Shown here: positions 1-64,000 of the stretch, piece by piece
Layout: each line of letters opens with the position of its first letter
Position numbering within the stretch: the first letter of the stretch is position 1
The notes under the pieces: generated by a model
Databases searched by the model: none
What the model was told of the DNA's origin: nothing
Seen by the model: the letters and a program-made list of their open reading frames with translations, nothing else
Made by a program: the position numbers and the translations under genes
Virus record (IMG/VR): IMGVR_UViG_3300037827_000187
Coordinates: 2,026-66,025 of that record
DNA from: a virus
Lineage: Duplodnaviria > Caudoviricetes
DNA: 64,000 nucleotides
Direction: 5' to 3' (one strand)

Positions 1-61
1 TTGATAGATAAGTGGGGCTTCCGGAAGTGGCTCAATTATGTAGCCGATCAACAGGAGCGAC

Positions 62-1228
62 GTGGGAGCAAACTTCGAAGAGGTGCTTAGATGCTTGCCA
101 AAGGACAGTTGGTTTTCGACATGGATGCAGTCTTGGCCTCTGGCCGAACCGCCAAAAAGTTATATCTTGTTCTCGGGGATGAGCATGCTGGGTGCAGCGC
201 TGGGCCGTTCGACTTGGTTCTCGCTAGACGTACATACAGTGTATCCCCTTATGAACCTCCTACTGATTGGACCGTCGGGGATTGGGAAATCTACCGCGCT
301 GAGAGATATGGCAGTGAATTGGCTGATCCAGCCCCTACCAGACAACGCGATGAAACCAAACGTCCTATCAGGGAAGATGACAAAGGAAGCACTCCATCAA
401 GATTTGATGGTCCAACCAAAGTCGATCATAATGGCGAGCGAGCTGGCCAATCTGTTCAGCAAGGAGAAATACCAGGAAGGAATGTTACCATACGTTACGG
501 ATCTCCTGGACTTAGCGCCGACTCGTATTCGGACGAAAGGGGACAACAGCCAAGTTATACAAAGGCCCGAATGCTGCATCGTTGGTGGTTCAACGAAGGC
601 GTGGCTGCAAGATATGTTACCGAATACGGCGGGAGAGGGTGGGTTCTTGCCCCGATTCCTGATCGTGAAGGAGGATTACAAAGCCCAGAGAGTAGCGAAT
701 CCTCGGAAGCACATGTCGGAAAAACAGCGCTCGGCATTAGATCAGCATCGGACAGTGATGCAGTACGAGTTCCACCGATTGATGAGAATGTCCGAAGGAC
801 CCGTTGATTTCGAAGACTATGATGCCTCAGACACTTATGAATACTGGTATCAAACTTATCAGCCAGACACTGGGGCTTTGGCTCCGTTTGCTGCTCGCGC
901 TGGTGCTCATATCCTTCGGATGGCGTTATTGTTGGCCGTTAGCTGTGGGAGGGATAGTATACGGGTTGATGACGTACTTTGCGCTATACAGCTATATATG
1001 TATACTGCAACCAAGCTCCAAGAAGTCATCGTGCCAATGTCCCCCCAAGGAAAACTCTTGATGAAGGTTCTGGACATAATCGGTGAGCAAGGGATGAGTG
1101 ATGTTCAAATAAGAAGGGCAATGAGGAATCATTGTGGGGCGGATGATACTGATAGGATCATAAACAACTTGTTGAAGTCCAAGGAGATCAGGATCGCTGA
1201 TGGAATCTTTCACCGAACGAGTGTCTAA
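62..1228 (+). CDS. P-loop ATPase, DUF3987/primase-associated helicase-like
   Basis: Walker A GPSGIGKST, Walker B-like IIMASE, GFLPRFL motif. Confidence 0.7.
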   Translation: MGANFEEVLRCLPKDSWFSTWMQSWPLAEPPKSYILFSGMSMLGAALGRSTWFSLDVHTVYPLMNLLLIGPSGIGKSTALRDMAVNWLIQPLPDNAMKPNVLSGKMTKEALHQDLMVQPKSIIMASELANLFSKEKYQEGMLPYVTDLLDLAPTRIRTKGDNSQVIQRPECCIVGGSTKAWLQDMLPNTAGEGGFLPRFLIVKEDYKAQRVANPRKHMSEKQRSALDQHRTVMQYEFHRLMRMSEGPVDFEDYDASDTYEYWYQTYQPDTGALAPFAARAGAHILRMALLLAVSCGRDSIRVDDVLCAIQLYMYTATKLQEVIVPMSPQGKLLMKVLDIIGEQGMSDVQIRRAMRNHCGADDTDRIINNLLKSKEIRIADGIFHRTSV

Positions 1229-1235
1229 GGGTAAT

Positions 1236-1463
1236 GTGGATAAGTTGGCCATCATCCTTACTAATCAGGATGACGACGTAGTCAAAATCCACGTAATGGT
1301 CAAGTTGATTGGTGAACGCTTTGCCTACGAGGCGGTATTCAAGAGTTCCCTGGATATCATGGATCCTGATTCATCCACACTTGATCACTTCTTCCGCGAG
1401 GCGAAGAAACGTATGCGCGAGGTACTAGAGGGCAAGAAAGAATTAAACGCAATTATAACCTAG
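1236..1463 (+). CDS. Hypothetical protein
   Basis: Fills the gap between the ATPase and the phosphoesterase; GTG start at 1236 inferred. Confidence 0.5.
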   Translation: MDKLAIILTNQDDDVVKIHVMVKLIGERFAYEAVFKSSLDIMDPDSSTLDHFFREAKKRMREVLEGKKELNAIIT

Positions 1464-1469
1464 GAGCCT

Positions 1470-2243
1470 ATGCCAAATAAAATAAAGCGATACGTGGTTG
1501 GAGCTGATCTTCATTTTCCCAAGATCTCCAAGCCAACTGTAGAAGCATTCTTTGATGTGATTAAAGATATTAAACCGGATGGGGTGATCCTGCAAGGGGA
1601 TCAGTTCGACAATGAAGAGATCAGTCATCACAATGCAAACAAGCCCCTCTACAAGGAACGCCGTTCGTTCCTAAAGAATCAGGAGGCCTTTGATGATGAG
1701 TTCCTTACACCTCTTGAGAACATGACTTCAGATTTTTGTGAACTCATATGGATTATTGGAAATCACGATGACTGGGAGTTTCAATTTGTTGAATCGCATC
1801 CAGAGCTTGAGGGAGTGGTGGATCGAGTGGCGGCGCTGCACTTGGTGGATCGAGGGTGGGAGATTGTCCCCTTGGGACACGCCAAGAAGATTGGAGAATT
1901 GAATGTCATTCATGGGGAGATCCTCACTGGAATTGGAAACCAAGCAGGAATGTATCCGGGACGAAAGGCTGTTGAGATTTATGGAAGCAATGTTCTCGCA
2001 GCCCATACCCATGCCCCCCAGTCATTCTCCAAGATTAGTCCTGTGGAAGTCAAGAAGAAGTATATGGGATGGATTGCACCAATACTTGGCGCAACTAATC
2101 CAGGATATTTAAGGAACCGGCCCACGGCATGGCTTAATGGTTTTACGATTGTAGAGGTTAGAGAGAAGGGATTGTTCAACTTGTATCCGGTGATTGTTGT
2201 TGATGGGGAGTGTTCGTATGGGGGGAAAATCTACGGAGGGTAG
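1470..2243 (+). CDS. Calcineurin-like metallophosphoesterase
   Basis: DLH, GD, GNHD, HG and HTH motifs in canonical order; GGAG RBS. Confidence 0.88.
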   Translation: MPNKIKRYVVGADLHFPKISKPTVEAFFDVIKDIKPDGVILQGDQFDNEEISHHNANKPLYKERRSFLKNQEAFDDEFLTPLENMTSDFCELIWIIGNHDDWEFQFVESHPELEGVVDRVAALHLVDRGWEIVPLGHAKKIGELNVIHGEILTGIGNQAGMYPGRKAVEIYGSNVLAAHTHAPQSFSKISPVEVKKKYMGWIAPILGATNPGYLRNRPTAWLNGFTIVEVREKGLFNLYPVIVVDGECSYGGKIYGG

Positions 2244-2663
2244 ATGAATATATATTTGGCTGCATCTTTCAAACTAAAGGATGAGCTTCGTGAATATGCT
2301 AAGGAACTTCGACGCCTTGGCCATGAAGTAACGTCTCGTTGGTTACGAGAGCGCGCGCATCCTAAAACTCAGATGAAACCAACTGATGACTACGGGGAGC
2401 ATGCTTTGCGCGATCTAGAAGATATTGACCGTTCAGATCTGTTTGTGATATTCAATGTTGATCCCCGGAAAAATATCAAGCGAGGTGGCAAACACTTTGA
2501 AGCAGGTTATGCATATGCAAGCCGAATCCCTATCATCGTTATTGGTCCCAACGAAAATATCTTCTATTGCCTACGAACCATCACCAAATACAAATCCTGG
2601 GAGGACTTTATTGGAGACCGATCCGAATGGAATTGGGAGGAACCAGCCCGGCGCGAAGCTTGA
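2244..2663 (+). CDS. Nucleoside 2-deoxyribosyltransferase-like / nucleotide N-glycosidase
   Basis: IYLAASF...RDLEDIDRSD...GGKHFEAGYAYA..IPIIVIG. Confidence 0.8.
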   Translation: MNIYLAASFKLKDELREYAKELRRLGHEVTSRWLRERAHPKTQMKPTDDYGEHALRDLEDIDRSDLFVIFNVDPRKNIKRGGKHFEAGYAYASRIPIIVIGPNENIFYCLRTITKYKSWEDFIGDRSEWNWEEPARREA

Positions 2664-2943
2664 TGCGGGCAAAGTTCCGGTGCTTAGAGGAGCACTTCAA
2701 TACTTTCCAAGAGCTATCAAAGAGCTGGCAAAGATTTCCGAGGTAGGCTCAAAAAAGTATTCTTGGAAGGGATGGGAGAAAGTGCCGGATGGAATAAATA
2801 GGTATGGTGACGCATTAGCTAGGCATCTCTTGGCAGAAGAAATTGAGGGACCGATTGACGCAGATACCCAATGTCTCCATGCTGCCCAGGTAGCATGGAA
2901 TGCGATGGCAAGATTGGAATTGATCTTAAGAAACGCATCTTAA
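2611..2943 (+). CDS. DUF5664-like dATP/dGTP diphosphohydrolase domain protein
   Basis: GAKLDAGK, G..KY...W, RY.DALARHL, LHAAQVAWNAM; TTG start at 2611 after GGAGGA. Confidence 0.8.
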   Translation: METDPNGIGRNQPGAKLDAGKVPVLRGALQYFPRAIKELAKISEVGSKKYSWKGWEKVPDGINRYGDALARHLLAEEIEGPIDADTQCLHAAQVAWNAMARLELILRNAS

Positions 2944-2958
2944 TCTCTTGGCAGAAAC

Positions 2959-2990
2959 AAAAAAGCCCCGGTTTTATCCGGGGCTTTCTT
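2959..2990. terminator. Bidirectional intrinsic terminator
   Basis: AAAAAA-GCCCCGG-ttttat-CCGGGGC-TTTCTT between convergent genes. Confidence 0.85.
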
Positions 2991-3004
2991 ATTGCACGTT
3001 CCTG

Positions 3005-3379
3005 CTATTTTAGACGCTTGCGTTCACCTGTGTATTGATACTTGTTCTCTTTGCGCGCGAAGGGTCGAAAGGGATTGAAGTCCAAAGGAACCAGATCATT
3101 CCATTGCATCCATCTGAACCATGCCGAGCCTACAGAATAGAATCTATAAGGGGCCGTAGTCTTAGTTGTCTTGATAATCCACGCGATGTAGGCTTCAACA
3201 TCACTTCGAAGAATGTCAGTGGGTTCTTTGTCTGGGCCAAAGAATTTGACCATTCGATCAAGGATGCGACTGTAATTTAACCATGTCTGCCTATTACGAA
3301 GGCTTAACTCATATGGAGCTTGACACTTGATCAATGTAACAGGCGGCTCGATCACTACCTTGCCATCTTTAAGTTCCAT
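3005..3379 (-). CDS. Stand-alone tyrosine-integrase SAM-like/core-binding domain protein, no catalytic domain
   Basis: R..T..NY...L....KFFG......DI...DV..YI...F.WM...LV..NPF pattern; only 124 aa. Confidence 0.6.
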   Translation of the reverse strand: MELKDGKVVIEPPVTLIKCQAPYELSLRNRQTWLNYSRILDRMVKFFGPDKEPTDILRSDVEAYIAWIIKTTKTTAPYRFYSVGSAWFRWMQWNDLVPLDFNPFRPFARKENKYQYTGERKRLK

Positions 3380-3440
3380 AGGAAAAAGGGGCCGCCACTC
3401 CCGACCCCATGCGGAGACCTAGTAAAGTCTCGTCATAGAT

Positions 3441-3470
3441 TTAGACCCCGGCAGGACTGTAAAGGTAACA
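3441..3470 (-). promoter_or_regulatory. Putative phage ECF-sigma promoter, copy 1
   Basis: Minus strand TGTTACCTTT-acagtcctgc-CGGGGTCTAA. Confidence 0.65.
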
Positions 3471-3471
3471 T

Positions 3472-6400
3472 CTATTTGCCAAGTTCTTCGAGTTTGCGTT
3501 CGGCTTCTTCTTGCTGTTCGGGGAGGAGCTTGGGGAGGGTGTCCAATTTAAGAAGGGGAAAGAGCTGAGCTTTCTCCTCGGGCTTAGCATACTTGGATAG
3601 GATATCTAGTTGATTGGTCAGGGGGATGGATTTGAATTCCCGCTGGAACGGAGACAGATGATCCTCAGACTCGTCTATCAGCTTCATTGCGTCATCACCA
3701 GTTATACGGCCTGTGGCCAAGGCTCGGCCTAGACCCTCACCATCGAACTTCCCGTGGTCCATTTGATACCGAAGCTGATACATGGTTTGGCGGCGGGTGA
3801 ACTCGGCAGTGGTTCGAGGGCCAATAGCCCACTGGCGCTTGGCGTAGTCGAAGGTTTCTTGCTCGGCCTTGGTCTGGCCTACCCACTTGGGAGCAGGGAA
3901 GAAGCCCGCTTCGCCCGCAGCAAAGTGCTCGGCTGTACTGCGCCAGTCACCAGCAGACTTGTCATACTGTTGTAAGCCACTTTGAAAAGGCAGAGGAATG
4001 TTGTGCAGGGTGAGATACTTGCCTAGCTCGGCAGCCTGCTGAACAGGGGTATCGCCCTTGTGCCGGATCTCCGTGCCATAGTAATCTTGGTTGGTCCACA
4101 TCTCATATGTTTGTTGCATCAGAGGATGGATCTTATTGAGGAAGCTGTCTCCCTGACGTTCGCTTTGGTTCAAGGAACGGATGGCAGAGAAGGCTTCCTT
4201 GTGGTAACCTGGCAGGGAGATCTTGGCTCCCTCAGGACCTGGGTAGAAATAATCTTCCAGCTTCTGTGGAGCCGCACCAGTCATGCCATAGTGCATGATA
4301 GCGCCCATGGTCCCGACAACCATCGGGAGGGCCATGACATAAGCGGCTTTGGCGGAGAGATCTGTGGGCTTGCCGCCCAGGGCCTGGGCTGCCTTACCTA
4401 CGCCGAACTTGCCAACATCCAAGGTACCACCGAAGAGTTCGGACAAAGTTCCCCAGTTCCATCCGACGGATCGCACCGTTAATTGGGCCAGGTCCCTGGC
4501 GGTCTTATTCCAGAACCGATTGTCATATCTAAGCAGACCAAAACGATTGTCTACAGAATCCCAGGTTCGCCCAACCTCAGTGCGGATCTGATCGGGGCTG
4601 GCCCCCTTAGACAGGAGACTATCATACTGCTCCATGGCCATTTTGGTGAAGGCGCCCATCTTTAGATTGGGAACATAGTTCTGCATCAACCACTTAGAGG
4701 AAAACTCCGCCAGGGCAGGTAACCCCGTTTTTAGCGAGGATACTACGTCTCCGTCCTTGAATGCCTTCTTGAAGGCAGCCGTCCGCTGACCTTCCTGGAG
4801 GAGGTTCTGAGAACCTATCCCACCACCCACATCCTCCATTAGATCAGCATACTTGCCCAGGAAGGGATAGGTGCCAGGGACGGTCCACTCTTCTCGCATC
4901 ATGTTGCCGAGGCGGTAGGTGTCGATCGAGGAGGGGACGATGCTCAAGCCCTTCATCATGGAACCAAAGCCCTTCATGGGCTTGCCATAGTTGAACATCT
5001 GCTGGAGGCCCAGGGCGACATCACTAGTGGCCGCACCAGCAACGGAGGTAAAGGTAAAGTGGAAACCACTGAAGCCAAGCTGGATCATGTTCTGGGTGTC
5101 GGCCAGGTTTCGGAGGGGATCATATATTGCGTTGCCCCTCAGCCCGGGTTTCATCCACCGATTAAAGATCTTGGCGATGTCTGGGTGAGCCCAGTAGTTG
5201 CCGTATTCCACCAAACCCCCCTGGCCGGGGACTCGTGGCTTGAATATAGAGTCATCAATCATCCGCCAGCCCTGGGGACGGGTTGCCCCGACCTTGGCCC
5301 ACTGGACTAGACTCTTGTCTTTGAACTCCTCGAAGGCCTTGTGGGCGCTGATGTACTTGACGATCTGGTTCATCACCAGCATCTGCATCTTGACAGGGTT
5401 GTTGGTAACGGGCTCTGCCCCGTGGCCGATGCTCTCATCAATCCAATCATTAACACGCGACCTGGTGAAGGCCTTGCCTCCTTCAAAGGGTTGCTTAGAA
5501 AGGATCATGCTTTGAGCCGTCAACTGACCATTCTTCCCTTTAAACAATCGTCCAAAGTAGTTCTCGATACCCGGGCCAAACTTATCAGGATTGATTTGCT
5601 GAAGGGTAGGCCAGAGGATGTTCTGGTAGATGTCCTGAAAGCTATCAGCCACGGCCTGATCCTGGGCATTGAGGAAAGTTGACCCAGGCTTGCGTTCGGC
5701 GGCGTTGTTAAACCTAATCAAGTCTTGGATCGAGTCACCCTCATGGCTCATCATAACTTCGTGGAACTTGGTGTAGAGCTGATCTATGGAGCGGGCGCGC
5801 TCACCGAACACACTACGCATGATGTTCCGGCCTTGTTGCCCCTCGGGAGTTATGGATCCCCCTAGGGTCTGAAGGATATTGCCTACTATGTGGTTCGTCC
5901 CAGAGACCGCTCCTGCGGTCTTGTTCCACATGTTGAAGGCGCCCTTTTCTCGTTCGATCTTATTGCGGGCCATGGTCTCGGCGGTTCCCTTGGCCATTCC
6001 CTTCTTCATGTAGTTCTGGACTAGGTCATTGTAGAGGGTGGAATCTGCTAGGCCTTGTTCTGGTGTAGGCTGGGCAGCTTTTACATCCTCGCTCAAAACG
6101 GGGTTCGCTGCTCGGTCCTCGATCCTACGTCCAAGGTTCTGTCCAGGCGAGGCTAGACCTCGACGTTCCATGTCCTTGTCGATGGTTTCCATGGCCGCAG
6201 GATCGGTGACCCGCATGGCGCCCTCTAGCTTCTGTAAGGGAGGAAGGGGTTCTATCGGGGATCTCTCGGCGGGAGGAACGGGTTCTCCTGGTCCCTTGGT
6301 TGCTTCGGCGGCTTGAACGGGTTCCGGACTCTCGCGGGGCGTGGGCTTCTCGGCGGCTCCCCGAACTTCGGGCTGCGCGGATGTTTGATTGTCCAAGCGT

Positions 6401-8100
6401 TCGACACGGAACTTGCCTGCTTTCTCGGTGATCTTAAAGTTGCCCTTGCCATACAACTTGACTCCGGCTTGGGTAGCGGAGCGGGCATAGTTGAAGGCTT
6501 TCTCTTCGATGGGGACCTCGGGTTTGGGGGGCTTGACTCCCTCCTTGGAGAGGACCATGTATCTACTTATTGTAGAGGGATCTATCTGCTTGCCCTTGGC
6601 AATGGCAGCTGCCACCTCGGATGTCTTGGTGTGTTCGTCCATCACGGAGAGCATCCTGTCAGTAAGGTACTTCGCTCCCCACTGGCGAACGATCATCTCC
6701 TTGGCATCCTTGGGTTTGGCGCCTTCGATGAACTGTTGGATGTCTTGGGGAAGGGTGTCTACGAATCCTTTGGGGATGGTGGGCAACTCATGCCCGGCGA
6801 TCTTGGTGAACTCTGCTCGGCTGATCTGATCGGCCCCTGGCTTTAGTCCAGAGAAGGATAGTTTACCTTGGATGAGATCATTGGTTACGTTACGAGCGCG
6901 AGCAAGCTGGGCACCCTTCTCATCAAGGTTAGTGCGCAGGGATGCTAGGGTGGCGTCTACATCCTCACGGGTGGCGTACTGCCCCCATGTGGTAAGGGCA
7001 CGCAGCCCCTCGGTTTTAACCTGGTCTATGCGGACAGGATCCGCTCCGGCTTCCTTTAACTTGGCTACATCATTCATGGCGATTTGATACCGCTGCATGT
7101 GACGATTGGCCATGGTTGGAGCATCTGGATAAGGCGAACGATCCACCATGGTTTGACCGGTTCCGGTCAGGGTGAGCTTGCGCTTGAGATAGTCGGGCTT
7201 CTCGCCTGCGGCAAACTCTGGGGATTCAACGGTCTTGGTAGATTCTAAACGAGCAACCTTACGACGCAGGGCCTCGTAGTCTGCACTACCGGGAGTGGGT
7301 GAAGAGGGGGCTGCCTCCACAGGTGCGGGCTTAGGAGCCTCAATCCTGGCCTCAGGTGTCTTGGGTGTTTCAATCTTAGCAGCCTCTCTAATAGGGGCAG
7401 CGTGGGTTTCCCCCTTGACAGATTCAATCTTGGTAGGCTCAACACGAGCCTCTCCTCGAAGCCAACTACCAAGGCCGCTAGTTAATCCACCGGCAGCAGA
7501 GCCAGCTACTCCCCAGAATTCCTGAGCCTCAGGTGATGCACCAGCAGCCTTGGCCGCACGGCTTCCTGCCTCACCGCCCACTATGGAACCGCCTAGACCA
7601 GTCGCCATGGCCACTGGGGCTTCAAGTCCTCCGGCGATCATCAAGGGAGTCGCGGCTTCAAACAAGCCACTAGCCGCATGCGCAGTGCCTTCAGCCAATG
7701 GCCGAATGGGATGCATGGGATTGAGTTCGCGGGCCGAGGCAACTTCTCCAACACCTTGCGCAATCTTGGAATAACCACCAAGACCCAAGGCATCTCCCGC
7801 GCCTACACCTCGGGAAATTCCATAAGGGGTTTGTGTATTCACCAAGGGAAGCTTGCTTGCGGTATCAGCAATGCGACTCCAAGTAGAAGGCTCATAGGAA
7901 TCGCTTGTGGCTCCGGGGATCGGACCCAGGGGCCTTTGCAAAGCAGGGAGCTGCGGACTCGCAGGCCCCGAAGGCAATTGAAGCTCCGGCCCCCGCTTGG
8001 GAGGATAGAGCTTCTGCATTGCTTGCGTGATCTGATCCCGACTCATCGTGTCCGGGAAGTCGATGAAACCTTCCGGACCTTGGATACGTTGATTGGGCAT
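3472..8100 (-). CDS. Large internal virion / DNA ejection protein (1542 aa)
   Basis: Size, helical Ala/Gly-rich composition, last gene of the podoviral morphogenesis block. Confidence 0.65.
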   Translation of the reverse strand: MPNQRIQGPEGFIDFPDTMSRDQITQAMQKLYPPKRGPELQLPSGPASPQLPALQRPLGPIPGATSDSYEPSTWSRIADTASKLPLVNTQTPYGISRGVGAGDALGLGGYSKIAQGVGEVASARELNPMHPIRPLAEGTAHAASGLFEAATPLMIAGGLEAPVAMATGLGGSIVGGEAGSRAAKAAGASPEAQEFWGVAGSAAGGLTSGLGSWLRGEARVEPTKIESVKGETHAAPIREAAKIETPKTPEARIEAPKPAPVEAAPSSPTPGSADYEALRRKVARLESTKTVESPEFAAGEKPDYLKRKLTLTGTGQTMVDRSPYPDAPTMANRHMQRYQIAMNDVAKLKEAGADPVRIDQVKTEGLRALTTWGQYATREDVDATLASLRTNLDEKGAQLARARNVTNDLIQGKLSFSGLKPGADQISRAEFTKIAGHELPTIPKGFVDTLPQDIQQFIEGAKPKDAKEMIVRQWGAKYLTDRMLSVMDEHTKTSEVAAAIAKGKQIDPSTISRYMVLSKEGVKPPKPEVPIEEKAFNYARSATQAGVKLYGKGNFKITEKAGKFRVERLDNQTSAQPEVRGAAEKPTPRESPEPVQAAEATKGPGEPVPPAERSPIEPLPPLQKLEGAMRVTDPAAMETIDKDMERRGLASPGQNLGRRIEDRAANPVLSEDVKAAQPTPEQGLADSTLYNDLVQNYMKKGMAKGTAETMARNKIEREKGAFNMWNKTAGAVSGTNHIVGNILQTLGGSITPEGQQGRNIMRSVFGERARSIDQLYTKFHEVMMSHEGDSIQDLIRFNNAAERKPGSTFLNAQDQAVADSFQDIYQNILWPTLQQINPDKFGPGIENYFGRLFKGKNGQLTAQSMILSKQPFEGGKAFTRSRVNDWIDESIGHGAEPVTNNPVKMQMLVMNQIVKYISAHKAFEEFKDKSLVQWAKVGATRPQGWRMIDDSIFKPRVPGQGGLVEYGNYWAHPDIAKIFNRWMKPGLRGNAIYDPLRNLADTQNMIQLGFSGFHFTFTSVAGAATSDVALGLQQMFNYGKPMKGFGSMMKGLSIVPSSIDTYRLGNMMREEWTVPGTYPFLGKYADLMEDVGGGIGSQNLLQEGQRTAAFKKAFKDGDVVSSLKTGLPALAEFSSKWLMQNYVPNLKMGAFTKMAMEQYDSLLSKGASPDQIRTEVGRTWDSVDNRFGLLRYDNRFWNKTARDLAQLTVRSVGWNWGTLSELFGGTLDVGKFGVGKAAQALGGKPTDLSAKAAYVMALPMVVGTMGAIMHYGMTGAAPQKLEDYFYPGPEGAKISLPGYHKEAFSAIRSLNQSERQGDSFLNKIHPLMQQTYEMWTNQDYYGTEIRHKGDTPVQQAAELGKYLTLHNIPLPFQSGLQQYDKSAGDWRSTAEHFAAGEAGFFPAPKWVGQTKAEQETFDYAKRQWAIGPRTTAEFTRRQTMYQLRYQMDHGKFDGEGLGRALATGRITGDDAMKLIDESEDHLSPFQREFKSIPLTNQLDILSKYAKPEEKAQLFPLLKLDTLPKLLPEQQEEAERKLEELGK
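4721..4740 (+). repeat. Dispersed motif copy 1 (orientation A)
   Basis: AACCCCGTTTTTAGCGAGGA, inside a CDS. Confidence 0.8.
6086..6105 (-). repeat. Dispersed motif copy 2 (orientation B)
   Basis: TCCTCGCTCAAAACGGGGTT, inside a CDS. Confidence 0.8.
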
Positions 8101-9401
8101 TAGTAGTGTACAGTTCCTGTTGCCGGGTCATAAGTCCCGACAGCACCTCCGGCTGCGCCACCCATAGGATTGGGGTTCATGATCTGTTGGCGTTGTTGGT
8201 TGATTTGATCGAGCTGGGTTTTGCGACGGCTGTCAACTTCGCTCTTAATATCTTTAAGAAGAGTCTTCTGATGGGCCGCTACCCACTGGGGATCTCCTAA
8301 AAGGGAAAGCCGGACTTGCTGATCGAAAGCTTTAGAGTTGGTTTGCTTGAGCTGATCATCAAGAGGTTTGATGGCTTCTTTTTGTTGGGGGGTCATGCCA
8401 CCAACACTACTAGCCTGACCCAGTGGAACTAAGTTCGTGGTGTCCATCCCAGGGCGAAGTTCAACAGTTTTGTGGGTGGTTTTGTCCACCATCAAAGCTT
8501 GTTGCTCGCGCTGTGGCCGTTCAGGCATCTGACTCTTGTCTCGCCATTCCTTTTGCCATGCTCCTATCTCATTAGATCCAGGCATAGTACCTTGATGAGT
8601 ATCCATATACTCTGTTTGCTTGGCGTCAAAGAACCGCTTAGCGGGATCTAACTCTGCCATCTTCGATGCTTTAGGACTGAACATCGGATTAGGGGTTAGA
8701 TTGGTTTGCCCGGTGGTGTTGTCGGTAGTAGCAATATACGGATCCATTTGGCTCACACCGAAGGATCGGAAGTCATGGTCCGGCCGCCCAAGCTTTTGAT
8801 TCTCGGCCCTTAGATGTTCAATATCTGCGGCTTGTAGATCTCGATGTTGCTGTCTGTCTATGATTCCTTCCATCATGTTAGCTGCTTGGAAGGGGCGCTC
8901 GAACTGCTTATTAATCATTCCCTGTCGAGCCATGCGGCCCTCAATCAAGCCCCCAGCAACATTGGATATACCTTCTCCCCAAGTGTCTGCTCCCCGCGTA
9001 GCGGCAGCCCCGAAGAGACCACCTTCCAGCATCCCGGCTACTTTAGGATGCCGTCCAAAGAAGCCCGTGTTGGGCAATATCGCATTAGGATTGACATCCT
9101 TCGGGGCGATGGGGCTTAGACCATATTGGCCTAGATAACTCTGGGCGGCTTGCCTGGCCGCAGGGTCATAAGTAAACTGGGAATAATCCGGCTGCCCGGC
9201 TTCTTGTCCGAGCATTGAGGAGAGCATGGGATTAGCTCCCAGGCCTCCTCCGTGACCGTAGCCCGGCTGTCTCATATGCGGCACATCTGATCGTTGCATC
9301 CGATCAGACATACTCATCATACGCATCATCCGGTATTCATTCATACCAGCTGTGTCTTGGAGACCGCCGTAAGCTTCGAAGGGGTTACTAGGATTTGCCA
9401 T
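8100..9401 (-). CDS. Internal virion / ejection protein
   Basis: Start re-placed at MANPSNPF (9401); Gly/Gln/Met-rich; position in the ejection cluster. Confidence 0.55.
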   Translation of the reverse strand: MANPSNPFEAYGGLQDTAGMNEYRMMRMMSMSDRMQRSDVPHMRQPGYGHGGGLGANPMLSSMLGQEAGQPDYSQFTYDPAARQAAQSYLGQYGLSPIAPKDVNPNAILPNTGFFGRHPKVAGMLEGGLFGAAATRGADTWGEGISNVAGGLIEGRMARQGMINKQFERPFQAANMMEGIIDRQQHRDLQAADIEHLRAENQKLGRPDHDFRSFGVSQMDPYIATTDNTTGQTNLTPNPMFSPKASKMAELDPAKRFFDAKQTEYMDTHQGTMPGSNEIGAWQKEWRDKSQMPERPQREQQALMVDKTTHKTVELRPGMDTTNLVPLGQASSVGGMTPQQKEAIKPLDDQLKQTNSKAFDQQVRLSLLGDPQWVAAHQKTLLKDIKSEVDSRRKTQLDQINQQRQQIMNPNPMGGAAGGAVGTYDPATGTVHY

Positions 9402-9402
9402 A

Positions 9403-10092
9403 TTATTGGAACATCGCCATTTGAAGTGGGTTAAAACCCGAAGATCCAGGAACTGTCCCGAAGACTCCGGATGGCCCGGAAGGTGCGCCTGCAAAGACAG
9501 ACCCTCCACTCGAAGGTATAGATTGCGGAGCTTGTGGACTAGAACCTCCACCCCCAAAGAGACTGCCGAGACTGCCCATGTTGCCTGTGGCCATCCCAAG
9601 TCCAGCTCCCAAGAGCTGAGGCAACCAGGTACCTGTCCCGGAAGTGGTCGTGGTGCTGTTTGAGGTTCCGGTACCACTTGATCCAGTGATCTGCGGCGAG
9701 AAGCTCATAGCTTGACCGGTGGCTCCCATCTGTCGATTGAAAGCATTCATGATGTTTGACAAGTTCGCTTGGGACATCATAGATAGATTGGATCGTCCGG
9801 TTTGAGCCTTCTGTGCGCCCAACCATCCAGCTCCTGCTTGGCCCGTTAAACCAGAGACCTTCTGATTTTGGCCGAGAACTCCCATGGCTTGTTGGCCCAT
9901 GGCACTAGCACCAGCTTGCCCTTGACTACGCCCAAGATTGTAGAAAGGATTATTAAGGGGGTTGTTCATGTACTGTTGAAGTACATTACCGCCTCCTTGG
10001 GTCAAGGCGTTATAAATACCTTCAGCCCCTGGATTAAATTGTAGGGCATTGGTGCTAGATTGATTGCTATTCGTGTTCTGCTTTGTGGACAT
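9403..10092 (-). CDS. DNA pilot/transfer-like internal protein
   Basis: Gly/Ser/Gln-rich with a LLGAGLGMATG segment; position. Confidence 0.55.
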   Translation of the reverse strand: MSTKQNTNSNQSSTNALQFNPGAEGIYNALTQGGGNVLQQYMNNPLNNPFYNLGRSQGQAGASAMGQQAMGVLGQNQKVSGLTGQAGAGWLGAQKAQTGRSNLSMMSQANLSNIMNAFNRQMGATGQAMSFSPQITGSSGTGTSNSTTTTSGTGTWLPQLLGAGLGMATGNMGSLGSLFGGGGSSPQAPQSIPSSGGSVFAGAPSGPSGVFGTVPGSSGFNPLQMAMFQ

Positions 10093-10427
10093 TAGATAGT
10101 CACTTTGTAACGGAACTCCGGTTCTTTGGAGACCCTCTGGCCCCCAAAGTGTTCGACGATCTTTAGATAAGCTTCATCTTTGACAGGGACTTGGAAGTAG
10201 TATTCCGTTACTCCCGCCCCTTTCATAATGTTTTCAATTCCCCAGATAAACTTGTACATCTTAGCATGGGAAGCCCCGTTATAAAATACCGGGTCAAGTT
10301 CATTACAAACCTTCCACACTGCCTTCATTTCTTCCATGACCATGACCCGGGACATTGGGGTTAGGTCAGACTCTGCTGCTATGGATTTAACTTCCTCTTC
10401 AGTTGCTAGACGAATCTTTTCCAGCAT
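10092..10427 (-). CDS. GNAT-fold-like small virion assembly protein
   Basis: IRLAT N-terminus and V......LKIVEHFG C-terminus; position typical of podoviruses. Confidence 0.45.
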   Translation of the reverse strand: MLEKIRLATEEEVKSIAAESDLTPMSRVMVMEEMKAVWKVCNELDPVFYNGASHAKMYKFIWGIENIMKGAGVTEYYFQVPVKDEAYLKIVEHFGGQRVSKEPEFRYKVTI

Positions 10428-10434
10428 ACTCCTC

Positions 10435-10650
10435 CTATTTGAATATGAAATGGATAGCCGTGGAGATCCCAGTACTAACCCCTAGTACCATCCCTCCGAT
10501 TGTCCACCGTGCTTTCTTGAGATCTTCAACGTCCTCTTCGAGTCTGCCGACTCGACCGGGTTGCCCGTTACCTGCAAGTGATGTTAGTGTAGCTTCTATT
10601 CGACCCAAGGCCTCAGATACATGTTGTTGGAACTGTTCATTGTTTTCCAT
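10435..10650 (-). CDS. Small coiled-coil protein with C-terminal TM helix (possible lysis-related)
   Basis: VGRLEEDVEDLKK followed by WTIGGMVLGVSTGISTAIHFIF. Confidence 0.5.
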   Translation of the reverse strand: MENNEQFQQHVSEALGRIEATLTSLAGNGQPGRVGRLEEDVEDLKKARWTIGGMVLGVSTGISTAIHFIFK

Positions 10651-11177
10651 TAGAAGTTCTTGTAACTCATTCCTGAGAGGTCTACCCCCCCGCGACTACC
10701 ACCACCCCCGGCAGTCCCAGTCTGGCCAGCTGTGCCGGTAAACAACTGACAGATAATAAGCACATTGAAGTTCTGATGAAGCACAGCAGCATTCGAATTA
10801 ATAACCATCTGCTGATGAACAGGATCCCAACCAGTCCAGTACCAAGTGCTGGCACTAACTACTTTACTACCCGCTGCAACCCCGTGGGTGTGGACTACAC
10901 TCGGAGACGTTGATAGTTTAGTAGGGACCAAGGTTTGAACACTGGCATTTTTGTCCTGGAGAAATCCCTTGGTCCAGCTGAGAGTTAATGTGCCCCCGGT
11001 CCAAGTGAAGACTATGTTATTGGTTGTCGGAGGGGCATGCAAATAATCTAATGCCACTGCTTGAAAGCCCAGGTTGCCAACCGCGTTCTCTAATGCACCT
11101 GTCCGCTTGACCAGGTTATCTATCTTGTCGATCTGGAGATTAACTTGATTAAGATCGACCTTGACGATGCGAGGCAT
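10650..11177 (-). CDS. Putative tail-associated protein
   Basis: Start MPRIVKV overlaps the upstream stop; short coiled coil then beta-rich region. Confidence 0.45.
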   Translation of the reverse strand: MPRIVKVDLNQVNLQIDKIDNLVKRTGALENAVGNLGFQAVALDYLHAPPTTNNIVFTWTGGTLTLSWTKGFLQDKNASVQTLVPTKLSTSPSVVHTHGVAAGSKVVSASTWYWTGWDPVHQQMVINSNAAVLHQNFNVLIICQLFTGTAGQTGTAGGGGSRGGVDLSGMSYKNF

Positions 11178-13609
11178 TAGATAGTGTTCCAAGGAGTGAA
11201 GCGAAGATTGTAACCATTAAGAAACTCCATCAAGTTATTGGAGCTTTGAAAGAGAATCTGATAATAACGATCCGTGGAAGTCTGGGCAGCCAAATAAACC
11301 TTGAATTCGCCAAAGGGACTCACAACAAGAGGGGCGTTGCTAACTATCGTATTAGGCGTATCAAAAAGGTTTTCATTGGACGCCCCGAAGATGCTTACCA
11401 GTATTGAAGTATCTCCTGTAACTTCAAGTTCATCCAAGACTTTCTTGGCAGCGGGCGCGCCAAAGTGCATCCACGAAGTCCTTGCGCTAACAGGTATCAC
11501 AGTTCCGTTGTCACTGGTTGCCGTCTGTTGATATTGATAGATATTCATATTATTGCCTGATATGAATAACCATTGAGGAACTCCTGCGGCATTGATATTG
11601 AAGAATGAAGCAACTGCTCCACCCGCAGGCTGCCAAATATACCAGTGCTGCCCTCGCATGTCGTAGACAAGAGTGGTGTCACAATAGGTTGTTTGAGCTA
11701 TAGGAACGGAAAGGATGTAAAGATCAAACTCCCCGTCCGATACAAACATGGCATGCGCCAGAGTAGCACCTTGGGAATTAATGCTATTGAGAACATCCTG
11801 GACAGGCTTCCCTACATCCGTGTAGGTATTGAAGTCACTTCCGATAACTCGAAAGTCTGGTGTTAACCACATGCATCCAGCTGGTGTTCCTTGTTGGAAG
11901 ACAATTTGCCAGACATCCTGATTGATCAATCCTACTTGAGGATGGACAATTTGGGGAGCCTGAAAGTTGGTAGGATCATTTCCAAGCAAACGCCGGATGT
12001 GGCTTTGAGTCCCTATGTAGAGGGTAGTACCATCTGTCAGAAGCCCAGAGACTGTCTCTGCTCCTTCAGAGATGTCAAAGTAATTACTGAGGGGCCAGCA
12101 CTCTTCATACTTTCCTGCGATGAAGCCATTGGGCAATGTGAGTTCAGCAACTGACTTTGAGAAGAATATATTCTGGCCGTTAGCCATCCAAAGTCGCCCT
12201 TGATGTTTGATGGCTAGATTACCATTGATGCTGGTGGGCGGGGTGTTGTTAGTTACGCCAAATTCATTTCCAAATTGATCTGTAAACAGATACTCTTGCT
12301 GAAAGATCAAGGTGCCATCTGGGGTATTGTCCGTATAAGTTGTAGTAGCATTGGGGATGCTTGCCAAGAAGTACAGGATTGAGGGATCGCCGCCATCTGC
12401 TGTGGCTAGAATAATCTTGGAGTCAACTTGAGTATCACTAGATACAGGGATCGTACTCAACGCTACTACCTGTGATGTCAAGGGGCCTGTGCTGCCACTG
12501 GCGGCATTCAGATCACTGAACTGTCCAGTTATACTATTCTGAAAGACGCAATAATAAATGCGGCCAACTGTTAGAGTGATATTGCCTGCGCCACCGGGGG
12601 TTTCTGTTATAGCAGATAACCCGCCGTTGTAAAAGATCTTGATCCGGACATAGTCCAGGGAATAAGTAACACTCCCAAGAGTAGAAGGATTAACAATAAT
12701 CAGAACGCCGAAATTGGTAACACTATTGAAATCACTGGGTAGCCAACTGCCTCCCCAAAGATTAGTCATCCCGCCGTAAGTAACGAATGCGTTGGTTCCA
12801 CTAAAGGACGCTGTTATATCAGATCCATATACTGTTCCGGCTTTTACGAGGGTGACCGTTGCACTGTTGGAAGTAGGCGAACTGGCCTTCCCCTTAATAT
12901 CAACTTCGATACCTGTGATGACAGCATTACTTGGAATCCCGCTAAATCCAAAAGTATCCGCTGAGATAGAAGCGTTGTTTGGATAGGATATTGTAGCGGT
13001 AGTAAAAACTCCATCGTTGGCTTCAATGTTTGTTGGATTGGTAAAGCCACTAGAACTCGGAATATTTGAAGGACCATTCGGTCCCGCCGTTAAAGCACCA
13101 GTATTGTTTACCATACTGATACCCCAATTAGAGGTGCCCCCGGTAGCTGCGCCATTCCATTTGGTTAGATCTGCGGCAGTTCCGTCATAGAAGTATTGGT
13201 AGCTCCTGGAAGTTAAAGAGCGGACCTTGGCAGCAGGAGGGCAGGTAGGACCAAATATACCGGCATTGTAGACTGCGCCGGTTTCAGTAAAAGCTGCAAC
13301 TTGCTGGGGAGAAGAAACAACAATCGTTCGAAGATTGTCTTTGTCTCGCTGGAAGTTAGTCATCCAGTTTATAAATGCTGGGGGAGTGCCAAAGGGATTG
13401 AAACCCCAGCGTCTATTAAGGATGCCTGCTGTGACGGGCATCACATTGGTGATGGCTTGCCACTGAGATTGATCCTGGGCCGGGGGTTCCGTATGGGAAT
13501 CTTGCCCCGTGGCAGTAAAGCTATCCCTTATGTAACGCTCCGGTTGAAGAGGGGCGTCCTCTGGATTGAGGGGATCGAAGGGACGAATTGGGGTATTATA
13601 CCAGGCCAT
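11177..13609 (-). CDS. Tail nozzle / stabilisation protein (P22 gp10 / T7 gp12-like)
   Basis: 810 aa, beta-propeller-like (HQGRLWMA, IFFSKS, LVYDM...WY); follows the adaptor. Confidence 0.6.
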   Translation of the reverse strand: MAWYNTPIRPFDPLNPEDAPLQPERYIRDSFTATGQDSHTEPPAQDQSQWQAITNVMPVTAGILNRRWGFNPFGTPPAFINWMTNFQRDKDNLRTIVVSSPQQVAAFTETGAVYNAGIFGPTCPPAAKVRSLTSRSYQYFYDGTAADLTKWNGAATGGTSNWGISMVNNTGALTAGPNGPSNIPSSSGFTNPTNIEANDGVFTTATISYPNNASISADTFGFSGIPSNAVITGIEVDIKGKASSPTSNSATVTLVKAGTVYGSDITASFSGTNAFVTYGGMTNLWGGSWLPSDFNSVTNFGVLIIVNPSTLGSVTYSLDYVRIKIFYNGGLSAITETPGGAGNITLTVGRIYYCVFQNSITGQFSDLNAASGSTGPLTSQVVALSTIPVSSDTQVDSKIILATADGGDPSILYFLASIPNATTTYTDNTPDGTLIFQQEYLFTDQFGNEFGVTNNTPPTSINGNLAIKHQGRLWMANGQNIFFSKSVAELTLPNGFIAGKYEECWPLSNYFDISEGAETVSGLLTDGTTLYIGTQSHIRRLLGNDPTNFQAPQIVHPQVGLINQDVWQIVFQQGTPAGCMWLTPDFRVIGSDFNTYTDVGKPVQDVLNSINSQGATLAHAMFVSDGEFDLYILSVPIAQTTYCDTTLVYDMRGQHWYIWQPAGGAVASFFNINAAGVPQWLFISGNNMNIYQYQQTATSDNGTVIPVSARTSWMHFGAPAAKKVLDELEVTGDTSILVSIFGASNENLFDTPNTIVSNAPLVVSPFGEFKVYLAAQTSTDRYYQILFQSSNNLMEFLNGYNLRFTPWNTI

Positions 13610-13614
13610 CTATT

Positions 13615-13640
13615 ATCTAACCCCGTTTTGGGGCGAGGAG
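13615..13640 (+). repeat. Dispersed motif copy 3 (A)
   Basis: ATCTAACCCCGTTTTGGGGCGAGGAG, nearly fills the intergenic gap. Confidence 0.85.
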
Positions 13641-14837
13641 TTACGGTACAAGGAAGCCAAGATCCAACGTCTCCACATCCTGAAGTGTGTTGCCGGTAGC
13701 AGCCGCATCCACCTGGAAATAACCCGGGCCACGTGCCATGAAGTTTATGTCACGGATGATCTTCGTTAGACCGTCCTGATAGAGGGAATACCACCGAAGC
13801 GCTTCCTGGGGCCGGGTAAGATACATGAATGCCAGGGCATTGACACCCGCTATTACGACGTGCTTGTAGTCATCCGGGATCTGGATGACCTGACTGGCGC
13901 TAGTTAATTGGATGCGTTGGCGAAAATAGCGGAACTCAATGACATATCCGCCCAGGGGCTGGACGTTGTTCTGAGTAGGGACTTCAGGGCCAGTGGTTGT
14001 AAGCCCGCTGGTGGGTTCCACCCAGGGGACGGATGTTGAGATCAGGGAGGCTTGGAGGGTTAGGTTACCCAGGGGAATAAAGTCCCGCTCATTCGTGGCA
14101 GCGGATGCTGCATAGACATTGTATCTATCATATTGAACACCAGCTGAGTCGGGCTGGACCCCAAGCTGGCTCAAGGGCTCGCTGGGTGGGTTGACCTTCA
14201 ACAGGACATTCGCCGGGAGGTAAACCTGGGTAGCATACGGTGCCGTGGACTCGTTGCCAAAGGAATCCACAAAGGTCACGGTAACAAAGTACAAACGAGC
14301 GGGTAAACTTCCTCCGATTGTATTTGTGCAGATCGGTGTCTCGGGCTGGGGCTGGTAGGTGTTTTGGTTGTCGGGAGCGGGATATATATTAAGTACGTTG
14401 GGAGACTGGGCATCTTGTCTCCAGAGATCAGGTCTACCAGGCCTTGAGGTAGAGTCAGGAAATGACAATTGAACAACTGTGGGGGCGTCATCTGTCTTGC
14501 CAAGCTTGCGGAAGTTGGAACGGTCAATGACGGACTTGTCGTTGATGCTGCGAAGATCAGTAAGATTGAGGAGAGTATCAGCAGCATTGAAGGGTCCAGT
14601 GTTGATGGGGCCAACCCAGTAGTTTGTTACTCCTGATTGGGTGATGAAGGATTGAGGAGGAGCAAGGAGAAAGATCCACTTAGATATCCCAAGCATCTCC
14701 AGGGAGACTCGATTGACATAGTCAAGCAGGAGAGCATTGCTCGGGGGATTGGTCCCCGACAGAGTCTGGCGCACATCCTGGGCAGTGGCATTCATGATGC
14801 TCTGCGCTTGGGTAGTCGTGGAGAATAAAATCGGCAT
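13641..14837 (-). CDS. Head-tail adaptor-like protein with an inserted domain
   Basis: LLDYVN...W.FL, GRP...LNIYPAPD, IPDDYKHVVIAG. Confidence 0.6.
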   Translation of the reverse strand: MPILFSTTTQAQSIMNATAQDVRQTLSGTNPPSNALLLDYVNRVSLEMLGISKWIFLLAPPQSFITQSGVTNYWVGPINTGPFNAADTLLNLTDLRSINDKSVIDRSNFRKLGKTDDAPTVVQLSFPDSTSRPGRPDLWRQDAQSPNVLNIYPAPDNQNTYQPQPETPICTNTIGGSLPARLYFVTVTFVDSFGNESTAPYATQVYLPANVLLKVNPPSEPLSQLGVQPDSAGVQYDRYNVYAASAATNERDFIPLGNLTLQASLISTSVPWVEPTSGLTTTGPEVPTQNNVQPLGGYVIEFRYFRQRIQLTSASQVIQIPDDYKHVVIAGVNALAFMYLTRPQEALRWYSLYQDGLTKIIRDINFMARGPGYFQVDAAATGNTLQDVETLDLGFLVP

Positions 14838-15445
14838 TAGTCTTCTTCCCACAGGAGGGACATGGTCCACTCCCCATCGATGTTCTCTAGTTTGGTTATG
14901 GACTCCGGAGGAGGACCACCCTTAACAGGAACATCACCAATGTTGCGATCGCCCAGCACAGAAGGAAGCGCCAGGAGATTCCGCGAATGCACGACACCCA
15001 CAAGGATTTCGTCTTCGTGAACAGTGGCATAATAGAGCATCCTATCGAGCCCTGCCGCCCATCGGTAATAGAAGTCGCAATAGCTTTCCCCTCGGGGAGC
15101 TTTGATGTCAGGATGATCCTGGAGCCAGTCCATCAAGGGAGCTACATCCTTAATCGGTTTGCCACTTAGATCTCCCAGGTTCCATGGTAAGAGAGAGTTC
15201 TCGGGGATCACCTTGGCGTGGCGGGGATCCGCCACGACCATGGCAGTCATCATGGCCCTTTGAAGGGGAGAACTTAATACTCGCTGAATAGGGTAGTCCA
15301 TGGCTCGGAGAAACTCCGCTGCCTCCTCAACCCCCCGCTTCCCCTCTACTGAGAGAGGTATATCGGAGTATCCCCGGATGGCTTCATTCTTGGGATCATT
15401 GAGTGGGGTTTCCCCGTGTCGGACTAGGAGGATGGTAGGGTTCAT
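14837..15445 (-). CDS. Histidine phosphatase (phosphoglycerate mutase family)
   Basis: LVRHGET, D.PLS..G, SSPLQRA..TA, GES, VVH. Confidence 0.9.
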   Translation of the reverse strand: MNPTILLVRHGETPLNDPKNEAIRGYSDIPLSVEGKRGVEEAAEFLRAMDYPIQRVLSSPLQRAMMTAMVVADPRHAKVIPENSLLPWNLGDLSGKPIKDVAPLMDWLQDHPDIKAPRGESYCDFYYRWAAGLDRMLYYATVHEDEILVGVVHSRNLLALPSVLGDRNIGDVPVKGGPPPESITKLENIDGEWTMSLLWEED

Positions 15446-15446
15446 A

Positions 15447-15469
15447 TTCCTCGCCAAAAACGGGGTCTA
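15447..15469 (-). repeat. Dispersed motif copy 4 (B)
   Basis: TTCCTCGCCAAAAACGGGGTCTA; its GAGGA is also the phosphatase RBS. Confidence 0.85.
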
Positions 15470-15853
15470 CTTATAGAAATCATGGTGGCCAATCGAAGCA
15501 ACCTTGGTCATGCTTGCTGCCCACTTGGGCAGGACAACTGAGGGATTAAAGTAGTGGGTTGCGCCGTTGGTTATATCGGGTACCGTTTTAAGGTAGATTC
15601 CCTCGGCCAATAACATGGCTTGTTCGAATTGAACATCGCCTTGGACGGGCCATTGGACCAACATCGGGTCGCCTGGAGCGGTAAGACTTGAGAATTGCCA
15701 AGCCTTCTCGATAACCTGGTTATAGGTTAAGGCTCCGGTGACTCGATTTCTTATGACGCAACCCACAGCTTGCATACCGACCTGGCCTTCACCCCGGGCT
15801 TCACGCCAGAGTGTGAGGGCTAACACGGCTTTATCCCAATCCGCCCAGGTCAT
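15467..15853 (-). CDS. SleB/Hydrolase_2-like cell wall hydrolase
   Basis: LALTLWREARGE...AVGCVIRNR...QFS...GATHYFNP...W...IGHHDFY; start MTWADW. Confidence 0.88.
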   Translation of the reverse strand: MTWADWDKAVLALTLWREARGEGQVGMQAVGCVIRNRVTGALTYNQVIEKAWQFSSLTAPGDPMLVQWPVQGDVQFEQAMLLAEGIYLKTVPDITNGATHYFNPSVVLPKWAASMTKVASIGHHDFYK

Positions 15854-15857
15854 GTAT

Positions 15858-16202
15858 TTAGGTGGTCGAAATCCCGCTCGCATCAACTGGATGACTGCCC
15901 ACTTGTGCTGCGGTCTTGGAACCGAAGTACACAGCGTTTTCGGCTGCGAGATCTCGGTTCGGTTGAAGTAGTCGAACGCATGACCGGTTAAATACTTTAA
16001 CACGATCGCGAACGTAAGCAGCAATCGGAGGGGGGACCTTGTAGGTTTCCCCGGCTTCGAACACATGCTTGTTGATGGAGACGATGGGGAACTCCTTGCC
16101 AAGAGGATCTTCGTCAGGGATAGTGACGAACTCCCAATTGGTCTGGTCGGTTTCCCAGGCGTCGACTGCGGCAACATCCTTTGCAGTTTTAGCTAGAGAC
16201 AT
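15858..16202 (-). CDS. Hypothetical virion-module protein
   Basis: ORF in the operon downstream of the capsid gene. Confidence 0.6.
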   Translation of the reverse strand: MSLAKTAKDVAAVDAWETDQTNWEFVTIPDEDPLGKEFPIVSINKHVFEAGETYKVPPPIAAYVRDRVKVFNRSCVRLLQPNRDLAAENAVYFGSKTAAQVGSHPVDASGISTT

Positions 16203-16203
16203 G

Positions 16204-16428
16204 TTAAGCTCCGTGTCCGCTTACGCCGGTGTAGCCCGAATCTCCGTGACCAGAGCCAGATTGCTCAGAAGTCTCGGGGCTTTCTAGCCCTGCTCCGCCA
16301 GGAAGCTGGCTTAGCATTGGAGACCGCATTCCTTTGTCTAGTTTCTGGTCGAGATGGGCGTGTCCTTCAGGGCGATGCATGTTTCGAATGCTATCACCAG
16401 GACCTGCTTGCTCGAATGAATGACCCAT
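16204..16428 (-). CDS. Small disordered hypothetical protein
   Basis: GAGGA RBS; Gly/Ser/His-rich. Confidence 0.55.
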   Translation of the reverse strand: MGHSFEQAGPGDSIRNMHRPEGHAHLDQKLDKGMRSPMLSQLPGGAGLESPETSEQSGSGHGDSGYTGVSGHGA

Positions 16429-16449
16429 AGTATTGTCCTCGTGTGTTGA

Positions 16450-16473
16450 TGGGGGAGGGGTGAACCTCCCCCA
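16450..16473 (-). terminator. Hairpin after the capsid gene (weak terminator or stabiliser)
   Basis: TGGGGGAGG-ggtgaa-CCTCCCCCA; no clear U-tract. Confidence 0.45.
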
Positions 16474-16478
16474 AGGGT

Positions 16479-17498
16479 TTAGTTAGTGATGCTATTCGCA
16501 CCAGAGCTACGAACGCGCCGTATCCAGTTTTGGTTGGTGATCACCGATTTAAAGGCGAACTTCCACCCAATCTTACGGGATTGCTGCAAAGGATCCAACT
16601 GGCCACCAGGGGCGACCACATAGACCCGGAGGTTTTGCAAGTCAGTGATCTGATAAGCAAAACGGGCAATACCGAAGCTAGAATAGACTCTCGAAGACTG
16701 ACCAGCCGTTGTTTGGGAGGTAGCTGCGAAAGCCGGGCTGTTCGAACGGATGACTCTGAAGCCACCCAGCATTCCAACTTCACCCCGCCAGATCTTCTCT
16801 GGAGAACGGAATTGGTTGGAAGCCTTGAAGTCCGGATCCTTCAGGAGGCCAGCGTAGACCTGAGGAGGAGTGACGAATACATATTCGCCCCCTTCAAAAG
16901 GTCGGCCGCCTTGATCCTGGAGGGCCGCATCGAGTTCAACGAGATCGACGTAGGCCACAAGATCCGAACCAAGCAGGGACGTATCACCGGCCCTGTTGTT
17001 CGGGTAATAGGTGTTCGTTGCACCATTGAGGACGTTGAAGATCAGCTGGTCGTAAGTTTCAGCCGCCTGCAAGCCAAGGATGTAGATCGTGCGCTCAATC
17101 ACATTGTGACGAGCGGTGATCTCAGCCAAGTCAGACAGACGAACCACGGATCCATACTGCTCGATCGTCGCTTCAATCTGGTTTAGGGTTAGACCAACAG
17201 CGTCGGGCGGGATGCCTTCAGTCAACTGTGTCGGGGTAGCAGCAACCGTCAACTTCTCTTCGCGGACGAAACGAATCGTCTTCGAGGAGTTAGAAGGCAG
17301 TGGATGCTTGTCTCCGAATTGGTCGAGGATGGTATTGAACTCGGCCACTTCCAAGAGACGGGCAGACATGTAGGTTATCAACTCAGCAGCAGTTGAGCCC
17401 GCATTGCCTGCCGATCCCGCTGTAACAGTGACTACATCCGGACCGAAACCGAAGGCAATAAACAGCGCGTCAATTAAAAAAGACAAATAGCGGTTCAT
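16479..17498 (-). CDS. Major capsid protein, N4-gp56-like
   Basis: P.NS.KTI.F.R, LTEGIPP, QYG....LSD, GEVG..GGFRVI.S, DPLQQ...GWK. Confidence 0.88.
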   Translation of the reverse strand: MNRYLSFLIDALFIAFGFGPDVVTVTAGSAGNAGSTAAELITYMSARLLEVAEFNTILDQFGDKHPLPSNSSKTIRFVREEKLTVAATPTQLTEGIPPDAVGLTLNQIEATIEQYGSVVRLSDLAEITARHNVIERTIYILGLQAAETYDQLIFNVLNGATNTYYPNNRAGDTSLLGSDLVAYVDLVELDAALQDQGGRPFEGGEYVFVTPPQVYAGLLKDPDFKASNQFRSPEKIWRGEVGMLGGFRVIRSNSPAFAATSQTTAGQSSRVYSSFGIARFAYQITDLQNLRVYVVAPGGQLDPLQQSRKIGWKFAFKSVITNQNWIRRVRSSGANSITN

Positions 17499-17519
17499 GT
17501 TTCCTTAGGATTTGGCCCG

Positions 17520-18443
17520 CTACAGACCAAGATCACCCCAGTTTCTATCTCCAATTCCTCGGGCTTGCTGATCTTGAATCAGCGCTTTACGTGCCTCGCG
17601 GTTGGTAGTCCAGTCTTGGGGATTTGGCCCGGGGGCTGGTGGAGTTAGAGTAGAGGTGTTCATGGTACGGGTAGTCGGGGGATTTTGGACAGGTGCGGCC
17701 ACTGGGGCCGCTTGAGTCTGACTCGCCTGTCGGTTCAAACCCTGATTGATTAAGTAGAGAGACTTGTAGACTTCTGGAAGTCGCTCTGCTGCCTGGGGAT
17801 TGCTCTCCCCAATCTGTAGCATTTCCTTATAAAGGGGGATGCTATCTACAGTACGTTTGAAATCCGCGCTTCCAATAAAAGCTTGGAAGTCAGGGATCTC
17901 AGTTGAGACCTGCCGGATTGCGCGCTGCCGGGCGGACTCAGCCATGAGGGGAGCATAGGGGGCCAGGACAGATTGAACTACCTCGGTCTGGTACTCATGC
18001 TGGACCTGCTCATAGGCTGCTTCATCGCGGCGCTGGACAGCGTCGGACAAAGCTTGGTAGTACTTCTTACCATTGCCTAAGTACTTGTACTGTGATTGGG
18101 CTGCCGGGGCGGGAGCTTGTGACTCCTGACGGACAGCGGGTCGTGGATCATTAGGGTCAAAACCTTGCTCAGTGAGAAAGGCTCTATATCGTGCAACCAA
18201 CTGGTCCTTGTATTCAAGGCCCTTGGCTGCTTCCTCAGCAGTTTTATAAACCGAGTCTCCGGCTTTAAGGAAGACTTGGTCTGCTTGTGGCGCCTGCGGA
18301 GGCTGTGTTCCCTGCACTGCTTGTGGCGGTGCTGCGGGTGGTCCTTCGGGTGGGAACAAATCATCGAAGGATACATCTGCCCCCGGGGCTCCGTTCATGG
18401 GTACATATCCTAAACTAGCTGAGGGGGAAACGTCGTTTGGCAT
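17520..18443 (-). CDS. Capsid scaffolding protein
   Basis: Pro/Ala/Gln-rich ends with a helical core; directly upstream of the capsid gene. Confidence 0.65.
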   Translation of the reverse strand: MPNDVSPSASLGYVPMNGAPGADVSFDDLFPPEGPPAAPPQAVQGTQPPQAPQADQVFLKAGDSVYKTAEEAAKGLEYKDQLVARYRAFLTEQGFDPNDPRPAVRQESQAPAPAAQSQYKYLGNGKKYYQALSDAVQRRDEAAYEQVQHEYQTEVVQSVLAPYAPLMAESARQRAIRQVSTEIPDFQAFIGSADFKRTVDSIPLYKEMLQIGESNPQAAERLPEVYKSLYLINQGLNRQASQTQAAPVAAPVQNPPTTRTMNTSTLTPPAPGPNPQDWTTNREARKALIQDQQARGIGDRNWGDLGL

Positions 18444-18450
18444 AGTATGG

Positions 18451-18489
18451 TCCTTTGTGAGGATACTACAGATTTGAGCTTGTGGCTCA
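18451..18489 (-). promoter_or_regulatory. Tandem CACAA-loop hairpins over the scaffold RBS
   Basis: mRNA UGAGC-CACAA-GCUCA then UCCU-CACAA-AGGA. Confidence 0.5.
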
Positions 18490-18493
18490 GAGA

Positions 18494-18862
18494 TTAGGCA
18501 CCGATGAGATCAAGGCTGGCTTTCATTCGTTTGAATTCAGCTTCCTCGTCTACAACGGCTGGGCGCGTGCTAGGCTGAGATTGTGTCAGAGCCAGGACAT
18601 CACGCTCAATGAATCCGGCCCAGTAAATCCCGGCCTGGATATATCGGAGTTGAACCTCGGTGAGATTCAAGCCCTCTTTTAAAGAAGTTTCAAGCGCGGT
18701 ACGCTGGAAGCGCAGGCGCTGCATAAGGTAGATGAAGCCGGGGTGGTTATTAAGAGCTTTGATAGATTCTCGAAGGTCTCCTGTGATCTCCGGGAGCTTG
18801 CTTCCCTTCTCGACTTCAACTATATGATAATGATGGTGATCGTGGTGAATGTCTTTGAACAT
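18494..18862 (-). CDS. Hypothetical protein between portal and scaffold
   Basis: GAGGG RBS; helical; N-terminal HHDHHHYH. Confidence 0.65.
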   Translation of the reverse strand: MFKDIHHDHHHYHIVEVEKGSKLPEITGDLRESIKALNNHPGFIYLMQRLRFQRTALETSLKEGLNLTEVQLRYIQAGIYWAGFIERDVLALTQSQPSTRPAVVDEEAEFKRMKASLDLIGA

Positions 18863-18874
18863 GTTCCCTCTCTT

Positions 18875-18901
18875 GATCTAACCCCGTTTTGAAGCGAGGA
18901 G
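18875..18901 (+). repeat. Dispersed motif copy 5 (A)
   Basis: GATCTAACCCCGTTTTGAAGCGAGGAG. Confidence 0.85.
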
Positions 18902-19165
18902 TTAATGCACCCCATATTTAAACTCATTGATCTCTGTTTTAGGATACCCAGAATTGCGGATCATTATATCCCAGTCATACAGAGCATCGGAATTAGATGC
19001 ATTGCCCGCCGAGTCGGGTTGAAATTCCGGTTGCTGATCGGCAAGTCTTTTTTCCTCGGCCCGAGCCTCCCCCTCACGACCGGGACCGATTACATTGCTT
19101 TGGTGCTTGTCAGCTCTCCCGACTTGAGGTTTATACGGCCTGAAATCTGGTTGTGAGGTATCCAT
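18902..19165 (-). CDS. Small PYxPxxGRAD-motif protein
   Basis: RPYKPQVGRADKHQSNV; translationally coupled to portal. Confidence 0.6.
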   Translation of the reverse strand: MDTSQPDFRPYKPQVGRADKHQSNVIGPGREGEARAEEKRLADQQPEFQPDSAGNASNSDALYDWDIMIRNSGYPKTEINEFKYGVH

Positions 19166-21270
19166 TATTCTCCTTCGGGGACTTCGCCCATCCCCTCTAG
19201 TCCGAATCCGCCTGCGCCCATTGACTGAGCTAGTTCGCGGATCGGACCGGTGAGTCCTGCCCCTGGTATCTTGCCTTCGAATTGCATCGTCCGAGGACGC
19301 CCGTCTTTGCCTGTGGTCTTCTGAGGCGCGGACTGTCCAACACGAGCTTTGCCTTCTGTCTGGAGCATTGCCTCCATCATCATCATGTCAATCTGTTGCT
19401 TCTGTTGCTGCATCTGCATCATTTGGACCTGGGGCGGGGCAAGGAGAAGCTTGTTGATGTTACGGATCTCGAAGGCTTTGTACAGTTCTTTGGCTGTCTC
19501 GTAGGGGTTTACATAGGGGGCGAAGACCGGGCTCTGGGACATGATGTTCATGAGGGCCATGATGTTACGCTGGCGGAGCATTCGGTTGGAGGCGTAGTTA
19601 GCGGCGACCAAGTCGAAGTCCAGGGTGCCAATGAGTTCCTCTGGCTGGAGGGTGATCCACTTTTTGATAGAAGGGTTCTCACCAGTAATCTGAACCTCGA
19701 TGGGGTCAGAGATGTATTGCTGGACCATCGAGGCGCACATTGTCAAGAGGGGCTGGAGGATGTCCAGTTCGAGATTGCGAATGAACATCTTGAAGCGATA
19801 GTTGGACTCCTGCATTACTGAGGAGATGCCAGTGGCAGTCTTGTTGTTGGTCGGGGATCCGGTTCCCTTGGAATAGAAGTCACTCACGCCCGAGGCTGTC
19901 TCGATCATGTTCTTGTAAACATCCATGACCTGATAGTCGCCTGCGGCAGGGGTAAAGAAGGGTAGGGGCATGATCACCTTGGTGGGGTCGCCTGTTACAC
20001 CGACCTTGCCACCTGGGACGTTGAAGCTCTGGAGCGAGTCCATGTCAATGTCGGCGTTGGTGTCATATGCATACCGACGATTGATCGATAGATTCCAGTT
20101 GTCGGTAATCATGTTCAGGAACTTATTGAGGGACTCCGTTAGGTCGGAGATGATCTCAATGGCTCCCAGGCCGAAGATCTCATTGGGAAGTTTGACATAA
20201 TCCGTATAGAGGATCGGAGCCTTCTTATGCATGAATGGGATCTCGCCATGATACAGGAGGAGGGGGACACCTGCGTAAACCTTCCGCTTGAATGGACTAT
20301 AACCAGCGGCTCGATAACTAGCGCGGAGATCCTTCCAGGAGATCGCCTCTGCATCCTCACCATACGTGAGGATAGTCTGGGTCTGCGCGTATTCGTCCCA
20401 AACTTCGGCAATCCGGATAATAGTATCCATCGGGTCTTCTGGAGCGCGCACATTGCTACTAACGCGCTGAACAAGCTTCTGAAAGCTGTCCGGGATATAC
20501 AGGGGCTTCTTTGAGGCGTCCTGCTGGGCGGCCTCTAGAGACATGTTCTGCTCACGGACCATTTGGCCGAGGGTGCGCTCGGTGAGGTGGGCGACGATGC
20601 CCCCATCGGGATCGAGGAGCAAGTCATAAACATCTATGGCGGTGAACCGGGGACGGCTGCGCGGGACTTGCTTCTGGGCTGGTTGATAACCCAGAATAAC
20701 AGGTTGCAGCATAGGCTGCATGGTATCTGGATTGATCGTGGGTTGAACAACCACTTGACCATTGTTATCAAGTAGGGGGATTGGCTGGCTATAAGTAACC
20801 AGATCATAATCCCAATCCCAATCGACCTTGATAGCGGCATTACCATAGATAACAATGTTGCGAACCAGGGACTCGAAGGCTTCGATGAACTGACTGCGCT
20901 TCAAAAGGCGAAGCAGGACCACCTGCATCTTCTCGGCGGCGGGTTCATCCTGGGCGCTGCGCCCTTTGGTTTCTAACCAGTCCTCGTAGGAGAAGAATGC
21001 GTCGAGGACCCTGGAGACGATCGTCTCGACATTGCTGAAAGGATACGGAACAAATGAATTGGATCGGGGTGTAACATTGTCGGGATAAAAGCGTTGATCG
21101 CGCTGTCCGAGATATTGTTTGTAGAAGAACGCTCGTCGTTGATCATATTGTTTCCTGAAATACCTCATCCTCCGCAGGTGATTAATCGCCTTGTTGGTTA
21201 TGTCGGCGTTCGGATCATCGTAGGTACTTACGAAGGGGGTGACGGACGGATTGTTATATTCTAGCGGCAA
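19165..21270 (-). CDS. Portal protein
   Basis: 701 aa; YGNA.IKV.W, FGLG..E...D....N, SG.SD...G, TATG.S...Q. Confidence 0.85.
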   Translation of the reverse strand: MPLEYNNPSVTPFVSTYDDPNADITNKAINHLRRMRYFRKQYDQRRAFFYKQYLGQRDQRFYPDNVTPRSNSFVPYPFSNVETIVSRVLDAFFSYEDWLETKGRSAQDEPAAEKMQVVLLRLLKRSQFIEAFESLVRNIVIYGNAAIKVDWDWDYDLVTYSQPIPLLDNNGQVVVQPTINPDTMQPMLQPVILGYQPAQKQVPRSRPRFTAIDVYDLLLDPDGGIVAHLTERTLGQMVREQNMSLEAAQQDASKKPLYIPDSFQKLVQRVSSNVRAPEDPMDTIIRIAEVWDEYAQTQTILTYGEDAEAISWKDLRASYRAAGYSPFKRKVYAGVPLLLYHGEIPFMHKKAPILYTDYVKLPNEIFGLGAIEIISDLTESLNKFLNMITDNWNLSINRRYAYDTNADIDMDSLQSFNVPGGKVGVTGDPTKVIMPLPFFTPAAGDYQVMDVYKNMIETASGVSDFYSKGTGSPTNNKTATGISSVMQESNYRFKMFIRNLELDILQPLLTMCASMVQQYISDPIEVQITGENPSIKKWITLQPEELIGTLDFDLVAANYASNRMLRQRNIMALMNIMSQSPVFAPYVNPYETAKELYKAFEIRNINKLLLAPPQVQMMQMQQQKQQIDMMMMEAMLQTEGKARVGQSAPQKTTGKDGRPRTMQFEGKIPGAGLTGPIRELAQSMGAGGFGLEGMGEVPEGE

Positions 21271-21290
21271 TTTTCCTCTTTAATTACTGC

Positions 21291-23081
21291 TCATGGATAG
21301 CGCTCCGCGAAGCAATCTACCTCACCAGTAGAGGATACATTGGCGGCTGCGGCTGTGTCGGCGGCAATTTGGATCGAGAATCCTGCACCTCCAACCGCAC
21401 GATTAAGGGTAACAATATGGGGCTGGCCAGTCATGGTGCCGACCAGGGAGCAGGAGAGAGCATAGTTGTTATCTGGTAGCTGACCGTCCCAATTGATCTG
21501 GGCCGAAGTGCAGGTTGCCCCGATTGAACCAGCAGTTGGGCAACTGCCCCCAAGCGTGCCCACTATAACCTTTCTTGCGGAACTCGCGAACTGCCCGATG
21601 GTTGATGTAACTTGGTTTGTTGAATTCGCGAGAAGATATGGGCCAACGCTGTAGGTATTGAAATACTGCGGACCAATTATAGTGTCAGCAGGCTCGGCAG
21701 TACAACCAGCATTGACGTTTCCGATATGCGTCCCATACTTGAACAGATTTGTACTAGTCCCGGAGATATACTTGTTGGCGAGAAGCATATTTGAACCGGA
21801 ATCAATAATACGCACGCCATCGATTTGATTGCCTGTCACTGAGGCTTCGGTATTGAACGTATTGCCCATCAGGAAGGCGTTGCCTAAAATATTACACGAA
21901 GTGCCATTGTAACCATTGATAACTACGTTGCTTTGCGTGTTCTCACAGGGAAGAGAACCACTTCCACTCCCTCCAGAAGCACATACACCCACGCTCGCGA
22001 TTGCTGTAAACCCATTACCAAAGAGGAACAATCCGCCATGCAGGAACGCCGCGAGGCTTGAATCTGAATCTACATTTGCTAGTACTTGCGCTGCATTGTT
22101 ATTTGAGGAATCCGAATCAATCAACCAAACAACGGAATTGGTTGTCGTGAGGCCGTTCCCAGAATTTTGTTCAAAGAACGAGTGATTAATATGAAAGTCG
22201 GTAGTGTTGCGGATGACCAATCCATCACCATTAAGTGAACGATTGAATGCTACGCGATCTAATCTTCCGCCTTGTGCTTGATTGGCCGTCGTCGTACTTG
22301 TGATGGTGGCATCGTGACTGCCACATTCGACGAAGGATGAGGCCTGAATAAACATATGGTCACGCGCGCCGCCCGAGGTATCGACGGAAAGGCAGACGGT
22401 GGAAGGGTTGGTTGGATTATTGCCATTGAGTTGGATATCGTGAATCTCGACGTTCGCTCCATCGATGGAGACCATCGTCGTGAGGTTCGTCGAATTCGCT
22501 TGCTTAATCACTACCGCTTGGTTAGTCAACGAGAGTACATCTTCGTTTACACTTGACGGAATACCATTAATTGAAGCTCCGGTTTTGAGCGTGATCGGAG
22601 CGGTTTGAATCCACGTTCCGCCTTGAATGAAGTCCAAAGCATGATAGGTATTAATCGTCGGTGCGGTGGAGATCGTAAGTCCACAAGCTTGGTTAACCTT
22701 AATTCGCCCAGGAACTGCGCCAAGCACCGCATCTGCACCCACAATATGCGCGCCGCAATCGGTACCGCCAATAGGCGCAACCGAGTCGGCATAGACTATT
22801 CCTTCTATATTGGCGGCACTGACCGTACCGGTAAAAAGTGCAGTACCTGAAACTGTTAGCCCGGCGATGGTTGGGGCTACGCCAAGCACCATTGGACCCG
22901 TGCCTGTGAAGGTACCAAGGGCAGTTCCATTGAGAGTCAGGCCGGATGTAAAGGTTACGGCTCCATTGAAAGTATTATTACCTGTGAAGATATTATTGAG
23001 CGATAGCCCTGGCTCTACAACAGTTTGGCCAAAGGCTGCTGCACCCAGAAGAAGTATCGTAGCTAGAAGTCTTTTGATCAT
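21291..23081 (-). CDS. Beta-helix spike/adhesin-like protein with N-terminal signal peptide
   Basis: MIKRLLATILLLGAAAFG|Q; N/G/D-rich beta-helix-like repeats. Confidence 0.6.
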   Translation of the reverse strand: MIKRLLATILLLGAAAFGQTVVEPGLSLNNIFTGNNTFNGAVTFTSGLTLNGTALGTFTGTGPMVLGVAPTIAGLTVSGTALFTGTVSAANIEGIVYADSVAPIGGTDCGAHIVGADAVLGAVPGRIKVNQACGLTISTAPTINTYHALDFIQGGTWIQTAPITLKTGASINGIPSSVNEDVLSLTNQAVVIKQANSTNLTTMVSIDGANVEIHDIQLNGNNPTNPSTVCLSVDTSGGARDHMFIQASSFVECGSHDATITSTTTANQAQGGRLDRVAFNRSLNGDGLVIRNTTDFHINHSFFEQNSGNGLTTTNSVVWLIDSDSSNNNAAQVLANVDSDSSLAAFLHGGLFLFGNGFTAIASVGVCASGGSGSGSLPCENTQSNVVINGYNGTSCNILGNAFLMGNTFNTEASVTGNQIDGVRIIDSGSNMLLANKYISGTSTNLFKYGTHIGNVNAGCTAEPADTIIGPQYFNTYSVGPYLLANSTNQVTSTIGQFASSARKVIVGTLGGSCPTAGSIGATCTSAQINWDGQLPDNNYALSCSLVGTMTGQPHIVTLNRAVGGAGFSIQIAADTAAAANVSSTGEVDCFAERYP

Positions 23082-24253
23082 TCAGATAACACTGTGATGA
23101 TGCTCGTATCTTCATCACTTACAAACTGGTTACAAACGCAACACCAGCATCGAAAGTCGGCCATTACTTGGACACCTGCTCCTCCACAAGTGTTGCAAAT
23201 AACTCCATCTGCAAAAGGAAATGAGGACATGGTTACGTCAAGGATTCCGGGGACTGAAGTGTCTCTGCTAGATGGAGGGGGAGTATAAACTTGATACAAG
23301 GATCCTGTGTCCGTTATTTGAAGACTCCAATAACTACCATCAGATGCAAAGCCTTGATACGCAGAGGGTGCAGTGGCATCAGCGCCAATTTGTGTTTGTT
23401 GCGTAGTGCCTTGAGGACTAGCCTGCAAGTTCCATGTAAATGAGGGTGAATTGATGTGGACCGCCGCAGGAGTAGTAAAAAGCACTGGACTTACGGCGAT
23501 CTGGCCGCCCGGAATAAATACTATTGAATATGCTTTGCCGGTGTTTACTTGAGGAATTAATGGAGTACAAGAATGGGTTATTCCACCCCCTCCTCCCCCA
23601 CCACCTGTTTCACTGAATGCGGCGGATACTCCAGTACAATAATCCGAAGGACTTACAGTAAAGGTTGCTTGTTGGGTTCCGGTGCTTATTAGGTAAGCTC
23701 CTGCTGCTTCAATGTTTCTGACTCCAGATGTATTGATAATATCTGCAACCCATCCTGCGGTAGTACAAGCAGTGATAACTCCACTTCCACCTGCACCAAC
23801 ATCATTTGTTCCAGAAGAATTTACAAAGAATGTACTTTGACTTATGGTTCCACTTGTACTAGCACAAGTGAAACTTGATACAGGAACATTTGTTTCTTGA
23901 GACCCTACAGTTTGAGCAGTTGTTATTCCGGTACCTGAGATTTCATATACGATGATTGCCGGGATTCTGCCGCTAAAAAGTTGCGAAAAGGTTATGCTAG
24001 TTGCAGCTAAAGTGGTATGAAGGATATGAATGCCTTCGTAGGAATTGCCATTAGATGAACTTTGAAGATGCGTTAAAGATTCTCCGGCATTGGTAGCTAG
24101 GGCGATTTGAACCCCGAAAGCAATCGCTGCTTTGTTTATCATTACAACGGCAATTAACCAGTTGCCGATAGTAGACGTTCCAGATAAACTGAATGTTCCG
24201 GTAGTTAATTGTCCTGTATTAGGATAGACCGTTTTGTTAACAAGAGAGATCAC
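23078..24253 (-). CDS. Beta-rich protein with poly-Gly linker and C-terminal Cys cluster
   Basis: Gly9 linker; CNTC...CWCCVC. Confidence 0.55.
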   Translation of the reverse strand: MISLVNKTVYPNTGQLTTGTFSLSGTSTIGNWLIAVVMINKAAIAFGVQIALATNAGESLTHLQSSSNGNSYEGIHILHTTLAATSITFSQLFSGRIPAIIVYEISGTGITTAQTVGSQETNVPVSSFTCASTSGTISQSTFFVNSSGTNDVGAGGSGVITACTTAGWVADIINTSGVRNIEAAGAYLISTGTQQATFTVSPSDYCTGVSAAFSETGGGGGGGGITHSCTPLIPQVNTGKAYSIVFIPGGQIAVSPVLFTTPAAVHINSPSFTWNLQASPQGTTQQTQIGADATAPSAYQGFASDGSYWSLQITDTGSLYQVYTPPPSSRDTSVPGILDVTMSSFPFADGVICNTCGGAGVQVMADFRCWCCVCNQFVSDEDTSIITVLSE

Positions 24254-24511
24254 TTAATCGGTAGAGACTGGTTTCCACGCAGGCGCAATCTGTTGAATAG
24301 GCCGACCCCTTCGCCTGTCGACCACCTCGTGGTCCCCGTGGGTTTTCATGCAGTGCTCACACCAGATAGTGCCGTCGGCATACGTTCGGCAAGCCTTGCG
24401 TACCTTGCGACACACATGGGGGGCTGGGTAGACTTCGGTCATGTTGACGTTCAGGGGCATTCGCCGGTTAGGCGAGGGCACTCGACGATCGATGATCTTA
24501 ATTGAGGGCAT
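24254..24511 (-). CDS. Small basic Cys/His protein
   Basis: HVC...C...WCEHC...H; start MPSIK overlaps the upstream stop. Confidence 0.45.
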   Translation of the reverse strand: MPSIKIIDRRVPSPNRRMPLNVNMTEVYPAPHVCRKVRKACRTYADGTIWCEHCMKTHGDHEVVDRRRGRPIQQIAPAWKPVSTD

Positions 24512-24843
24512 TAGCCTGCTGCTACCATTGGTTGGATCCAATAGTTAATTGAACCTGCGCCAGGATTAAAGATTCTAATTCGATCATGCTGGGCAGTGAG
24601 TTGGTAGACCGCCGTCACGCCAGATGGTATGCGATAGTCAGTAGCAGCTGCGGCGGGCATCCCCGAGTTGCCGAATCTAATATTAATATCTCCGTTGGCA
24701 TTGATTGCAAACAAGGAGTTCTTTTGGCCAGCGAGAAGTTCCGCCGTAGAGGTAGTACCTCCTAGCGTGGCGCTAAGATCCGCAGTATTGGTATTGGCAG
24801 TTGCCCCACCAATTGGATTGAAAATTGCTGCAAATGTTGACAT
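24511..24843 (-). CDS. Small beta-rich hypothetical protein
   Basis: AGGA RBS; 110 aa. Confidence 0.6.
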   Translation of the reverse strand: MSTFAAIFNPIGGATANTNTADLSATLGGTTSTAELLAGQKNSLFAINANGDINIRFGNSGMPAAAATDYRIPSGVTAVYQLTAQHDRIRIFNPGAGSINYWIQPMVAAG

Positions 24844-24853
24844 AGTTAAAGTC

Positions 24854-27800
24854 CTAGTTAGTGAGTACTGAACCTGAAGTCATCTTACCGCCTTGAATAC
24901 TATTGGTATTGGAAGGCACGGTTGTAAGAGGAGCAATCGCCACTCCCTCAACGATGTAAGCACCGCTTGTCCCGTTGAATGCTGGAGTCTGGGCTACGCC
25001 CGCCCCACCTGAGAGGACTTGGTACTCGGCAGAATTGCCTACGCCGTCTGCGGCTCCTAGCGTCCAAGGTGCGGTCGCAGTCGTGGCACTGCCAAGCAAA
25101 CACGCTGCCCACACAGATTCATTGCCCAGTGGCGGAGTAATGTTGGCCGCTGTCTGGTTGCAAGTGCTTGCCGCGCCGGAGTTTGACCCAACAGCGTTGA
25201 AAGTAGTCGTTCCGCCGGTCTTGTCATTACCCGAGAACTCTCCTCCCAACACGATTGAAAAATTGTTACAATCGCTTGCTCCGGTGAAAGTTGCCACGAA
25301 TGGATCTAGGGTAGTATCAGGCGCAATCGCTACAAACGTAGCCCCCCAACTATTCGATCCCGTACTAGCGGGCGCAATTCGTTGCGTGATAGTCCAGCCC
25401 GGAGAGGTTAAGGTGATGCCGCTGATCGGGCTTGCTGTCGGATGGCACTGGGCAAAGAAAACCACGGCATCCCCGACTGCGTTTGCTGCACAGGAAAATG
25501 AGCCTGAGCCTGAAGCAGCAAAGAACTTATTGGCTGGGACGCATCCATTCGGGACATAGGCCATGACGGGCGTGGTAAAAGTTTGATCGTTGCCGTAAGC
25601 TGTGCCGACTGAGTTTGTAGCCTTGGCTCGATAGTGATAGGTCGTTCCGGGAGAAAGTCCGATAAGCGAGCTATTCCACGGGGTTACCGTGCCGTCTGAA
25701 GTGCAGGGTGCCGTGGGATTAGAACTGAGTCCGTAGCACGTCCCTTCCGAGGTCACTGCCGCGCAACCTCCAGTACAGACATAGCTATTGCCCACGATGT
25801 TGACCGAGGTCGCTTGTAGGAAGGAGGTCGTTGTGCTTGTGGTCGCCGTGGGCAACGTAACTGCTGCGACGGTGAATGTCGCTGTCGCTGTTGTGCTGTT
25901 GTCAGTGATTGTTTCGGTGGCATTCGTCGATCCCGCAGTGAGCACCGCTGTTGCCGTGGTGTTCGAGGTTATCGTGGCTGTCCCGAGACTCGCCCCTGTG
26001 CCTCCGCTCTCACTAAATAGGTTGCTGGTCGTGTAATTCCCATTCCCTGTATCCGTCTGCCAAAGCGTGTTGGTTCCGGTCATAGTCAGTGTGGGCGTGG
26101 TGTTTGCCGACCCCGAAGTGGGAGAGATAACCAAGGTTGCTGCGGACACCGAAATCGTGGTACTGATCGAGTCAGTGGTATCTGTGATCGTCAGCGTTCC
26201 CGTGCCCGAGCCGGTTGTGATCTGAAGAGTTTCAGAGGTTGAGGAACTGTTCGACTTGCTAACCAGGGTTGCCCCGGTCACTCCCGAAATCGAGAATGCC
26301 GTGCCGCCCGTCCAAGAAGTACCGCTGCCCGTTAGTGCCACGGCAATATTCTTGCTGTGCTGAGATGGGATTATGGCGGGAGTGGCAAAGAAGCTGGCAC
26401 CGGCTGATGCGAATTGATACGCCCCGGTATCCCATGTGCTGCCGCGAGCGTTCTCAGTGATCGCAGGGCAAGTCAGCTTGTGGTTTGTGGTGTTGTAAGA
26501 ACAGGCAAAACCAGTCCCACTTGAGCAGGCGGTCCCAGCAGCCGCATTAAGCCCGGTGATCGTTGAGCAAACAGAAGAAGCATTCCCCCCGGCGTGGACA
26601 GTTGACACCGATCCGGTTTGAGGGGCAAAACCGTTGGCATCATTGTAGCCTTGCCCATTGGCAGTCGAGAGCGTCTGTAGAATGTCATTTGTGAATGGGG
26701 CTGGCGTGCTGCATACGCTTCCATTTGTGCAGATAAATCCCGCCGTGTCCGAACCGATTCCGTGATTGTTGCCGAAGAACACTGTCGCTGGACAGTTAAA
26801 ACTACCATTCGGAGGGCCGTCGCAAGAACTTCCCGAAGAGAAATTAGTGCCATTGCTACACAAGTTGGTGTCTTGTCCGCACTCAATGGTGTTGTTGAAA
26901 ATGTAGTAGGTGCCGTAATTCACATTGTTGTGACCGACAGGACCGATCCCAGAAAAACCAACGTTGTTAGCATAGTTCACGTTATTGAAGGCGTACATCA
27001 CGTTGCCCGTGATGCTGCTGCCAATGTTGTTATTGAACCACATTCCTCCGCCTGATCCCGCTCCCTGTGCCGGAGACAGACTGAAGGCATTCGTAAGCAA
27101 ATTGTTGTAAATGAATTGAGTGGTACACTCTGCTGGGCCTTGAATGGATAGCAGGTTAATGTGTCCAATCACACCTTGCCAAGCATCGCTCTGGGGAGAG
27201 TTATTGAACCAGTTGTCATGCCAATTACACGCAGCCGCACTTGAAGCATCTGCGACCCAGGCAAGATAATTGTTGTAGATACAGGAAACATGACCATAAA
27301 AATAATGAATCATGTCCTTCGTGGTATCAGACCCATCAGCTATATTGTCATGGTAGCAACTGCCGGTTGAGGAACTGTCGTCACTGTATCCAACAGGGCT
27401 GTCGTAGTCACCATTAGCTGCTGTATCGTGCGACCATCCGTGGACATACATACGTTGAAAGTGGGAATTTTGAGCGCCCGTGAAATGAAACAAGGTGCCT
27501 GAAGTATTACTATTCCCGGCCCCGTTTCCTATGGTCTTTGACCCAGTGACCTCGATGTTGTCAAAGACGGTGTAGTTTCCCCAGTCGCATAATAGAGCGC
27601 AATTGGATGGATTGGCTTGACCGTAAGCACCGATAAAGCTAAGGTTCTGCATATTGAAGATCGGTCGCGCCCATGATCCCCCAACAAACCAAGTAATATC
27701 AAACCCGATGTACATGAGATGACTAGCATTGCCGCTCCATCCCGGTGCCCAATATATTCCTAGCTCAGAGTTCGTCCAGGTATCCCCGCCGCGCATTATC

Positions 27801-28078
27801 ATCCCCGTACCCGCAGCAGGTGTTACTGATGCGCAGGTAGCCGTGCACCCAAACATACCTGGAACATGAAGAAATGGGGTGCTTTCCGACGTGCCGTTGT
27901 TGCTGTCTGAAGCACCGGCCTGCTTGGAGGCGTAATAGCAATTGGTCACACCCATGCTGGACAGTGTGACGTTGAAAGGTTGCGCCGTTCCGTAGTTTGC
28001 CCCAGTCGGGCACGTGCCCCCCGCACCAAAGGCAGGCAGAGCGAATAACAGAAACGGAATGAGTCGAAGTAGTTTCAT
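24854..28078 (-). CDS. Large Cys/Thr-rich beta-helix + Ig/Fn3-like protein with signal peptide
   Basis: MKLLRLIPFLLFALPAFG|A; SDSNNGTS..TPF, WDTGAYQF, GLSPGTTYHYRA.ATNSVGTAYG. Confidence 0.7.
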   Translation of the reverse strand: MKLLRLIPFLLFALPAFGAGGTCPTGANYGTAQPFNVTLSSMGVTNCYYASKQAGASDSNNGTSESTPFLHVPGMFGCTATCASVTPAAGTGMIMRGGDTWTNSELGIYWAPGWSGNASHLMYIGFDITWFVGGSWARPIFNMQNLSFIGAYGQANPSNCALLCDWGNYTVFDNIEVTGSKTIGNGAGNSNTSGTLFHFTGAQNSHFQRMYVHGWSHDTAANGDYDSPVGYSDDSSSTGSCYHDNIADGSDTTKDMIHYFYGHVSCIYNNYLAWVADASSAAACNWHDNWFNNSPQSDAWQGVIGHINLLSIQGPAECTTQFIYNNLLTNAFSLSPAQGAGSGGGMWFNNNIGSSITGNVMYAFNNVNYANNVGFSGIGPVGHNNVNYGTYYIFNNTIECGQDTNLCSNGTNFSSGSSCDGPPNGSFNCPATVFFGNNHGIGSDTAGFICTNGSVCSTPAPFTNDILQTLSTANGQGYNDANGFAPQTGSVSTVHAGGNASSVCSTITGLNAAAGTACSSGTGFACSYNTTNHKLTCPAITENARGSTWDTGAYQFASAGASFFATPAIIPSQHSKNIAVALTGSGTSWTGGTAFSISGVTGATLVSKSNSSSTSETLQITTGSGTGTLTITDTTDSISTTISVSAATLVISPTSGSANTTPTLTMTGTNTLWQTDTGNGNYTTSNLFSESGGTGASLGTATITSNTTATAVLTAGSTNATETITDNSTTATATFTVAAVTLPTATTSTTTSFLQATSVNIVGNSYVCTGGCAAVTSEGTCYGLSSNPTAPCTSDGTVTPWNSSLIGLSPGTTYHYRAKATNSVGTAYGNDQTFTTPVMAYVPNGCVPANKFFAASGSGSFSCAANAVGDAVVFFAQCHPTASPISGITLTSPGWTITQRIAPASTGSNSWGATFVAIAPDTTLDPFVATFTGASDCNNFSIVLGGEFSGNDKTGGTTTFNAVGSNSGAASTCNQTAANITPPLGNESVWAACLLGSATTATAPWTLGAADGVGNSAEYQVLSGGAGVAQTPAFNGTSGAYIVEGVAIAPLTTVPSNTNSIQGGKMTSGSVLTN

Positions 28079-30300
28079 TGTCCCTTGAAAGCTATGGCTG
28101 AAGCTGAAGCTTTATCGCCGCTGCCGGAATCGGTCCAAGTTGGTGCGGTTCCTGTAGTCGTATTGATTGCCGCCGCATAACCGGAACCGAATCCCGCAAG
28201 GAAATCTTCAAAAGTCGTGTACCCAGCCCCGCCCGTGATGGCGGTAATGTTGTTATTTTGGGGCTGGATTGATTGAATGATCACATCCTTGGTTCCGTTG
28301 AGCGTGAGTGCAACACCGGGGCAACTAGTACCTGTGCAGGTTTCCGTGGTGATCTTGCCTGCTGCGTCGTAAAGTACAGTACTACCGGACCATGCTAGCT
28401 CCCATACGTCGGCACCCCAATTTACCGAAGCCGAACTTGTGGAAGCCAGGTTGACCGTGAGGCTAGTCCCACCGGAGGCGGGAGCAAGGTTGTATATGCA
28501 GTAATTTTGAAAGTTGATTCCCGCGCTGGGATTCCAATCGGTATAGCAGCCGCCATCATTAATCCACTGCCCTCCGCTGATTCCCGAAATAGACGTGAAC
28601 ATCGTTGGGGCATTGTTGTTGTTTATGCTTAGGGTAACGACAAGCATGTGTCCCGTACCAATCGCCGTAAGCCCGGTCAAAGCGCAAGTGAGCGTATTCG
28701 AGCAGGTATGATCGTAGCTCTTATGCTGAATGACGGACCATGTTCCCGCACCTGAACTCGCGTTTGTGGACATAAGCGCCATACCGTTCGCTATGAATGA
28801 ACCGACGCCAGAAGATGTATTGGTGTCGTGCGTCCATGTCCACGTTTGCGAAGCCGTTGACGTTGCGTTATAGAAATCCCCGACCCCAGCATTCAAGTCG
28901 CAATGAGATGGATTGCTGATGGTTGTGTAGTAGCAATTCTGTTGGTTAGCCCCGCTGGGCGCGGACAATCCCGTATAACTGTCCCACTGCGACCCGATCT
29001 GCCCAATCATCACTTCGTTCTGGTTTGTTGGGGTGCCACTAAAACTGGTGACGTTGCCCGACCCGCCAGTCTTGTTCTGTTCTCCAAAGGTTTGCGCTAA
29101 TCCGCTAGGTCCGAATCCAATATCCAAAGGATTGGTGTTACCTGCTCCGCAAATATCGTGCATCCAGAAGGAAGTGCCATTTCCTCCGCTCGATCTGGGA
29201 TTCATTGTCCAAGTTACGCTGTAAACTCCTGGTGAAACGCCCGAAGCTAACCACGCATTCCCTACCGCATTGAAATCATCGGTCGCTTGGCTAAGGGTAG
29301 TGCTGCCAATTTGCTCGTAAGTATTCGTTCCGTCACTTGCAGATGTGGCATAAGCGCAATCCCCGCTAAATCCGCTACCATTGCAGCCCGAGTTACTCAA
29401 CACCGCGATGGCATTCCCGGTGATGGGGTATTTAAGGGCTACCGTCGAGGCTGTCTCGTTCTGCGTATTGTCGTGCTGGACGTAGCAGACACGCACACCA
29501 GACGGAGGGGCCGAACCCGCCGAAGCCGATTTAAAAGCCACTGAGGCAGCAATATAATTGGTGGTTGGAGCCACCGTAAAGGTTGGAGAAAAACCTACGG
29601 TGTCATTATAAACCCCGTATTGCACGCCCGAGCCGAAGGTATCAGCAATCATGGCCGAGCGCAACGTCCATGGCATATTTGTTTGATTAGTCGTACTAAT
29701 CGAAGTGAGCTGGGTGCCATTGGTCACCGCTCCGAATTGAAAAACCAAATCATTCACGGCGGTGAGGGCAGGCAGCGCGCCAGAGGTAACAGAAGTACCA
29801 CTACTCGCCTGACAGGCAACTTGGTCGAGGGCGCCAATATTGTAAAATTCATAAAGTTGCAACTGAGGATGATGGCGAGCAGCTAGAGTGACAGCGACCT
29901 CCTGTACTCCCGCACGGATTCCGGACACGTACCACACTTCTCCCACTACCCCGTTGGTCGCATCGGTGCAGCTTGTGGCCTTGATGTAGGTATTACCGCC
30001 AATGTTGTCCGACCATGTCACAGTTTGCGCTGTTGTATCGTAGCGCAGCCAGAGTAGAAGCGTGTTGCCTGAAATCGTTGGATTGGGCAAAAAGCTATCT
30101 ACGACTGTGATCGTATCCGTGATACCTGGGGGCGGTGCTTGCGTCACCGGCATTCCAGCACCATTATTAGCAAACGCCGGAGCAACATTAACCGCGCCAG
30201 GCTTCGTTGATCCAACAGGAAAGGTTGATCCCGCAGGAATCGTGCTCTGCGCAAAGAGAAAGCTAGCTGACATTAACACAAATGTGAGAAGCCTTTTCAC
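28075..30300 (-). CDS. Three-module beta-sandwich protein with signal peptide
   Basis: GTG start overlapping the upstream TAG: MKRLLTFVLMSASFLFA|QST; three ~200-aa repeats. Confidence 0.65.
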   Translation of the reverse strand: MKRLLTFVLMSASFLFAQSTIPAGSTFPVGSTKPGAVNVAPAFANNGAGMPVTQAPPPGITDTITVVDSFLPNPTISGNTLLLWLRYDTTAQTVTWSDNIGGNTYIKATSCTDATNGVVGEVWYVSGIRAGVQEVAVTLAARHHPQLQLYEFYNIGALDQVACQASSGTSVTSGALPALTAVNDLVFQFGAVTNGTQLTSISTTNQTNMPWTLRSAMIADTFGSGVQYGVYNDTVGFSPTFTVAPTTNYIAASVAFKSASAGSAPPSGVRVCYVQHDNTQNETASTVALKYPITGNAIAVLSNSGCNGSGFSGDCAYATSASDGTNTYEQIGSTTLSQATDDFNAVGNAWLASGVSPGVYSVTWTMNPRSSGGNGTSFWMHDICGAGNTNPLDIGFGPSGLAQTFGEQNKTGGSGNVTSFSGTPTNQNEVMIGQIGSQWDSYTGLSAPSGANQQNCYYTTISNPSHCDLNAGVGDFYNATSTASQTWTWTHDTNTSSGVGSFIANGMALMSTNASSGAGTWSVIQHKSYDHTCSNTLTCALTGLTAIGTGHMLVVTLSINNNNAPTMFTSISGISGGQWINDGGCYTDWNPSAGINFQNYCIYNLAPASGGTSLTVNLASTSSASVNWGADVWELAWSGSTVLYDAAGKITTETCTGTSCPGVALTLNGTKDVIIQSIQPQNNNITAITGGAGYTTFEDFLAGFGSGYAAAINTTTGTAPTWTDSGSGDKASASAIAFKGQ

Positions 30301-33300
30301 TATGGATTCACGCTCACGATGTAAGGTATATCTACCACTGTTGTCGCTGGGGTAAAGGCAATGTTCGCAATAGCAGGACTGGCGGGTAAAGCGGCGGCTG
30401 ATGCAGTGCAAACATCTGTTGTATCAATACCAATATTGTGAGCGGTTTGACTACCTCCACCACCAAAGGTTGCAGCACCACTAGCTGCCGCAGTTGTGTT
30501 AAGAAGGACATATGGAACAAAGGTCGATGCTATGTCTGTGCAAAATGCTTCATAATAATAACCGGGAACCATTGTAAAAGCGGTTACAGAAGTGTTTGCT
30601 ACCTGCCCCGCTGTCGCAGTTGATTGTTGACCGCAGTCCCATACTGGAGCGGCACTGATAGTCGTACCATTGAAAGAATAGATACCAACATGATAGTGAT
30701 CAGCAGCTATGCTAGTTTGGACGCCAGTCAAGCAAGTCGTACCAAGCTTTCGAGTTACATCATTGTAGAATCTGTACCAATGAGTATTAAGGGCAGTATT
30801 GGCGGCTACACCACCAGTGGTTACATTCTCACCAGGAGAAGTTCCTGGGGCGCCAACCACGAAGGAGCACTTTGATAAACATCCAGCAGGAGCAACTCCT
30901 TCATCTACTGTTCCATTAATAATGTGGAAATTGCCAGTAGCATCTGCGTACCAACCTGCATCTGTTGAAGCGAGGCCAGAATAGATAGATCCACCTATAA
31001 CATATTCACCACCACCACAGGTACTTCCACTTGGACAACCAATATTGGGGCCAGTACCAACGATGACATCTCCTGTAGAGTTAAATGCTTGGGCGACAGT
31101 TGTGTCTCCTGTCAATCCTTTGTCATCGCATTCTAAGGTTATACCAGCTGGAATCGTACAAATAATACCTACTGTACTTGGAGTGCCAGTAGATGCGGTT
31201 CTATACACTGCATAATAATCAGCATTCGTCACCGCCGTCCAAGTGACCTTGGGCCAGTTAGTGCCATTGATAGTAGTTGGTCCAGTAAACGCGGTCGTTG
31301 CACCTAGCGCGGTGCGGGTAGCTCCGACTAAAGCAACTATTCCATATGTATAAGTTGCTCCGGTACCAGAGCCTCCACCAAACACAACAGTAGGAGCAGA
31401 AGGATTGCTTAGGGTATTGGTTTGAACACCCCAACTCGCTTGATAAGGAACCTGGACAAATGAACTAGCTGGAATACCATTACAAGTGTCTACAGCATTG
31501 TTGTGTGCAATGTTATAAATACTTGAGCCATTTGGCCCATTGGTCTCAAGGATTTGATGACTCCAACAATCTTGTGAAGTGGCGGCAGCAATTGTTACCG
31601 TGCCCCCATTGGGATTTGGGCTGTACCAAGCTGTACCAGACCGGATATCATAAGGTGAGTTTTGGGAAACAGAAGCCGTTGCAGCAGTTACGTTCTGAAT
31701 GTTTAAAGCAAACTGAGTACCTGCGGTCTGCGTGATGATCTCATTGCCCTGACTGGTAATTTGAAAGATAGTTGGACCTCCGTTAACATGGTAATCAATC
31801 ATGTTACCCGTGAATCCACTGGGGGCGTTTATGCCTTCCATTGTACCGTTGGTACTAAAGGTAGTGGGGCCGGAGGCGCCCGCATTAAGATATGTTTGTG
31901 GAAAGCAGGTCGTGCCCGTGCAAGAAGATCCACCAGCAGTTGCAGGAGCGCCAGTTACTGTGAGACCTGGACTAGAAGCTGCACCGGCAGAGGTAAAGGT
32001 ACCGGTTGAAGAAGCATTGACAGTGGTAAATTGCCCTGAGGATGGGGTGGTAGATCCAATAGGTCCAGGCGCCGCAAACGTCGTGCCATTCAAGAATGCG
32101 GCATTTAGATTAGGAACCGCTGTAGTACTTGTTACTGTAAAAGGAGGTGTTCCAATTGCTACTGTTGAAACCAGGACAGGAGCCGACAAGTAGTTACTAG
32201 ACACAATCGCATTACTAGTAGTGCCAGCGATTGCAGGCCAGGTCAAGGTGGCAGTGCCACTGGTGGATCCTGCGCCAGTAATGACGCAACTTACTGAAGT
32301 TGCGGTACCGCAAGATTCCGTGCCAGCAAAAGACAAGTTGCCTGCTGCCGTCACATTGGCTTTAAGCGTTCCTGGAGTATATGTAGTACCAGAAGTGGAA
32401 CCTCCGGAATAGATACGCAAGATATCTCCAGTACCTGAGACATCGTAAATTATCTCGCCAATACCCCCTGTAGAGGTTCCAACTGCACCGACAAGTAAAG
32501 CAACAGATGTATTATTGTTGGTTGAATTGCCGTTTTTGATTACTTGTGGGGCAGTGAGATTAGCAGTTTCAACTCCTGTTCGAGTGATACCATCACCAGT
32601 CGCTGCCTCTGTCATTGTGGTTATAGCAGCGGAGCCCGTAAGTTGATCTTCAGATAATGATTTACCAGTAAAAGTAGTGGTGCTGCTGGGGGTGACGTTG
32701 GCTGCGCCAGAATCAGCAATGCCACCGTTAGCATCTCCAACCACACTATCACCATTAGTGAAGGAACCTGAGGCTGTAACGATAGCCGTGTCAGTTCCAA
32801 TAGATGAGGTGATATTAGCTGGAGTAGCGTTTTGAATTGAAATAGCACCGGCTGCGGTAACATGTGCCGGGGCTACGGCAGTCATTGCACCACCACCACT
32901 TGAAGTTACGCAAGTAGCACAACCCAGTTTACTGGTTACAAATGCAAGCGGGGCATTCACCCCAAAGTACTCTTCAGTTCCAGGAGAACCAGTTGGATTA
33001 CCCCAAAGGGTATCGGCAAGGGCACTTCCCAAGGTGGCGGTGACGGCTCCGGTGGAAGCGCTGTTGCTGAGAAGGGCTCCATCTCCAGTAAAGGATGTCA
33101 CACCTGAAGAAGTACCACTCGACCAGGTACATGCTGAGATATTAGCCGAAGGAGTGGCGCAACTAAGGAATTGCCCGCCCGAAGGGGCAACGGTGGGGGG
33201 CTGCAATAGATAACTAGTAAATGAAGCTGAGAGAGGCGCGGTCCATCCGAAAACATTGCTGCCCACTACCGGATTGGTGGTGTTGCCAGTAAGTTGGAAG

Positions 33301-35885
33301 GATCCAGCATGCGTGCCATCACTTAAAGCTGAAACCGGTCCAGCAAAGGAACCAGCACCAGCAGCCGTCACTGTGGCATTGGTACCGCAGATATTGAGGG
33401 TTCCCCCAGTAGCCGTGGCAGTTAGAGTGCAGGCGCCACTGGTGACTCCATCGACATGGAATGTATAACTAGCAATCGAGGGAGAAAAGAAATCACTACC
33501 AGTGAGTTTGCTTCCAACCAATAGCCCAGATCCAGATGTGCAACTGTAAATTGGATTCCCCGAAGTGTCCGTCTTGTACATTGTCAAGGAATTATCAGTG
33601 CAAGCAACGGTATTTTGGTCATCCAAAACGGAATTGGTACTACCACTTGGTTGCTGAACAATAGCTTGGACGCTTAAACCTGAGGTAGTAAAACCATCAT
33701 TCATGATATGAACGAGGTTTGTGCCAGAGAAGTTAGCAACATTAGGCATGCCAAGAAGACTGGTAATACTAACGCCATGAGTATTGTGGTTAGCGCCAAT
33801 CTCTATAGCATCTATGCAATGTTCTAGGTGCCCTCCTTCAAGAACCATGGTTGAGTAATCGTTACCAGAAACACCATCGCCATCTATATAAACACAGGCG
33901 TTGCCTTGATTTCCAGCGGTGTAACTGCCATTGGTAATTGAGTATCCATGCACGCCTTTTCCACCACCAGTGGCATAGTAGATTCCGGCCGTAGCAGGAG
34001 TGTTACCAGTTGAAGAACCAAGATCATTGGTACGGAGGTCATCATAAGGGCCGCTCTCAGTTGCTCCTCGTTCGACAGCCAGGGCGATGCCCGCGCAGGT
34101 GACGCAAAAAATTCCGCGAGTGCCGGAGTGCTCGCCTGCATTGACGTTCTGAACACCAATCAAACTAGGAAGATGCTCTCCGTTAATCTGGATGTCAAAC
34201 ACATGCATTCCAAAGCTTTGTGAGGCCTGGGAGCCAGGATTCGCGACGGTTGGAAGATAAGGCCAGTTGGGACTACCGAATCCAATGAGGGGAGTGTAGA
34301 GGAATCCTGTGGCAGAGCCACCATTTGAAGTTGTGCTGGGAACTGACACAGTAAACGTATTGGCAGTCGGAACAGCCACAACCGTGCGCAACATGTTGTT
34401 GTTGGCAGTTGCGGATGCACTGATCCCGACTAGCTCACCAACATAGATATTTTGACTGTTTGCAGGGCCGCCCGTTGAAACAAGGGTCTGGGTGACCGTG
34501 ACGGTCATCGTATTGCCACTAACCGAGGTGCCTGTAATAGTCAAGGGCCGAACTGGAAATGGCGTAGTACAATTAACAAAAGGAGAAGGAGTATGAAGAC
34601 CTGTACAAGGAAGGATTACACTGTCTGTTTTACTGGTCCCGATAATCCCATAGAATTGATTAGGAAGAATGATGGCCGGAGTGCCCACAGTAGAGGCGGT
34701 ACAGTTGCTTCCGCAACCTCCAGTAAGTGTATTGCCATCTGTGAAGAAGCCAGCAGCAGGGCCATCAATGGCAATATTCACATTTCCAAGCAGGAGTCTC
34801 CCTGGAACTGATACTGCTCCTCCTGTTCCTAAAGCAGTCACACCATATAACATTGTGGTAGGATTGGAGTTTGCTTGCAGACAAACTTGATTGTTAGTAA
34901 ACATTCTGGCATCGAGGACACCAGGGCCATTGGCTGCAATCTCATCTGCCATAGCAAGCTCAATTGCTTCGCAGATGTCACCGGTACCACACGCCCCACC
35001 ACTGAAACTATTGCCAGGACAATATGCACTTACATCACGCCCAGTGTCTCTGGTTGCGTAAGTTGTACTTCCAGTTTGATTTATTAAGGCCAGGCCTTTG
35101 GTTCCAGACGGCAAGCTCCCTCCACCGCCCGTGCCACAATCCGCAGCTGTAGCGCTCAACACACCTGAAGTTTCATGCACACAAAAAGGACCACCGGTCA
35201 TGTTGGTGGTCAGGTTGCCTGTGAAAGATCCGGTTGTAAAAGCACCGGTAGAAGGGGTTGTACCGCCAATAGGACCAGGGGAAGGAAAAGAACTAGTCGA
35301 ACCGTTTAGGGTAACGGATGTTCCTGCAATGGTAATTGAAGGACAGGTTGCGCCAGCTGCACAAGTAAGAGTACCGCCGCTTTGAATGGTTAAAGTAGCT
35401 GCACCGGGGACATTTTCACCCCCCGTGACGGTAGTCACCCCAGTAACACCAAGAGTTCCAGCTACAGTTTGATTATTAACTGCCAGTGTATGAGACCCGA
35501 CAGTGTAGTTAAAATTTGCGTTATCTTGAGTAACCGCGCCACTAGCACCAGCAAAAGGAACGCTGGTACTAGTTAAAGTGCTGCTTCCGGAATACAGGAC
35601 ATTTGCACCAATGAGACCGGTGCTTGCTGGCACCAAGGTACCACTCGCCCCAATCACCAAAGCATTGGTGTTAGTCCCGGCGCCTACTGTACTGAAATTG
35701 GGTGAACCTCCGCAAGCTCCTCCTGAGTCTTGAAGAGTCGTGGCATTTAACCAACTGGCACAATTGTTCGCCACGGGTGAGCCATTAATCTTAGCTCCAG
35801 CCCCTCCACCACCAGAGAACTGGCTTTGACCCAAGGCCAAGCCTGTCAACAGAACCAAACTCGATAATAGAGACTTAATCTTCAT
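30300..35885 (-). CDS. Giant (1861 aa) Gly/Thr/Ser/Cys-rich fibre/adhesin-like protein with signal peptide
   Basis: MKIKSLLSSLVLLTGLALG|QSQ; repeated PGPIG.TTPS.G.FT; many Cys pairs. Confidence 0.65.
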   Translation of the reverse strand: MKIKSLLSSLVLLTGLALGQSQFSGGGGAGAKINGSPVANNCASWLNATTLQDSGGACGGSPNFSTVGAGTNTNALVIGASGTLVPASTGLIGANVLYSGSSTLTSTSVPFAGASGAVTQDNANFNYTVGSHTLAVNNQTVAGTLGVTGVTTVTGGENVPGAATLTIQSGGTLTCAAGATCPSITIAGTSVTLNGSTSSFPSPGPIGGTTPSTGAFTTGSFTGNLTTNMTGGPFCVHETSGVLSATAADCGTGGGGSLPSGTKGLALINQTGSTTYATRDTGRDVSAYCPGNSFSGGACGTGDICEAIELAMADEIAANGPGVLDARMFTNNQVCLQANSNPTTMLYGVTALGTGGAVSVPGRLLLGNVNIAIDGPAAGFFTDGNTLTGGCGSNCTASTVGTPAIILPNQFYGIIGTSKTDSVILPCTGLHTPSPFVNCTTPFPVRPLTITGTSVSGNTMTVTVTQTLVSTGGPANSQNIYVGELVGISASATANNNMLRTVVAVPTANTFTVSVPSTTSNGGSATGFLYTPLIGFGSPNWPYLPTVANPGSQASQSFGMHVFDIQINGEHLPSLIGVQNVNAGEHSGTRGIFCVTCAGIALAVERGATESGPYDDLRTNDLGSSTGNTPATAGIYYATGGGKGVHGYSITNGSYTAGNQGNACVYIDGDGVSGNDYSTMVLEGGHLEHCIDAIEIGANHNTHGVSITSLLGMPNVANFSGTNLVHIMNDGFTTSGLSVQAIVQQPSGSTNSVLDDQNTVACTDNSLTMYKTDTSGNPIYSCTSGSGLLVGSKLTGSDFFSPSIASYTFHVDGVTSGACTLTATATGGTLNICGTNATVTAAGAGSFAGPVSALSDGTHAGSFQLTGNTTNPVVGSNVFGWTAPLSASFTSYLLQPPTVAPSGGQFLSCATPSANISACTWSSGTSSGVTSFTGDGALLSNSASTGAVTATLGSALADTLWGNPTGSPGTEEYFGVNAPLAFVTSKLGCATCVTSSGGGAMTAVAPAHVTAAGAISIQNATPANITSSIGTDTAIVTASGSFTNGDSVVGDANGGIADSGAANVTPSSTTTFTGKSLSEDQLTGSAAITTMTEAATGDGITRTGVETANLTAPQVIKNGNSTNNNTSVALLVGAVGTSTGGIGEIIYDVSGTGDILRIYSGGSTSGTTYTPGTLKANVTAAGNLSFAGTESCGTATSVSCVITGAGSTSGTATLTWPAIAGTTSNAIVSSNYLSAPVLVSTVAIGTPPFTVTSTTAVPNLNAAFLNGTTFAAPGPIGSTTPSSGQFTTVNASSTGTFTSAGAASSPGLTVTGAPATAGGSSCTGTTCFPQTYLNAGASGPTTFSTNGTMEGINAPSGFTGNMIDYHVNGGPTIFQITSQGNEIITQTAGTQFALNIQNVTAATASVSQNSPYDIRSGTAWYSPNPNGGTVTIAAATSQDCWSHQILETNGPNGSSIYNIAHNNAVDTCNGIPASSFVQVPYQASWGVQTNTLSNPSAPTVVFGGGSGTGATYTYGIVALVGATRTALGATTAFTGPTTINGTNWPKVTWTAVTNADYYAVYRTASTGTPSTVGIICTIPAGITLECDDKGLTGDTTVAQAFNSTGDVIVGTGPNIGCPSGSTCGGGEYVIGGSIYSGLASTDAGWYADATGNFHIINGTVDEGVAPAGCLSKCSFVVGAPGTSPGENVTTGGVAANTALNTHWYRFYNDVTRKLGTTCLTGVQTSIAADHYHVGIYSFNGTTISAAPVWDCGQQSTATAGQVANTSVTAFTMVPGYYYEAFCTDIASTFVPYVLLNTTAAASGAATFGGGGSQTAHNIGIDTTDVCTASAAALPASPAIANIAFTPATTVVDIPYIVSVNP

Positions 35886-36159
35886 GTTCGATCTTCATTT
35901 CGAATTGGGGTTTAAAGTCCCATTCGCCTTTTTCAATTTTTTCTTTGGCGTGCATAATAGCAGATTCCAGGATGTCAATGGTTTCAGGCTTGGCCCCTGT
36001 TTGAACCCACTGGGCATAATAATAGGCCGCCCAACATTCCTTACATCCATGTGTAAGCGGAGGACGGCCTGAATACCAATAATTGTGATCGGAGTGGCCG
36101 ACGACGAACTCATCGACCTCTTTGCCATTTTTAAGACGTGTGACGCCCGTGATGTCCAT
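35875..36159 (-). CDS. Hypothetical protein with CxxC
   Basis: H..H...GCKECW. Confidence 0.55.
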   Translation of the reverse strand: MDITGVTRLKNGKEVDEFVVGHSDHNYWYSGRPPLTHGCKECWAAYYYAQWVQTGAKPETIDILESAIMHAKEKIEKGEWDFKPQFEMKIEHED

Positions 36160-36164
36160 GTGGT

Positions 36165-36189
36165 GATCTAACCCCGTTTTGTGCCAGGA
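36165..36189 (+). repeat. Dispersed motif copy 6 (A, variant)
   Basis: GATCTAACCCCGTTTTGTGCCAGGA. Confidence 0.75.
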
Positions 36190-36444
36190 TTAGATATTTA
36201 TACACCCAGCAGTTGTCAAGTCGTGAAGAACCGTGGCACCAGAGACCGTATCCCAAAGACCACCATCACCGTCGACTTCGACGGCGTGGCCATTTGAGAT
36301 CACCGTGATAGCAGCAACCGTGTTGCCATTGGCGTTGGTTCGAGTCAAGGGCATACGTTGATTGGTGTAGTTCTGGACGGGCATGTTGCCCCCAGAGACT
36401 GTCACGATGCCACCGTTGTTTACTTCGTTGTATCGAATGCTCAT
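36190..36444 (-). CDS. Small DGGxWD-motif paralogue 4
   Basis: VEVDGDGGLWD; AGGAG RBS. Confidence 0.65.
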   Translation of the reverse strand: MSIRYNEVNNGGIVTVSGGNMPVQNYTNQRMPLTRTNANGNTVAAITVISNGHAVEVDGDGGLWDTVSGATVLHDLTTAGCINI

Positions 36445-36462
36445 TTTAAACTCCTAAAATAG

Positions 36463-36547
36463 TCCGGGACCTTAATCGCTCGCAGCAGAGGCAGGAGGAG
36501 GGGCTCGAGCGTTGGCGCGAAAGAGGGGACGCGCGTCGTGTCCCGGA
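36463..36547 (-). ncRNA. Candidate three-way-junction RNA with C/U-rich loops
   Basis: TCCGGGAC/GTCCCGGA closing GCGCG/CGCGC and CGCTCG/CGAGCG hairpins. Confidence 0.45.
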
Positions 36548-36550
36548 AAT

Positions 36551-36850
36551 TCAACTTGAAATCATATCGTTGCCAGTCGCGAGACTGGTGAATTCAGGGG
36601 GAACATTGCAGGGCGTAGTGGCGGCAGCATCCCAGAAGCCACCATCCGAGTCGCGTTCGACTACATCGTTGACTGCGCAACCGTTGGCGACCATCGCCCC
36701 ATTGAGGGACTTCACGGTGACTGTTAGACCCGAGGGGCGAGGAAAAGTTGTCACATACACCTGTGCCCCAACACTTGCTGCTACGTTAGTCTGGGTTTGA
36801 GTTGTGCCAATTCCAATCGAGTTGGTCGAGTTTGCGCGGTTAGTGGGCAT
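36551..36850 (-). CDS. Small DGGxWD-motif paralogue 3
   Basis: VERDSDGGFWD. Confidence 0.65.
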   Translation of the reverse strand: MPTNRANSTNSIGIGTTQTQTNVAASVGAQVYVTTFPRPSGLTVTVKSLNGAMVANGCAVNDVVERDSDGGFWDAAATTPCNVPPEFTSLATGNDMISS

Positions 36851-37113
36851 TAGACCGGATCTTTGAAGTTGGTAGAGTTGACATCAAGAGCCTGGTTCTG
36901 GGTATAATCCCATACACCATAGTCTGCACCCAGTGACACTACATCACTCGTGGCTGTGCCAGATTGCTGGGCGTTGTAAGGCCCGCCCTGGTTGGTGACA
37001 GTCTTGAGCTTTTCACCAGTCATCATCTGGACGACCTGGGTGGTAGAGCCTTGGCTTTGCCCAAAACTAGACATTGTGAGGTTGGAATTTAAAGTTCGAC
37101 TTGCGGCTGACAT
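36850..37113 (-). CDS. Small DGGxWD-motif paralogue 2
   Basis: VSLGADYGVWDYT; start MSAASR. Confidence 0.6.
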   Translation of the reverse strand: MSAASRTLNSNLTMSSFGQSQGSTTQVVQMMTGEKLKTVTNQGGPYNAQQSGTATSDVVSLGADYGVWDYTQNQALDVNSTNFKDPV

Positions 37114-37115
37114 AA

Positions 37116-37361
37116 TTATTGTCCGTTCTTGGAAAAGGTAGTTGTTCCAGCGCTGGTGTTCTGGATTGAGACATAAGCGCCCGAGGTGTAATCCCACAGG
37201 GCTCCGTCTGCCCTGGATACTAGGGGGTGGGAGTTGCTAATTAGAATGGGGGATTCCGTCGGAATAAAGTAGGAAGCGCCCCCGCCTGTTACACTCTCCA
37301 CGAGGCTCGTGTCTGCGGTCGCTGAGGCGACGTTATTCAGATAACTTGGGTTGACTGGCAT
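37116..37361 (-). CDS. Small DGGxWD-motif paralogue 1
   Basis: VSRADGALWDYT; start MPVNPS. Confidence 0.6.
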   Translation of the reverse strand: MPVNPSYLNNVASATADTSLVESVTGGGASYFIPTESPILISNSHPLVSRADGALWDYTSGAYVSIQNTSAGTTTFSKNGQ

Positions 37362-37650
37362 TACTGTGCTCAATTTGAAGACTCCGTATTTGAAGGGCCG
37401 CGAGGGCCAATTTAGCTCCGGTGAACATCGAGAGAAGGGTGGGGCTCGGTTGGAACATACCCAGCAGCATAACATTCGAGACCAAGAGGATCGCGACGGC
37501 AGCCGTGATACCCTCGGTCCGTGCCACATAGCGGACAAGGGGATTGAGTTCTACGTTTATCCCATACTTCCTCATCCGTTTCCCGGAGAGGTAAAGATCG
37601 AGGCCAATTAATAGCAAACATAAACTATCTAAGATTAGGAGCTGCGGCAT
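37333..37650 (-). CDS. Small membrane protein, DUF5658-like
   Basis: Three hydrophobic segments; LD..LS...G..ELNPLV. Confidence 0.55.
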   Translation of the reverse strand: MPQLLILDSLCLLLIGLDLYLSGKRMRKYGINVELNPLVRYVARTEGITAAVAILLVSNVMLLGMFQPSPTLLSMFTGAKLALAALQIRSLQIEHSNASQPKLSE

Positions 37651-37798
37651 TGCTGTAACTCCCGCCGAAGTTCTCCGGGACATTGGCCTGGAGACGATCG
37701 GCCCGGCCAGCCATGGGTTGATAGGGTTGAGGCTCTATTTCGTTGCCGAAGCCTACATATTCAGGAGACTGCGTCTGACTGAGCCCAGGATAGTTCAA
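37625..37798 (-). CDS. 57-aa PYxPxxGRAD-motif protein (absent from ORF track)
   Basis: GGAGGT RBS, TTG start overlapping the upstream TGA; QPYQPMAGRADRLQANV. Confidence 0.7.
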   Translation of the reverse strand: MNYPGLSQTQSPEYVGFGNEIEPQPYQPMAGRADRLQANVPENFGGSYSNAAAPNLR

Positions 37799-38067
37799 AT
37801 AACACCTCCACCGAGGGAGTTCATCTGGGGACCCTTGGTGTAGATGTTAGCCCCTAGCCTATCGGCTCGCCCGGCTGCGGGCACATAGGGTTGATACATG
37901 TCAGCTCCGCCAGTCTCAGGCTTGTAGCCGGTGCCATCGGCCCCACTATTGGTGCCGCCCATCGGTGCCGTCGATAGGGCATTAGCCTGGGCTGAGGTGG
38001 GATCTGCTTTGCCATAAGGAGCAGCATTGCCCATCCCAGAAGGAATCGAATTGAGGGGATCATGCAT
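37795..38067 (-). CDS. Small PYxPxxGRAD-motif protein
   Basis: QPYVPAAGRADRLGANI. Confidence 0.65.
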   Translation of the reverse strand: MHDPLNSIPSGMGNAAPYGKADPTSAQANALSTAPMGGTNSGADGTGYKPETGGADMYQPYVPAAGRADRLGANIYTKGPQMNSLGGGVI

Positions 38068-38306
38068 TAGAAGCCTGCGTCAGTGTCGGAGGCCGAGTCA
38101 TGCTGGGCCTCGCTGGAGCCATAGTGATAACTGGCTCCTTGGCACTCGTCCATCCGAGATCGATCCTGGTCTCGGCCTGGATTGGCTCCTTCGAGCTTGG
38201 ATACCGAGCCATCCATGTAGGAGGGTTCCAGGGACTGGGCAGGAGGCCCAATCTTAGGAGCTTCTTCCCCAAAGGGCTTTGCTAAACTAGTTAAGGTGTC
38301 CATCAT
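38067..38306 (-). CDS. Small acidic disordered protein
   Basis: Stop overlaps the next start; D/E/S-rich. Confidence 0.5.
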   Translation of the reverse strand: MMDTLTSLAKPFGEEAPKIGPPAQSLEPSYMDGSVSKLEGANPGRDQDRSRMDECQGASYHYGSSEAQHDSASDTDAGF

Positions 38307-38652
38307 GATCGCTATCTAGGCTCCATTGATCAGCCTGGCGAACTCGAATCGGGGCCGTGGGATCATAACTATCACCGTAGGCATCGATGTCAACTTCGTA
38401 ACATTTGGTTCCTTCTCCAGATGTATCCCCCTCGCAAAAAACGGGGTTGTATGGAGGCGTGAGAAACCCACTCGGATTAAGATATCCAACCTTAAACATA
38501 GGAGGGGCCGGAGACATTCCAGAGCGGTTTTCACCTTCCTCGGAATGAATTGAGCCCACTTCCTGGGAACGTCGGTCGGCTGCGGTGCTGGAATCAGTCC
38601 TCGATTGATTTGAGGACCGATCCCCGGCTTGAAGGGGATGGGGATCGCTCAT
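38287..38652 (-). CDS. Small acidic disordered protein
   Basis: ATGA coupling with the upstream gene. Confidence 0.5.
   Translation of the reverse strand: MSDPHPLQAGDRSSNQSRTDSSTAADRRSQEVGSIHSEEGENRSGMSPAPPMFKVGYLNPSGFLTPPYNPVFCEGDTSGEGTKCYEVDIDAYGDSYDPTAPIRVRQADQWSLDSDHDGHLN
38429..38448 (-). repeat. Dispersed motif copy 7 (B)
   Basis: CCCTCGCAAAAAACGGGGTT, inside a CDS. Confidence 0.75.
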
Positions 38653-39170
38653 GCGATTCTCGCAAGATAGATCATAAGGCTCAAATCGACCAGAGCAGTC
38701 GTGGCGGTCGCACCGAGATAAGCATTGATGCGGCTATTTGGAAGCACAGTCAGATTGTCTATGTTGGTATTGATAGTTAAATTTGAAGGGGTATTGGCAG
38801 TCAAGGCAGTATTGAGGCCATAATTTGAGGCACTGAGAATATTGGAGCCCGATTTGTCAGCAGTTCCGGCAGGAACATTCTCAATAAACAAAGTGGCCGC
38901 ACCAGAAGCAGCCGTGCCATAATAAATACTAACACCGAGGACTTGATATTTTGAGCCCATTGGAACCAGAGCACTAGCTGCTGAAGGATTCGGAGGGGCA
39001 ATAAAAAGTGTATAGACGTGTGCAGCAATAATAGTAGCTGCATCCCCGACCAAGGAGATTGGTTCCATTACCTGAAAAGCTGTAACTGTTCCCGCACCGG
39101 CTCCATTTGGAAACTCGACGCCTGCGCTGGGGCCAAAAAGCCCTAAATTATCTCTAACATTAAAACTCAT
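38649..39170 (-). CDS. Beta-rich putative virion decoration protein
   Basis: Ala/Thr-rich alternating beta pattern; AGGA RBS. Confidence 0.5.
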   Translation of the reverse strand: MSFNVRDNLGLFGPSAGVEFPNGAGAGTVTAFQVMEPISLVGDAATIIAAHVYTLFIAPPNPSAASALVPMGSKYQVLGVSIYYGTAASGAATLFIENVPAGTADKSGSNILSASNYGLNTALTANTPSNLTINTNIDNLTVLPNSRINAYLGATATTALVDLSLMIYLARIA

Positions 39171-39423
39171 GATCCTGTTCCTTTTCTTTGTCTTTTAGGA
39201 ATTCAGCGGGAGCCGTAGGACTAGCAATCTGCTTGGGATGAAATGACACTACACCACAAGCTTTACAAACATTGATCACCCAAAGCACCCCGTCTTTTTG
39301 AATATAAACCACTTCGGCCACGTAGACCGAGTGTTTGCCTTCGCATTTCCTGTTATCCACAGGCGCTCCTCCGGAGAAACGAAGGGGGATTAATCCCCCT
39401 TGTATGTTTGTTGCATTAGCCAT
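39160..39423 (-). CDS. Hypothetical zinc-ribbon protein
   Basis: C...H...CKACG. Confidence 0.5.
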   Translation of the reverse strand: MANATNIQGGLIPLRFSGGAPVDNRKCEGKHSVYVAEVVYIQKDGVLWVINVCKACGVVSFHPKQIASPTAPAEFLKDKEKEQDHEF

Positions 39424-39806
39424 TAGGGGCAAACGATAAAATCAATCGTGTAGCTGGTGGCTGCGAAGTTGGCCGCCGCAGTGACAACGAAACCTGTGGT
39501 TGTAATACTAGTCACGCCGACAATAAATACCGTTGCCGACCATGTACCAGCGGCAGAACCGGTTGAACTCGCGGTGGCCATGACCATTGCAGGCTTCGCG
39601 GCTACCGGAGGATTGCCAGGAGTGAAGAAGGGAGTCTGGGTACCATCAATATAACTGATGGTGACGGTGGCTGTGGAGGCATCACCAGTGAACGTAGCAG
39701 AGCCACGATAGGCGAGTTCCTTAGAATCCGCGCCTCCGAAGGCCATTTGCTGAAATGTAAATGCGGGTCCACTCCCGACCCATGTGGCGTTAGCTGCATT
39801 ACTCAT
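39423..39806 (-). CDS. Beta-rich hypothetical structural protein
   Basis: AAGGA RBS; VTSITTTGFVV. Confidence 0.55.
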   Translation of the reverse strand: MSNAANATWVGSGPAFTFQQMAFGGADSKELAYRGSATFTGDASTATVTISYIDGTQTPFFTPGNPPVAAKPAMVMATASSTGSAAGTWSATVFIVGVTSITTTGFVVTAAANFAATSYTIDFIVCP

Positions 39807-39822
39807 TATTTTTCCTTTTTAG

Positions 39823-40005
39823 CTAAGTATACGAGTTTAGTTCAGACCGCCTCGTACGCGGTCGTGTGTAGATCGGCCTGGGCTGGTAGGTTTTAATCTC
39901 CGGCTCGGACTCGATAAAATCTCCCTTCCCCGTGTATGAAAAGGACTTATCCGTAGGATGCTTCTCTTCTTTTACACGGGGGAGGAAATCAGTTCTAATA
40001 TTCAT
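39823..40005 (-). CDS. Hypothetical protein
   Basis: ATGA overlap. Confidence 0.4.
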   Translation of the reverse strand: MNIRTDFLPRVKEEKHPTDKSFSYTGKGDFIESEPEIKTYQPRPIYTRPRTRRSELNSYT

Positions 40006-40313
40006 TTGGTCATCTTGCGGGTCTCAAATTTGCTCAGATTATCAGCAGTGAGCATATCTGTTGGGACTGTTAGAGAAAGAAAGTTCTTGGCCTGGAGATC
40101 CGTTAGTGATAAATACATCGCAGTTGCGGCGTCTTTGAGGGCCTGACCCTCACCTGTAAAGGTAGCCCACTTTGCATCGCCCGAACGCCACATCGATGTT
40201 ATCCAGGTACTGTAAGCAGCACTTACGAAGGAGTTTATTACTTCACGTTCGAGTTTAGCAGTTGCTGCTCCCTCAAACATCGAGATAGGATCTGGAAAAT
40301 CAATTAAGCCCAC
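40002..40313 (-). CDS. Hypothetical protein
   Basis: Operonic ORF. Confidence 0.55.
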   Translation of the reverse strand: MGLIDFPDPISMFEGAATAKLEREVINSFVSAAYSTWITSMWRSGDAKWATFTGEGQALKDAATAMYLSLTDLQAKNFLSLTVPTDMLTADNLSKFETRKMTK

Positions 40314-40614
40314 CGGACTTCTCCTCTAATTGTTCAACTGTTTTTGCTCGTTCTACATCTCCTGCTTGGGCCTTAGGGCCGTGGTCCTTCTGAAAGAAGT
40401 TCAGGAAGCGCGACATCAACTTGCCCCAAGTCTTGCCAGACTCGTCAGCTCTTGCGGCACGTGAGCTAATGGTCTCATCGGGGTTTCCCCCTGTCACTAC
40501 ATTGGCGAATTGATCCAATCCTACTAGATCCTTGTGCAAGTAGCCTTCTTTGGAGGCTCGGCCCTCCTGATAAGCTACTTGCTCGGGAGTAAGAGGTGTG
40601 ACAGGATCAGACAT
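40300..40614 (-). CDS. Conserved phage hypothetical protein (ETISSR motif)
   Basis: LDQFANV..GG.PDETISSR...DH. Confidence 0.65.
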   Translation of the reverse strand: MSDPVTPLTPEQVAYQEGRASKEGYLHKDLVGLDQFANVVTGGNPDETISSRAARADESGKTWGKLMSRFLNFFQKDHGPKAQAGDVERAKTVEQLEEKSGGLN

Positions 40615-40953
40615 TCAGGCTTTCTTTTTAGCAAGAGCCGCCTGGAAGGCCGGAACTACTGCCTTGGCTGCATCAATTGCCGCCTGATCAACACCGGCAT
40701 TCAGGAAGTTCTGCTCAGCCGCAGAGCCACTAGCACTAAGTGCACTAGCAACTGCTTCAAGAACAGTATTCGCAGCCGTAGCAATAGCCGCAGCATTAGG
40801 GACTACTAGCGAGGCCAGGGCCACCACTTCAGGTTCGACGCCTGCAATTTCTTTTTCAATCACGGGAACTTCATTTGCAGCTTTTACAATGGCTGCTTTT
40901 ACTAGTTCATACCCTACTTTAAGGTCGTGGGCCAGACCGCTAAATAATGACAT
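40615..40953 (-). CDS. Ala-rich helical hypothetical protein
   Basis: AGGAG RBS. Confidence 0.6.
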   Translation of the reverse strand: MSLFSGLAHDLKVGYELVKAAIVKAANEVPVIEKEIAGVEPEVVALASLVVPNAAAIATAANTVLEAVASALSASGSAAEQNFLNAGVDQAAIDAAKAVVPAFQAALAKKKA

Positions 40954-41177
40954 TACTTATTCTCCTGGGATTTGGTACTTCTGTAATAAAGCGCAACCAA
41001 GGCAACGATAGTAGCTACTATGTCCTTGTCGTCTTTAGGTAACTTATTATAAGTGGCCATGACAAAATCATGGAACTGAGGGGAAGTATAGTAAGCTCCG
41101 ATCAACGCCGTGATCACCGCTGCCACGCTGTGAGTGGTGATCGAATACTTTGCGAGAAATGCTTGGAGCTTGTTCAT
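40953..41177 (-). CDS. Small two-TM protein, holin candidate
   Basis: SVAAVITALIGAYY and IVATIVALVALYY with a charged C-terminus. Confidence 0.5.
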   Translation of the reverse strand: MNKLQAFLAKYSITTHSVAAVITALIGAYYTSPQFHDFVMATYNKLPKDDKDIVATIVALVALYYRSTKSQENK

Positions 41178-41187
41178 GATTGTAAGG

Positions 41188-41209
41188 GGACCCCGTTTTT
41201 TGCGAGGAG
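41188..41209 (+). repeat. Dispersed motif copy 8 (A)
   Basis: GGACCCCGTTTTTTGCGAGGAG. Confidence 0.85.
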
Positions 41210-42724
41210 TTAAGTATAACTATTCAGCGCTGCTTGTTCTCTCTTGCTAGATACATCTCGAGGATGAAGTCTATTCCGATGCCCTTTAGGATGCATGCAA
41301 CACAAATACTGTGTCGCATTCATCAGATGATCGCCTCTCTTAAGGGGTTTATCCTTGGATTGACCTTTTTGCTCTCCAGCCTGGAAAAAATCCCACACAT
41401 AACTCCCAATCTCAGAAACAAAACTATGCAGACCCTTGAACACAAACATCTTTGGGTGCCGTGCCGACTTGTCGAGAGTCGCTGCCAGATACTCACGCAT
41501 GGCATTTAGGCCGTAATCCTCGAAGGCTACGTCCGCAGAGCGGACCGGAATGCCGCTATCTCGATAAAGTTGGAGGCCGGTTTTGTGAGTTTCATTGTTT
41601 CTTTGGGAAGCCCACTTGGGATCCAGGAGCCAGATGTCTATTTGATCATCCTGGTTCTTCAGGAGGATGTTCTTTGCATGATCCGAGACTATCTTGTTTG
41701 ATTCATAATACTCACGATAGAGGTATATATTGTCCGTTCCTGGTTCGATAGCCGCCCAAATTCCGGCTGTAGTTCCAGTAGCTGCGGGGTCAATTGATAC
41801 GATGCGTCGCCATTCTCTTGGTAGTTTAATTGGATCGACCACATGTACACTTGGCTTCCACATTGGGTAAACAAGGCCTGATCGTTGGATAAAATCGCCA
41901 TAAAGTCTGGCGGCTTCTTCGAAGTGTCCACTCCACTTCTCCTGTAATTTAACTTTCTCCTCAACAGGAACGTAAGGATTTTCGAGAACACTCAACTTAA
42001 CAAAGACCACGTCTTTGCGACCTTGCTTCATATCCTCGTAAAGATCGAATACCCAAGGGGTGCGAACGCCAGAAGCAATATCAATAAGTGGTGTAAGGGT
42101 GAGTAGGAGCTTTCCGGCGCAATCAGCGGTTCGTTGATAGCATTCGTCGAAGACATTGGCTTCGCATTCCTCGTCAATGTGAACTAGATCTACTGAGGCT
42201 CCCTGGAATTTTTCTCGGCCTGCGTCAGCTGACTTTCCGGTAATGATGGAGCCATTCTTAAAGTAGACTTGGAATTCTCCATCCACGACCTTTTCGATAA
42301 CTTCAGGATCCCGAGGGAGGAGAGGGGGATGATTTCGTCCGACGCGGAGCTTTTCATGCCAAATGACATTCTTTAGAACTCCATAGTCCAGTCCTACGAG
42401 CCAAATGTTGTTCGGCGGGTCTGGGATAGGGAGGTCTTTGACATACTCATAGGCAGGTTCTCCTATGAAGTATTCCTTCCCTAAGGCCCAGGCTACGTCG
42501 ATGAACACCCCTTCCTCGGTCTTGCCAGATCTGTTGCCTCCTAGGATGCCAAAGATCTTGACCTCGGGGGTGAATAATGGGAAATGGCGCGCCTGTTGGT
42601 CCTGGGCGTGCCAATATTTTACGAAGTTTTCTTTCCTGCGCTTCTGATCGAGGGCATCGAGGATGGCCACTCGCTGTTCGGGAGCAAACCTTCTCAAGGT
42701 TTCGAGGGCATCAACCTTGCTCAC
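41210..42724 (-). CDS. terL: Terminase large subunit
   Basis: GGNRSGKT, FQG..VD.VHIDEE, LTLTP, ENPY, SIDP, DHLMNA..Y. Confidence 0.93.
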   Translation of the reverse strand: MSKVDALETLRRFAPEQRVAILDALDQKRRKENFVKYWHAQDQQARHFPLFTPEVKIFGILGGNRSGKTEEGVFIDVAWALGKEYFIGEPAYEYVKDLPIPDPPNNIWLVGLDYGVLKNVIWHEKLRVGRNHPPLLPRDPEVIEKVVDGEFQVYFKNGSIITGKSADAGREKFQGASVDLVHIDEECEANVFDECYQRTADCAGKLLLTLTPLIDIASGVRTPWVFDLYEDMKQGRKDVVFVKLSVLENPYVPVEEKVKLQEKWSGHFEEAARLYGDFIQRSGLVYPMWKPSVHVVDPIKLPREWRRIVSIDPAATGTTAGIWAAIEPGTDNIYLYREYYESNKIVSDHAKNILLKNQDDQIDIWLLDPKWASQRNNETHKTGLQLYRDSGIPVRSADVAFEDYGLNAMREYLAATLDKSARHPKMFVFKGLHSFVSEIGSYVWDFFQAGEQKGQSKDKPLKRGDHLMNATQYLCCMHPKGHRNRLHPRDVSSKREQAALNSYT

Positions 42725-42783
42725 GCCGCTGCCTTTCGATCCTATCGGCTATGCGGGTCCACATATGGGCCTCGGCCCGAGCT

Positions 42784-43278
42784 TCAGGCGTGCCCAGTTG
42801 GACCAGACTCACCTGGTGTAGCCAAATTTGTTCCTCCAATACCTCGCTTGCTATCACTCCCGGTGAGGCGTTCACGAGCTTCTGCAATGTCTCTAGCGGT
42901 AAGTCCACTAAAGACATTGATGTTTGAGTCGGCTCCGCTCCATCCTTCGAGTTTTCCGAGTTTTTCAATGAGAACTCCTGCCTTGTCATATTCCCCAGCC
43001 TTCATCAGATGATCGATGAGGACCTCCAGCTTGCCAATCGCTACGCTCTTTGACCGCGAGGGGTCATTCGCGACAGCCGCAAAGTGCTTGTTTTGTTCGA
43101 CCCGGAAGATTTCCTGGAAGTCTTGCCGCCGTGCAATCCTCTCGACCTCATCCGGATCCAACTTGAGGTCCAATTCCACGGCGGCTTGCTTCAAACTTTG
43201 ATTGCCACGCACCATTGCCCGAGCCAGATCCGCGAAGCGGTCCAGCATTCGGTATGTGGTTTGGGATTTATGTGGCAC
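42784..43278 (-). CDS. terS: Probable terminase small subunit
   Basis: HTH-like N-terminus, IEKLGKLEG; directly upstream of TerL. Confidence 0.6.
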   Translation of the reverse strand: MPHKSQTTYRMLDRFADLARAMVRGNQSLKQAAVELDLKLDPDEVERIARRQDFQEIFRVEQNKHFAAVANDPSRSKSVAIGKLEVLIDHLMKAGEYDKAGVLIEKLGKLEGWSGADSNINVFSGLTARDIAEARERLTGSDSKRGIGGTNLATPGESGPTGHA

Positions 43279-43290
43279 GTTGTCACTTAT

Positions 43291-43320
43291 TTAGACCCCG
43301 GAGAGCCGAAAAAGGTAACA
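43291..43320 (-). promoter_or_regulatory. Putative phage ECF-sigma promoter, copy 2
   Basis: Minus strand TGTTACCTTT-ttcggctctc-CGGGGTCTAA, 12 nt upstream of terS. Confidence 0.7.
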
Positions 43321-43335
43321 TTCTGGTAAATTATT

Positions 43336-43653
43336 TTACCATGGATCCCCCCAAGGATTGAGATCGGCCTTCGTGAGAACAGCTGGTGCAACCCCTTCTT
43401 GGAGCTTTTTATCTTCTGCAAGCCAGGGGGAGGCTTGTTTTACCCTTTCTTCTTGTTTTGTTGCACTTAACTTCTTTTTTGTCTGATATCGTGAGCAGTA
43501 TAAACGGATCTTTGCTCGGCATCCTTGACAACGCTTAAAACGCTTCTCTTCTCCTAGCTCATGACCGCATCCTGTACACAGTCCAGTGACGGATCGATCA
43601 TCAATTATGGGAGGAAATTGGTGAGAACACTTCGGACAGGTGGTAGTTTTCAT
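43336..43653 (-). CDS. Zinc-ribbon protein
   Basis: CPKC, CTGC, CQGC. Confidence 0.6.
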   Translation of the reverse strand: MKTTTCPKCSHQFPPIIDDRSVTGLCTGCGHELGEEKRFKRCQGCRAKIRLYCSRYQTKKKLSATKQEERVKQASPWLAEDKKLQEGVAPAVLTKADLNPWGDPW

Positions 43654-43659
43654 ATTGAT

Positions 43660-43689
43660 TTAGACCCTCCACTATAGAAAAAGGTAACA
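43660..43689 (-). promoter_or_regulatory. Putative phage ECF-sigma promoter, copy 3
   Basis: Minus strand TGTTACCTTT-ttctatagtg-GAGGGTCTAA, 6 nt before the ATG. Confidence 0.7.
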
Positions 43690-43771
43690 AACATTTATAG
43701 AGGCTATATTCCTATATATGGGTTCTACAGAAAGTTAACTCCTTACTGCTCAATGAGTTAGAAGGAGGAGA

Positions 43772-43829
43772 ATGTCTCTCTCTTCTACCCCCATATACAA
43801 AACAATAGACCCCATAGAGAGAGAGACAT
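43772..43829. repeat. AT-rich inverted-repeat element, copy 1
   Basis: ATGTCTCTCTCT ... AGAGAGAGACAT, 12-bp perfect IR. Confidence 0.6.
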
Positions 43830-43857
43830 ATATAGAAAGATACATAAGTACTATAAT

Positions 43858-43870
43858 TATCAATAGGTTA
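43858..43870 (+). promoter_or_regulatory. IHF-consensus site
   Basis: TATCAATAGGTTA matches WATCAANNNNTTR; second match AATCAAGGGTTTG at 44121-44133. Confidence 0.5.
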
Positions 43871-44178
43871 GAGGGAAAATGGGTTATATTATATATCCCG
43901 ATACATAAGATAGTGCGACAATATAGATTGGATTTCTATATTTTTCAGTCGACAGCCCAGACCAGTATTCATGGCCACCCCTGATGACGTTAGCTTAAAC
44001 CTCGACTGGCGTCGAGTTAACAGCATTAGATGAGCATACACTACATGCTTGGGCTTAGATACGCCCGGCAAGTCCTTTGTTTTCAGTGGTTTGAGCCGCT
44101 ATTGCCCGGCCGGGCTTTGGAATCAAGGGTTTGCGGTTTGGTCATCCGACCGGATGTTGGAGGCCGTTCGGTTGGACC

Positions 44179-44342
44179 GGCTCAGTAGCACCGTGAGTGC
44201 CCCATCTCGAACACCTGCTCTCCTTGGACGACAGCCATACCCGAACCGACGGGTGCCGAGTCCACTACCGGAGATACGGCCTAGGTCAAGGGCCAACAAA
44301 CAACCAGCACGACGGGCTAGACTGCTGGTCTGCTACCGAGTC
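44179..44342 (+). ncRNA. Candidate structured leader/ncRNA
   Basis: GGCTCAGTAGCA/TGCTACCGAGTC closing stem; internal ACCAGCA/TGCTGGT and ACCCG/CGGGT hairpins. Confidence 0.4.
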
Positions 44343-44396
44343 AGTATGGGACTCTACACTAGGCTCTAGGGGACACTATCCCACTGGAGCAGGACA

Positions 44397-44663
44397 ATGA
44401 TGCACACTCAAGCGCAGTTAGATGCAATGAGCATGGACGAGCTTAAGGCCGCGATCAGCGCAATACAGACTGAGAAGGCTGTGGCCAAGGCTGGCAAGCT
44501 CACATTGACACGCAGTGACAAGAGCGGCGGGCTGATGTTATTGGGGCTTCGCAAGTTCCCGGTGACATTCCACGATGAGGAATGGGAAATGATCTTGAAC
44601 AAGGCCAACGAGATTCGGATGTTTATCAAGGCCAACCCAGAACCAGCCCGAAAGATAGGATGA
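44397..44663 (+). CDS. Early hypothetical protein
   Basis: GGAG RBS; SDKSGGLMLLGLRKFPVTFH.EEW. Confidence 0.7.
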   Translation: MMHTQAQLDAMSMDELKAAISAIQTEKAVAKAGKLTLTRSDKSGGLMLLGLRKFPVTFHDEEWEMILNKANEIRMFIKANPEPARKIG

Positions 44664-44737
44664 GTAAGGCGACGCTAGTGTCGCCTAGAGCCTAGCAGCC
44701 AATATCCAAGGGGATATCATCCCACTGGAGCACCAAA

Positions 44738-45085
44738 ATGAACACACTACAACAGCACCATGCAGACTGGCAAGCTGGCCTCATATCCGATCAGGATATG
44801 GCCATGTATATCGAACTCGACAGGCTCGAGCACCTGGCTCACATAGAGTTTGAGTGTCGAACAGCAGTATGCCGGTCAAATGGTAACCTTGAGGGCGGCA
44901 AATACCAGATCAGCACGCCCAAGGAACTAGCCGAGTTCATGAACAACATGGCAGACAAGGCTGGCCAATTACTACGGGACCGAGAGCTTGGTGGGGTATG
45001 GCACCAAGTGGACAGTAACAACAAACTCTGGTTCATAGCAATCGGGCCACATGGCAAGATTCTCGATGAAACACAGCTTAATTAG
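44738..45085 (+). CDS. Early hypothetical protein
   Basis: Same CCCACTGGAGCA-N4-AATG initiation cassette. Confidence 0.7.
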   Translation: MNTLQQHHADWQAGLISDQDMAMYIELDRLEHLAHIEFECRTAVCRSNGNLEGGKYQISTPKELAEFMNNMADKAGQLLRDRELGGVWHQVDSNNKLWFIAIGPHGKILDETQLN

Positions 45086-45138
45086 GGCTGAGGCGATAGA
45101 TGATATCGCCTTGGATATTGGCAGAAAGGGGAACCACA

Positions 45139-45306
45139 ATGATGGACATTAGCACCGCTCTAGCAGTTAGATGGCTGTGTAGCCTCGCGGCTTATGGCCC
45201 GGCGCGCACAACCGACGATCGCGTCATAGCGATTAACCATGCGGCCGAGATAGCCCATTGTCAGGCAATGTGCAATGGGATCATGTTGTATGCCACCAGA
45301 GGCTAA
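45139..45306 (+). CDS. Early hypothetical protein
   Basis: AGAAAGGGG RBS. Confidence 0.5.
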   Translation: MMDISTALAVRWLCSLAAYGPARTTDDRVIAINHAAEIAHCQAMCNGIMLYATRG

Positions 45307-45329
45307 TTCCTCGCGCAAAACGGGGTTAG
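45307..45329 (-). repeat. Dispersed motif copy 9 (B)
   Basis: TTCCTCGCGCAAAACGGGGTTAG. Confidence 0.85.
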
Positions 45330-45404
45330 GGGCTGATGCACCAGCTTGCTGGAGATAGCTGGTGGATTGGCCCCGTGTATCTAAAGGGGCTTCCAAGGAG
45401 CATT

Positions 45405-46028
45405 ATGGATCCCAACGAAGTAGTACAGCAGGAAGAAACAACTGTAGTTGAACCAATCACCCCGGAGACGTTTCAGGCGCGTATTACAGAGCTTGAGACG
45501 CAGTTGACACAAGCCGTGGCAGACCGTGACGCTGCGGATCAGCTCCTGGCTGAGATTGACAACGCACAGCCAGAGCCATCAGCTTACAAGCTGGCCAACA
45601 CCAATCCCCACAAGGTGCCCTTTGTTTCGGGCGAGCTTCGGCCTGCTTTTGCGAAATGGCTGGTCCCTATCATTGTGAAGAACCTGGACCAGTTCTACAA
45701 GGGTAATGGGGCCAACACCACCATCGGGCAGGATGCATTGATATTCAATAACCCCGATGGATCGAGCCTCAAGGCCAGCTTGAGCCTGAATCATTGGGAG
45801 CCGACATCAAGAACTGCCAAGGGCAAAACGGCGGACAATACGCCGGAGACATACGCCATTAGCCCGACCGAGTTCGGCATACTTGATGCCGCGATAGCCA
45901 AGGCCGAAGCAGCCAAGGACACACCAGTGCAAGTAAGGCTGGCGACCATCAAAGCCGTTGCGAAAGCAATGGGTAATAGGTTGGGCTTCGACGACCTTGT
46001 GCTTGTCAAGCAGCTAGCTAAACGCTAG
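45405..46028 (+). CDS. Early hypothetical protein with acidic coiled-coil N-terminus
   Basis: AAGGAG RBS; start MDPNEV. Confidence 0.7.
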   Translation: MDPNEVVQQEETTVVEPITPETFQARITELETQLTQAVADRDAADQLLAEIDNAQPEPSAYKLANTNPHKVPFVSGELRPAFAKWLVPIIVKNLDQFYKGNGANTTIGQDALIFNNPDGSSLKASLSLNHWEPTSRTAKGKTADNTPETYAISPTEFGILDAAIAKAEAAKDTPVQVRLATIKAVAKAMGNRLGFDDLVLVKQLAKR

Positions 46029-46155
46029 GCTTGTCCGGGTGGATCAAGTGCTCCAGCTTGGTCCATCAGGGATGTGCCTAGCACATCACATGAACAAGGC
46101 TGTTGAAAATGGGGGGAGATGCATCTACCCCCCATCAGCCAGAAAGGGGAATGTG

Positions 46156-46326
46156 ATGGCCAAGCGTAGAAGGCTGAAGATTGTAGTGAGAAACGACGTT
46201 AAACCATATCGGCCCATTGTGTGGAAATCACCCACCATTGCAAATGGCTGGTACGCCAACCAACGCAGTTGCGCAGATTATCCTGTGCTGTTTCAGGTAA
46301 TCAAGGGAGGCAAACATGCGGCCTAG
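46156..46326 (+). CDS. Small basic hypothetical protein
   Basis: AGAAAGGGG RBS; MAKRRRLK. Confidence 0.45.
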   Translation: MAKRRRLKIVVRNDVKPYRPIVWKSPTIANGWYANQRSCADYPVLFQVIKGGKHAA

Positions 46327-46395
46327 ACAGCATGGTAATCCCGAAATACTCCACAACACCTGTGTGATACATTATCCGTATTACCAGGTGCAACC

Positions 46396-46752
46396 ATGAC
46401 CCAAGCTGAGTATGATGCTGAGGTCAATGTAATAGAACAGGAGCAGGCGCGCTTGACAGCTCTAATGAGCGTGGCTGATCTGGTACCTAAGGATTGGGCA
46501 TTGAGTGGATTCACATATAAGCACAAAATGAATCTGCTTGATGCCCAACTTGACAAGCTGCTCAAACAGCTACGTTTTAGTCGATTCATGCTGGCGGAGC
46601 GGCAGAAGGAGAAACGCAAGAAACGGGAATCCAATGGCAAGCATCGCACGCTATGGTCTCCTGTGGATGCTGACTTAGCCCTGGCTCTCAAGCAAAAGGG
46701 CTTCAATGTACGATGTATTGGGGTAAGTAAATGGGAGGTGCAAAGTGCTTGA
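46396..46752 (+). CDS. Hypothetical protein
   Basis: AGGT RBS. Confidence 0.55.
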   Translation: MTQAEYDAEVNVIEQEQARLTALMSVADLVPKDWALSGFTYKHKMNLLDAQLDKLLKQLRFSRFMLAERQKEKRKKRESNGKHRTLWSPVDADLALALKQKGFNVRCIGVSKWEVQSA

Positions 46753-46936
46753 CTATGAATACGTCAAAGTTCAAGGGGAAGTTATCACTGTACACTGCAA
46801 CAATCCTATATGTGGCCATACAATTGGGGCTACCTTGAAATCACTGGACGCGCCATTAGGTGTGTGGGATTGTCCACAATGCCATTGGCCCATCTTCACA
46901 GGGCAAGAGTTGTATCCCGAATTGTATTTCAGCTAG
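46745..46936 (+). CDS. Small zinc-ribbon protein
   Basis: CNNPIC, CPQC; GGAGGT RBS. Confidence 0.55.
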   Translation: MLDYEYVKVQGEVITVHCNNPICGHTIGATLKSLDAPLGVWDCPQCHWPIFTGQELYPELYFS

Positions 46937-47042
46937 CTGTGCTGTGGGTGCATCCGGTCGAGTCTGGGGTCAGCCCTTCCCCTGCTCCACCTTGGATTCC
47001 TGGGTGCATCCACAGGGCAACTAGCCCACATGGAGCAACACA

Positions 47043-47123
47043 ATGTTTAACATCGAAGGCGAAGCAGATGAGCAGAAAACAGCCGAAGTGCCAGCCGAGC
47101 AAGCCCCCGTTGACAACCAGTAA
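47043..47123 (+). CDS. 26-aa acidic micropeptide
   Basis: CCCACATGGAGCAACACAATG cassette; MFNIEGEADEQKTAEVPAEQAPVDNQ. Confidence 0.45.
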   Translation: MFNIEGEADEQKTAEVPAEQAPVDNQ

Positions 47124-47190
47124 TTACCAGGACGATGACAGCGGCATTGACTATCCCGCTTGATTTAACTCAACGGCGCCGATAGTCCCT

Positions 47191-47217
47191 GGGGGCCTTG
47201 TTAGGCCCCCTTATTCT
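47191..47217 (+). terminator. Putative intrinsic terminator
   Basis: GGGGGCCT-tgtt-AGGCCCCC-TTATTCT. Confidence 0.6.
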
Positions 47218-47225
47218 CTCCAAGC

Positions 47226-47247
47226 GGACCCCATTTTTAGCGAGGAG
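47226..47247 (+). repeat. Dispersed motif copy 10 (A)
   Basis: GGACCCCATTTTTAGCGAGGAG; doubles as RBS. Confidence 0.75.
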
Positions 47248-47253
47248 AGTGGT

Positions 47254-47577
47254 ATGAAAATGCGTTGGTGGATTGTGTTAGCCCCATTTCTAATATATTA
47301 CGGGGGTATTGGGCTGAACCTATTGGCCGAGGTTACCAATCATGGCCAAATGCCCGTGGTATTATCCGACTGGACAACGGAGCGAGAGTTAAACTTTCAC
47401 CATGCGCCCTTGACCAAGGATACCCATCTAAAGATCCTGTGCGATTGGATTCCTATTTGGTGGTTAGGGGAAATGATGAGTCTCGGGGATGCCTTTATGG
47501 GGATTGGGGAGTGGATTCAGCCTTATATGATCGGGGCGTGGATTGGCCTGCTAATCTATCGGAGGGGAGAATACTGA
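47254..47577 (+). CDS. DUF5317-like membrane protein
   Basis: G..LN.L....N.G.MPV...L.D.IP...SLGD.F..IG. Confidence 0.6.
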   Translation: MKMRWWIVLAPFLIYYGGIGLNLLAEVTNHGQMPVVLSDWTTERELNFHHAPLTKDTHLKILCDWIPIWWLGEMMSLGDAFMGIGEWIQPYMIGAWIGLLIYRRGEY

Positions 47578-47738
47578 TGAAAGCCAAGATTGAGAAGCTG
47601 AGTCGCAAAGCGCACGAGCTGAAGAAATCACGAGCGGGCCACGAGGAGTGGGAGATTCGCAAGCGCTTCAAGCGCAAGGGGCAGATGTGGGTTTGGGAAG
47701 ATCAAACAATGCAGAAAGGGACATGGGTGAAAATATGA
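47577..47738 (+). CDS. Small basic hypothetical protein
   Basis: TGATG coupling. Confidence 0.45.
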   Translation: MKAKIEKLSRKAHELKKSRAGHEEWEIRKRFKRKGQMWVWEDQTMQKGTWVKI

Positions 47739-47992
47739 GCCGATGCATCCGTAATGGCGTTGTATTCAAGCGACACAACCGAACCAAGAGCAAAGATGGT
47801 TCTTGGCAGCCTTGCATTCATTGTGGTCAACCCGAAGCGCCACAAGCGACGGAGGTCCAAGATGACCAGGGAACAAGCAGCAATATTGAAGCGGCAAACT
47901 TTGCGATACCAGTTGGAACAGAGGCAGATCAAGAGTTCTTCGAGTCCTCTGAGTACACAGGGGCCGAAGTCAACACGGGTGTCACGGAGTGA
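47735..47992 (+). CDS. Hypothetical protein (C/H finger plus acidic tail)
   Basis: C...H...CIHCG; ATGA coupling. Confidence 0.5.
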   Translation: MSRCIRNGVVFKRHNRTKSKDGSWQPCIHCGQPEAPQATEVQDDQGTSSNIEAANFAIPVGTEADQEFFESSEYTGAEVNTGVTE

Positions 47993-48227
47993 TGCTCACC
48001 TAGGAGCCGTGGCTCCTTGAATTTGTGTCCCGGAGTTCACGACCCTCCAAAGGTACGTGGGCTTGGCTAGGGCCAAAAGGACCCCGGAGTACATACGACC
48101 CATTGAGTTGGGCTGCTCCGGGAGTCCGCTACATTCGTCGCGGCTGATTCGTGACGGACTGCTTTTGGACGTTGAAGTAGCTGCAACCTGGGTCTTCGTC
48201 AGTCCGGGAAGAAAATGTCCCAAAAAT

Positions 48228-48449
48228 ATGGAACAACTCTATCTAAGTCGGCGTAACCTCCTCACACTGTTGAGCAAGCTTGATCGAGTCAAGCGTGGCG
48301 AGGGTAGTATGTGCACACTCGTCAAGCAGGATCTTACACATCCCAAGTATCCAGCCTCAGTCGTGGTTCGATTGACAGCCGTAGAGGATGAGGATTATTA
48401 CACAGACAGGCTTGCTGGACAGGTACATCCTGCTGATGAGCCTCGATGA
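48228..48449 (+). CDS. Hypothetical protein
   Basis: MEQLYLSRRNLLTLLSKLD. Confidence 0.55.
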   Translation: MEQLYLSRRNLLTLLSKLDRVKRGEGSMCTLVKQDLTHPKYPASVVVRLTAVEDEDYYTDRLAGQVHPADEPR

Positions 48450-48598
48450 TTCCCACTCGACACATCATCAAGGTGGCAGATAAACGGTATATGGTGACTG
48501 AGGGGAATCAGATTTGGTATTTTGAAGTAATACGAAGTGAGGAAGAAGCGGAGCCTGAAGCGCCTGTTGTAGTACCAGAAGGGCATTTTGACAATTAA
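48446..48598 (+). CDS. 50-aa hypothetical protein
   Basis: ATGA coupling; MIPTRHIIKV...HFDN. Confidence 0.45.
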   Translation: MIPTRHIIKVADKRYMVTEGNQIWYFEVIRSEEEAEPEAPVVVPEGHFDN

Positions 48599-48600
48599 TA

Positions 48601-48625
48601 TTCCTCGCTCAAAACGGGGTTAGAT
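48601..48625 (-). repeat. Dispersed motif copy 11 (B)
   Basis: TTCCTCGCTCAAAACGGGGTTAGAT. Confidence 0.85.
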
Positions 48626-48662
48626 AGCCTCCCTCAAACATCCATCGTGAGATGGAGGCTGC

Positions 48663-49994
48663 ATGGAATTACCACTGCGTAGAATTGTACCGGGGAGTGT
48701 GGTAAAACTCCCCGTTGATCTCATTCAACAGGCAGGCGGAGCCGAACTAGGGATCTTCATGGGGGCTGAGTATACTGATCAGCCTACAAAGACTGTATTT
48801 CCCTATGTTGAGGCCCTGGTGGGGCAAACATTCCAAATGAATGCTCTGCCTGAGAGACCTGAGGCTGAAGGATGGGAAGTTGTAGAGGATCCAATAGTTC
48901 TGGGGAATTTTGCGAAGCGAGAGCTGTGGATTCCCCACCTGGATGTAATGTCAGGGACGGATCCTGAAATATTCTGCACGAATCATGGTGGGGATATTGT
49001 GCTTCCAGCGTGGAAGTATCTCCAATCAGAGGCAGAGTGCGAGACTTGGTATAGCAGCCTTGATGAGGCTGATCCAAAGAGATTCTGGGATGGTGTGCAG
49101 GCGGAATGGTGCCCACCGGCTAGCCGAGTTATAGGGAAGGTGTTGGAAGGTATTCACAATGGGATGCGGCAGATAAGGATTGCGGCCCGTAGGGTTGATC
49201 CTGATGCTCAGTTGAGCATTAGTTCAACTGTGGAGTTGACAGAGGACCAAGTTAAGCGGGCTAGCCCTGCTCATCTGGCTTTCCGATGCAGCCCTAGCAT
49301 GAATGTTTATGAGGATCAAGGGTTTGATCCACCGAATCCAATTGAATTCAGAGAACGCTACGCGGGAGGACATCTGCATGGAGGAATCACCCGAAGATTT
49401 ACGGCGCCGGTTATCGGAGAGATTGTCAAGGCTTTTGATGGAGTTATTGGCGTTGCAGGGGTTAGCCTTGCAGCCGGGATGGACGATCCGAGACGCCGCC
49501 GTTACTATGGGCGTGCGGGAGAATTCAGATTACCATCCCACGGTATCGAATACCGTGTCCTTTCTAATTTCTGGCTCTGTAGTCCGGCGATCACAGAGTT
49601 AGTAATGAGTCTGTTTCGTCAGGTAATGAGCTTTGGGGCCTCCGGGCTTTATCGAGTAGCATGGAAAGCGGATCAAGAACGAGTCCGCGAGGTCATAAAC
49701 AATTGCGACGTAGATCAAGCACGAGCAATGCTCGCAGAAAACCGCGCAAGTCTAGCCGTGCTCATCAAAAAGTGCGGGTGGACACCAGAGGCAAGCGCGT
49801 TCGCGCTAGAAACGCTGTTAAACGGCGTAGCGTATGCAGTAAAAAATCCCGCCGACCTAATGAAAAACTGGCATCTGGAGGACAATCAGTGGGAAAAATA
49901 CGGAAAGCACTCGGGGGGTGGGTGGGAGAGTCATATATCCAGCCAGTTGTACCCTGCCCACTCTGCCACGGAACAGGCTGGGAAGTTAGTTTAA
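48663..49994 (+). CDS. phiEco32-like COOH-NH2 ligase type 2, paralogue 1
   Basis: GTDPEIF, DGVQAE, RYAGGHLH, RR.YYGRAGEFR...GIEYRVLSNFW. Confidence 0.85.
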   Translation: MELPLRRIVPGSVVKLPVDLIQQAGGAELGIFMGAEYTDQPTKTVFPYVEALVGQTFQMNALPERPEAEGWEVVEDPIVLGNFAKRELWIPHLDVMSGTDPEIFCTNHGGDIVLPAWKYLQSEAECETWYSSLDEADPKRFWDGVQAEWCPPASRVIGKVLEGIHNGMRQIRIAARRVDPDAQLSISSTVELTEDQVKRASPAHLAFRCSPSMNVYEDQGFDPPNPIEFRERYAGGHLHGGITRRFTAPVIGEIVKAFDGVIGVAGVSLAAGMDDPRRRRYYGRAGEFRLPSHGIEYRVLSNFWLCSPAITELVMSLFRQVMSFGASGLYRVAWKADQERVREVINNCDVDQARAMLAENRASLAVLIKKCGWTPEASAFALETLLNGVAYAVKNPADLMKNWHLEDNQWEKYGKHSGGGWESHISSQLYPAHSATEQAGKLV

Positions 49995-50332
49995 CGGGGG
50001 CCATGAGGCCTGGATCAAGGGCGCGCCTGCGTGATATGTGCATGCTTTGTGAGGGGCGGCGTGTAGTCCCGCAAGAGGTGTGCAGAGGATGTGGACGACC
50101 AGCTTGGGTCCAAACTCCAATCATCTCATTTTGTGGTGAGGATACTTGCCTACAAAAGTTGATCGAATTCATTAATCCCAAAAAGGTCAAGATGATTGAC
50201 ATTGTGGAGAAGAACAAGAGCCGCTTTGAGAAGATGAAAGGCGGAGCTGAACAACAGGTATTTGACATCGTCGCTGCGGCCCGGAGATTGGGTCCTGATG
50301 ATGAGGAAGATTTCACGAGGTATTGCTGCTGA
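49922..50332 (+). CDS. Cys-rich zinc-finger protein (DnaJ-like CxxCxGxG)
   Basis: CPLCHGTG, CMLCEG, CRGC; start inferred. Confidence 0.5.
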   Translation: MGESYIQPVVPCPLCHGTGWEVSLTGAMRPGSRARLRDMCMLCEGRRVVPQEVCRGCGRPAWVQTPIISFCGEDTCLQKLIEFINPKKVKMIDIVEKNKSRFEKMKGGAEQQVFDIVAAARRLGPDDEEDFTRYCC

Positions 50333-50430
50333 TGGCACATTTACTTGACATTGGATTATTTATCCTTTTGGCGGGCGCCGGTGCTGTCTTGATTGCAATA
50401 GCGTATCGGATCGCGACGGACTGGGATTAA
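50332..50430 (+). CDS. 32-aa single-TM peptide
   Basis: TGATG coupling; MAHLLDIGLFILLAGAGAVLIAIAYRIATDWD. Confidence 0.45.
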   Translation: MAHLLDIGLFILLAGAGAVLIAIAYRIATDWD

Positions 50431-50436
50431 CACAAG

Positions 50437-50821
50437 TTCTTCGTCCGGTTTCAGCAACCACACGAAACGGGCTTTGCTTATGCTCACGAGGAACCTATTG
50501 CGGCTCGGAGGGCCGGAGGGGATAGCCCCTTGGATAGGCGCTTTGTTTGCATCGGTTAGTTCTTAAGGAAGCGGTTGGAAGATTGTGGCCTCTGTGGGCG
50601 AGGCAGATGAGCGGCTATTGACGCAGGTGGAACTCCTGGTTGAGTCGTTGCTCCCAAGATACGCAGGCCAACAAACCTCCGGGTTTTAGTGCGGCGTTCT
50701 TGCGAGCTTCTTGTCCGGCCTCCCGATAGTAAAACATGTCACAAAGCTAGCCGGGGAATTAGGTCTCTAATTGAGGCGGAGATTTGCACACGTGTTGGCA
50801 ATACTGAAACCGGATGGAGGA
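50437..50821 (+). ncRNA. Candidate ~385-nt structured ncRNA
   Basis: 18-bp terminal helix 50437-50454/50804-50821 with 3 G-U pairs; many internal helices; no good ORF. Confidence 0.6.
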
Positions 50822-50917
50822 ATAAGGAGGGCAGGATGGAAAGCGCAGATTTACGGGAGGTAGCGCTACGACTCGCGGAGCGAGGCAAAAGTTTCTTCGG
50901 TAACAAGTTGGAGGAGC

Positions 50918-51097
50918 ATGAAATACCCAAAAAGGATTATCCGCCGAGTTATCGTTTTGATGGAGGATGGCCTGGATATCCTCGATCGAGCGACCGACAA
51001 TAACTTTTTAACCAAAAAGCAGATCCTGGAGTTGGAAAAGGGATACGACTGTCTCTTGGAGGCTCAGATTCTGCTCAAGGAGGGCAGGAAGAAATGA
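50918..51097 (+). CDS. 59-aa hypothetical protein
   Basis: GGAGGAG RBS; ATGA overlap with the next gene. Confidence 0.55.
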   Translation: MKYPKRIIRRVIVLMEDGLDILDRATDNNFLTKKQILELEKGYDCLLEAQILLKEGRKK

Positions 51098-51441
51098 ATT
51101 ACGGTGGATTAGGATGCTGCGGGGTTGGTAGTGTGATGGGGTTCCCCTATGACACGATGGTGGGGAATGGTACTGACTATGAAGCCAAGCGCCTGGAGGA
51201 TCTGGAGGCGGCGCTAAAGAAGCCTGCAATTGGTGACGAGATTTATGCAATCCCCAAGCTCGGTGCCCAGCTCGCCGTCGTGACAGCGGAGCAAAGCCGA
51301 GCCAAGGCCATCCTCATCAAGTATGGCTTCAAAGAGGTGGCGAAGTTCAAATCCACCCACGGGAATGGCAAGGATCTTTTCCTCCTGGTAAGGGGGGACA
51401 CCGTGGAGAAGATCATCAAGAAGAAAAAGAAGGTGCTTTGA
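51094..51441 (+). CDS. CC-motif paralogue 1 (GNAT-like C-terminus)
   Basis: GCCG...GFP...Q.RAKAILIKYGFKEV...LFLLVRG. Confidence 0.65.
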   Translation: MNYGGLGCCGVGSVMGFPYDTMVGNGTDYEAKRLEDLEAALKKPAIGDEIYAIPKLGAQLAVVTAEQSRAKAILIKYGFKEVAKFKSTHGNGKDLFLLVRGDTVEKIIKKKKKVL

Positions 51442-51803
51442 TGGAGACGACTGTCTTTCCGAGATGTTGTGCGCTCAATATCCTCTCGGGGTTTCCGGCC
51501 GATACGTCTATATCCCTGGATGAGTTGTTGGCGCAAATACCCCAGAAAATCAAGGACCATGAAACCGGAGTCTACGGGGTGGGTTATTGTGCCCTATCGG
51601 GCTACTCACCATATATCCGGGCGCACGTGCTTGCTGTTTCGGGGAAACAGCTCAAAGCCAAGGCGAAGTTGGAGACCCTGGGATACAGGCTTCTTGGAAG
51701 CTGTTTGAGTGCCCACTCATCCAAGGATCCTTACAGTCTTGGCTATTACCGAATTTATCTCATGGGAAAGGGTTTTGACCTTCCCGGAATGGAGCCCAAA
51801 TGA
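51438..51803 (+). CDS. CC-motif paralogue 2
   Basis: RCCA...GFP...Q.KAKAKLETLGYRLL...IYLMGKG. Confidence 0.65.
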   Translation: MMETTVFPRCCALNILSGFPADTSISLDELLAQIPQKIKDHETGVYGVGYCALSGYSPYIRAHVLAVSGKQLKAKAKLETLGYRLLGSCLSAHSSKDPYSLGYYRIYLMGKGFDLPGMEPK

Positions 51804-52075
51804 CATCACGAAAATTCATGATGTGTTGTTCAGCGGCGGAGTTGGGAGGTTTGTGGATGGACACCAGTGTCCAGGGTATCTTGGACACACTGATGCCCAA
51901 CAAGCTCTTGCATATTGCAACCGTAGTCCCCAAGGTACAAGCAGCGGCATTTGATCATTTGAAAGGCGCTGGATTCAAGAGCGTCGGAACATATAAGGGC
52001 CGCGACGGACGAGTCCATCTTATGGTAAAGGGTTTGACCAAGCACAACGCTCGGTCAAAACAAGAAGCCCAGTAG
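51800..52075 (+). CDS. CC-motif paralogue 3
   Basis: MCCS...GL...Q.AAFDHLKGAGFKSV...VHLMVKG. Confidence 0.65.
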   Translation: MTSRKFMMCCSAAELGGLWMDTSVQGILDTLMPNKLLHIATVVPKVQAAAFDHLKGAGFKSVGTYKGRDGRVHLMVKGLTKHNARSKQEAQ

Positions 52076-52362
52076 TAAGGGGCTTCATTTCGAGCAGCGA
52101 AGTGACACCACACAAGTTTGATGCGCAAACGCGCTCCTTGTCCAATGCCACCTCAAAGTAACACTGCGAGATAGTGCGTTAGGTGAGCGCTCCTTCGGGG
52201 GCCTGTGCCGTAGTGGGAAGAGGCTACAGGATCGGATTTCACTAGTGGTCCCGTCTTGTATGTTCGCACGAAAAGCTCAACTTTCCCACGATACCCCAAG
52301 CGCCTGAGGCATGTTCAGGCTTTAGGGCTTGGTCCAAGGCAGGACGGGGGAAACCCCGTCCT
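52076..52362 (+). ncRNA. Candidate ~290-nt structured ncRNA
   Basis: cUUCGg hairpin 52189-52202, 9-bp GAAA hairpin 52341-52362, GTGGGAAG/TTTCCCAC helix. Confidence 0.55.
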
Positions 52363-52382
52363 TCTGGTTCCCAGGAGGGGAC

Positions 52383-53138
52383 ATGAACGTACCACTTTGG
52401 GTACTGAAAGCTTCGTTTAGACCCTATGGGTCAAAGATGCCAGAGAGACCCGTGACATTGAATCCTTATGCGCCGGTGCATGGCTATGGGTCGGTGTGGC
52501 ATCCCGAATCACTGTGTGCACAGTGCGCCCTGTCTATCAAGGGGACAGATTGGGTGTTTAGGAGTGGAAGTTACGTGCACAGGTTGTGTGAGACAGACTT
52601 TGTAAACAAGTCATCTATCAAGCTGGGGCCAAGCACGCTTGAGTCTCCCAGACGTAGCCGTCGAAGGGCCGGGTTTCACAAACAATCCGATGAGCCTGAT
52701 CCTATACCGGATGGCAATTTGGGGGATTCAGAGTATCGGTTCTGGATTGGCACCGAGCAAAATCCCTCAATGTTCGCAATGTGCCGGGCCTGTCGGTGCT
52801 CAGTTTATGGGGAGAAGGACCGGAATGAACACAAGAAAGATGCTCGATATTGGGTGGGCAGTGATGCCTGCACTCAACAACTCATCGAGGTTTATCGACG
52901 CTTGCTAGGCAAGAAAGAGTGTGTGATTTGTCACAAGCATACTACATGGAAGAAATGGGGAGTGCCAATCTGTGGCAAGGAGTGTGAGCGCGCATGGAAG
53001 TTCAGTCAAGTGTGGCACACAGCGGTGAAGGACACCCTGGACGAGGTTCGGAGGAAGCTGTACGCGGAAGTGGCCACGAATCTAAAGTCTGGTGGCTCCG
53101 AAACTTCGGAATCCATGTCAATTCTACCCCCCGATTAA
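52383..53138 (+). CDS. Cys-rich multi-zinc-finger hypothetical protein
   Basis: CAQC, HRLC, CRAC, CVIC, CGKEC; AGGAGG RBS. Confidence 0.6.
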   Translation: MNVPLWVLKASFRPYGSKMPERPVTLNPYAPVHGYGSVWHPESLCAQCALSIKGTDWVFRSGSYVHRLCETDFVNKSSIKLGPSTLESPRRSRRRAGFHKQSDEPDPIPDGNLGDSEYRFWIGTEQNPSMFAMCRACRCSVYGEKDRNEHKKDARYWVGSDACTQQLIEVYRRLLGKKECVICHKHTTWKKWGVPICGKECERAWKFSQVWHTAVKDTLDEVRRKLYAEVATNLKSGGSETSESMSILPPD

Positions 53139-53271
53139 CATTGTATGGTTGGGTGTCTTTGCCAGAATGGGAAGTTTGGATTATGAAAGAGGGTAAGCCG
53201 GTTAGAACACTTTCTTATGATCCAAATCTAGCCAAGGTGTGGGAGTTGCTTGTGGAAGTGGTGGATGCCCA

Positions 53272-53799
53272 GTGAAGAACTTCGGAGAGTTTCGGAAGAT
53301 GGCGAATGATTATCTACCAGAAAAGTTGTTTTCACCAAAGCCATTTCCTGGCCCGTATCCTACGAGGTGGGTTGTTGGATTGAATCATCGAATCCCAAGG
53401 ACTGATAGAGATGAGACGTTCAGTTACTTTGGCAGGCCTTGCAAGCAGGTTGTCCAACACATACAACCCTTTTTTGCATATGATGCTTATCTTATCTGGA
53501 CAGAGTTTGACCAGAATGGCGTGATTCAAAAGATTGACTGCGCGCTTCCCTTGATGGATTGTTATCCGGTGGCCCGGTATTGGCAGCCAGAGGGAATTCA
53601 ATACTATTATCCCTTCAGTCAAGGACTGACCTTGGCAGAGATATGGCTTCGCGAAGTAGTATCCACGCGGATGATTGTTAAACCACGGGCCTATACCTGT
53701 TATATGCCGTTTGCGCACAAAGAGGGGGTACAGACGGCATATAATCTAGTGAAAGGACACGAAGAATGGCTTCAAAAGGCAAACATTCAATACAAGTGA
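53272..53799 (+). CDS. Hypothetical protein
   Basis: GTGA overlap start. Confidence 0.55.
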   Translation: MKNFGEFRKMANDYLPEKLFSPKPFPGPYPTRWVVGLNHRIPRTDRDETFSYFGRPCKQVVQHIQPFFAYDAYLIWTEFDQNGVIQKIDCALPLMDCYPVARYWQPEGIQYYYPFSQGLTLAEIWLREVVSTRMIVKPRAYTCYMPFAHKEGVQTAYNLVKGHEEWLQKANIQYK

Positions 53800-54008
53800 T
53801 TGACTTCGGGAAGCTGAAGCCTCCTGTGAGCAAGGCTGCGCGTTATAAAGCAAAGTGCGTCAATTGTGGCCGGAATCACTATGAGAGCGTGCCATTTTAT
53901 GGCTTTGTGTGCAAGCCTTGTGGATTCGAGAATGATGGGATCTATTCTGTGGCCGTCCCAACTCAAGCAAGGCCAGGATATCCGATCAAACCGGCAGATG
54001 AATTCTAA
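53796..54008 (+). CDS. Small zinc-ribbon protein
   Basis: CVNC, CKPC. Confidence 0.5.
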   Translation: MIDFGKLKPPVSKAARYKAKCVNCGRNHYESVPFYGFVCKPCGFENDGIYSVAVPTQARPGYPIKPADEF

Positions 54009-55541
54009 ATGAGTGAATGGATCACAAAACGAGAGGCTTTTTATCGGATGGCTATCCAGCAGGGATTGGCCGGGTCAGAGCAGCTTGATACGGTGTTTCC
54101 CCTGGGATATAATGTCCCAGAGCTACGCCTGCGTAAGTGGCTACGACGCTTGATCTGTTCGCCATCGCATCTGCTTAATGGGCGAAGGATCGTGAATAGA
54201 TTCAAACTGGGGGCAGATCCGGAGTTCATTTTTACTTATCAAGGGGCACGAGTTAATGCCTCAGGGTTGAATCTTAAGCAAGGGCAAGCTTTTGGGGCAG
54301 ATAACAATGGGCGCCTGACAGAGATTCGACCGTATCCTTCAAGGAGTTCTCTTGATGTAGTGGCCTCAGTTCTGGACACATTGAGGTGGATGGTCATCCT
54401 GAAGCCCAAGACAAAGGATCTAGCTTGGGAATCAGGAGCCTTTCTTCAAGACGATGGCTTAGGAGGCCATGTTCACTTTGGACGCAAGAGACCACACCGA
54501 GATCAAGAAATTACCGCCCTTGATTGCATTGAGGAACTGCTGTTATCTCTCGGGGCCTATCCAATCAACGATGTTATCCGACGCCGACGCGGAGATGCTC
54601 ATCGACAAATATATGGTGCTCTCCACGACTTTAGGCTCCAGGCCCATGGTTATGAATACAGGACTTTTCCCAGTTGGCTGGACAGCCCCGAACTGGCGTT
54701 CATGACCATTACGTTTGCGAAGCTGGCGGTGCAGAACCCTCTGATTTGTCAAGGGATGCAAGTTTCCACCCAGGCTGTGCTAAATCTTCAAAAGTTGAAG
54801 AATCTCCTGGCTTATTATCGAGACATTGACAATGATGCTCGGTTGCTCCTCATCATGCTCAATCAAGGATTGTTCCCTCAACACATTGGAGGGGATTTTC
54901 GAGGACGATGGGGCATACCAGTAATGGTGGAAGTTGCCAAAGAACACGGAGTAAGCGTGATCCCTCCGGCGATTAAGCCAAGGCCGGAGACAATCAAGGA
55001 ACTGACGGAGCATTTCGCCTTTGGGAAACCTTTGGGATTTTCAGGCAAGATGACTCCAACATGGATGCCTTATACTATTCCACCTGGCTACACCATGTGC
55101 ATAAATAATGTTGTGACGGATCAAGCAAAGGGATTTGGGGAGTTGATTTGGGATCTGTGTGTATCAAAGAACTTCACGATTAACTTCACAGCCGGAGGGG
55201 GGCGAGACATTGAAGCGCCAGGACGAGGGGGCATTACTGTCGCGAGCAATATTGCCAAGCTGTTGCCTGAGGGATGGCAACGAACATTGCACGGCGTGAA
55301 GATTGGAAAGCAACGGGATAACAGCATTGCGCTGGCCGCGTCCACGCGAGAAGGACCTCAGGCCCGGTTAACGAAGGATATATTGACCAGCGGGGCTTTC
55401 CCGATATGGCGGGCCAAGGATCTTCAACCGGATTCCTATGAGCAGTGGGCCAAGCACGCAAAGCCTGCCTCAACAAAGAAACCTGCGGCATCGAGAAGCA
55501 AGTTGTTGTATAATACCAGCCCGATTCCGGGTATGGTCTGA
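54009..55541 (+). CDS. phiEco32-like COOH-NH2 ligase type 2, paralogue 2, with C-terminal extension
   Basis: LGADPEF, GAD...EIRP.P, LGGHVHFG, YG...DFR...HGYEYRTFPSWL. Confidence 0.85.
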   Translation: MSEWITKREAFYRMAIQQGLAGSEQLDTVFPLGYNVPELRLRKWLRRLICSPSHLLNGRRIVNRFKLGADPEFIFTYQGARVNASGLNLKQGQAFGADNNGRLTEIRPYPSRSSLDVVASVLDTLRWMVILKPKTKDLAWESGAFLQDDGLGGHVHFGRKRPHRDQEITALDCIEELLLSLGAYPINDVIRRRRGDAHRQIYGALHDFRLQAHGYEYRTFPSWLDSPELAFMTITFAKLAVQNPLICQGMQVSTQAVLNLQKLKNLLAYYRDIDNDARLLLIMLNQGLFPQHIGGDFRGRWGIPVMVEVAKEHGVSVIPPAIKPRPETIKELTEHFAFGKPLGFSGKMTPTWMPYTIPPGYTMCINNVVTDQAKGFGELIWDLCVSKNFTINFTAGGGRDIEAPGRGGITVASNIAKLLPEGWQRTLHGVKIGKQRDNSIALAASTREGPQARLTKDILTSGAFPIWRAKDLQPDSYEQWAKHAKPASTKKPAASRSKLLYNTSPIPGMV

Positions 55542-55574
55542 GAGAAAGTCCTGGGATGCCAGGAAGGAGCTGAC

Positions 55575-56573
55575 ATGTGTGGAATATGCGGCATCAGGCG
55601 CTTCGGCCCTGAGCCTATTACTCCGGATCAGATTAATATCATGCTGATCCAGAATGAAAAACGTGGTATGCAAGCCACCGGAGTTGCCCTCCAACAGGCG
55701 GATGGGTCAATTCAAGTTTGGAAGAAGGATGAGCCTGCCTGGAGGTTTGTTACACTGCCGGGATTCAAGGAGTTCATTGCGGCGAACTTGCATCCTGAGA
55801 CCCTTACATTCATTGGGCATACGAGGGCCGCAACGAAAGGACTGCCGTGTTTCGACAAAAACAACCATCCGATGTGGCACGGCGAGACAGCGATGGTCCA
55901 CAACGGAGTGATTCACAACGACGACGACCTGTTCAAGGAGTTCAAGCTGGAGCGGAGTGCCGAGACCGACTCCGACATCATCCGCGCGATCTTGGATTGG
56001 AAGGGGTTCACGCGAGAGGGTCTCACTACCTTGAACCGAATCCGTGGGAGTGCAGCGTTTGCCGCAATTTCCACAAAGTTCCCTGGAAAACTCGTTCTAG
56101 CGAGGAGCGGTTCTCCCCTTCAGTTAGCTGCGACTAAGAATCAGCTCCTCTGGAGTAGTGAACGGGAGCCAATCTTCCACGCCCTGCGGGACTATGAAAA
56201 GAAGTTCGGCGTCTGGATGCGGCGAAACCTCGTGGAATGTGATATGATGCCGATGAACAATGATTCGGCATATATATTCACAGATCGGCCCGAAGCCGAG
56301 GACGGTGTGGAATTTTATCCCGAAGATCCCTCCACCGGAAACTGGATGGAATGGCACCAAGAGTTCAAGAGTGCCATGACCTATACCACCCCGACCTACC
56401 GTCCCCACGAGACCTACAATGTCACAAGGATCAAGAACTACGGGGAGACGAAGATTGATATTATTCTTTGCCCCAATACAAAGTGCCGGGCTTGGCTGCC
56501 GGTTACTCCGGCCCAATTACAGAACCTGAAGACCGTCCGATGCGGGCAGTGCAAAGGGAAGTTGGCTGCATAG
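55575..56573 (+). CDS. Class II (Ntn) glutamine amidotransferase with C-terminal zinc ribbon
   Basis: MCGICG, RG..ATG, GHTRAAT, NNHP, HNGVI, ETDSD. Confidence 0.92.
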   Translation: MCGICGIRRFGPEPITPDQINIMLIQNEKRGMQATGVALQQADGSIQVWKKDEPAWRFVTLPGFKEFIAANLHPETLTFIGHTRAATKGLPCFDKNNHPMWHGETAMVHNGVIHNDDDLFKEFKLERSAETDSDIIRAILDWKGFTREGLTTLNRIRGSAAFAAISTKFPGKLVLARSGSPLQLAATKNQLLWSSEREPIFHALRDYEKKFGVWMRRNLVECDMMPMNNDSAYIFTDRPEAEDGVEFYPEDPSTGNWMEWHQEFKSAMTYTTPTYRPHETYNVTRIKNYGETKIDIILCPNTKCRAWLPVTPAQLQNLKTVRCGQCKGKLAA

Positions 56574-56687
56574 ATCCTAGGCGCCGATCACAGGAGGGCC
56601 TATGGACTGGTTCCAGTTGAGAAACACGATCATAGCACTCGTGGTGTTGGGGGCGATAATAGAAGTGAGACGAAGACGGAGGATGAT

Positions 56688-57428
56688 GTGATTGAGCTAA
56701 GGGCAAACAAGGGGCCAACAGGTCGTCTGTTGAGGCAGTTGTTGCAGCAAAAGGGGCTGCTGGCGCGGCCAGGCCAAGCCCGAGGGGTAGTCAACTATGG
56801 ACACGGGGGCGGAAGCGAGCTTCCCACACTAAATGCACGCGCGGGGACATTCAACAAATATGTCGAACTTCAAAGGCTTCATGAAAAAGGGGTCCAGACG
56901 GTGCCATTTGCCCGTACTCGGGCGGAGCTTAATGGCGTGGCGCTTGCTCGTCGTATTCACCATACACGGGGAACGGATATTGTCGTTGTGCGGGATGGCC
57001 AAGCGCATCGTGGTGGTGATTTTTACACTTCGTTGATTCCCAAGAGGAGGGAGTTCAGGGTGTGGGGCTTCCGGCGAAAGCCAATTGCCTGCTACGAGAA
57101 GGTCTTGACTTATGCACGGAAGCTTGGACTAAGAGGGAGAAGCCGTGAAATTTGGAACTGGCGAAACGGATACGCGTATAATTTTCTCCATCCTGATGGA
57201 GTACCCGCCGCCCTCAAGGCCTTGGGTGCTCAAGCCGTCGACGCATTGGGCCTGGACTTTGGGGCGGTTGACATTATCGAAGGAGAAGGGGGACGTTTAT
57301 ACGTTCTGGAAGTTAATACTGCGCCTGGGGTCGAAGGGCCACGATGGGGACTCACCAGCCTTGTGAACCACATAGCACTGTGGGCCGCAGGCGGATACAA
57401 ACGGCGCAACGGAGAGGCTAAAGCATGA
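56688..57428 (+). CDS. ATP-grasp ligase (RimK-like)
   Basis: NK...L, REFRV, A.DALGLDFGAVDII, YVLEVNTAPG. Confidence 0.9.
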   Translation: MIELRANKGPTGRLLRQLLQQKGLLARPGQARGVVNYGHGGGSELPTLNARAGTFNKYVELQRLHEKGVQTVPFARTRAELNGVALARRIHHTRGTDIVVVRDGQAHRGGDFYTSLIPKRREFRVWGFRRKPIACYEKVLTYARKLGLRGRSREIWNWRNGYAYNFLHPDGVPAALKALGAQAVDALGLDFGAVDIIEGEGGRLYVLEVNTAPGVEGPRWGLTSLVNHIALWAAGGYKRRNGEAKA

Positions 57429-57955
57429 GTACCAAGGTGCGAGTGATTCTTCAACATGATGGGCATTATGTTGAGGGTCAAAGGGCGATACGGCAGCTCC
57501 GGAAGTGCGATGGTTTGTGGGGGAAGAAGATTGATCCCACGCTCAAGGGTCCGGCACGAATTATAGCCCTTTTTGAAAACCTTCGAGGGGGTTATCATAG
57601 AGATGAACTGTGGATCCTAAGAGAACCCCGCAAAATGCCTCGGAAGAAAAGCAAATATATTGGATTTGCTCGGTATGCGGGGATTGGCAAAAAGATCTAT
57701 TCCAAGAAAGACACACTTAAAGCGGAGGCCCAAATAAGAGCCGTCGCAAGGAGAATCCATGGTAGACGTGTCCAACCTGCCCGTGCAAGGCAACTCGCGG
57801 GTCGTCTCAACTTCCCCCCCAGGGGAAGAGTGCCGTTGCAATTTGATGACCTTGCCCCACTTCAAGCACCAATGCCAGCCGCGCCAGGACAAATGCGGTG
57901 GCACGTTGTCCAAGACGTGCCCAGGGACTTCATTCGTCAAAGAGACGAAGGATAG
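57425..57955 (+). CDS. Basic hypothetical protein
   Basis: ATGA coupling; Arg/Lys-rich. Confidence 0.55.
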   Translation: MSTKVRVILQHDGHYVEGQRAIRQLRKCDGLWGKKIDPTLKGPARIIALFENLRGGYHRDELWILREPRKMPRKKSKYIGFARYAGIGKKIYSKKDTLKAEAQIRAVARRIHGRRVQPARARQLAGRLNFPPRGRVPLQFDDLAPLQAPMPAAPGQMRWHVVQDVPRDFIRQRDEG

Positions 57956-58131
57956 AGGTACAGGATGGTTCTGCGGGCATCATCTTCGATATATATTCCC
58001 GATGTGGGTTCTTATTGATGGAGTCCCGGTGGCCACCTGCGATGATTGTTTTCTCGACGACCTTTGGAACCAGAATATGGTTCTGGGAGACACGGAGGAT
58101 ATCCCTAGTGTGGAAATGGATGACATCATTA

Positions 58132-58578
58132 GTGAAGCGCCCCTTGATACCTCAGGAGTTTGATTTCACTCGTGCAGCTTATCAGTATTATTGCACTTTC
58201 CTGCACGGGACGATTCACTCTGCGGTGTTCCAGGGGCAGTGTAATCCTGTGCCCCGACAAGGGAGCACGATCTTCGTCTCTCTAAACAATGGCCGCGTGG
58301 GACGATATTATCTGTACTATGTGAATCCCCTGCGAGATTATAGCTATGGCTTTCGGGCTATAGGAGATTTCCAAGGCTACAAGGAGGACTATGCCGATCG
58401 AGTGGGAGACTTTAAAAAGAAAGCTGATGCTCCCTTTGGGCAAGGTGCGCCATTACCAAGAGGAGGCGCGACGACGCATGATATTGACGCTTGGGGGCTA
58501 CGATCCGGTGACCGTCCGGTTTCTGTGTTACAGGGCAGGCCTGCTCTCCGAACAGACTCTAACTGGCTCATTCTCTAA
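58132..58578 (+). CDS. Hypothetical protein
   Basis: Start uncertain; overlaps the next ORF. Confidence 0.35.
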   Translation: MKRPLIPQEFDFTRAAYQYYCTFLHGTIHSAVFQGQCNPVPRQGSTIFVSLNNGRVGRYYLYYVNPLRDYSYGFRAIGDFQGYKEDYADRVGDFKKKADAPFGQGAPLPRGGATTHDIDAWGLRSGDRPVSVLQGRPALRTDSNWLIL

Positions 58579-58813
58579 AGAGATGAAGCCCCTGGTGAGG
58601 GGCTCGATTAAAGCAGTAAGGGTGGCGATTGCCAAACTCAATGACCCAAGCTCAGTCACTAAACGAAGCATACAAGAGATGGAAGAACGCATCAAATGGC
58701 GAAGCCGAGAACCTGTTGTCATTGCTTGTGAAATCGTTGGAGAAGCTCGCCCTGTCCATTTGTTGGCGCAAGATTCCGGATCTGCGGAGCGAGTTCCCGT
58801 GGGTGGTCAATGA
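58391..58813 (+). CDS. Hypothetical protein
   Basis: AAGGAGG RBS; 3' end overlaps the sigma gene. Confidence 0.5.
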   Translation: MPIEWETLKRKLMLPLGKVRHYQEEARRRMILTLGGYDPVTVRFLCYRAGLLSEQTLTGSFSKEMKPLVRGSIKAVRVAIAKLNDPSSVTKRSIQEMEERIKWRSREPVVIACEIVGEARPVHLLAQDSGSAERVPVGGQ

Positions 58814-59168
58814 AGCAACGTGGAGGGCGATCAGTGGTGAAGGCAAATTCGGAGGCAAGAGTCAGTTTTCGGTCTGGTTCTATCGGATCGTGGTCAATGA
58901 GTGTAACCGACTTCTTAAGCGCACACAGAAACTTCGGGAAACAACTGTCGGGTTGGACGACATACCCTTATTTGGAAAATCTAAGACTGATCGCGGTGAC
59001 GCATTACAGGGAGTCTTACAAGGAATCGGTTGGCCGGATCAAACCCTCATTGCGTTAAAGGCGGAGGGCTGGAGCACCCGTGAAATCGCCGGGATGCTGG
59101 ATACAAGCGAAGCTGCTGTTAAGATGCGCTGGAGTCGGTTGAAGGGGAGATTAAGAGATGCCGGATAG
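58641..59168 (+). CDS. ECF-type sigma-70 family sigma factor
   Basis: Region 2 F.G.SQFSVWFYRIVVNEC; region 4 EGWSTREIAGMLDTSEAAVKMRWSR. Confidence 0.88.
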   Translation: MTQAQSLNEAYKRWKNASNGEAENLLSLLVKSLEKLALSICWRKIPDLRSEFPWVVNEATWRAISGEGKFGGKSQFSVWFYRIVVNECNRLLKRTQKLRETTVGLDDIPLFGKSKTDRGDALQGVLQGIGWPDQTLIALKAEGWSTREIAGMLDTSEAAVKMRWSRLKGRLRDAG

Positions 59169-60171
59169 CTTTTTTAATCCGTTTGATGGGCTGGCCGCGC
59201 AACAAGGGCAACAACAGGCTGCTCAACAACAACAAGTCTTTTATTCATCGCCGATACAGCAGGCGATGAGCGAGTTATTTAGCCACGGGAGTTTTGTCTA
59301 CAAACCGACGCCCTTGACTCCTGAGCAAGAAGTTCAACGAGCCCGGCGCAACGAGGCCTTCTATCGAATGGCCCGGCTCGAAAGAGAGCGTGAAGTAGAA
59401 CAAGAAAAGATCGAAGAAGCGGAGGAAGGTGTGGTTCTCAATACATTTTTAATTGGATGTGATCCGGAGTTTGTTGCACTCGATGGAGCTAATCATGTCA
59501 TTAATGTAGGGCATACGTTGCAGCACATCGGAGAAATAGGCTGGGATCACAGCGGAAATGTCATCGAAGTGAGGCCCAAGCCTGCCAAGGGGGCATTTGC
59601 CCTGGTAAGAAGGATGCAGAAGCTACTAAAGGATCCCCGACTGGAAGGCCTTGGATGCGCCAAGCTCCGAGCGGGAGCTTATGTACCGCCCTATTTACTT
59701 GGGGGGCATATTCACATTGGGGGTGTGTGTTCACGAGATCAAGAACATCTCAATCGCATTACCGCCATGGATGCCGTCACCCGGCTTCTCGAACACCTTG
59801 ACATTCTACCAACAAAAGAGTGTATCGAACGCCGCAAGAAAGGCGCGGACGCTGGCTACGGGAAGTTTGGCGCGGTCCGGTATAAGGCCGATGGCCACTT
59901 TGAATATCGAACCATGGCTAGCTGGCTGCATGATCCGCGCGTGGCCTATATATGCTTGACTGCGGCCAAGCTTGCGGCGGTGGCGCCAATCGAAACGAGA
60001 ACTGCCCTCGAAAAGGCTACAAGCTTCGCGGCTTTGCAAACATGGGCCGAGAATTACAAGAAGGATGACAACGTCAAGAGGATGCTGCGTTTGTTTGAAA
60101 AGGGCCATCGGAGCTTGGTTAAAGATCCCGATGTGGACTTTCGAGGACGATGGGAGACCTTAGGACTATGA
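59158..60171 (+). CDS. phiEco32-like COOH-NH2 ligase type 2, paralogue 3
   Basis: IGCDPEF, GWD...EVRP.P, LGGHIHIG, YG..G.VR...FEYRTMASWL; DFRGRW shared with paralogue 2. Confidence 0.85.
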   Translation: MPDSFFNPFDGLAAQQGQQQAAQQQQVFYSSPIQQAMSELFSHGSFVYKPTPLTPEQEVQRARRNEAFYRMARLEREREVEQEKIEEAEEGVVLNTFLIGCDPEFVALDGANHVINVGHTLQHIGEIGWDHSGNVIEVRPKPAKGAFALVRRMQKLLKDPRLEGLGCAKLRAGAYVPPYLLGGHIHIGGVCSRDQEHLNRITAMDAVTRLLEHLDILPTKECIERRKKGADAGYGKFGAVRYKADGHFEYRTMASWLHDPRVAYICLTAAKLAAVAPIETRTALEKATSFAALQTWAENYKKDDNVKRMLRLFEKGHRSLVKDPDVDFRGRWETLGL

Positions 60172-60449
60172 CAGCGCATGTTGCAATGGTACTCAAGGAT
60201 CTGGCAGTTGCCTCCAGTTGTCTTAGTTCAGCAGGGGCGGGGTTCTTAGCGCGTACTTTGTATGAGAAAGAGCATCCCCGTGAGCACGATCATGTTTTGC
60301 ATGGCTGTGAAGGCTGCCATGCTATGTTTCAAGACGGGATGCATCTAGGAATGCAACGTATGCCACGAGCTCAGGAAGCCGAACGCCTTCAATATCGACT
60401 CAACATCATCCAAGGCGTCCTCGATCGGCTTCACGTAGAGGTCAAATGA
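60168..60449 (+). CDS. Hypothetical protein
   Basis: ATGA coupling; CEGCH. Confidence 0.45.
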   Translation: MTAHVAMVLKDLAVASSCLSSAGAGFLARTLYEKEHPREHDHVLHGCEGCHAMFQDGMHLGMQRMPRAQEAERLQYRLNIIQGVLDRLHVEVK

Positions 60450-60739
60450 GCCGACGCAGATTGAGTGCTAACCAGATCCGTAGGCGACACGAAAGAATGT
60501 GTCGATGGAAGGTTAAGTTTGAGAGTGAGGCGCTGGCGCAGATTGCCTTGGCAGATGCTCCCAATTGGAGCACCCCGGAGAGGCTGACTAATCTTGGGCT
60601 TTATATATGCACGGCATGTGGATACATTCACATCGGGCATCAACCTAAATGGACTAAGACTAACGGGCCTGTTGTAAGCGGACCCCGTTTTGAAGCGAGG
60701 AATGAAATACAACCACCTCCTATTCAACCGGTGTCATGA
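60446..60739 (+). CDS. Small zinc-binding protein
   Basis: C..KV.F...Y.C..CG..HIGH. Confidence 0.6.
   Translation: MSRRRLSANQIRRRHERMCRWKVKFESEALAQIALADAPNWSTPERLTNLGLYICTACGYIHIGHQPKWTKTNGPVVSGPRFEARNEIQPPPIQPVS
60680..60702 (+). repeat. Dispersed motif copy 12 (A)
   Basis: GGACCCCGTTTTGAAGCGAGGAA. Confidence 0.85.
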
Positions 60740-60777
60740 CACTGTATGACCTAACCCCTTTAAATACATACATATAT

Positions 60778-60834
60778 AAATGTCTCTCTTTTATCCTCTG
60801 GATCTAGGGTATATTGGGGAGAGCAGAGACATTT
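60778..60834. repeat. AT-rich inverted-repeat element, copy 2
   Basis: AAATGTCTCT ... AGAGACATTT, 10-bp perfect IR. Confidence 0.6.
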
Positions 60835-60936
60835 TTAAACCCCTCATTCAGAAGGACTTACAAAGGAATGTCACGATCCAAGAATTAATCCACGAAGTGT
60901 TACCAAATCCCGCCTACCGAGGTCTAAACATACGAG

Positions 60937-61218
60937 ATGCAAAGTCTCCATATTCGACACGGCCAAGCCGTGACCATTGATTGGCTCGACTCCAAGGCCC
61001 TGGGAGGATGGCAGCGACAGACATTCACCACGCCTGGGACCGTCCGTAGCCTTGGATATGTGGTGGCCACGGATGATGTGGCCATTGCCATAACAACCAG
61101 CATAGAAGAGACAGGGTGCCATTATGATCCTCTTAGTATACCGTGGGGGTGCATTACTCGGATCGATATCATGTCCGAAGATTATTCCAGAGAAGGCCCC
61201 GCAGAGCCCCTCGCCTAA
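60937..61218 (+). CDS. Conserved phage hypothetical protein
   Basis: V.IDWLDS...W...SLGYVV...IPWGCI. Confidence 0.65.
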   Translation: MQSLHIRHGQAVTIDWLDSKALGGWQRQTFTTPGTVRSLGYVVATDDVAIAITTSIEETGCHYDPLSIPWGCITRIDIMSEDYSREGPAEPLA

Positions 61219-61229
61219 AAACGGGGTCC
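61209..61229 (-). repeat. Dispersed motif copy 13 (B)
   Basis: CCTCGCCTAAAAACGGGGTCC. Confidence 0.8.
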
Positions 61230-61277
61230 AGTCCGATGGTGACATGGGAGGACTTGGGGGAAAGCCAATGAGAAGCA

Positions 61278-62027
61278 TTGACCGAGACGACTGAGCTTTA
61301 TGGTGGAGAAGTAATCCTGGAGTTCAACCCAGGAAACCACCAATACCGAGTGATCATCCGAGGCCGCAAGTATAAACCTCTTGCGGTCACGCGGATTTGT
61401 TCAATTGTAGACAAGCCTGCCCTGATCTACTGGGCCATAGATAACACACTCGATGTAGTCAAGGCCGCTATTGGTAGTGGCGCTGAGTATAGCGAGACTT
61501 ATCTAACGGAGGTTTACCGTGCCGCACGCAAGTCCAGTCAAGGCATCAAGAAGCTGGCCGCAGATGAAGGAAAAGAGATACATCAAGCTATTGAGGGCAT
61601 CCTTAGAGGAGGCGAGAGCCTCACAGGACAGTGTCCGCAAGCAGATGGCGTGGTTGAGTGGCTTCGACGCAACGGATATGTTGTGGTTGAAGTTGAGAGG
61701 CGAGTATATTCGCGCCGTCATCGCTACTCGGGAACTCTCGATGCTATTGCTGAGACTGACGAAGGGCTCTGGCTGCTAGATTGGAAGACGGGAAAGCACA
61801 TCTATGCTGAGCATCGTCTTCAAACTGCTGCCTATGTTAAAGCCTGGGAAGAAGAAACCGGGCGCCCCATCAAGGGGCGTATCATCCTCCACACCCGGGA
61901 TGAACAGATTCGACCGTATGTTGTTCCCGTGGAAGCCCTTAAAGGGGACTGGTCCGCTTTTCTCGGAGCTAAACGCTTGTTTGAACAAGTCCAGAAGATC
62001 GAGAAGGAGCTTAAGAAGCTGAAATGA
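61278..62027 (+). CDS. PD-(D/E)XK exonuclease
   Basis: G..IH, VE, YSGTLD, LLDWKTG, Q.AAY. Confidence 0.85.
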   Translation: MTETTELYGGEVILEFNPGNHQYRVIIRGRKYKPLAVTRICSIVDKPALIYWAIDNTLDVVKAAIGSGAEYSETYLTEVYRAARKSSQGIKKLAADEGKEIHQAIEGILRGGESLTGQCPQADGVVEWLRRNGYVVVEVERRVYSRRHRYSGTLDAIAETDEGLWLLDWKTGKHIYAEHRLQTAAYVKAWEEETGRPIKGRIILHTRDEQIRPYVVPVEALKGDWSAFLGAKRLFEQVQKIEKELKKLK

Positions 62028-62290
62028 AAGTAATCTTTGTGGACGCGGAGTGTGTTGAGTGCGGCAAGAATGGATTTTATTGTAACTGCAAGGAGCCTAT
62101 GACAAAGCAATGCTTTAAGGTGTCAATACAAGAGATCACCATTCACGAAGTGATAACCCCTCCATGCAATACGCCCGAGGAAGCCGAGCAAGTGGCCCTG
62201 GATATCTTGGAAGAAGGCGGCGGGGAGATTGTCGAGTCAACCTTCGAGGCCGGGGATATTGTTCCCACTGAGGAAGACTATGATGCTTAG
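62024..62290 (+). CDS. Hypothetical protein
   Basis: ATGA coupling; CVEC, CNC; acidic tail. Confidence 0.5.
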   Translation: MKVIFVDAECVECGKNGFYCNCKEPMTKQCFKVSIQEITIHEVITPPCNTPEEAEQVALDILEEGGGEIVESTFEAGDIVPTEEDYDA

Positions 62291-62384
62291 ATGCCCCAGA
62301 TGCCGGGGACAGAAATGGCAAGAGAAGTTCTCAGGTTGGATCTGCAAGAAGTGCCGCTATTTTACCTCCACAAAACCCCTCTAG
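62280..62384 (+). CDS. 34-aa zinc-ribbon peptide
   Basis: GAGGA RBS; CPRC...CKKC. Confidence 0.5.
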   Translation: MMLRCPRCRGQKWQEKFSGWICKKCRYFTSTKPL

Positions 62385-62396
62385 AAAGTTGGCTCC

Positions 62397-63221
62397 CTGT
62401 CCCTCCTAGTAAAGAATACTCGATCATTCATAGATCCCCTAACCTTCAGGATAGTTGCCCTTATATATGGCCTTCCTGGAACTGGTAAAACATCTTGGAT
62501 CGGAACCCTTGACCCCACTACAACTGGTATCGCTGCTTGTGAAACTGGAAACGGTAGCGGTTTACTTAGCATTGCCGATCGTGGCTTTGACTGTGTTGAG
62601 CCTGAAACTCTTGGGGAACTTGAGAAGTTTTGCAAGGGCGAGATATTCCCCGAAAAGCGGGCTTTGGTGCTTGACTCTCTCTCCGCGATGGCCAAGACGC
62701 TGGTTAAAGACGCGGCCCTGAAGATCCCCCGCAGGGGAGGGGAGAGCGAGAAGCGCAAGCTTGGGATACCCGAGTTGGATGATTATGGTTCTATTGGGGA
62801 GATGACTCGACACATTATCAATTTGTTGATCGAGGCCAACCCCACCAAACACATCATTGTATCCGCAACGGAGAAGTATGATAGACCAAACGAAAATGAC
62901 CCTCCAGGCACTGAGAGCCTCATTGGCCCAGATCTCGCCGGACAAATGTTCCTCGGCGCACCTGCAATGTTCGATTTCGTTCTTAGACTTCGAACGAGAC
63001 CAAAACTCCGCAACCCGGTTGACGCTAAAACACGATATTCAGAGCGCTATTTCATTACTGGCGCGGAATCTGGCGTCATTGCAAAATGCCGTTCAAATGC
63101 TAACGGCCTTAGCCTCCTTGACCGAGAAGAGATCTTTGACCTTGCTACAGGCCAAGGCTCTTTTGAATATCTCCGAGTAAAGATCTTGAGAGGCTACGGC
63201 CATCCTATTGATTCTAAATGA
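62397..63221 (+). CDS. AAA_24/Sak4-like ATPase, probable CTG start
   Basis: In-frame upstream extension LIYGLPGTGKT; LVLDSLS, DDYG, AK.R. Confidence 0.8.
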   Translation: MSLLVKNTRSFIDPLTFRIVALIYGLPGTGKTSWIGTLDPTTTGIAACETGNGSGLLSIADRGFDCVEPETLGELEKFCKGEIFPEKRALVLDSLSAMAKTLVKDAALKIPRRGGESEKRKLGIPELDDYGSIGEMTRHIINLLIEANPTKHIIVSATEKYDRPNENDPPGTESLIGPDLAGQMFLGAPAMFDFVLRLRTRPKLRNPVDAKTRYSERYFITGAESGVIAKCRSNANGLSLLDREEIFDLATGQGSFEYLRVKILRGYGHPIDSK

Positions 63222-63239
63222 CTTAGCAAAGGAGGTTAA

Positions 63240-63299
63240 ATGACCAACAAGAAGATCACGAAGAAAGTTGCCAAGAAAACCACAAAAAAGACACGCTAA
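63240..63299 (+). CDS. 19-aa Lys-rich micropeptide
   Basis: AAAGGAGGT RBS; MTNKKITKKVAKKTTKKTR. Confidence 0.45.
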   Translation: MTNKKITKKVAKKTTKKTR

Positions 63300-63303
63300 C
63301 CGG

Positions 63304-63333
63304 CGTTACCTTTTACCCCTTCACGGGGTCTAA
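63304..63333 (+). promoter_or_regulatory. Putative phage ECF-sigma promoter, copy 4
   Basis: CGTTACCTTT-taccccttca-CGGGGTCTAA. Confidence 0.65.
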
Positions 63334-63592
63334 AGTTGTGAGGATCGGAGAACGATAGGCCCCTAGATGGGTGCAACCGTATCCCGACAGGAGGATAAGC
63401 ACACGGCTCGGACAACCAACCGGGCCGCTTATTCTCAAAGCTTAGTACCACAAGTTTCCTTGGGTTATAAGGTTCGTCAGATAAGGATGCGGCAAAACGA
63501 ATCACAAAATCCGGGCCGTAGTTTCCACCCCGTTCTACGCCGGTCGAGGGGTTTTGCCAATAAGCCCAATATCTTATAACCCAGGGAAAAAC

Positions 63593-64000
63593 ATGCCAAC
63601 CATCAAAGAAATCGCGCACCACAAAGTCAAGGATGCTTGGCGTCGGGGTGACATTGCAAAGGCTCGAGAGTTGCAATGTGTTGATTGCAGCAAACAGGCG
63701 TTGGATTATGACCATTATTTAGGCTACGAACCACAGCATTGGTTGGATGTTGAACCTGTTTGTCGCTCCTGTCATATTTTGCGTAGCCTCAAACGAGGAG
63801 AGAAACCTCGGCAAAGCGCGAGACTTCGAAAACGAATCGGACCTTTGTTAAAAGATTCTGCCTTTTACTCCTACCGAAAGGCATATGGAAGACGGGCTTA
63901 CCGAACAGATGGTGGGATTCTTGGTGTAACTAAATCTAATAAAGAGGAAAATATCAACGATGGCGTGGCAAAACATCGACTTAAAGAACGTATCTACACA
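63593..64000 (+). CDS. HNH-like zinc-binding endonuclease (runs off the window)
   Basis: AH.KV..A.RRG.I...CVDC...DH..GY.....LDV..VCRSCH. Confidence 0.65.
   Translation, partial: MPTIKEIAHHKVKDAWRRGDIAKARELQCVDCSKQALDYDHYLGYEPQHWLDVEPVCRSCHILRSLKRGEKPRQSARLRKRIGPLLKDSAFYSYRKAYGRRAYRTDGGILGVTKSNKEENINDGVAKHRLKERIYT

What the first reader, a model, noticed from the sequence alone, without database searches (positions are those of the whole stretch)
4721..61229. A 20-bp motif occurs 13 times with nearly strictly alternating orientation, forming inverted pairs
Seen: consensus ACCCCG-TTTT-N2/3-GCGAGGA at 4721(A), 6086(B), 13615(A), 15447(B), 18875(A), 36165(A), 38429(B), 41188(A), 45307(B), 47226(A), 48601(B), 60680(A), 61209(B). 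Eleven of 12 neighbour transitions flip orientation (13/4096 under a coin-flip model). This gives six A...B pairs about 1.4, 1.8, 2.3, 4.1, 1.4 and 0.5 kb apart. Orientation ignores transcription direction, which argues against a simple promoter. Copies either fill nearly a whole intergenic gap, often straight after a TAA, or are written into coding sequence. I found none between 19 and 36 kb, the only break in alternation. Inference: a genome-wide DNA-level site for looping, programmed nicks, inversion, modification or ejection, bound by an unknown protein.
Basis: partly seen in the sequence, partly recalled or inferred. Interest (0 to 1): 0.82.

Follow-up and report, generated by a model that had tools for sequence, protein, structure and literature searches.

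The report
Oriented boundary signal with mirror partners
An uncultured soil phage marks its gene-module boundaries with a conserved two-box DNA word that normally points the way the genes run, and every reversed copy lies close to a forward one, which suggests an undescribed way of punctuating phage gene expression.

Summary
All 13 copies are real (chance expectation about 0.1). A 14th lies just outside the window, and no further copy has fewer than 3 mismatches.

The word is the core of a roughly 23-bp signal, c-TCCTCGC-N2/3-ARAACGGGGT-YAG. Relatives with 44-52% G+C keep it, and three more distant relatives carry their own variant word ("dialect") with the same layout.

The "alternation" is a short-range rule. 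Over 8 genomes, 37 of 37 neighbour pairs closer than 3.5 kb are inverted. Of the pairs further apart, 31 are inverted and 22 direct.

Orientation does depend on transcription. Stand-alone copies point with the genes in 17 of 18 clear cases. Reversed copies occur only near a forward copy, usually upstream of it.

At least two copies were written into homologous coding sequence in place, so selection acts on the nucleic acid.

My best reading (about 0.35) is a forward punctuation signal plus mirror partners that pair with it in the mRNA, closing off 0.1-2.3 kb.

The main rival (about 0.25) is DNA sites for the phage's recombinase-derived DNA-binding protein (window 3005-3379). In relatives this gene is a full tyrosine recombinase.

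No inversion was seen. Earlier notes of this scan report similar signals in crAss-like and soil phages.

The parts
4722..4740 (+). Copy inside the 1542-aa tail-like gene (3472-8100, minus strand), codon 1121. It is forward ('P') relative to that gene and encodes SSLKTGL.
   Evidence: Homologues have unrelated codons at this place, so the copy was written in place.
6086..6104 (-). Copy inside the same gene, codon 666, reversed ('Q'). It is the mirror partner of 4722, 1.36 kb away.
   Evidence: The reading frame differs from that of the Q copy at about the same place in G001 and G003.
13620..13639 (+). Forward copy (P) filling the gap between the 409-aa tail gene and the 810-aa gene: TAA-c-word-N10-ATG.
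   Evidence: In G007 the same junction holds a reversed copy.
15448..15466 (-). Reversed copy (Q) directly after the stop of the 236-aa lysin-like gene. Its GAGGA lies 2 nt before the ATG of the 206-aa gene. Partner of 13620.
18881..18900 (+). Forward copy (P) after the portal gene and an 87-aa gene, ahead of the head-assembly genes (122 aa, 307 aa, major capsid). It faces 15448 across 3.4 kb.
   Evidence: A forward copy sits at this junction in all four dialects.
36171..36189 (+). Forward copy (P, one mismatch) between the 84-aa and 94-aa genes.
   Evidence: The same junction has a lone P in G002 and a Q-gene(s)-P arrangement in G001 and G003.
38429..38447 (-). Reversed copy (Q, one mismatch) inside the 121-aa gene 38287-38652.
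   Evidence: It was created in place: NPVFCEG here against EPVHMEG in G002 and no copy in three homologues.
41190..41208 (+). Forward copy (P) directly after the large terminase gene.
   Evidence: The same place and orientation are kept in G001, G002 and G003 and in G021.
45308..45326 (-). Forward copy (P) for the plus-strand block, directly after the five small early genes and 10 nt before the 230-aa gene.
47228..47246 (+). Reversed copy (Q, one mismatch) 17 nt after a terminator-like hairpin. Its GAGGA serves the gene that starts at 47254.
48602..48620 (-). Forward copy (P) ahead of the 443-aa COOH-NH2 ligase gene. Partner of 47228, 1.37 kb away.
   Evidence: The predicted fold of 47215-48635 contains the Q-P helix.
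60682..60701 (+). Reversed copy (Q) opening a 0.5-kb slot of doubtful coding value.
   Evidence: The same slot, between the ligase and the exonuclease, is bracketed by a Q...P pair in G001, G003 and G007, with content not matched by protein BLAST between these genomes except a 34% hit between G001 and G007.
61208..61227 (-). Forward copy (P, one mismatch) closing that slot, ahead of the exonuclease gene 61278-62027.
   Evidence: The predicted fold of 60665-61245 contains the Q-P helix.
3005..3379 (-). 124-aa stand-alone core-binding (SAM-like) domain of a tyrosine recombinase. It is the candidate DNA-level reader. Binding to the word has not been shown.
   Evidence: Pfam PF13495 E = 1.3e-4, below the cut-off. 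Protein-atlas neighbours at 0.97 are SAM-like domain families. The gene at the same position is a full 288-289-aa recombinase in G006 and G007 and a 277-aa ORF call (289-aa open frame) in G016.
44359..45129 (+). Two further gene-enclosing inverted repeats with sequences of their own. Arms 44359-44378 / 44676-44695 pair at 19 of 20 positions. Arms 44691-44721 / 45099-45129 pair at 27 of 31. They show that 'closing helices' are a theme of this genome.
   Evidence: The fold of 44340-45140 forms both helices, z = -6.5.

Best explanation
The 19/20-bp word is the core of an oriented two-box punctuation signal of about 23 bp, c-TCCTCGC-N2/3-ARAACGGGGT-YAG. This phage lineage keeps it at gene and module boundaries.

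The working form is the forward copy ('P', boxes in that order along the direction of the genes). It starts 0-3 nt after the stop codon of one gene and ends 10-40 nt before the next start.

A reversed copy ('Q') is an optional mirror partner. It occurs only within about 3.5 kb of a forward copy, mostly upstream of it, and its GAGGA serves as the ribosome-binding site of the gene that follows.

Because Q and P then lie on one transcript, they can pair into a 7 + 10 bp helix with a 2-3-nt internal loop. That helix closes off the 0.1-2.3 kb between them and buries that ribosome-binding site. The 'alternating orientation' is the by-product of this arrangement.

I take the signal to act most probably in the mRNA. 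At the pairs it would give processing by a double-strand-specific RNase and/or masking of translation. At the single-stranded forward copy it would be recognised by a lineage-specific factor not yet identified.

Shown: the copies, their conservation, the dialects, their position, the orientation rules, in-place creation, and helix formation in silico.

Inferred: that the level is RNA, that an RNase cuts, and that a trans-acting reader exists.
For: 1. Orientation follows the genes. Of 92 sites in 8 genomes, stand-alone sites (no neighbour within 3.5 kb) are 17 forward, 1 reversed and 6 unclear. Sites with a close neighbour are 34 forward, 29 reversed and 5 unclear. Within a gene block, same-orientation neighbours as listed are forward-forward; I saw no reversed-reversed pair.
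2. All 37 of 37 neighbour pairs under 3.5 kb are inverted. Intervals between copies pointing apart (Q then P along the genes) have a median of 1.2 kb; intervals between copies pointing together have 4.8 kb (n = 34 each, p = 1.3e-5).
3. Position: TAA-n-word-N10-40-ATG for P, and GAGGA 0-16 nt before the ATG for Q.
4. Some pairs are plain intergenic hairpins only 80-154 nt apart. Their arms run beyond the word in G006 42295-42500 (-97 kcal/mol) and G016 43470-43635 (-70 kcal/mol).
5. The minimum-energy and centroid folds of 60665-61245 and 47215-48635 contain the Q-P helix.
6. The same genome has other closing helices with unique sequences, around two early genes and around 50437-50821 (z = -4.05).
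7. The variable 2- or 3-nt spacer (45 and 9 of 54 sites) is easy to accept as an internal loop.
8. Contigs of two RNA libraries cover the region and run across copies 45308 and 47228. This fits read-through transcripts but is not proof, because DNA can be present in such libraries.
Against: 1. Helices alone need no shared word. The same sequence at all sites, kept across genomes of 44-52% G+C, demands a sequence-specific reader that I could not name.
2. Partners show no co-variation. Spacers differ within pairs. Flanks of 34 neighbour pairs are no more complementary than those of 238 other inverted combinations (3.3 against 3.8 and 4.0 against 4.4 of 12).
3. Mismatches within pairs are G-U-compatible on the sense strand in 5 cases, on the antisense strand in 2, and on neither in 2 (my count). 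This is not decisive.
4. An RNA model gives no reason why two forward copies never lie within 4 kb of each other (0 of 37). A DNA-level constraint such as avoidance of direct repeats may act as well.
5. Copies inside ORFs, above all in the large tail gene of every lineage, are not module starts.
6. There are no RNA ends, no cleavage data and no strand information, because only contigs were available.
Confidence: 0.35

Rival explanations
1. The words are DNA sites read by the phage's small Xer-like tyrosine recombinase. In this genome only its DNA-binding (core-binding) domain survives, as the 124-aa product of 3005-3379.

On this reading the layout is a phage counterpart of pdif/dif-module or shufflon architecture: asymmetric sites with close neighbours inverted, so that recombination cannot delete the DNA between them. 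In this branch, which has lost catalysis, the sites would serve as binding sites only, for example as polar roadblocks or insulators.
For: 1. The gene at the same position after the large tail gene is a full recombinase in G006 and G007 (PF00589 E = 3e-21 and 7e-20; HxxR, H and Y present) and in G016 (E = 5e-31). In G000, G001 and G003 the protein stops cleanly just after the shared NPF motif at the domain border. G021 has a 109-aa homologue.
2. Every motif-bearing genome where the region is covered has this gene or its domain (7 of 7). The large tail gene next to it carries copies inside its ORF in G000, G001, G003, G006, G007 and G016.
3. No two sites in direct orientation lie within 4 kb (0 of 37). 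Inversely oriented sites flanking modules are the rule in pdif systems (passages of PMC13141974).
4. Shufflon sfx sites are asymmetric, with a conserved 7-bp core and a 12-bp arm (passages of PMC11852207). Here a 7-bp box stands beside a 10-13-bp box.
5. Copies written into coding sequence fit selection on DNA.
Against: 1. This genome has no tyrosine- or serine-recombinase catalytic domain in six frames.
2. The word has no dyad symmetry and no 6-8-bp central region, and its spacer varies in length.
3. The core-binding domains of genomes sharing the identical word are only 24-35% identical. G006, which has another dialect, is 44% identical.
4. Recombinase-like genes also occur in relatives without a detectable word: G009 has a 356-aa one, and G008 and G014 give weak hits.
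5. No rearrangement ends at a site in 8 genomes, and no joint appears in contigs.
6. Simulated inversions truncate the tail gene in G000, G003, G007 and G016.
7. The forward bias of stand-alone sites (17 to 1) needs an added assumption of polarity.
Confidence: 0.25
2. The word is a binding site whose function does not depend on orientation, read by some phage protein. Close neighbours are inverted only because direct repeats of about 20 bp a few kb apart would be lost through single-strand annealing by the phage's own exonuclease and Sak4-type annealing protein.
For: 1. The rule is purely short-range: 37 inverted and 0 direct under 3.5 kb, but 31 and 22 beyond, which is near random.
2. The phage encodes an exonuclease (PHROG 298, E = 6.5e-31) and a Sak4-like annealing protein (PHROG 124).
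3. The exonuclease is present in 6 of 6 motif-bearing complete genomes against 1 of 6 without the word (not corrected for about 55 gene families tested).
Against: 1. Stand-alone sites are forward 17 to 1, so orientation is not neutral.
2. Among the inverted neighbour pairs under 3.5 kb, copies pointing apart outnumber copies pointing together by 26 to 11.
3. The number of close pairs (37 of 90) lies nearer to random placement (about 46) than to the half expected if direct pairs were simply removed (about 23; my arithmetic).
Confidence: 0.12
3. The forward copy is a phage-specific promoter, with a start inside the G run as in T7-type promoters. Reversed copies would be antisense promoters.
For: 1. 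It is about 23 bp, sharply defined, sits at the head of functional modules and points with the genes.
2. It stands at the junction after the portal gene and before the scaffold and capsid genes in all dialects. From memory, T7 has its strongest late promoters at that junction.
3. Four forward copies in this genome have no ribosome-binding site other than their own G run.
Against: 1. No phage RNA polymerase was found. Pfam and PHROG scans of the large proteins gave no polymerase hit. The PF00940 search found nothing, but its control genomes did not ring either, so that test is weak. No DxDGD-type motif is shared among relatives.
2. The large virion proteins are not conserved among genomes that share the word.
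3. A third of the copies (30 of 81 clear ones) would fire antisense, for example into the capsid operon.
4. The spacer varies in length.
5. No -35/-10 geometry is present and no flanking conservation is seen.
6. The ECF-like sigma gene does not track the word.
Confidence: 0.08
4. The word is a DNA mark for strand-specific nicks, base modification, replication priming or packaging.
For: 1. Selection acts on the DNA or RNA sequence and not on the protein.
2. The phage carries a large base-modification-like gene set.
3. Earlier notes of this scan describe strand-alternating signals in crAss-like phages and compare them with nick motifs. I did not check those notes.
Against: 1. Nothing here bears on it directly. 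Only contigs could be laid, so ends and nicks are invisible.
2. From memory, the known nick motifs of T5-like, phiKMV-like and LUZ24-like phages lie on one strand only.
3. The tight fit between a stop codon and the next start, and the forward bias, point to gene expression.
Confidence: 0.08
5. The inverted pairs are the terminal inverted repeats of mobile cassettes (MITE- or IS630-like, with TA from a CTAG target), and lone copies are solo ends.
For: 1. The outer flanks read CTA|ACCCC...GGGGT|TAG.
2. Several pairs bracket variable content with no homologue at the same slot in relatives.
Against: 1. The interiors of 11 pairs share no sequence beyond two short matches of 15 and 33 nt.
2. Other pairs enclose core genes, such as the terminase or tail genes.
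3. Copies were written into homologous coding sequence without any length change.
4. No tyrosine- or serine-recombinase catalytic domain was found in this genome, and the family scans of about 40 of its proteins named no transposase. I made no dedicated search for a DDE transposase.
Confidence: 0.04

Closest known systems
Start-associated sequences (SAS) and extended SAS of Cluster K mycobacteriophages (Pope et al. 2011, PMC3203893; passages read)
   Same: Both are asymmetric conserved words, 11-19 copies per phage genome, lying just upstream of the start codons of a subset of genes and overlapping the ribosome-binding site. About half of the SAS carry an extra feature made of imperfect 17-bp inverted repeats with a variable spacer.
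   Different: SAS are essentially all in one orientation, with a single copy on the other strand. Here a third of the copies are reversed, and they pair with forward copies up to 2-3 kb away. The word, the host group and the phage lineage are unrelated. Copies also lie inside ORFs.
Stoperators of Cluster A mycobacteriophages (L5 repressor sites). This comparison rests mainly on memory; PMC3203893 mentions them only as 13-bp sites with a role in transcription regulation.
   Same: Both are short asymmetric sites dispersed in small intergenic gaps over the whole genome, oriented with transcription, and read by a phage protein.
   Different: No repressor is known here, and no integrase is present in this genome. 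Reversed partner copies are frequent, and the word is two boxes with a variable spacer.
dif modules bounded by pdif (XerC/XerD) sites in Acinetobacter plasmids (PMC13141974, passages read; PMC6449649, seen only in a search listing)
   Same: Both have oriented sites that flank gene modules in inverse orientation, so that site orientation alternates along the replicon. Both have variable spacers and a link to Xer-type tyrosine recombinases.
   Different: pdif sites are 28 bp, with two 11-bp arms around a 6-bp spacer, and they recombine detectably. Here there is no dyad symmetry, the spacer is 2-3 nt, this genome has no catalytic domain, no rearrangement is seen, and stand-alone copies follow the direction of the genes.
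R64 shufflon: Rci invertase and asymmetric sfx sites (PMC11852207, passages read)
   Same: Both have asymmetric sites in which only a 7-bp box and one arm are conserved, many inverted copies, some inside a coding region, and a tyrosine recombinase gene next to the target gene in relatives.
   Different: The shufflon is one compact cluster that swaps alternative C-termini. Here the sites span 66 kb, and simulated inversions destroy the ORF.
Long-range processing stems cut by RNase III (rRNA operons; R sites between phage T7 genes). Recalled from memory, not read here.
   Same: Complementary sequences that flank a cistron pair into a duplex of about 20 bp, often with an internal loop, and this sets the ends and translation of the enclosed RNA.
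   Different: Known examples use a different sequence at each place. Here one conserved word is reused throughout and also stands alone.
PeSL (promoter-early stem-loop) cassettes of T4-type phages (Arbiol et al. 2010, PMC2839356; abstract read)
   Same: Both are small conserved regulatory motifs that flank non-essential genes in variable regions and mark places of modular shuffling.
   Different: PeSLs are sigma-70-like promoters plus terminators, and they recombine into mini-circles. No promoter or terminator anatomy is seen here, and the partners are inverted.

Membership tests
pdif / dif modules | A 28-bp site with two 11-bp recombinase arms in imperfect dyad symmetry around a 6-bp spacer | tested here: not met
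   The alignment of 54 sites shows 7 bp + N2/3 + 10 bp + YAG, with no dyad symmetry and no conserved flanks.
pdif / dif modules | Modules flanked by inversely oriented sites, so that orientation alternates | tested here: met
   All 37 of 37 neighbour pairs under 3.5 kb are inverted, and 68 of 90 overall. Beyond 3.5 kb the orientation is near random.
pdif / dif modules | Inversions, deletions or cointegrates with crossover in the sites | tested here: not met
   Gene order is collinear in 8 genomes. No joints appear in the contigs of 4 runs over 35500-55400. Contigs can miss rare forms.
pdif / dif modules | An active Xer-type recombinase | tested here: not met
   This genome has no PF00589 or PF00239 match in six frames and keeps only the 124-aa N-terminal domain. 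Action by a host Xer recombinase cannot be tested here.
Shufflon (Rci / sfx) | An asymmetric site with a conserved 7-bp core directly joined to a conserved 12-bp arm | tested here: inconclusive
   A 7-bp box and a 10-13-bp box are present, but a variable gap of 2 or 3 nt separates them.
Shufflon (Rci / sfx) | Inversion yields alternative open C-terminal coding segments | tested here: not met
   Simulated inversion stops the large ORF 20-30 codons after the site in G000, G003, G007 and G016. Only a 120-bp segment in G006 stays open.
Stoperators (Cluster A mycobacteriophages) | Asymmetric sites dispersed in short intergenic gaps | tested here: met
   Eight of 14 sites lie in gaps although 92% of the record is covered by ORFs.
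Stoperators (Cluster A mycobacteriophages) | One orientation relative to transcription | tested here: inconclusive
   Stand-alone sites are 17 forward to 1 reversed, but over all sites the count is 51 forward, 30 reversed and 11 unclear.
Stoperators (Cluster A mycobacteriophages) | Bound by the phage repressor, with a polar block of elongation | not testable with these tools
   No protein-DNA tool is available, and no repressor has been identified.
Start-associated sequences (Cluster K) | A word immediately upstream of start codons that overlaps the ribosome-binding site | tested here: met
   For Q, GAGGA lies 0-16 nt before the ATG. P ends 10-40 nt before the ATG.
Start-associated sequences (Cluster K) | All copies in the gene-sense orientation | tested here: not met
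   Thirty of 81 clear copies are reversed.
T7-type phage promoters | A phage-encoded single-subunit RNA polymerase | tested here: inconclusive
   PF00940 gave no match, but the control genomes did not ring either. Pfam and PHROG scans of about 40 proteins gave no polymerase hit.
T7-type phage promoters | Fixed-length word, with all copies co-directional with the genes | tested here: not met
   The spacer is 2 or 3 nt, and a third of the copies are reversed.
RNase III long-range processing stems | A duplex of about 20 bp formed by sequences that flank the enclosed RNA | tested here: met
   This holds in silico only. The minimum-energy and centroid folds contain the Q-P helix, and short pairs fold at -58 to -97 kcal/mol.
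RNase III long-range processing stems | Cleavage in the duplex | not testable with these tools
   Only contigs of RNA libraries were available.

The most novel reading that the evidence does not exclude
Mirror-image site pairs bracket and insulate gene modules, making a catalysis-free phage counterpart of dif-module or shufflon architecture. Relatives that still have the whole enzyme would use the same sites for programmed exchange of modules, including domains of the host-range gene.
Probability: 0.2. Interest if true: 0.85.

Novelty: new variant of a known kind. Interest (0 to 1): 0.62.

Why it matters
Dispersed, oriented words in phage genomes have each opened a chapter of phage gene control: T7 promoters, L5 stoperators, and the start-associated sequences of Cluster K phages.

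This one comes with an unusually clean rule set:
- Forward copies sit at module heads.
- Reversed copies occur only as near partners of forward ones.
- No two copies in the same orientation lie within 4 kb.
- Related lineages carry their own dialects of the word.
- New copies are written even into conserved coding sequence.

No system I could find in print shares this combination. Earlier unchecked notes of this scan describe similar signals in crAss-like and other soil phages, so the rule may be widespread.

If the mirror partners act in RNA, this would be a compact way to cut and mask polycistronic messages. If they act in DNA, it would be a new use of a recombinase domain.

Either way the prediction is directly testable with a short oligonucleotide, one 124-aa protein and end-mapping of RNA.

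Tried and rejected
1. Close cultured relatives. Megablast of 20 kb found no match in the phage collection. The capsid protein is at most 33% identical to any deposited phage. No annotation or paper on this lineage could therefore be used.

2. Known RNA families and tRNAs. None was found in the window.

3. Sigma-70-type promoters near the sites. Fourteen were found against 18.8 expected. The only notable terminator is at 47191-47210.

4. A small hairpin inside the word (CCUCG/CGGGG with an A-rich loop, like boxB). It fits three dialects, but the G016 dialect has no complementary boxes. I dropped it.

5. An ECF-sigma promoter reading (GAAC as -35, CGT as -10). No second element is conserved at the right distance, and the sigma gene does not track the word.

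6. A tail-fibre switching shufflon. Simulated inversions break the ORF.

7. A MITE family. The pair interiors are unrelated.

8. Partner-specific pairing. There is no spacer or flank co-variation.

9. The best profile was the exonuclease (6 of 6 against 1 of 6), which is not significant after correction for about 55 families. The 173-aa and 140-aa proteins (38649-39170, 37116-37538) drop in identity in the other dialects but have no family hit.

10. Dialect search in G008, G009, G012, G013, G014 and G015. No dispersed word was found by 16-mer (G008 and G014 only) or 10-mer counting. A weakly conserved word could have been missed.

11. Public runs. Four runs hold the stretch, all as contigs of low depth. 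No joints, no ends and no strand information came out. Parts without cover mean nothing.

12. Literature. The searches were 'bacteriophage genome / intergenic / conserved motif / both orientations / repeats', the pdif terms, and the shufflon terms. None returned a description of this word or of a forward-plus-mirror rule in phages.

13. I did not use structure prediction, complex prediction, the search for homologous proteins or the search of protein representatives.

Full report
WHAT IS THERE

The pattern with a 2-nt spacer matches 9 times in the window, against 0.13 expected. The 3-nt form adds 4 new copies.

The window is bases 2026-66025 of a 66,025-base virus record rated 98% complete. 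A 14th copy lies at record 1628-1646, on the minus strand. A loose scan adds only three candidates with 3-4 mismatches, so the family is sharply bounded.

The DNA polymerase ORF reads across the join of the record's end and start. Homology to the G001 polymerase spans that join, so the record can be treated as a circle.

THE GENOME

No cultured relative exists: one search found no match, and the capsid protein is at most 33% identical to any deposited phage.

By my own greedy ORF calls, the genes form two blocks.
- A minus-strand block (window 3005-43653) holds the small and large terminase, the portal, the capsid, a lysin-like protein, tail genes and several very large proteins with no family hit.
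- A plus-strand block (43772 to the end, continuing at the record's start) holds small early genes, three COOH-NH2 ligases, a glutamine amidotransferase, an ECF-like sigma, an exonuclease, a Sak4-like annealing protein, a family A DNA polymerase and a primase-helicase.

THE WORD AND ITS DIALECTS

Exact-pattern scans of viral contigs, followed by whole-record scans, give these counts:
- G001 (65.9 kb, 44% G+C): 17 copies.
- G003 (68.3 kb, 52% G+C): 15 copies.
- G002 (partial): 8 copies.

The proteins of these genomes are only 40-90% identical to those of the window.

Aligning 54 sites gives c-TCCTCGC-N2 (45 sites) or N3 (9 sites)-ARAACGGGGT-YAG, with no conservation beyond that.

Relatives found through the terminase carry dialects with the same layout:
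- G021: TCAAC in place of ARAAC.
- G007: CCTACC-TA-AAAAGGGGTT, 9 copies.
- G006: CACTACCCC-N-AAAACGGGTC, 7 copies.
- G016, more distant: CATCAGAC-N3-5-AAGCCCCCT-TAG, 14 copies.

No dispersed word was found in G008, G009, G012, G013, G014 or G015.

A word that stays identical while genomes drift from 44 to 52% G+C, and that changes as a whole between lineages, must be read by something sequence-specific.

SELECTION IS ON THE NUCLEIC ACID

Inside the large tail-like gene the word occurs in different reading frames at about the same place in different genomes.

The copy at 38429 lies in a 121-aa gene whose three homologues align throughout but lack the word. The window has AAC CCC GTT TTT TGC GAG GGG where G002 has GAA CCA GTT CAT ATG GAG GGC. 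The change includes loss of a Met that the other three keep.

The copy at 4722 replaces unrelated codons in a variable loop of an otherwise alignable region.

Both copies were therefore written in place, without any length change. This excludes insertion scars.

POSITION

Eight of 14 copies lie in gaps, although 92% of the record is covered by ORFs of 60 aa or more.

I call a copy forward (P) when it reads TCCTCGC...GGGGT along the local genes.
- A forward copy starts 0-3 nt after a stop codon and ends 10-40 nt before the next ATG.
- A reversed copy (Q) offers its GAGGA 0-16 nt before an ATG.

THE ORIENTATION RULES

These counts cover 8 genomes, 92 sites and 90 neighbour pairs.
- 68 pairs flip, and fixed-composition shuffles reach that total in 1 of 20,000 trials. 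The genomes are related, so this is not a true probability.
- Per genome the result is modest: 0.025 for the window's record, 0.022 for G001, 0.053 for G003, and not significant for the rest.
- The signal is entirely short-range. Under 3.5 kb there are 37 inverted and 0 direct pairs. Beyond 3.5 kb there are 31 inverted and 22 direct. The closest direct pair is 4,068 bp apart.
- Intervals between copies that point apart have a median of 1.2 kb. Intervals between copies that point together have a median of 4.8 kb (n = 34 each, p = 1.3e-5).
- Orientation depends on the genes. Stand-alone sites are 17 forward, 1 reversed and 6 unclear. Sites with a close neighbour are 34 forward, 29 reversed and 5 unclear.

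Comparing genomes supports 'forward is kept, reversed is optional'.
- The copy after the terminase gene is forward in five genomes, and the copy after the portal gene is forward in all four dialects.
- Reversed partners come and go. The junction between the homologues of the 84-aa and 94-aa genes has P alone in the window and in G002, Q-gene-P in G001, and Q-two genes-P in G003.
- Between the two conserved forward copies downstream of the terminase, each of four genomes has exactly one reversed copy, at a different place in each.
- The junction between the 409-aa and 810-aa genes holds P here and Q in G007.

WHAT THE PAIRS COULD DO

Q and P on one strand are complementary (7 + 10 bp, with the spacer as an internal loop).
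- Some pairs are plain intergenic hairpins 80-154 nt apart, with arms longer than the word.
- For the window's 0.5-kb and 1.4-kb pairs, both the minimum-energy and the centroid folds contain the closing helix.
- The same genome has other closing helices with sequences of their own. They enclose two early genes (fold z = -6.5) and 50437-50821 (z = -4.05).

Against a pure pairing role:
- Partners share neither spacers nor flanks more than non-partners do.
- Wobble evidence is equivocal (5, 2 and 2; my count).
- A helix needs no shared word.

THE RECOMBINASE LEAD

The 124-aa product of 3005-3379 gives a weak hit to the N-terminal SAM-like domain of phage integrases. Its neighbours in the protein atlas are families of that domain.

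In G006 and G007 the gene at the same position, right after the large tail gene, is a 288-289-aa tyrosine recombinase with the catalytic residues. Its closest solved relatives are archaeal Xer-type enzymes. G016 has one as well.

In the window, G001 and G003 the protein stops just after the shared NPF motif at the domain border. The window's record has no recombinase catalytic domain at all.

This makes a DNA-level reader plausible. It recalls pdif modules and the asymmetric sfx sites of shufflons. Several results count against it:
- The word lacks dyad symmetry and a 6-8-bp core.
- The domain is only 24-35% identical among genomes that share the identical word, yet 44% identical to G006, which has another dialect.
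- Recombinase-like genes also occur in relatives without the word.
- Gene order is collinear in all 8 genomes.
- The contigs of 2 DNA and 2 RNA runs show no joint on 35500-55400.
- Simulated inversions truncate the tail gene.

VERDICT

The alternation is the visible side of a different rule, namely forward signals at module heads plus optional mirror partners nearby. I rank the explanations as follows:
- An RNA-level punctuation and closing-helix mechanism: 0.35.
- DNA sites of the recombinase-derived binding protein: 0.25.
- A binding site whose function does not depend on orientation, shaped by avoidance of direct repeats: 0.12.
- A promoter: 0.08.
- A nick, modification or packaging mark: 0.08.
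- Mobile-cassette ends: 0.04.
- The remainder is unassigned.

None of these is proven.

Earlier notes of this scan, which are AI notes I did not check, report strand-alternating or mirror-paired words in crAss-like phages and in other soil phages. The phenomenon may therefore be wider than this lineage.

Noticed in passing
window 44359-45129: Two early genes (44397-44663 and 44738-45085) are each enclosed by their own long inverted repeat, pairing at 19 of 20 and 27 of 31 positions. The 5' arm holds the ribosome-binding site of the enclosed gene. The predicted fold forms both helices (z = -6.5).
   Followed up: partly
window 50437-50821: A stretch of about 385 nt without a convincing ORF folds into a domain closed by an 18-bp helix (-160 kcal/mol, z = -4.05). 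It has no Rfam match.
   Followed up: partly
window 48663-60171 and 2455-2943: The phage carries three COOH-NH2 ligase homologues, a glutamine amidotransferase, an ECF-like sigma and a dATP/dGTP diphosphohydrolase N-terminal domain. This gene set suggests hypermodified DNA bases.
   Followed up: no
window 63554-64000 joined to record 1-1626 (locus L031): The family A DNA polymerase ORF reads across the join of the record's end and start (a 714-codon open frame). Homology to the G001 polymerase spans the join, so the record is a closed or circularly permuted genome.
   Followed up: yes
G006 (L112:10012-10878 and about 11586-12902) and G007 (L117:15390-16259 and about 16890-18143): Relatives carry two adjacent tyrosine recombinases facing each other, one small (288-289 aa) and one large (438 and 417 aa). 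These relatives may be temperate, while the window's phage keeps only a 124-aa N-terminal domain.
   Followed up: partly
window 61278-62027: The PD-(D/E)XK exonuclease is present in all 6 complete genomes that carry a dispersed word and in 1 of 6 that do not. This is not significant after correction for the number of families compared.
   Followed up: partly
window 3472-8100 and homologues: The large tail-like gene is a mosaic. The C-terminal 2.3 kb is shared by G000, G003, G006 and G007. The N-terminal halves are mostly unrelated, and G001 shares only two short islands, one of which lies about 90 nt after the in-ORF reversed copy.
   Followed up: partly
window 15467-16177: The 236-aa lysin-like gene in the head-tail block has homologues only in G006 and G007 (70% identity). 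It is absent from the closer relatives G001, G002 and G003.
   Followed up: no

What the first reader, a model, noticed from the sequence alone, without database searches (positions are those of the whole stretch)
21291..35885. Fibre/adhesin-like genes in the virion operon carry Sec-type signal peptides and are Cys-rich
Seen: four large proteins (596, 1074, 741 and 1861 aa) begin with basic-hydrophobic-small-residue leaders: MIKRLLATILLLGAAAFG|Q, MKLLRLIPFLLFALPAFG|A, MKRLLTFVLMSASFLFA|Q, MKIKSLLSSLVLLTGLALG|Q. They have many closely spaced Cys and are translationally coupled in the operon between terminase and portal. Established: tailed-phage fibres normally fold in the cytoplasm without signal peptides. 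No other obvious tail fibre gene is in the window. Inference: receptor-binding or decoration proteins may be exported, disulfide-bonded outside the cytoplasm and added to particles at lysis; alternatively they remodel the infected cell surface.
Basis: partly seen in the sequence, partly recalled or inferred. Interest (0 to 1): 0.8.

Follow-up and report, generated by a model that had tools for sequence, protein, structure and literature searches.

The report
Phage fibre-like proteins with export signals
A soil phage, and a whole clade of its relatives, put ordinary secretion signals on the large sugar-binding or sugar-cutting proteins that should be its tail fibres, so these proteins probably fold outside the cytoplasm, which is not how tailed phages are known to build their host-recognition parts.

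Summary
Four large, translationally coupled late genes (596, 1074, 741 and 1861 aa) between terminase and portal of a 66-kb SU10/phiEco32-like podovirus begin with Sec/signal-peptidase-I-type leaders. My leader heuristic flags these four of 20 minus-strand ORFs, plus one doubtful hit. They hold 2.0-2.8% Cys, against 0-0.6% in the other large virion proteins.

New evidence:
- Mature Cys counts are even in 13 of 14 such proteins from five genomes, and the Cys lie in consecutive close pairs.
- Q follows the leader in 3 of the 4, and in 28 of 41 related non-capsid leaders.
- Leaders recur in 16 of 26 near-clade loci but 1 of 45 far-clade loci. The far clade has leaderless proteins at the same locus that share C-terminal domains.
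- The first 600 residues of the 1074-aa protein, leader included, belong to a Terriglobales secreted-protein family. In 2 of 2 inspected genomes that family sits in an exopolysaccharide biosynthesis cluster.
- None of five complete genomes has a leaderless fibre candidate.

Export and oxidative folding are well supported indirectly. Attachment to virions is untested. I give about 0.42 to exported fibres joined to tails at lysis and about 0.30 to free exported depolymerases or lectins. Five literature searches found no description of this.

The parts
30300..35885 (-). 1861-aa leader-bearing fibre-like protein. The leader is residues 1-19 (35829-35885) and ends ALG|Q. The mature N-terminus QSQFSGGGG belongs to N-terminal class II. 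42 Cys in 21 consecutive close pairs.
   Evidence: pair test p = 0.0002; N-terminal class shared with L004_490, L005_368, L018_624 and others. No Pfam, PHROG or PDB sequence hit.
28075..30300 (-). 741-aa leader-bearing protein with a GTG start. The leader is residues 1-17 (30250-30300) and ends LFA|Q. A Pro-rich linker follows, then beta-sandwich modules at about 63-383 and 515-741. 14 Cys.
   Evidence: 447 homologues; 86 of 150 with leaders. AF2 pLDDT 67.6, above 90 for 515-741. Foldseek BFVD matches to phage 'minor tail proteins', E down to 1.6e-11.
24854..28078 (-). 1074-aa leader-bearing protein. The leader is residues 1-18 (28025-28078) and ends AFG|A. Residues 19 to about 570 are a member of a Terriglobales secreted-protein family with the mature N-terminus AGGTCPxGANY. 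The C-terminal half is Thr/Ser-rich with an Fn3-like piece and a terminal beta domain. 30 Cys.
   Evidence: ESM Atlas lead, 0.92 to a DUF1565/Pel9A beta-helix cluster; 101 homologues; 78 of 101 with leaders and the same junction; conserved co-occurring Cys pairs; cellular homologues inside EPS clusters.
21291..23081 (-). 596-aa leader-bearing protein. The leader is residues 1-18 (23028-23081) and ends AFG|Q. The mature N-terminus QT...NxFTGxNTF belongs to class III. Probable right-handed beta-helix. 12 Cys.
   Evidence: only 2 homologues; both have hydrophobic leaders; the Atlas's own model (pLDDT 0.70) gives TM 0.50-0.55 to beta-helix clusters, and the feature search gives 0.89 to a viral Pect-lyase_RHGA_epim cluster. 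My own AF2 model failed.
23078..24253 (-). 391-aa leaderless protein lying among the four. It has 10 Cys, a poly-Gly linker and a C-terminal Cys cluster. Its C-terminal domain (229-391) is a separate small protein in relatives.
24511..24843 (-). 110-aa conserved small protein without Cys, matched in 28 related loci. Role unknown. In relative G001 it sits just upstream of the portal, away from the big leader-bearing genes.
24254..24541 (-). 95-aa small Cys-containing (zinc-ribbon-like) protein, conserved in relatives next to leader-bearing genes.
35875..36159 (-). 94-aa small protein with a CxxC motif. It overlaps the start of the 1861-aa gene by 11 nt. Relatives G002 and G003 have small proteins with similar N-termini (compared by eye, not aligned).
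19165..21270 (-). Portal protein (context). It starts 20 nt downstream of the 596-aa gene.
   Evidence: (PF23899 SU10_portal, 2.5e-33)
41210..42724 (-). Terminase large subunit (context).
13641..14870 (-). Adaptor (context). In SU10 this is the docking partner of the fibres. It is conserved over its full length in both the near and the far clade.
   Evidence: (PF24175, 25.8 bits, just under the cut-off of 27)
11177..13609 (-). 810-aa nozzle-like protein directly after the adaptor (context). No fibre gene lies between them.
   Evidence: The order was compared with SU10 from passages of PMC9509320. The nozzle identity is inferred from position and was not tested.

Best explanation
The four proteins are made with real Sec-type signal peptides and are carried across the inner membrane of a diderm host, probably a Terriglobia acidobacterium. 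Signal peptidase I cuts them, three of them so as to expose Gln. They fold in the periplasm, where their paired cysteines form local disulfides.

They are glycan-binding or glycan-cutting proteins built from beta-helix and beta-sandwich modules. They are aimed at the host's exopolysaccharide or envelope glycans, and they are this phage clade's counterpart of tail fibres and tailspikes.

Because heads and tails assemble in the cytoplasm, the exported proteins can meet the tail only when holin lesions merge the two compartments, or later in the lysate. P22 tailspikes can likewise be added to finished heads in vitro (recalled).

What each step rests on:
- Shown by sequence: the leaders, the Cys pattern, the clade-wide recurrence, and homology of one protein, leader included, to secreted proteins encoded in EPS clusters.
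- Inferred: export, cleavage, disulfides and the glycan target.
- Speculative: late attachment to the virion.
For: (1) Leaders. The heuristic flags the four proteins plus one doubtful hit among 20 ORFs. There is no RR motif and no lipobox.

(2) The leaders are conserved as a physicochemical pattern, not as sequence:
- Relatives: 24 of 70 portal-strand ORFs of 400 aa or more are flagged in 26 near-clade loci, against 1 of 70 in 45 far-clade loci.
- Homologues of the 741-aa protein: 86 of 150 flagged.
- Homologues of the 1074-aa protein: 78 of 101 flagged, with the conserved junction AF[AG]|AGGTCPxGANY.
- Both homologues of the 596-aa protein have hydrophobic leaders.

(3) The first polar residue after the leader is Q in 28 of 41 non-capsid leaders. 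Q makes up 18% of polar residues in the bodies of all 69 flagged proteins, capsid proteins included.

(4) Cysteines:
- Mature Cys counts are even in 13 of 14 large leader-bearing late proteins of five genomes. My arithmetic gives P = 15/16384 by chance.
- Pair spacing gives p of 0.006 or less in 6 of the 12 that the script's own cleavage sites allowed it to test.
- In the 1074-aa family, Cys 23/47, 78/82, 504/518 and 526/537 are conserved in 63-77 of 72-81 aligned sequences. Each is the other's best co-occurrence partner.

(5) The other large virion proteins hold 0-0.7% Cys.

(6) Fibre role:
- None of the five complete genomes has a leaderless fibre candidate.
- In relatives these genes abut the adaptor gene: G001 42062/42063, G003 24814/24815.
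- The far clade has leaderless proteins with a conserved N-terminus at the same locus. They share C-terminal domains with leader-bearing proteins at 41-55% identity.
- The adaptor is conserved over its full length in both clades.
- The 741-aa model resembles phage minor tail proteins in BFVD.
- Mature N-termini fall into a few conserved classes followed by variable bodies.

(7) Glycan target. Atlas leads point to right-handed beta-helix families. The cellular homologues of the 1074-aa N-domain lie in EPS biosynthesis clusters in 2 of 2 genomes inspected.
Against: - No signal-peptide predictor was available. The leader calls come from a home-made rule.
- The capsid protein of the whole family also has a hydrophobic N-terminus that a loose version of the rule flags (26 loci). 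So a hydrophobic N-terminus alone does not prove export in these phages.
- No N-terminal docking module is common to all five genomes.
- The conserved N-terminus of the far clade's leaderless proteins is not found in the near-clade genomes.
- In the 1074-aa protein the enzyme-like domain begins right at the mature N-terminus, exactly as in the free cellular enzymes. In the 741-aa protein only a linker precedes the binding modules. Neither looks like a classical anchor-first fibre.
- Leaderless far-clade proteins can also be Cys-rich. One has 20 Cys with pair spacing p = 0.005, and two have odd counts. Cys-richness therefore does not require export.
- Pfam, PHROGs and PDB sequence searches give no family for any of the four. 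My AF2 model of the 596-aa protein failed. The beta-helix assignment therefore rests on Atlas leads only.
- Sec export separates the proteins from the compartment where tails are built. No tailed phage is known to me to attach fibres after export.
Confidence: 0.42

Rival explanations
1. The proteins are exported and oxidised as described above but never join the particle. They are free depolymerases and lectins, partly captured from the host's own EPS-processing enzymes. They accumulate in the periplasm late in infection and are released at lysis. There they thin the exopolysaccharide matrix around the burst cell and on neighbouring cells, or strip receptors so that progeny are not trapped. 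The virion recognises the host through its nozzle, its needle or small leaderless proteins such as the 391-aa protein.
For: - The 1074-aa protein's leader and N-domain match a family of about 600-aa stand-alone secreted proteins (101 homologues; 78 with leaders and the same junction). Two named homologues are from Terriglobales, and the family lies in EPS clusters in 2 of 2 genomes inspected.
- The modules of the 741-aa protein occur at the C-termini of leader-bearing bacterial proteins with Ig, Big_7, F5/8-type-C or SBBP domains.
- No docking N-terminus is shared by all genomes.
- Sec topology fits this reading without any new assembly step.
Against: - It leaves five complete podovirus genomes without any fibre or tailspike gene, although far-clade relatives carry leaderless fibre-like genes at the same locus.
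- The genes take up about 19% of the genome. They are translationally coupled to structural genes and, in relatives, to the adaptor. Accessory genes usually sit at module borders (recalled).
- An 1861-aa fibre-like protein is large for a free enzyme.
Confidence: 0.3
2. The proteins are surface-remodelling or exclusion factors of the infected or lysogenic cell. They would be exported adhesins or enzymes that change the envelope to block superinfection or alter host behaviour, like Lom/Bor of lambda or Llp of T5 (recalled).
For: - Relative G001 carries two tyrosine-integrase genes, so the clade may be temperate.
- P. gingivalis phages were reported to carry five unknown genes whose signal peptides obey the Q-rule. 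The authors read them as possible outer-membrane modifiers (PMC10367356, passages read).
Against: - The genes sit inside the late structural operon and are coupled to it. No separate promoter was looked for.
- They are very large, number 2 to 5 per genome and vary greatly between relatives. That pattern fits host recognition better than exclusion.
- The window itself has only a weak fragment of an integrase N-domain.
Confidence: 0.1
3. The hydrophobic N-termini are not working export signals. The proteins would stay in the cytoplasm and assemble on the tail in the usual way, with the N-terminal helix serving as an uncleaved membrane tether or as a docking or assembly element. The cysteines would oxidise only after release.
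For: - The capsid protein of the family also starts with a hydrophobic stretch. Predicted 'signal peptides' on capsid proteins have been reported in other phages (PMC10367356).
- Leaderless Cys-rich fibre-like proteins exist in the far clade.
Against: - The capsid N-terminus is conserved in sequence and is followed by P/D-D. The fibre leaders vary in sequence but keep the n/h/c pattern, small residues at -3/-1 and Q at +1.
- The 1074-aa leader and its junction are the same as in cell-encoded homologues inside EPS clusters.
- A docking element should be conserved in sequence alongside the conserved adaptor. It is not.
Confidence: 0.08

Closest known systems
Tail fibres and tailspikes of SU10/phiEco32-like and P22-like podoviruses
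   Same: - The head and tail chassis is related: SU10/P22-type portal, SU10-type adaptor region, phiEco32-type COOH-NH2 ligases.
- The proteins are large, variable and modular, with glycan-enzyme-like and binding modules, 2 to 5 per genome, in the late operon.
   Different: - SU10 fibres are encoded between adaptor and nozzle and dock on them by their N-termini (PMC9509320, passages read). No leader is mentioned in the passages I read.
- Here the genes lie before the portal, or before the adaptor in relatives. They start with Sec-type leaders, are Cys-paired, and show no docking N-terminus shared by all genomes.
- No sequence similarity to any record in the phage collection beyond a 70-80-residue Fn3-like piece.
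WceF of Pantoea stewartii (exported, tailspike-like EPS hydrolase encoded in an EPS cluster)
   Same: A beta-helix, tailspike-like protein with an N-terminal export signal, tied to an exopolysaccharide biosynthesis cluster and active on that polymer (PMC7949094, passages read). The cellular homologues of the 1074-aa N-domain are likewise leader-bearing and sit in EPS clusters.
   Different: [quoted passage not shown]
- Here the gene is in a phage and the leader is Sec-type with no twin arginine.
- No sequence relation to WceF was tested. Trimer state is unknown.
Signal-peptide proteins of Porphyromonas gingivalis phages that obey the Bacteroidetes Q-rule
   Same: Phage-encoded proteins whose predicted signal-peptidase-I cleavage exposes Gln (PMC10367356; PMC5837995, abstract and one passage). 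That paper also notes capsid proteins with predicted signal peptides.
   Different: - Those are five genes of unknown function, read as possible modifiers of the host surface. The passages I read do not describe them as the fibre set.
- The Q-rule was described as specific to Bacteroidetes, whereas the leads here point to Terriglobia. In a 400-kb sample of one Terriglobia genome, Q directly follows 14 of 59 flagged leaders.
Free (soluble) phage depolymerases and exported phage accessory proteins such as Lom, Bor and Llp, and the Sec-dependent coat proteins of filamentous phages (all recalled, no call)
   Same: Phages are known to release soluble depolymerase, to encode exported envelope proteins, and, in filamentous phages, to route virion proteins through Sec.
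   Different: - Known soluble depolymerases are, as far as I recall, surplus or alternative forms of cytoplasmic tailspikes without leaders.
- Lom, Bor and Llp are small.
- Filamentous phages assemble at the membrane, whereas this is a tailed phage with cytoplasmic head and tail assembly.

Membership tests
Sec / signal peptidase I signal peptide | Short, positively charged n-region followed by an uncharged hydrophobic h-region of at least about 9 residues within the first 25-30 residues | tested here: met
   flags the four proteins. This is a home-made rule, not SignalP.
Sec / signal peptidase I signal peptide | Small or neutral residues at -3 and -1 of a c-region, and no Pro at +1 | tested here: met
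   The sites are A-F-G|Q, A-F-G|A, L-F-A|Q and A-L-G|Q. L at -3 in the 741-aa protein is less typical.
Sec / signal peptidase I signal peptide | Not Tat (no twin arginine) and not lipoprotein (no lipobox Cys at +1) | tested here: met
   Read from the sequences. The n-regions are MIKR, MK..R, MKR and MKIK. There is no Cys at the junction.
Sec / signal peptidase I signal peptide | Actual translocation and cleavage | not testable with these tools
   Needs reporter fusions or N-terminal proteomics.
Virion tail fibre / tailspike (receptor-binding protein) | N-terminal particle-binding domain conserved together with the adaptor or nozzle | tested here: not met
   Mature N-termini fall into at least three classes, and none is present in all five genomes. 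The far-clade N-terminus is not found in near-clade genomes, although the adaptor is conserved.
Virion tail fibre / tailspike (receptor-binding protein) | Homotrimer | tested here: inconclusive
   The one job run gave no verdict. It is reported under Tried and rejected.
Virion tail fibre / tailspike (receptor-binding protein) | Presence in purified particles | not testable with these tools
   No isolate and no proteome.
Virion tail fibre / tailspike (receptor-binding protein) | Structural or sequence kinship with known tail proteins | tested here: inconclusive
   - BFVD Foldseek hits of the 741-aa model to mycobacteriophage minor tail proteins, E 1.6e-11 to 1e-3 but TM 0.2-0.69 on single domains.
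- PDB matches are weak and generic.
- C-terminal domains are shared with leaderless far-clade proteins.
Right-handed parallel beta-helix (pectate-lyase-like) glycan enzymes | Match to a Pfam beta-helix model (Beta_helix, Pel9A-like, Pect-lyase_RHGA_epim) | tested here: not met
   No Pfam family at E up to 0.1 for any of the four.
Right-handed parallel beta-helix (pectate-lyase-like) glycan enzymes | Beta-helix fold | tested here: inconclusive
   - Atlas features: 0.92 (1074 aa) and 0.89 (596 aa) to beta-helix clusters.
- The Atlas's own model of the 596-aa protein gives TM 0.50-0.55.
- My AF2 model failed at pLDDT 38.8.
- A profile of the 1074-aa family finds no PDB sequence.
EPS-cluster-encoded secreted polysaccharide-processing enzymes (functional class of WceF, PslG, AlgL; the last two recalled) | Cellular members encoded inside an exopolysaccharide biosynthesis cluster and carrying an export signal | tested here: met
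   In 2 of 2 Terriglobia loci inspected (L126, L127) the homologue is flanked by Epimerase_2, DUF354, Acetyltransf_6, Polysacc_synt_3, glycosyltransferases, a deacetylase or exosortase EpsH. Leaders are shown.
EPS-cluster-encoded secreted polysaccharide-processing enzymes (functional class of WceF, PslG, AlgL; the last two recalled) | Glycanase or lyase activity on the cluster's polymer | not testable with these tools
   Invariant Asp, Glu and His columns exist in the family alignment. Activity is unknown.
Q-rule substrates (Gln exposed by signal peptidase I and cyclised) | Gln at +1 of the cleavage site | tested here: met
   3 of the 4 proteins. 28 of 41 non-capsid leaders in related loci. 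49 of the 86 flagged homologues of the 741-aa protein.
Q-rule substrates (Gln exposed by signal peptidase I and cyclised) | Host glutaminyl cyclase and pyroglutamate N-termini | not tested
   The host is unknown. No search for a cyclase was made.
SU10 / phiEco32-like (Kuravirus-like) podoviruses | SU10-type portal and adaptor, phiEco32-type COOH-NH2 ligase cluster | tested here: met
   - PF23899, 115.8 bits.
- PF24175, 25.8 bits, just under the cut-off of 27.
- PF14395 in two ORFs.
- The relationship is distant: no DNA match, and the best tblastn identity to cultured phages is 21-26%.

The most novel reading that the evidence does not exclude
A clade of tailed phages routes its entire receptor-binding set through the host Sec pathway. 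The fibres and depolymerases fold and form disulfides in the periplasm. They are mounted on cytoplasm-built tails only after the holin merges the two compartments. This would be a two-compartment assembly pathway not known for tailed phages. It would have evolved in part by capturing the host's own secreted EPS-processing enzymes together with their signal peptides.
Probability: 0.35. Interest if true: 0.9.

Novelty: new variant of a known kind. Interest (0 to 1): 0.68.

Why it matters
Tailed-phage assembly is taught as a cytoplasmic process. If the host-recognition proteins of a whole clade are exported first, the last assembly step must take place during or after lysis. That changes how burst timing, holin function and fibre stoichiometry are understood.

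It would also show a route by which phages gain new host-glycan specificities: taking over the host's own periplasmic polysaccharide-processing enzymes, signal peptide included.

If the proteins turn out instead to be free exported depolymerases, they are still a distinct, Sec-dependent way for soil phages to clear the exopolysaccharide matrix of Acidobacteria. That group is abundant, poorly cultivated, and to my knowledge has almost no cultured phages.

There is a practical point too. The public gene call for the 1074-aa protein starts 41 residues downstream and drops the leader. Features like this can therefore be hidden in automatic annotation.

Tried and rejected
Searches that gave nothing useful
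- Pfam and PHROGs on the four proteins and their small neighbours gave no family. The only rows were two matches to PHROGs of unknown function at E about 0.05-0.09.
- PDB sequence searches with the 596, 1074, 1861, 810 and 409-aa proteins, and with a 65-sequence profile of the 1074-aa N-domain, found nothing. One chance-level row came up at E 0.013.
- AF2 of the 596-aa protein with a 3-sequence alignment gave pLDDT 38.8 and was not used.
- Foldseek of the 741-aa model against PDB gave no match at E of 0.001 or less. The best rows were the PRD1 coat protein at E 3e-3 with TM 0.12.
- VIA-align wide gave Z of 7.1 or less on generic beta-sandwiches, which the tool itself rates as a common arrangement.
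- A homotrimer job on residues 512-741 of the 741-aa protein returned 'no answer'. I draw nothing from it.
- hhalign of the 1074-aa family against the 596-aa family found no relation.
- The phage collection holds no DNA match to the head genes. It holds only 21-26% identical portals, no match to the 1861-aa protein, and only a 70-80-residue piece of the 1074-aa protein.
- The listing of cluster members gave no informative names or accessions for 10 homologues.
- The MAG that holds the one genome contigs portal hit has no homologue of the 741-aa protein.
- Only 5 of 201 and 9 of 201 sampled Terriglobia genomes hold homologues of the 741-aa and 1074-aa proteins. The second tally includes one genome flagged unpublished (G111). 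No other claim rests on it.
- The far-clade leaderless N-termini were sought in the window and in G001-G004 by tblastn and not found. Only two internal or C-terminal domain matches appeared.

Readings considered and rejected
- Tat signals: there is no RR motif.
- Lipoproteins: there is no lipobox Cys.
- Wrong start codons: leaders are conserved in homologues of all four proteins.

Literature
No paper describing Sec-type leaders on tail fibres or tailspikes of tailed phages came up in five searches. Subscription journals are largely outside that library. Supplementary files were not opened. Supplementary Data 4 of PMC10367356 may say what the five Q-rule phage genes are.


Full report
WHAT THE WINDOW IS

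The window is 64,000 of the 66,025 bases of an IMG/VR virus record rated 98% complete. The minus strand carries a late operon in this order: large terminase (41210-42724); about 15 small ORFs; the 1861, 741, 1074, 110, 95, 391 and 596-aa ORFs; portal (19165-21270); scaffold-like protein; major capsid protein; a cell-wall hydrolase; a histidine phosphatase; adaptor (13641-14870); an 810-aa nozzle-like protein; small ORFs; and 525-aa and 1542-aa proteins.

The portal matches Pfam SU10_portal (2.5e-33) and P22_portal. The adaptor matches SU10_adaptor just under its cut-off. The plus strand holds phiEco32-type COOH-NH2 ligases and a sigma-like protein, which agrees with an earlier first-reader note. 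It is therefore a distant SU10/phiEco32-like podovirus. No cultured phage is close: there is no DNA match and portal identity by tblastn is 21-26%.

THE OBSERVATION

One correction: the 741-aa protein starts at a GTG that overlaps the preceding stop by one base.

- Coupling. Gene junctions from the 94-aa ORF to the portal are -11, -1, -4, +10, -31, 0, -4 and +20 nt.
- Leaders. A simple rule (net positive n-region, nine uncharged residues with mean hydropathy of at least 1.7, small residues at -3/-1) flags 5 of 20 minus-strand ORFs of 150 aa or more. These are the four proteins and a doubtful internal-start hit in the hydrolase frame. None has a twin arginine or a lipobox.
- Cysteine content. 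It is 2.0-2.8% in the four (1.9-2.8% counted on the mature chains) and 2.6% in the 391-aa protein. It is 0-0.6% in portal, capsid, scaffold, adaptor, nozzle-like and 1542-aa proteins. Early proteins can be richer, so the contrast holds within the virion module only.

SIGNS OF OXIDATIVE FOLDING

Mature Cys counts are 12, 30, 14 and 42. The cysteines come as consecutive close pairs. In the 1861-aa protein the 21 within-pair gaps cover 17% of the Cys span, permutation p = 0.0002. The test is weaker for the 596-aa (p = 0.12) and 741-aa (p = 0.09) proteins.

Across the window and four complete relatives, 13 of 14 large leader-bearing late proteins have an even mature count. My arithmetic gives 15/16384 by chance.
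- From one search's flagged rows I dropped two capsid proteins, one lipoprotein-like protein, a 237-aa protein on the opposite strand to the late genes, and one DUF3987-like false positive.
- The 1281-aa protein of G004 was not in that table.
- For the 1074-aa protein I used the AFG|A site rather than the script's later site.

In an alignment of 81 members of the 1074-aa N-domain family, Cys 23/47, 78/82, 504/518 and 526/537 are each conserved in 63-77 sequences. Each is the other's best co-occurrence partner, phi 0.65-1.0.

THE TRAIT BELONGS TO A CLADE

A portal search found 71 related viral loci. In the 26 loci with portal identity of 52% or more, 16 hold at least one flagged ORF of 400 aa or more, and 24 of 70 such ORFs are flagged. 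In the 45 loci below 52%, 1 locus and 1 of 70 ORFs are flagged. At least one near-clade flag, in L026, looks like a false positive.

Among 69 distinct flagged N-termini of ORFs of 250 aa or more, 26 are capsid proteins (see 'Caveats' below). Another two have D as the first polar residue; one of those is a mis-set cleavage site on the 1337-aa protein of G004. Of the remaining 41, Q is the first polar residue after the leader in 28 and H in 4. Q is 18% of the polar residues in the bodies of all 69 flagged proteins.

I fetched four complete relatives, two of them with terminal repeats.
- Each has two to five such proteins and no leaderless fibre candidate.
- In G001 nothing large lies between terminase and portal. 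Instead, 1661-aa and 1010-aa leader-bearing genes end exactly where the adaptor gene starts.
- G003 has a 330-aa leader-bearing gene in that position as well as two before the portal.
- G004 has a 149-aa leader-bearing gene between adaptor and nozzle.

WHAT THE PROTEINS ARE MADE OF

The large proteins vary greatly. In a BLAST against ORFs of all related loci, the 596-aa and 741-aa proteins have no hit, the 1074-aa protein has one, and the 1861-aa protein has three short ones. The 110-aa neighbour is conserved in 28 loci.

596-aa protein
- It has two database homologues, both with hydrophobic leaders.
- The ESM Atlas's own model of it (pLDDT 0.70) aligns to right-handed beta-helix clusters at TM 0.50-0.55.
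- Its nearest feature cluster (0.89) is viral and carries Pect-lyase_RHGA_epim.
- These are leads only. My own model failed.

741-aa protein
- It has 447 homologues at E of 0.001 or less. They fall into two modules (about 38-510 and 515-740) that occur alone or at the C-termini of larger proteins.
- 86 of the best 150 are flagged as leader-bearing, most followed by Q. Others are leaderless.
- Four of five larger homologues scanned carry Ig-like, Big_7, F5/8-type-C, He_PIG or SBBP domains.
- With a 119-row alignment, AF2 gives an N-terminal helix, a disordered linker and beta-sandwich domains, the last with pLDDT above 90.
- Foldseek finds mycobacteriophage 'minor tail proteins' and uncultured-phage proteins in BFVD. 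It finds nothing specific in PDB.

1074-aa protein
- Its Atlas lead is a DUF1565/Pel9A beta-helix cluster from Acidobacteriota, score 0.92.
- Its first 600 residues have 101 homologues, mostly about 600-aa proteins. Several sit on contigs of 100-900 kb, and two are named as from Terriglobales.
- 78 of the 101 are flagged for a hydrophobic leader. The junction is nearly the same as in the phage protein: leader ending AF[AG], then AGGTCPxGANY.
- The public gene call for the phage protein starts at residue 42 and so lacks the leader.

LINK TO HOST EXOPOLYSACCHARIDE LOCI

The one genome-contig hit to the portal is a 3.2-kb contig of a Terriglobia MAG, which is weak evidence for the host. Taking that class as the centre, 9 of 201 sampled genomes hold the 1074-aa N-domain. 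One of the nine is flagged unpublished and is used only in this count.

I inspected two loci on long contigs. In both, the homologue lies among UDP-GlcNAc 2-epimerase, DUF354, a GNAT (Acetyltransf_6), glycosyltransferases and a flippase-type transporter (Polysacc_synt_3 in L126, a weak MatE match in L127). A polysaccharide deacetylase or exosortase EpsH is also present. That is an exopolysaccharide biosynthesis cluster.

Such clusters commonly encode an exported enzyme that trims their polymer. WceF of Pantoea is a tailspike-like example (PMC7949094, passages read). The phage protein therefore looks like a captured or shared version of the host's own secreted EPS-processing enzyme, leader included.

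Q AT +1

The Q-rule was described as specific to Bacteroidetes (PMC5837995, abstract). I sampled 400 kb of one Terriglobia genome. Of 288 ORFs, 59 are flagged. Q follows directly in 14, and an 'AQ' follows within a few residues in about ten more, judged by eye. Q after the leader is thus compatible with a Terriglobia host, but it does not settle the host.

VIRION PROTEINS OR FREE PROTEINS?

For a fibre role:
- There is no other candidate in five genomes.
- The genes are tightly coupled to structural and tail genes.
- The far clade carries leaderless proteins with a conserved N-terminus at the same locus.
- Leader-bearing proteins share C-terminal domains with those far-clade proteins at 41-55% identity over about 93-123 residues, and a longer region at 31%.
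- The adaptor is conserved over its full length in both clades.
- Mature N-termini fall into a few recurring classes followed by unrelated bodies.

Against a fibre role:
- No N-terminal class is present in all five genomes.
- The far-clade N-terminus is absent from near-clade genomes.
- The 1074-aa and 741-aa proteins have no anchor-like N-terminal part.
- Their modules are typical of secreted bacterial proteins.
- Leaderless far-clade proteins can also be Cys-rich.

In SU10 the fibre N-termini dock on adaptor and nozzle (PMC9509320). Nothing comparable could be shown here.

I therefore rank the readings as follows:
- Exported proteins that are mounted on tails once holin lesions join the compartments: 0.42.
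- The same exported proteins acting free: 0.30.
- Surface remodelling or exclusion: 0.10.
- Leaders that do not work as export signals: 0.08.
- Something I have not thought of: the remaining 0.10.

CAVEATS
- All leader calls rest on my own rule.
- The capsid protein of 26 loci has a hydrophobic N-terminus that the rule flags when the cleavage filter is relaxed. It is conserved in sequence, followed by acidic residues and free of Cys, so it is a different thing. It still warns against reading hydrophobicity alone as export.
- Fold assignments for three of the four proteins are leads, not tests.
- The host is inferred from a few taxon labels.

NOVELTY

Five literature searches found no account of Sec-type leaders on the fibre or tailspike set of a tailed phage. 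The nearest reports are the Q-rule signal-peptide genes of unknown function in P. gingivalis phages (PMC10367356, passages) and WceF. I file the finding as a new variant of a known kind, namely phage glycan-targeting proteins. It has a real chance of pointing to a two-compartment assembly route.

Noticed in passing
window 17439-17498 (first 20 codons of the capsid gene 16479-17498, minus strand); also 26 related loci: The major capsid protein starts with a hydrophobic segment that is conserved in sequence (pattern M-x-x-K/R-F/L-L-S-L-V-G-I-x-x-G-F-G) and is followed by P/D-D-V-V-T-V. It holds 0% Cys. A relaxed signal-peptide rule flags it. A paper on P. gingivalis phages also reports capsid proteins with predicted signal peptides and supposes that a prohead protease removes them (PMC10367356).
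   Followed up: partly
window 24511-24843 (minus strand): The 110-aa protein is the best-conserved gene of this region, at 31-62% identity in 28 related loci of both clades. It has no Cys and no known family. In G001 it sits directly before the portal, away from the big leader-bearing genes, so it may be a head or neck part rather than a fibre partner.
   Followed up: partly
window 23078-24253 (minus strand): The 391-aa protein has no leader but 10 Cys, a run of eight Gly, and a C-terminal CxxC...CxCCxC cluster. Its C-terminal 160 residues are a separate 160-190-aa protein in relatives. Its N-terminal half looks, by eye, like the beta-sandwich module of the 741-aa protein.
   Followed up: partly
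window 35875-36159 and 24254-24541 (minus strand): Small Cys-bearing (CxxC, zinc-ribbon-like) proteins of 94 and 95 aa sit immediately upstream of blocks of leader-bearing genes. Relatives G002 and G003 have similar small proteins in the same place.
   Followed up: no
window 3005-3379 (minus strand); G001 55390-58143: After the 1542-aa gene the window has only a 124-aa ORF with a weak match to an integrase N-terminal SAM-like domain. Relative G001 has two full tyrosine-integrase genes at the corresponding place. The clade may be temperate, and this member may have lost or broken its integrase.
   Followed up: partly
window 15467-16177 (minus strand): In the cell-wall hydrolase ORF the Hydrolase_2 domain fills only residues 129-235. 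The first 110 residues are Ser/Pro-rich and contain a hydrophobic stretch that the leader rule flags from an internal start. The start is uncertain. A signal-anchor type of endolysin is possible.
   Followed up: no
window 14837-15457 (minus strand): A histidine-phosphatase (His_Phos_1) gene lies inside the structural module between the hydrolase and the adaptor. Genes with similar N-termini sit in the structural modules of near and far relatives (by eye).
   Followed up: no
L044 1118-1897 and L055 1021-1824 (far-clade loci): Far-clade phages without leader-bearing fibres carry a 259-267-aa leader-bearing protein. Q follows the leader, and there is a 'TAGHC' motif that, from memory, resembles the His site of trypsin-like proteases. 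It may be an exported protease.
   Followed up: no
window 24854-28078; database record P0155: The public gene call for the 1074-aa protein begins at residue 42 and so omits the signal peptide. Homologues show that the longer form, whose ATG overlaps the upstream stop by 4 nt, is the real one.
   Followed up: yes
window 36190-37538 (minus strand): Several small late ORFs of 84-140 aa share a D-G-G-x-W-D motif, and the gene models overlap there (37116-37538 against 36850-37197). An earlier first-reader note mentions such a family. I did not study it.
   Followed up: no
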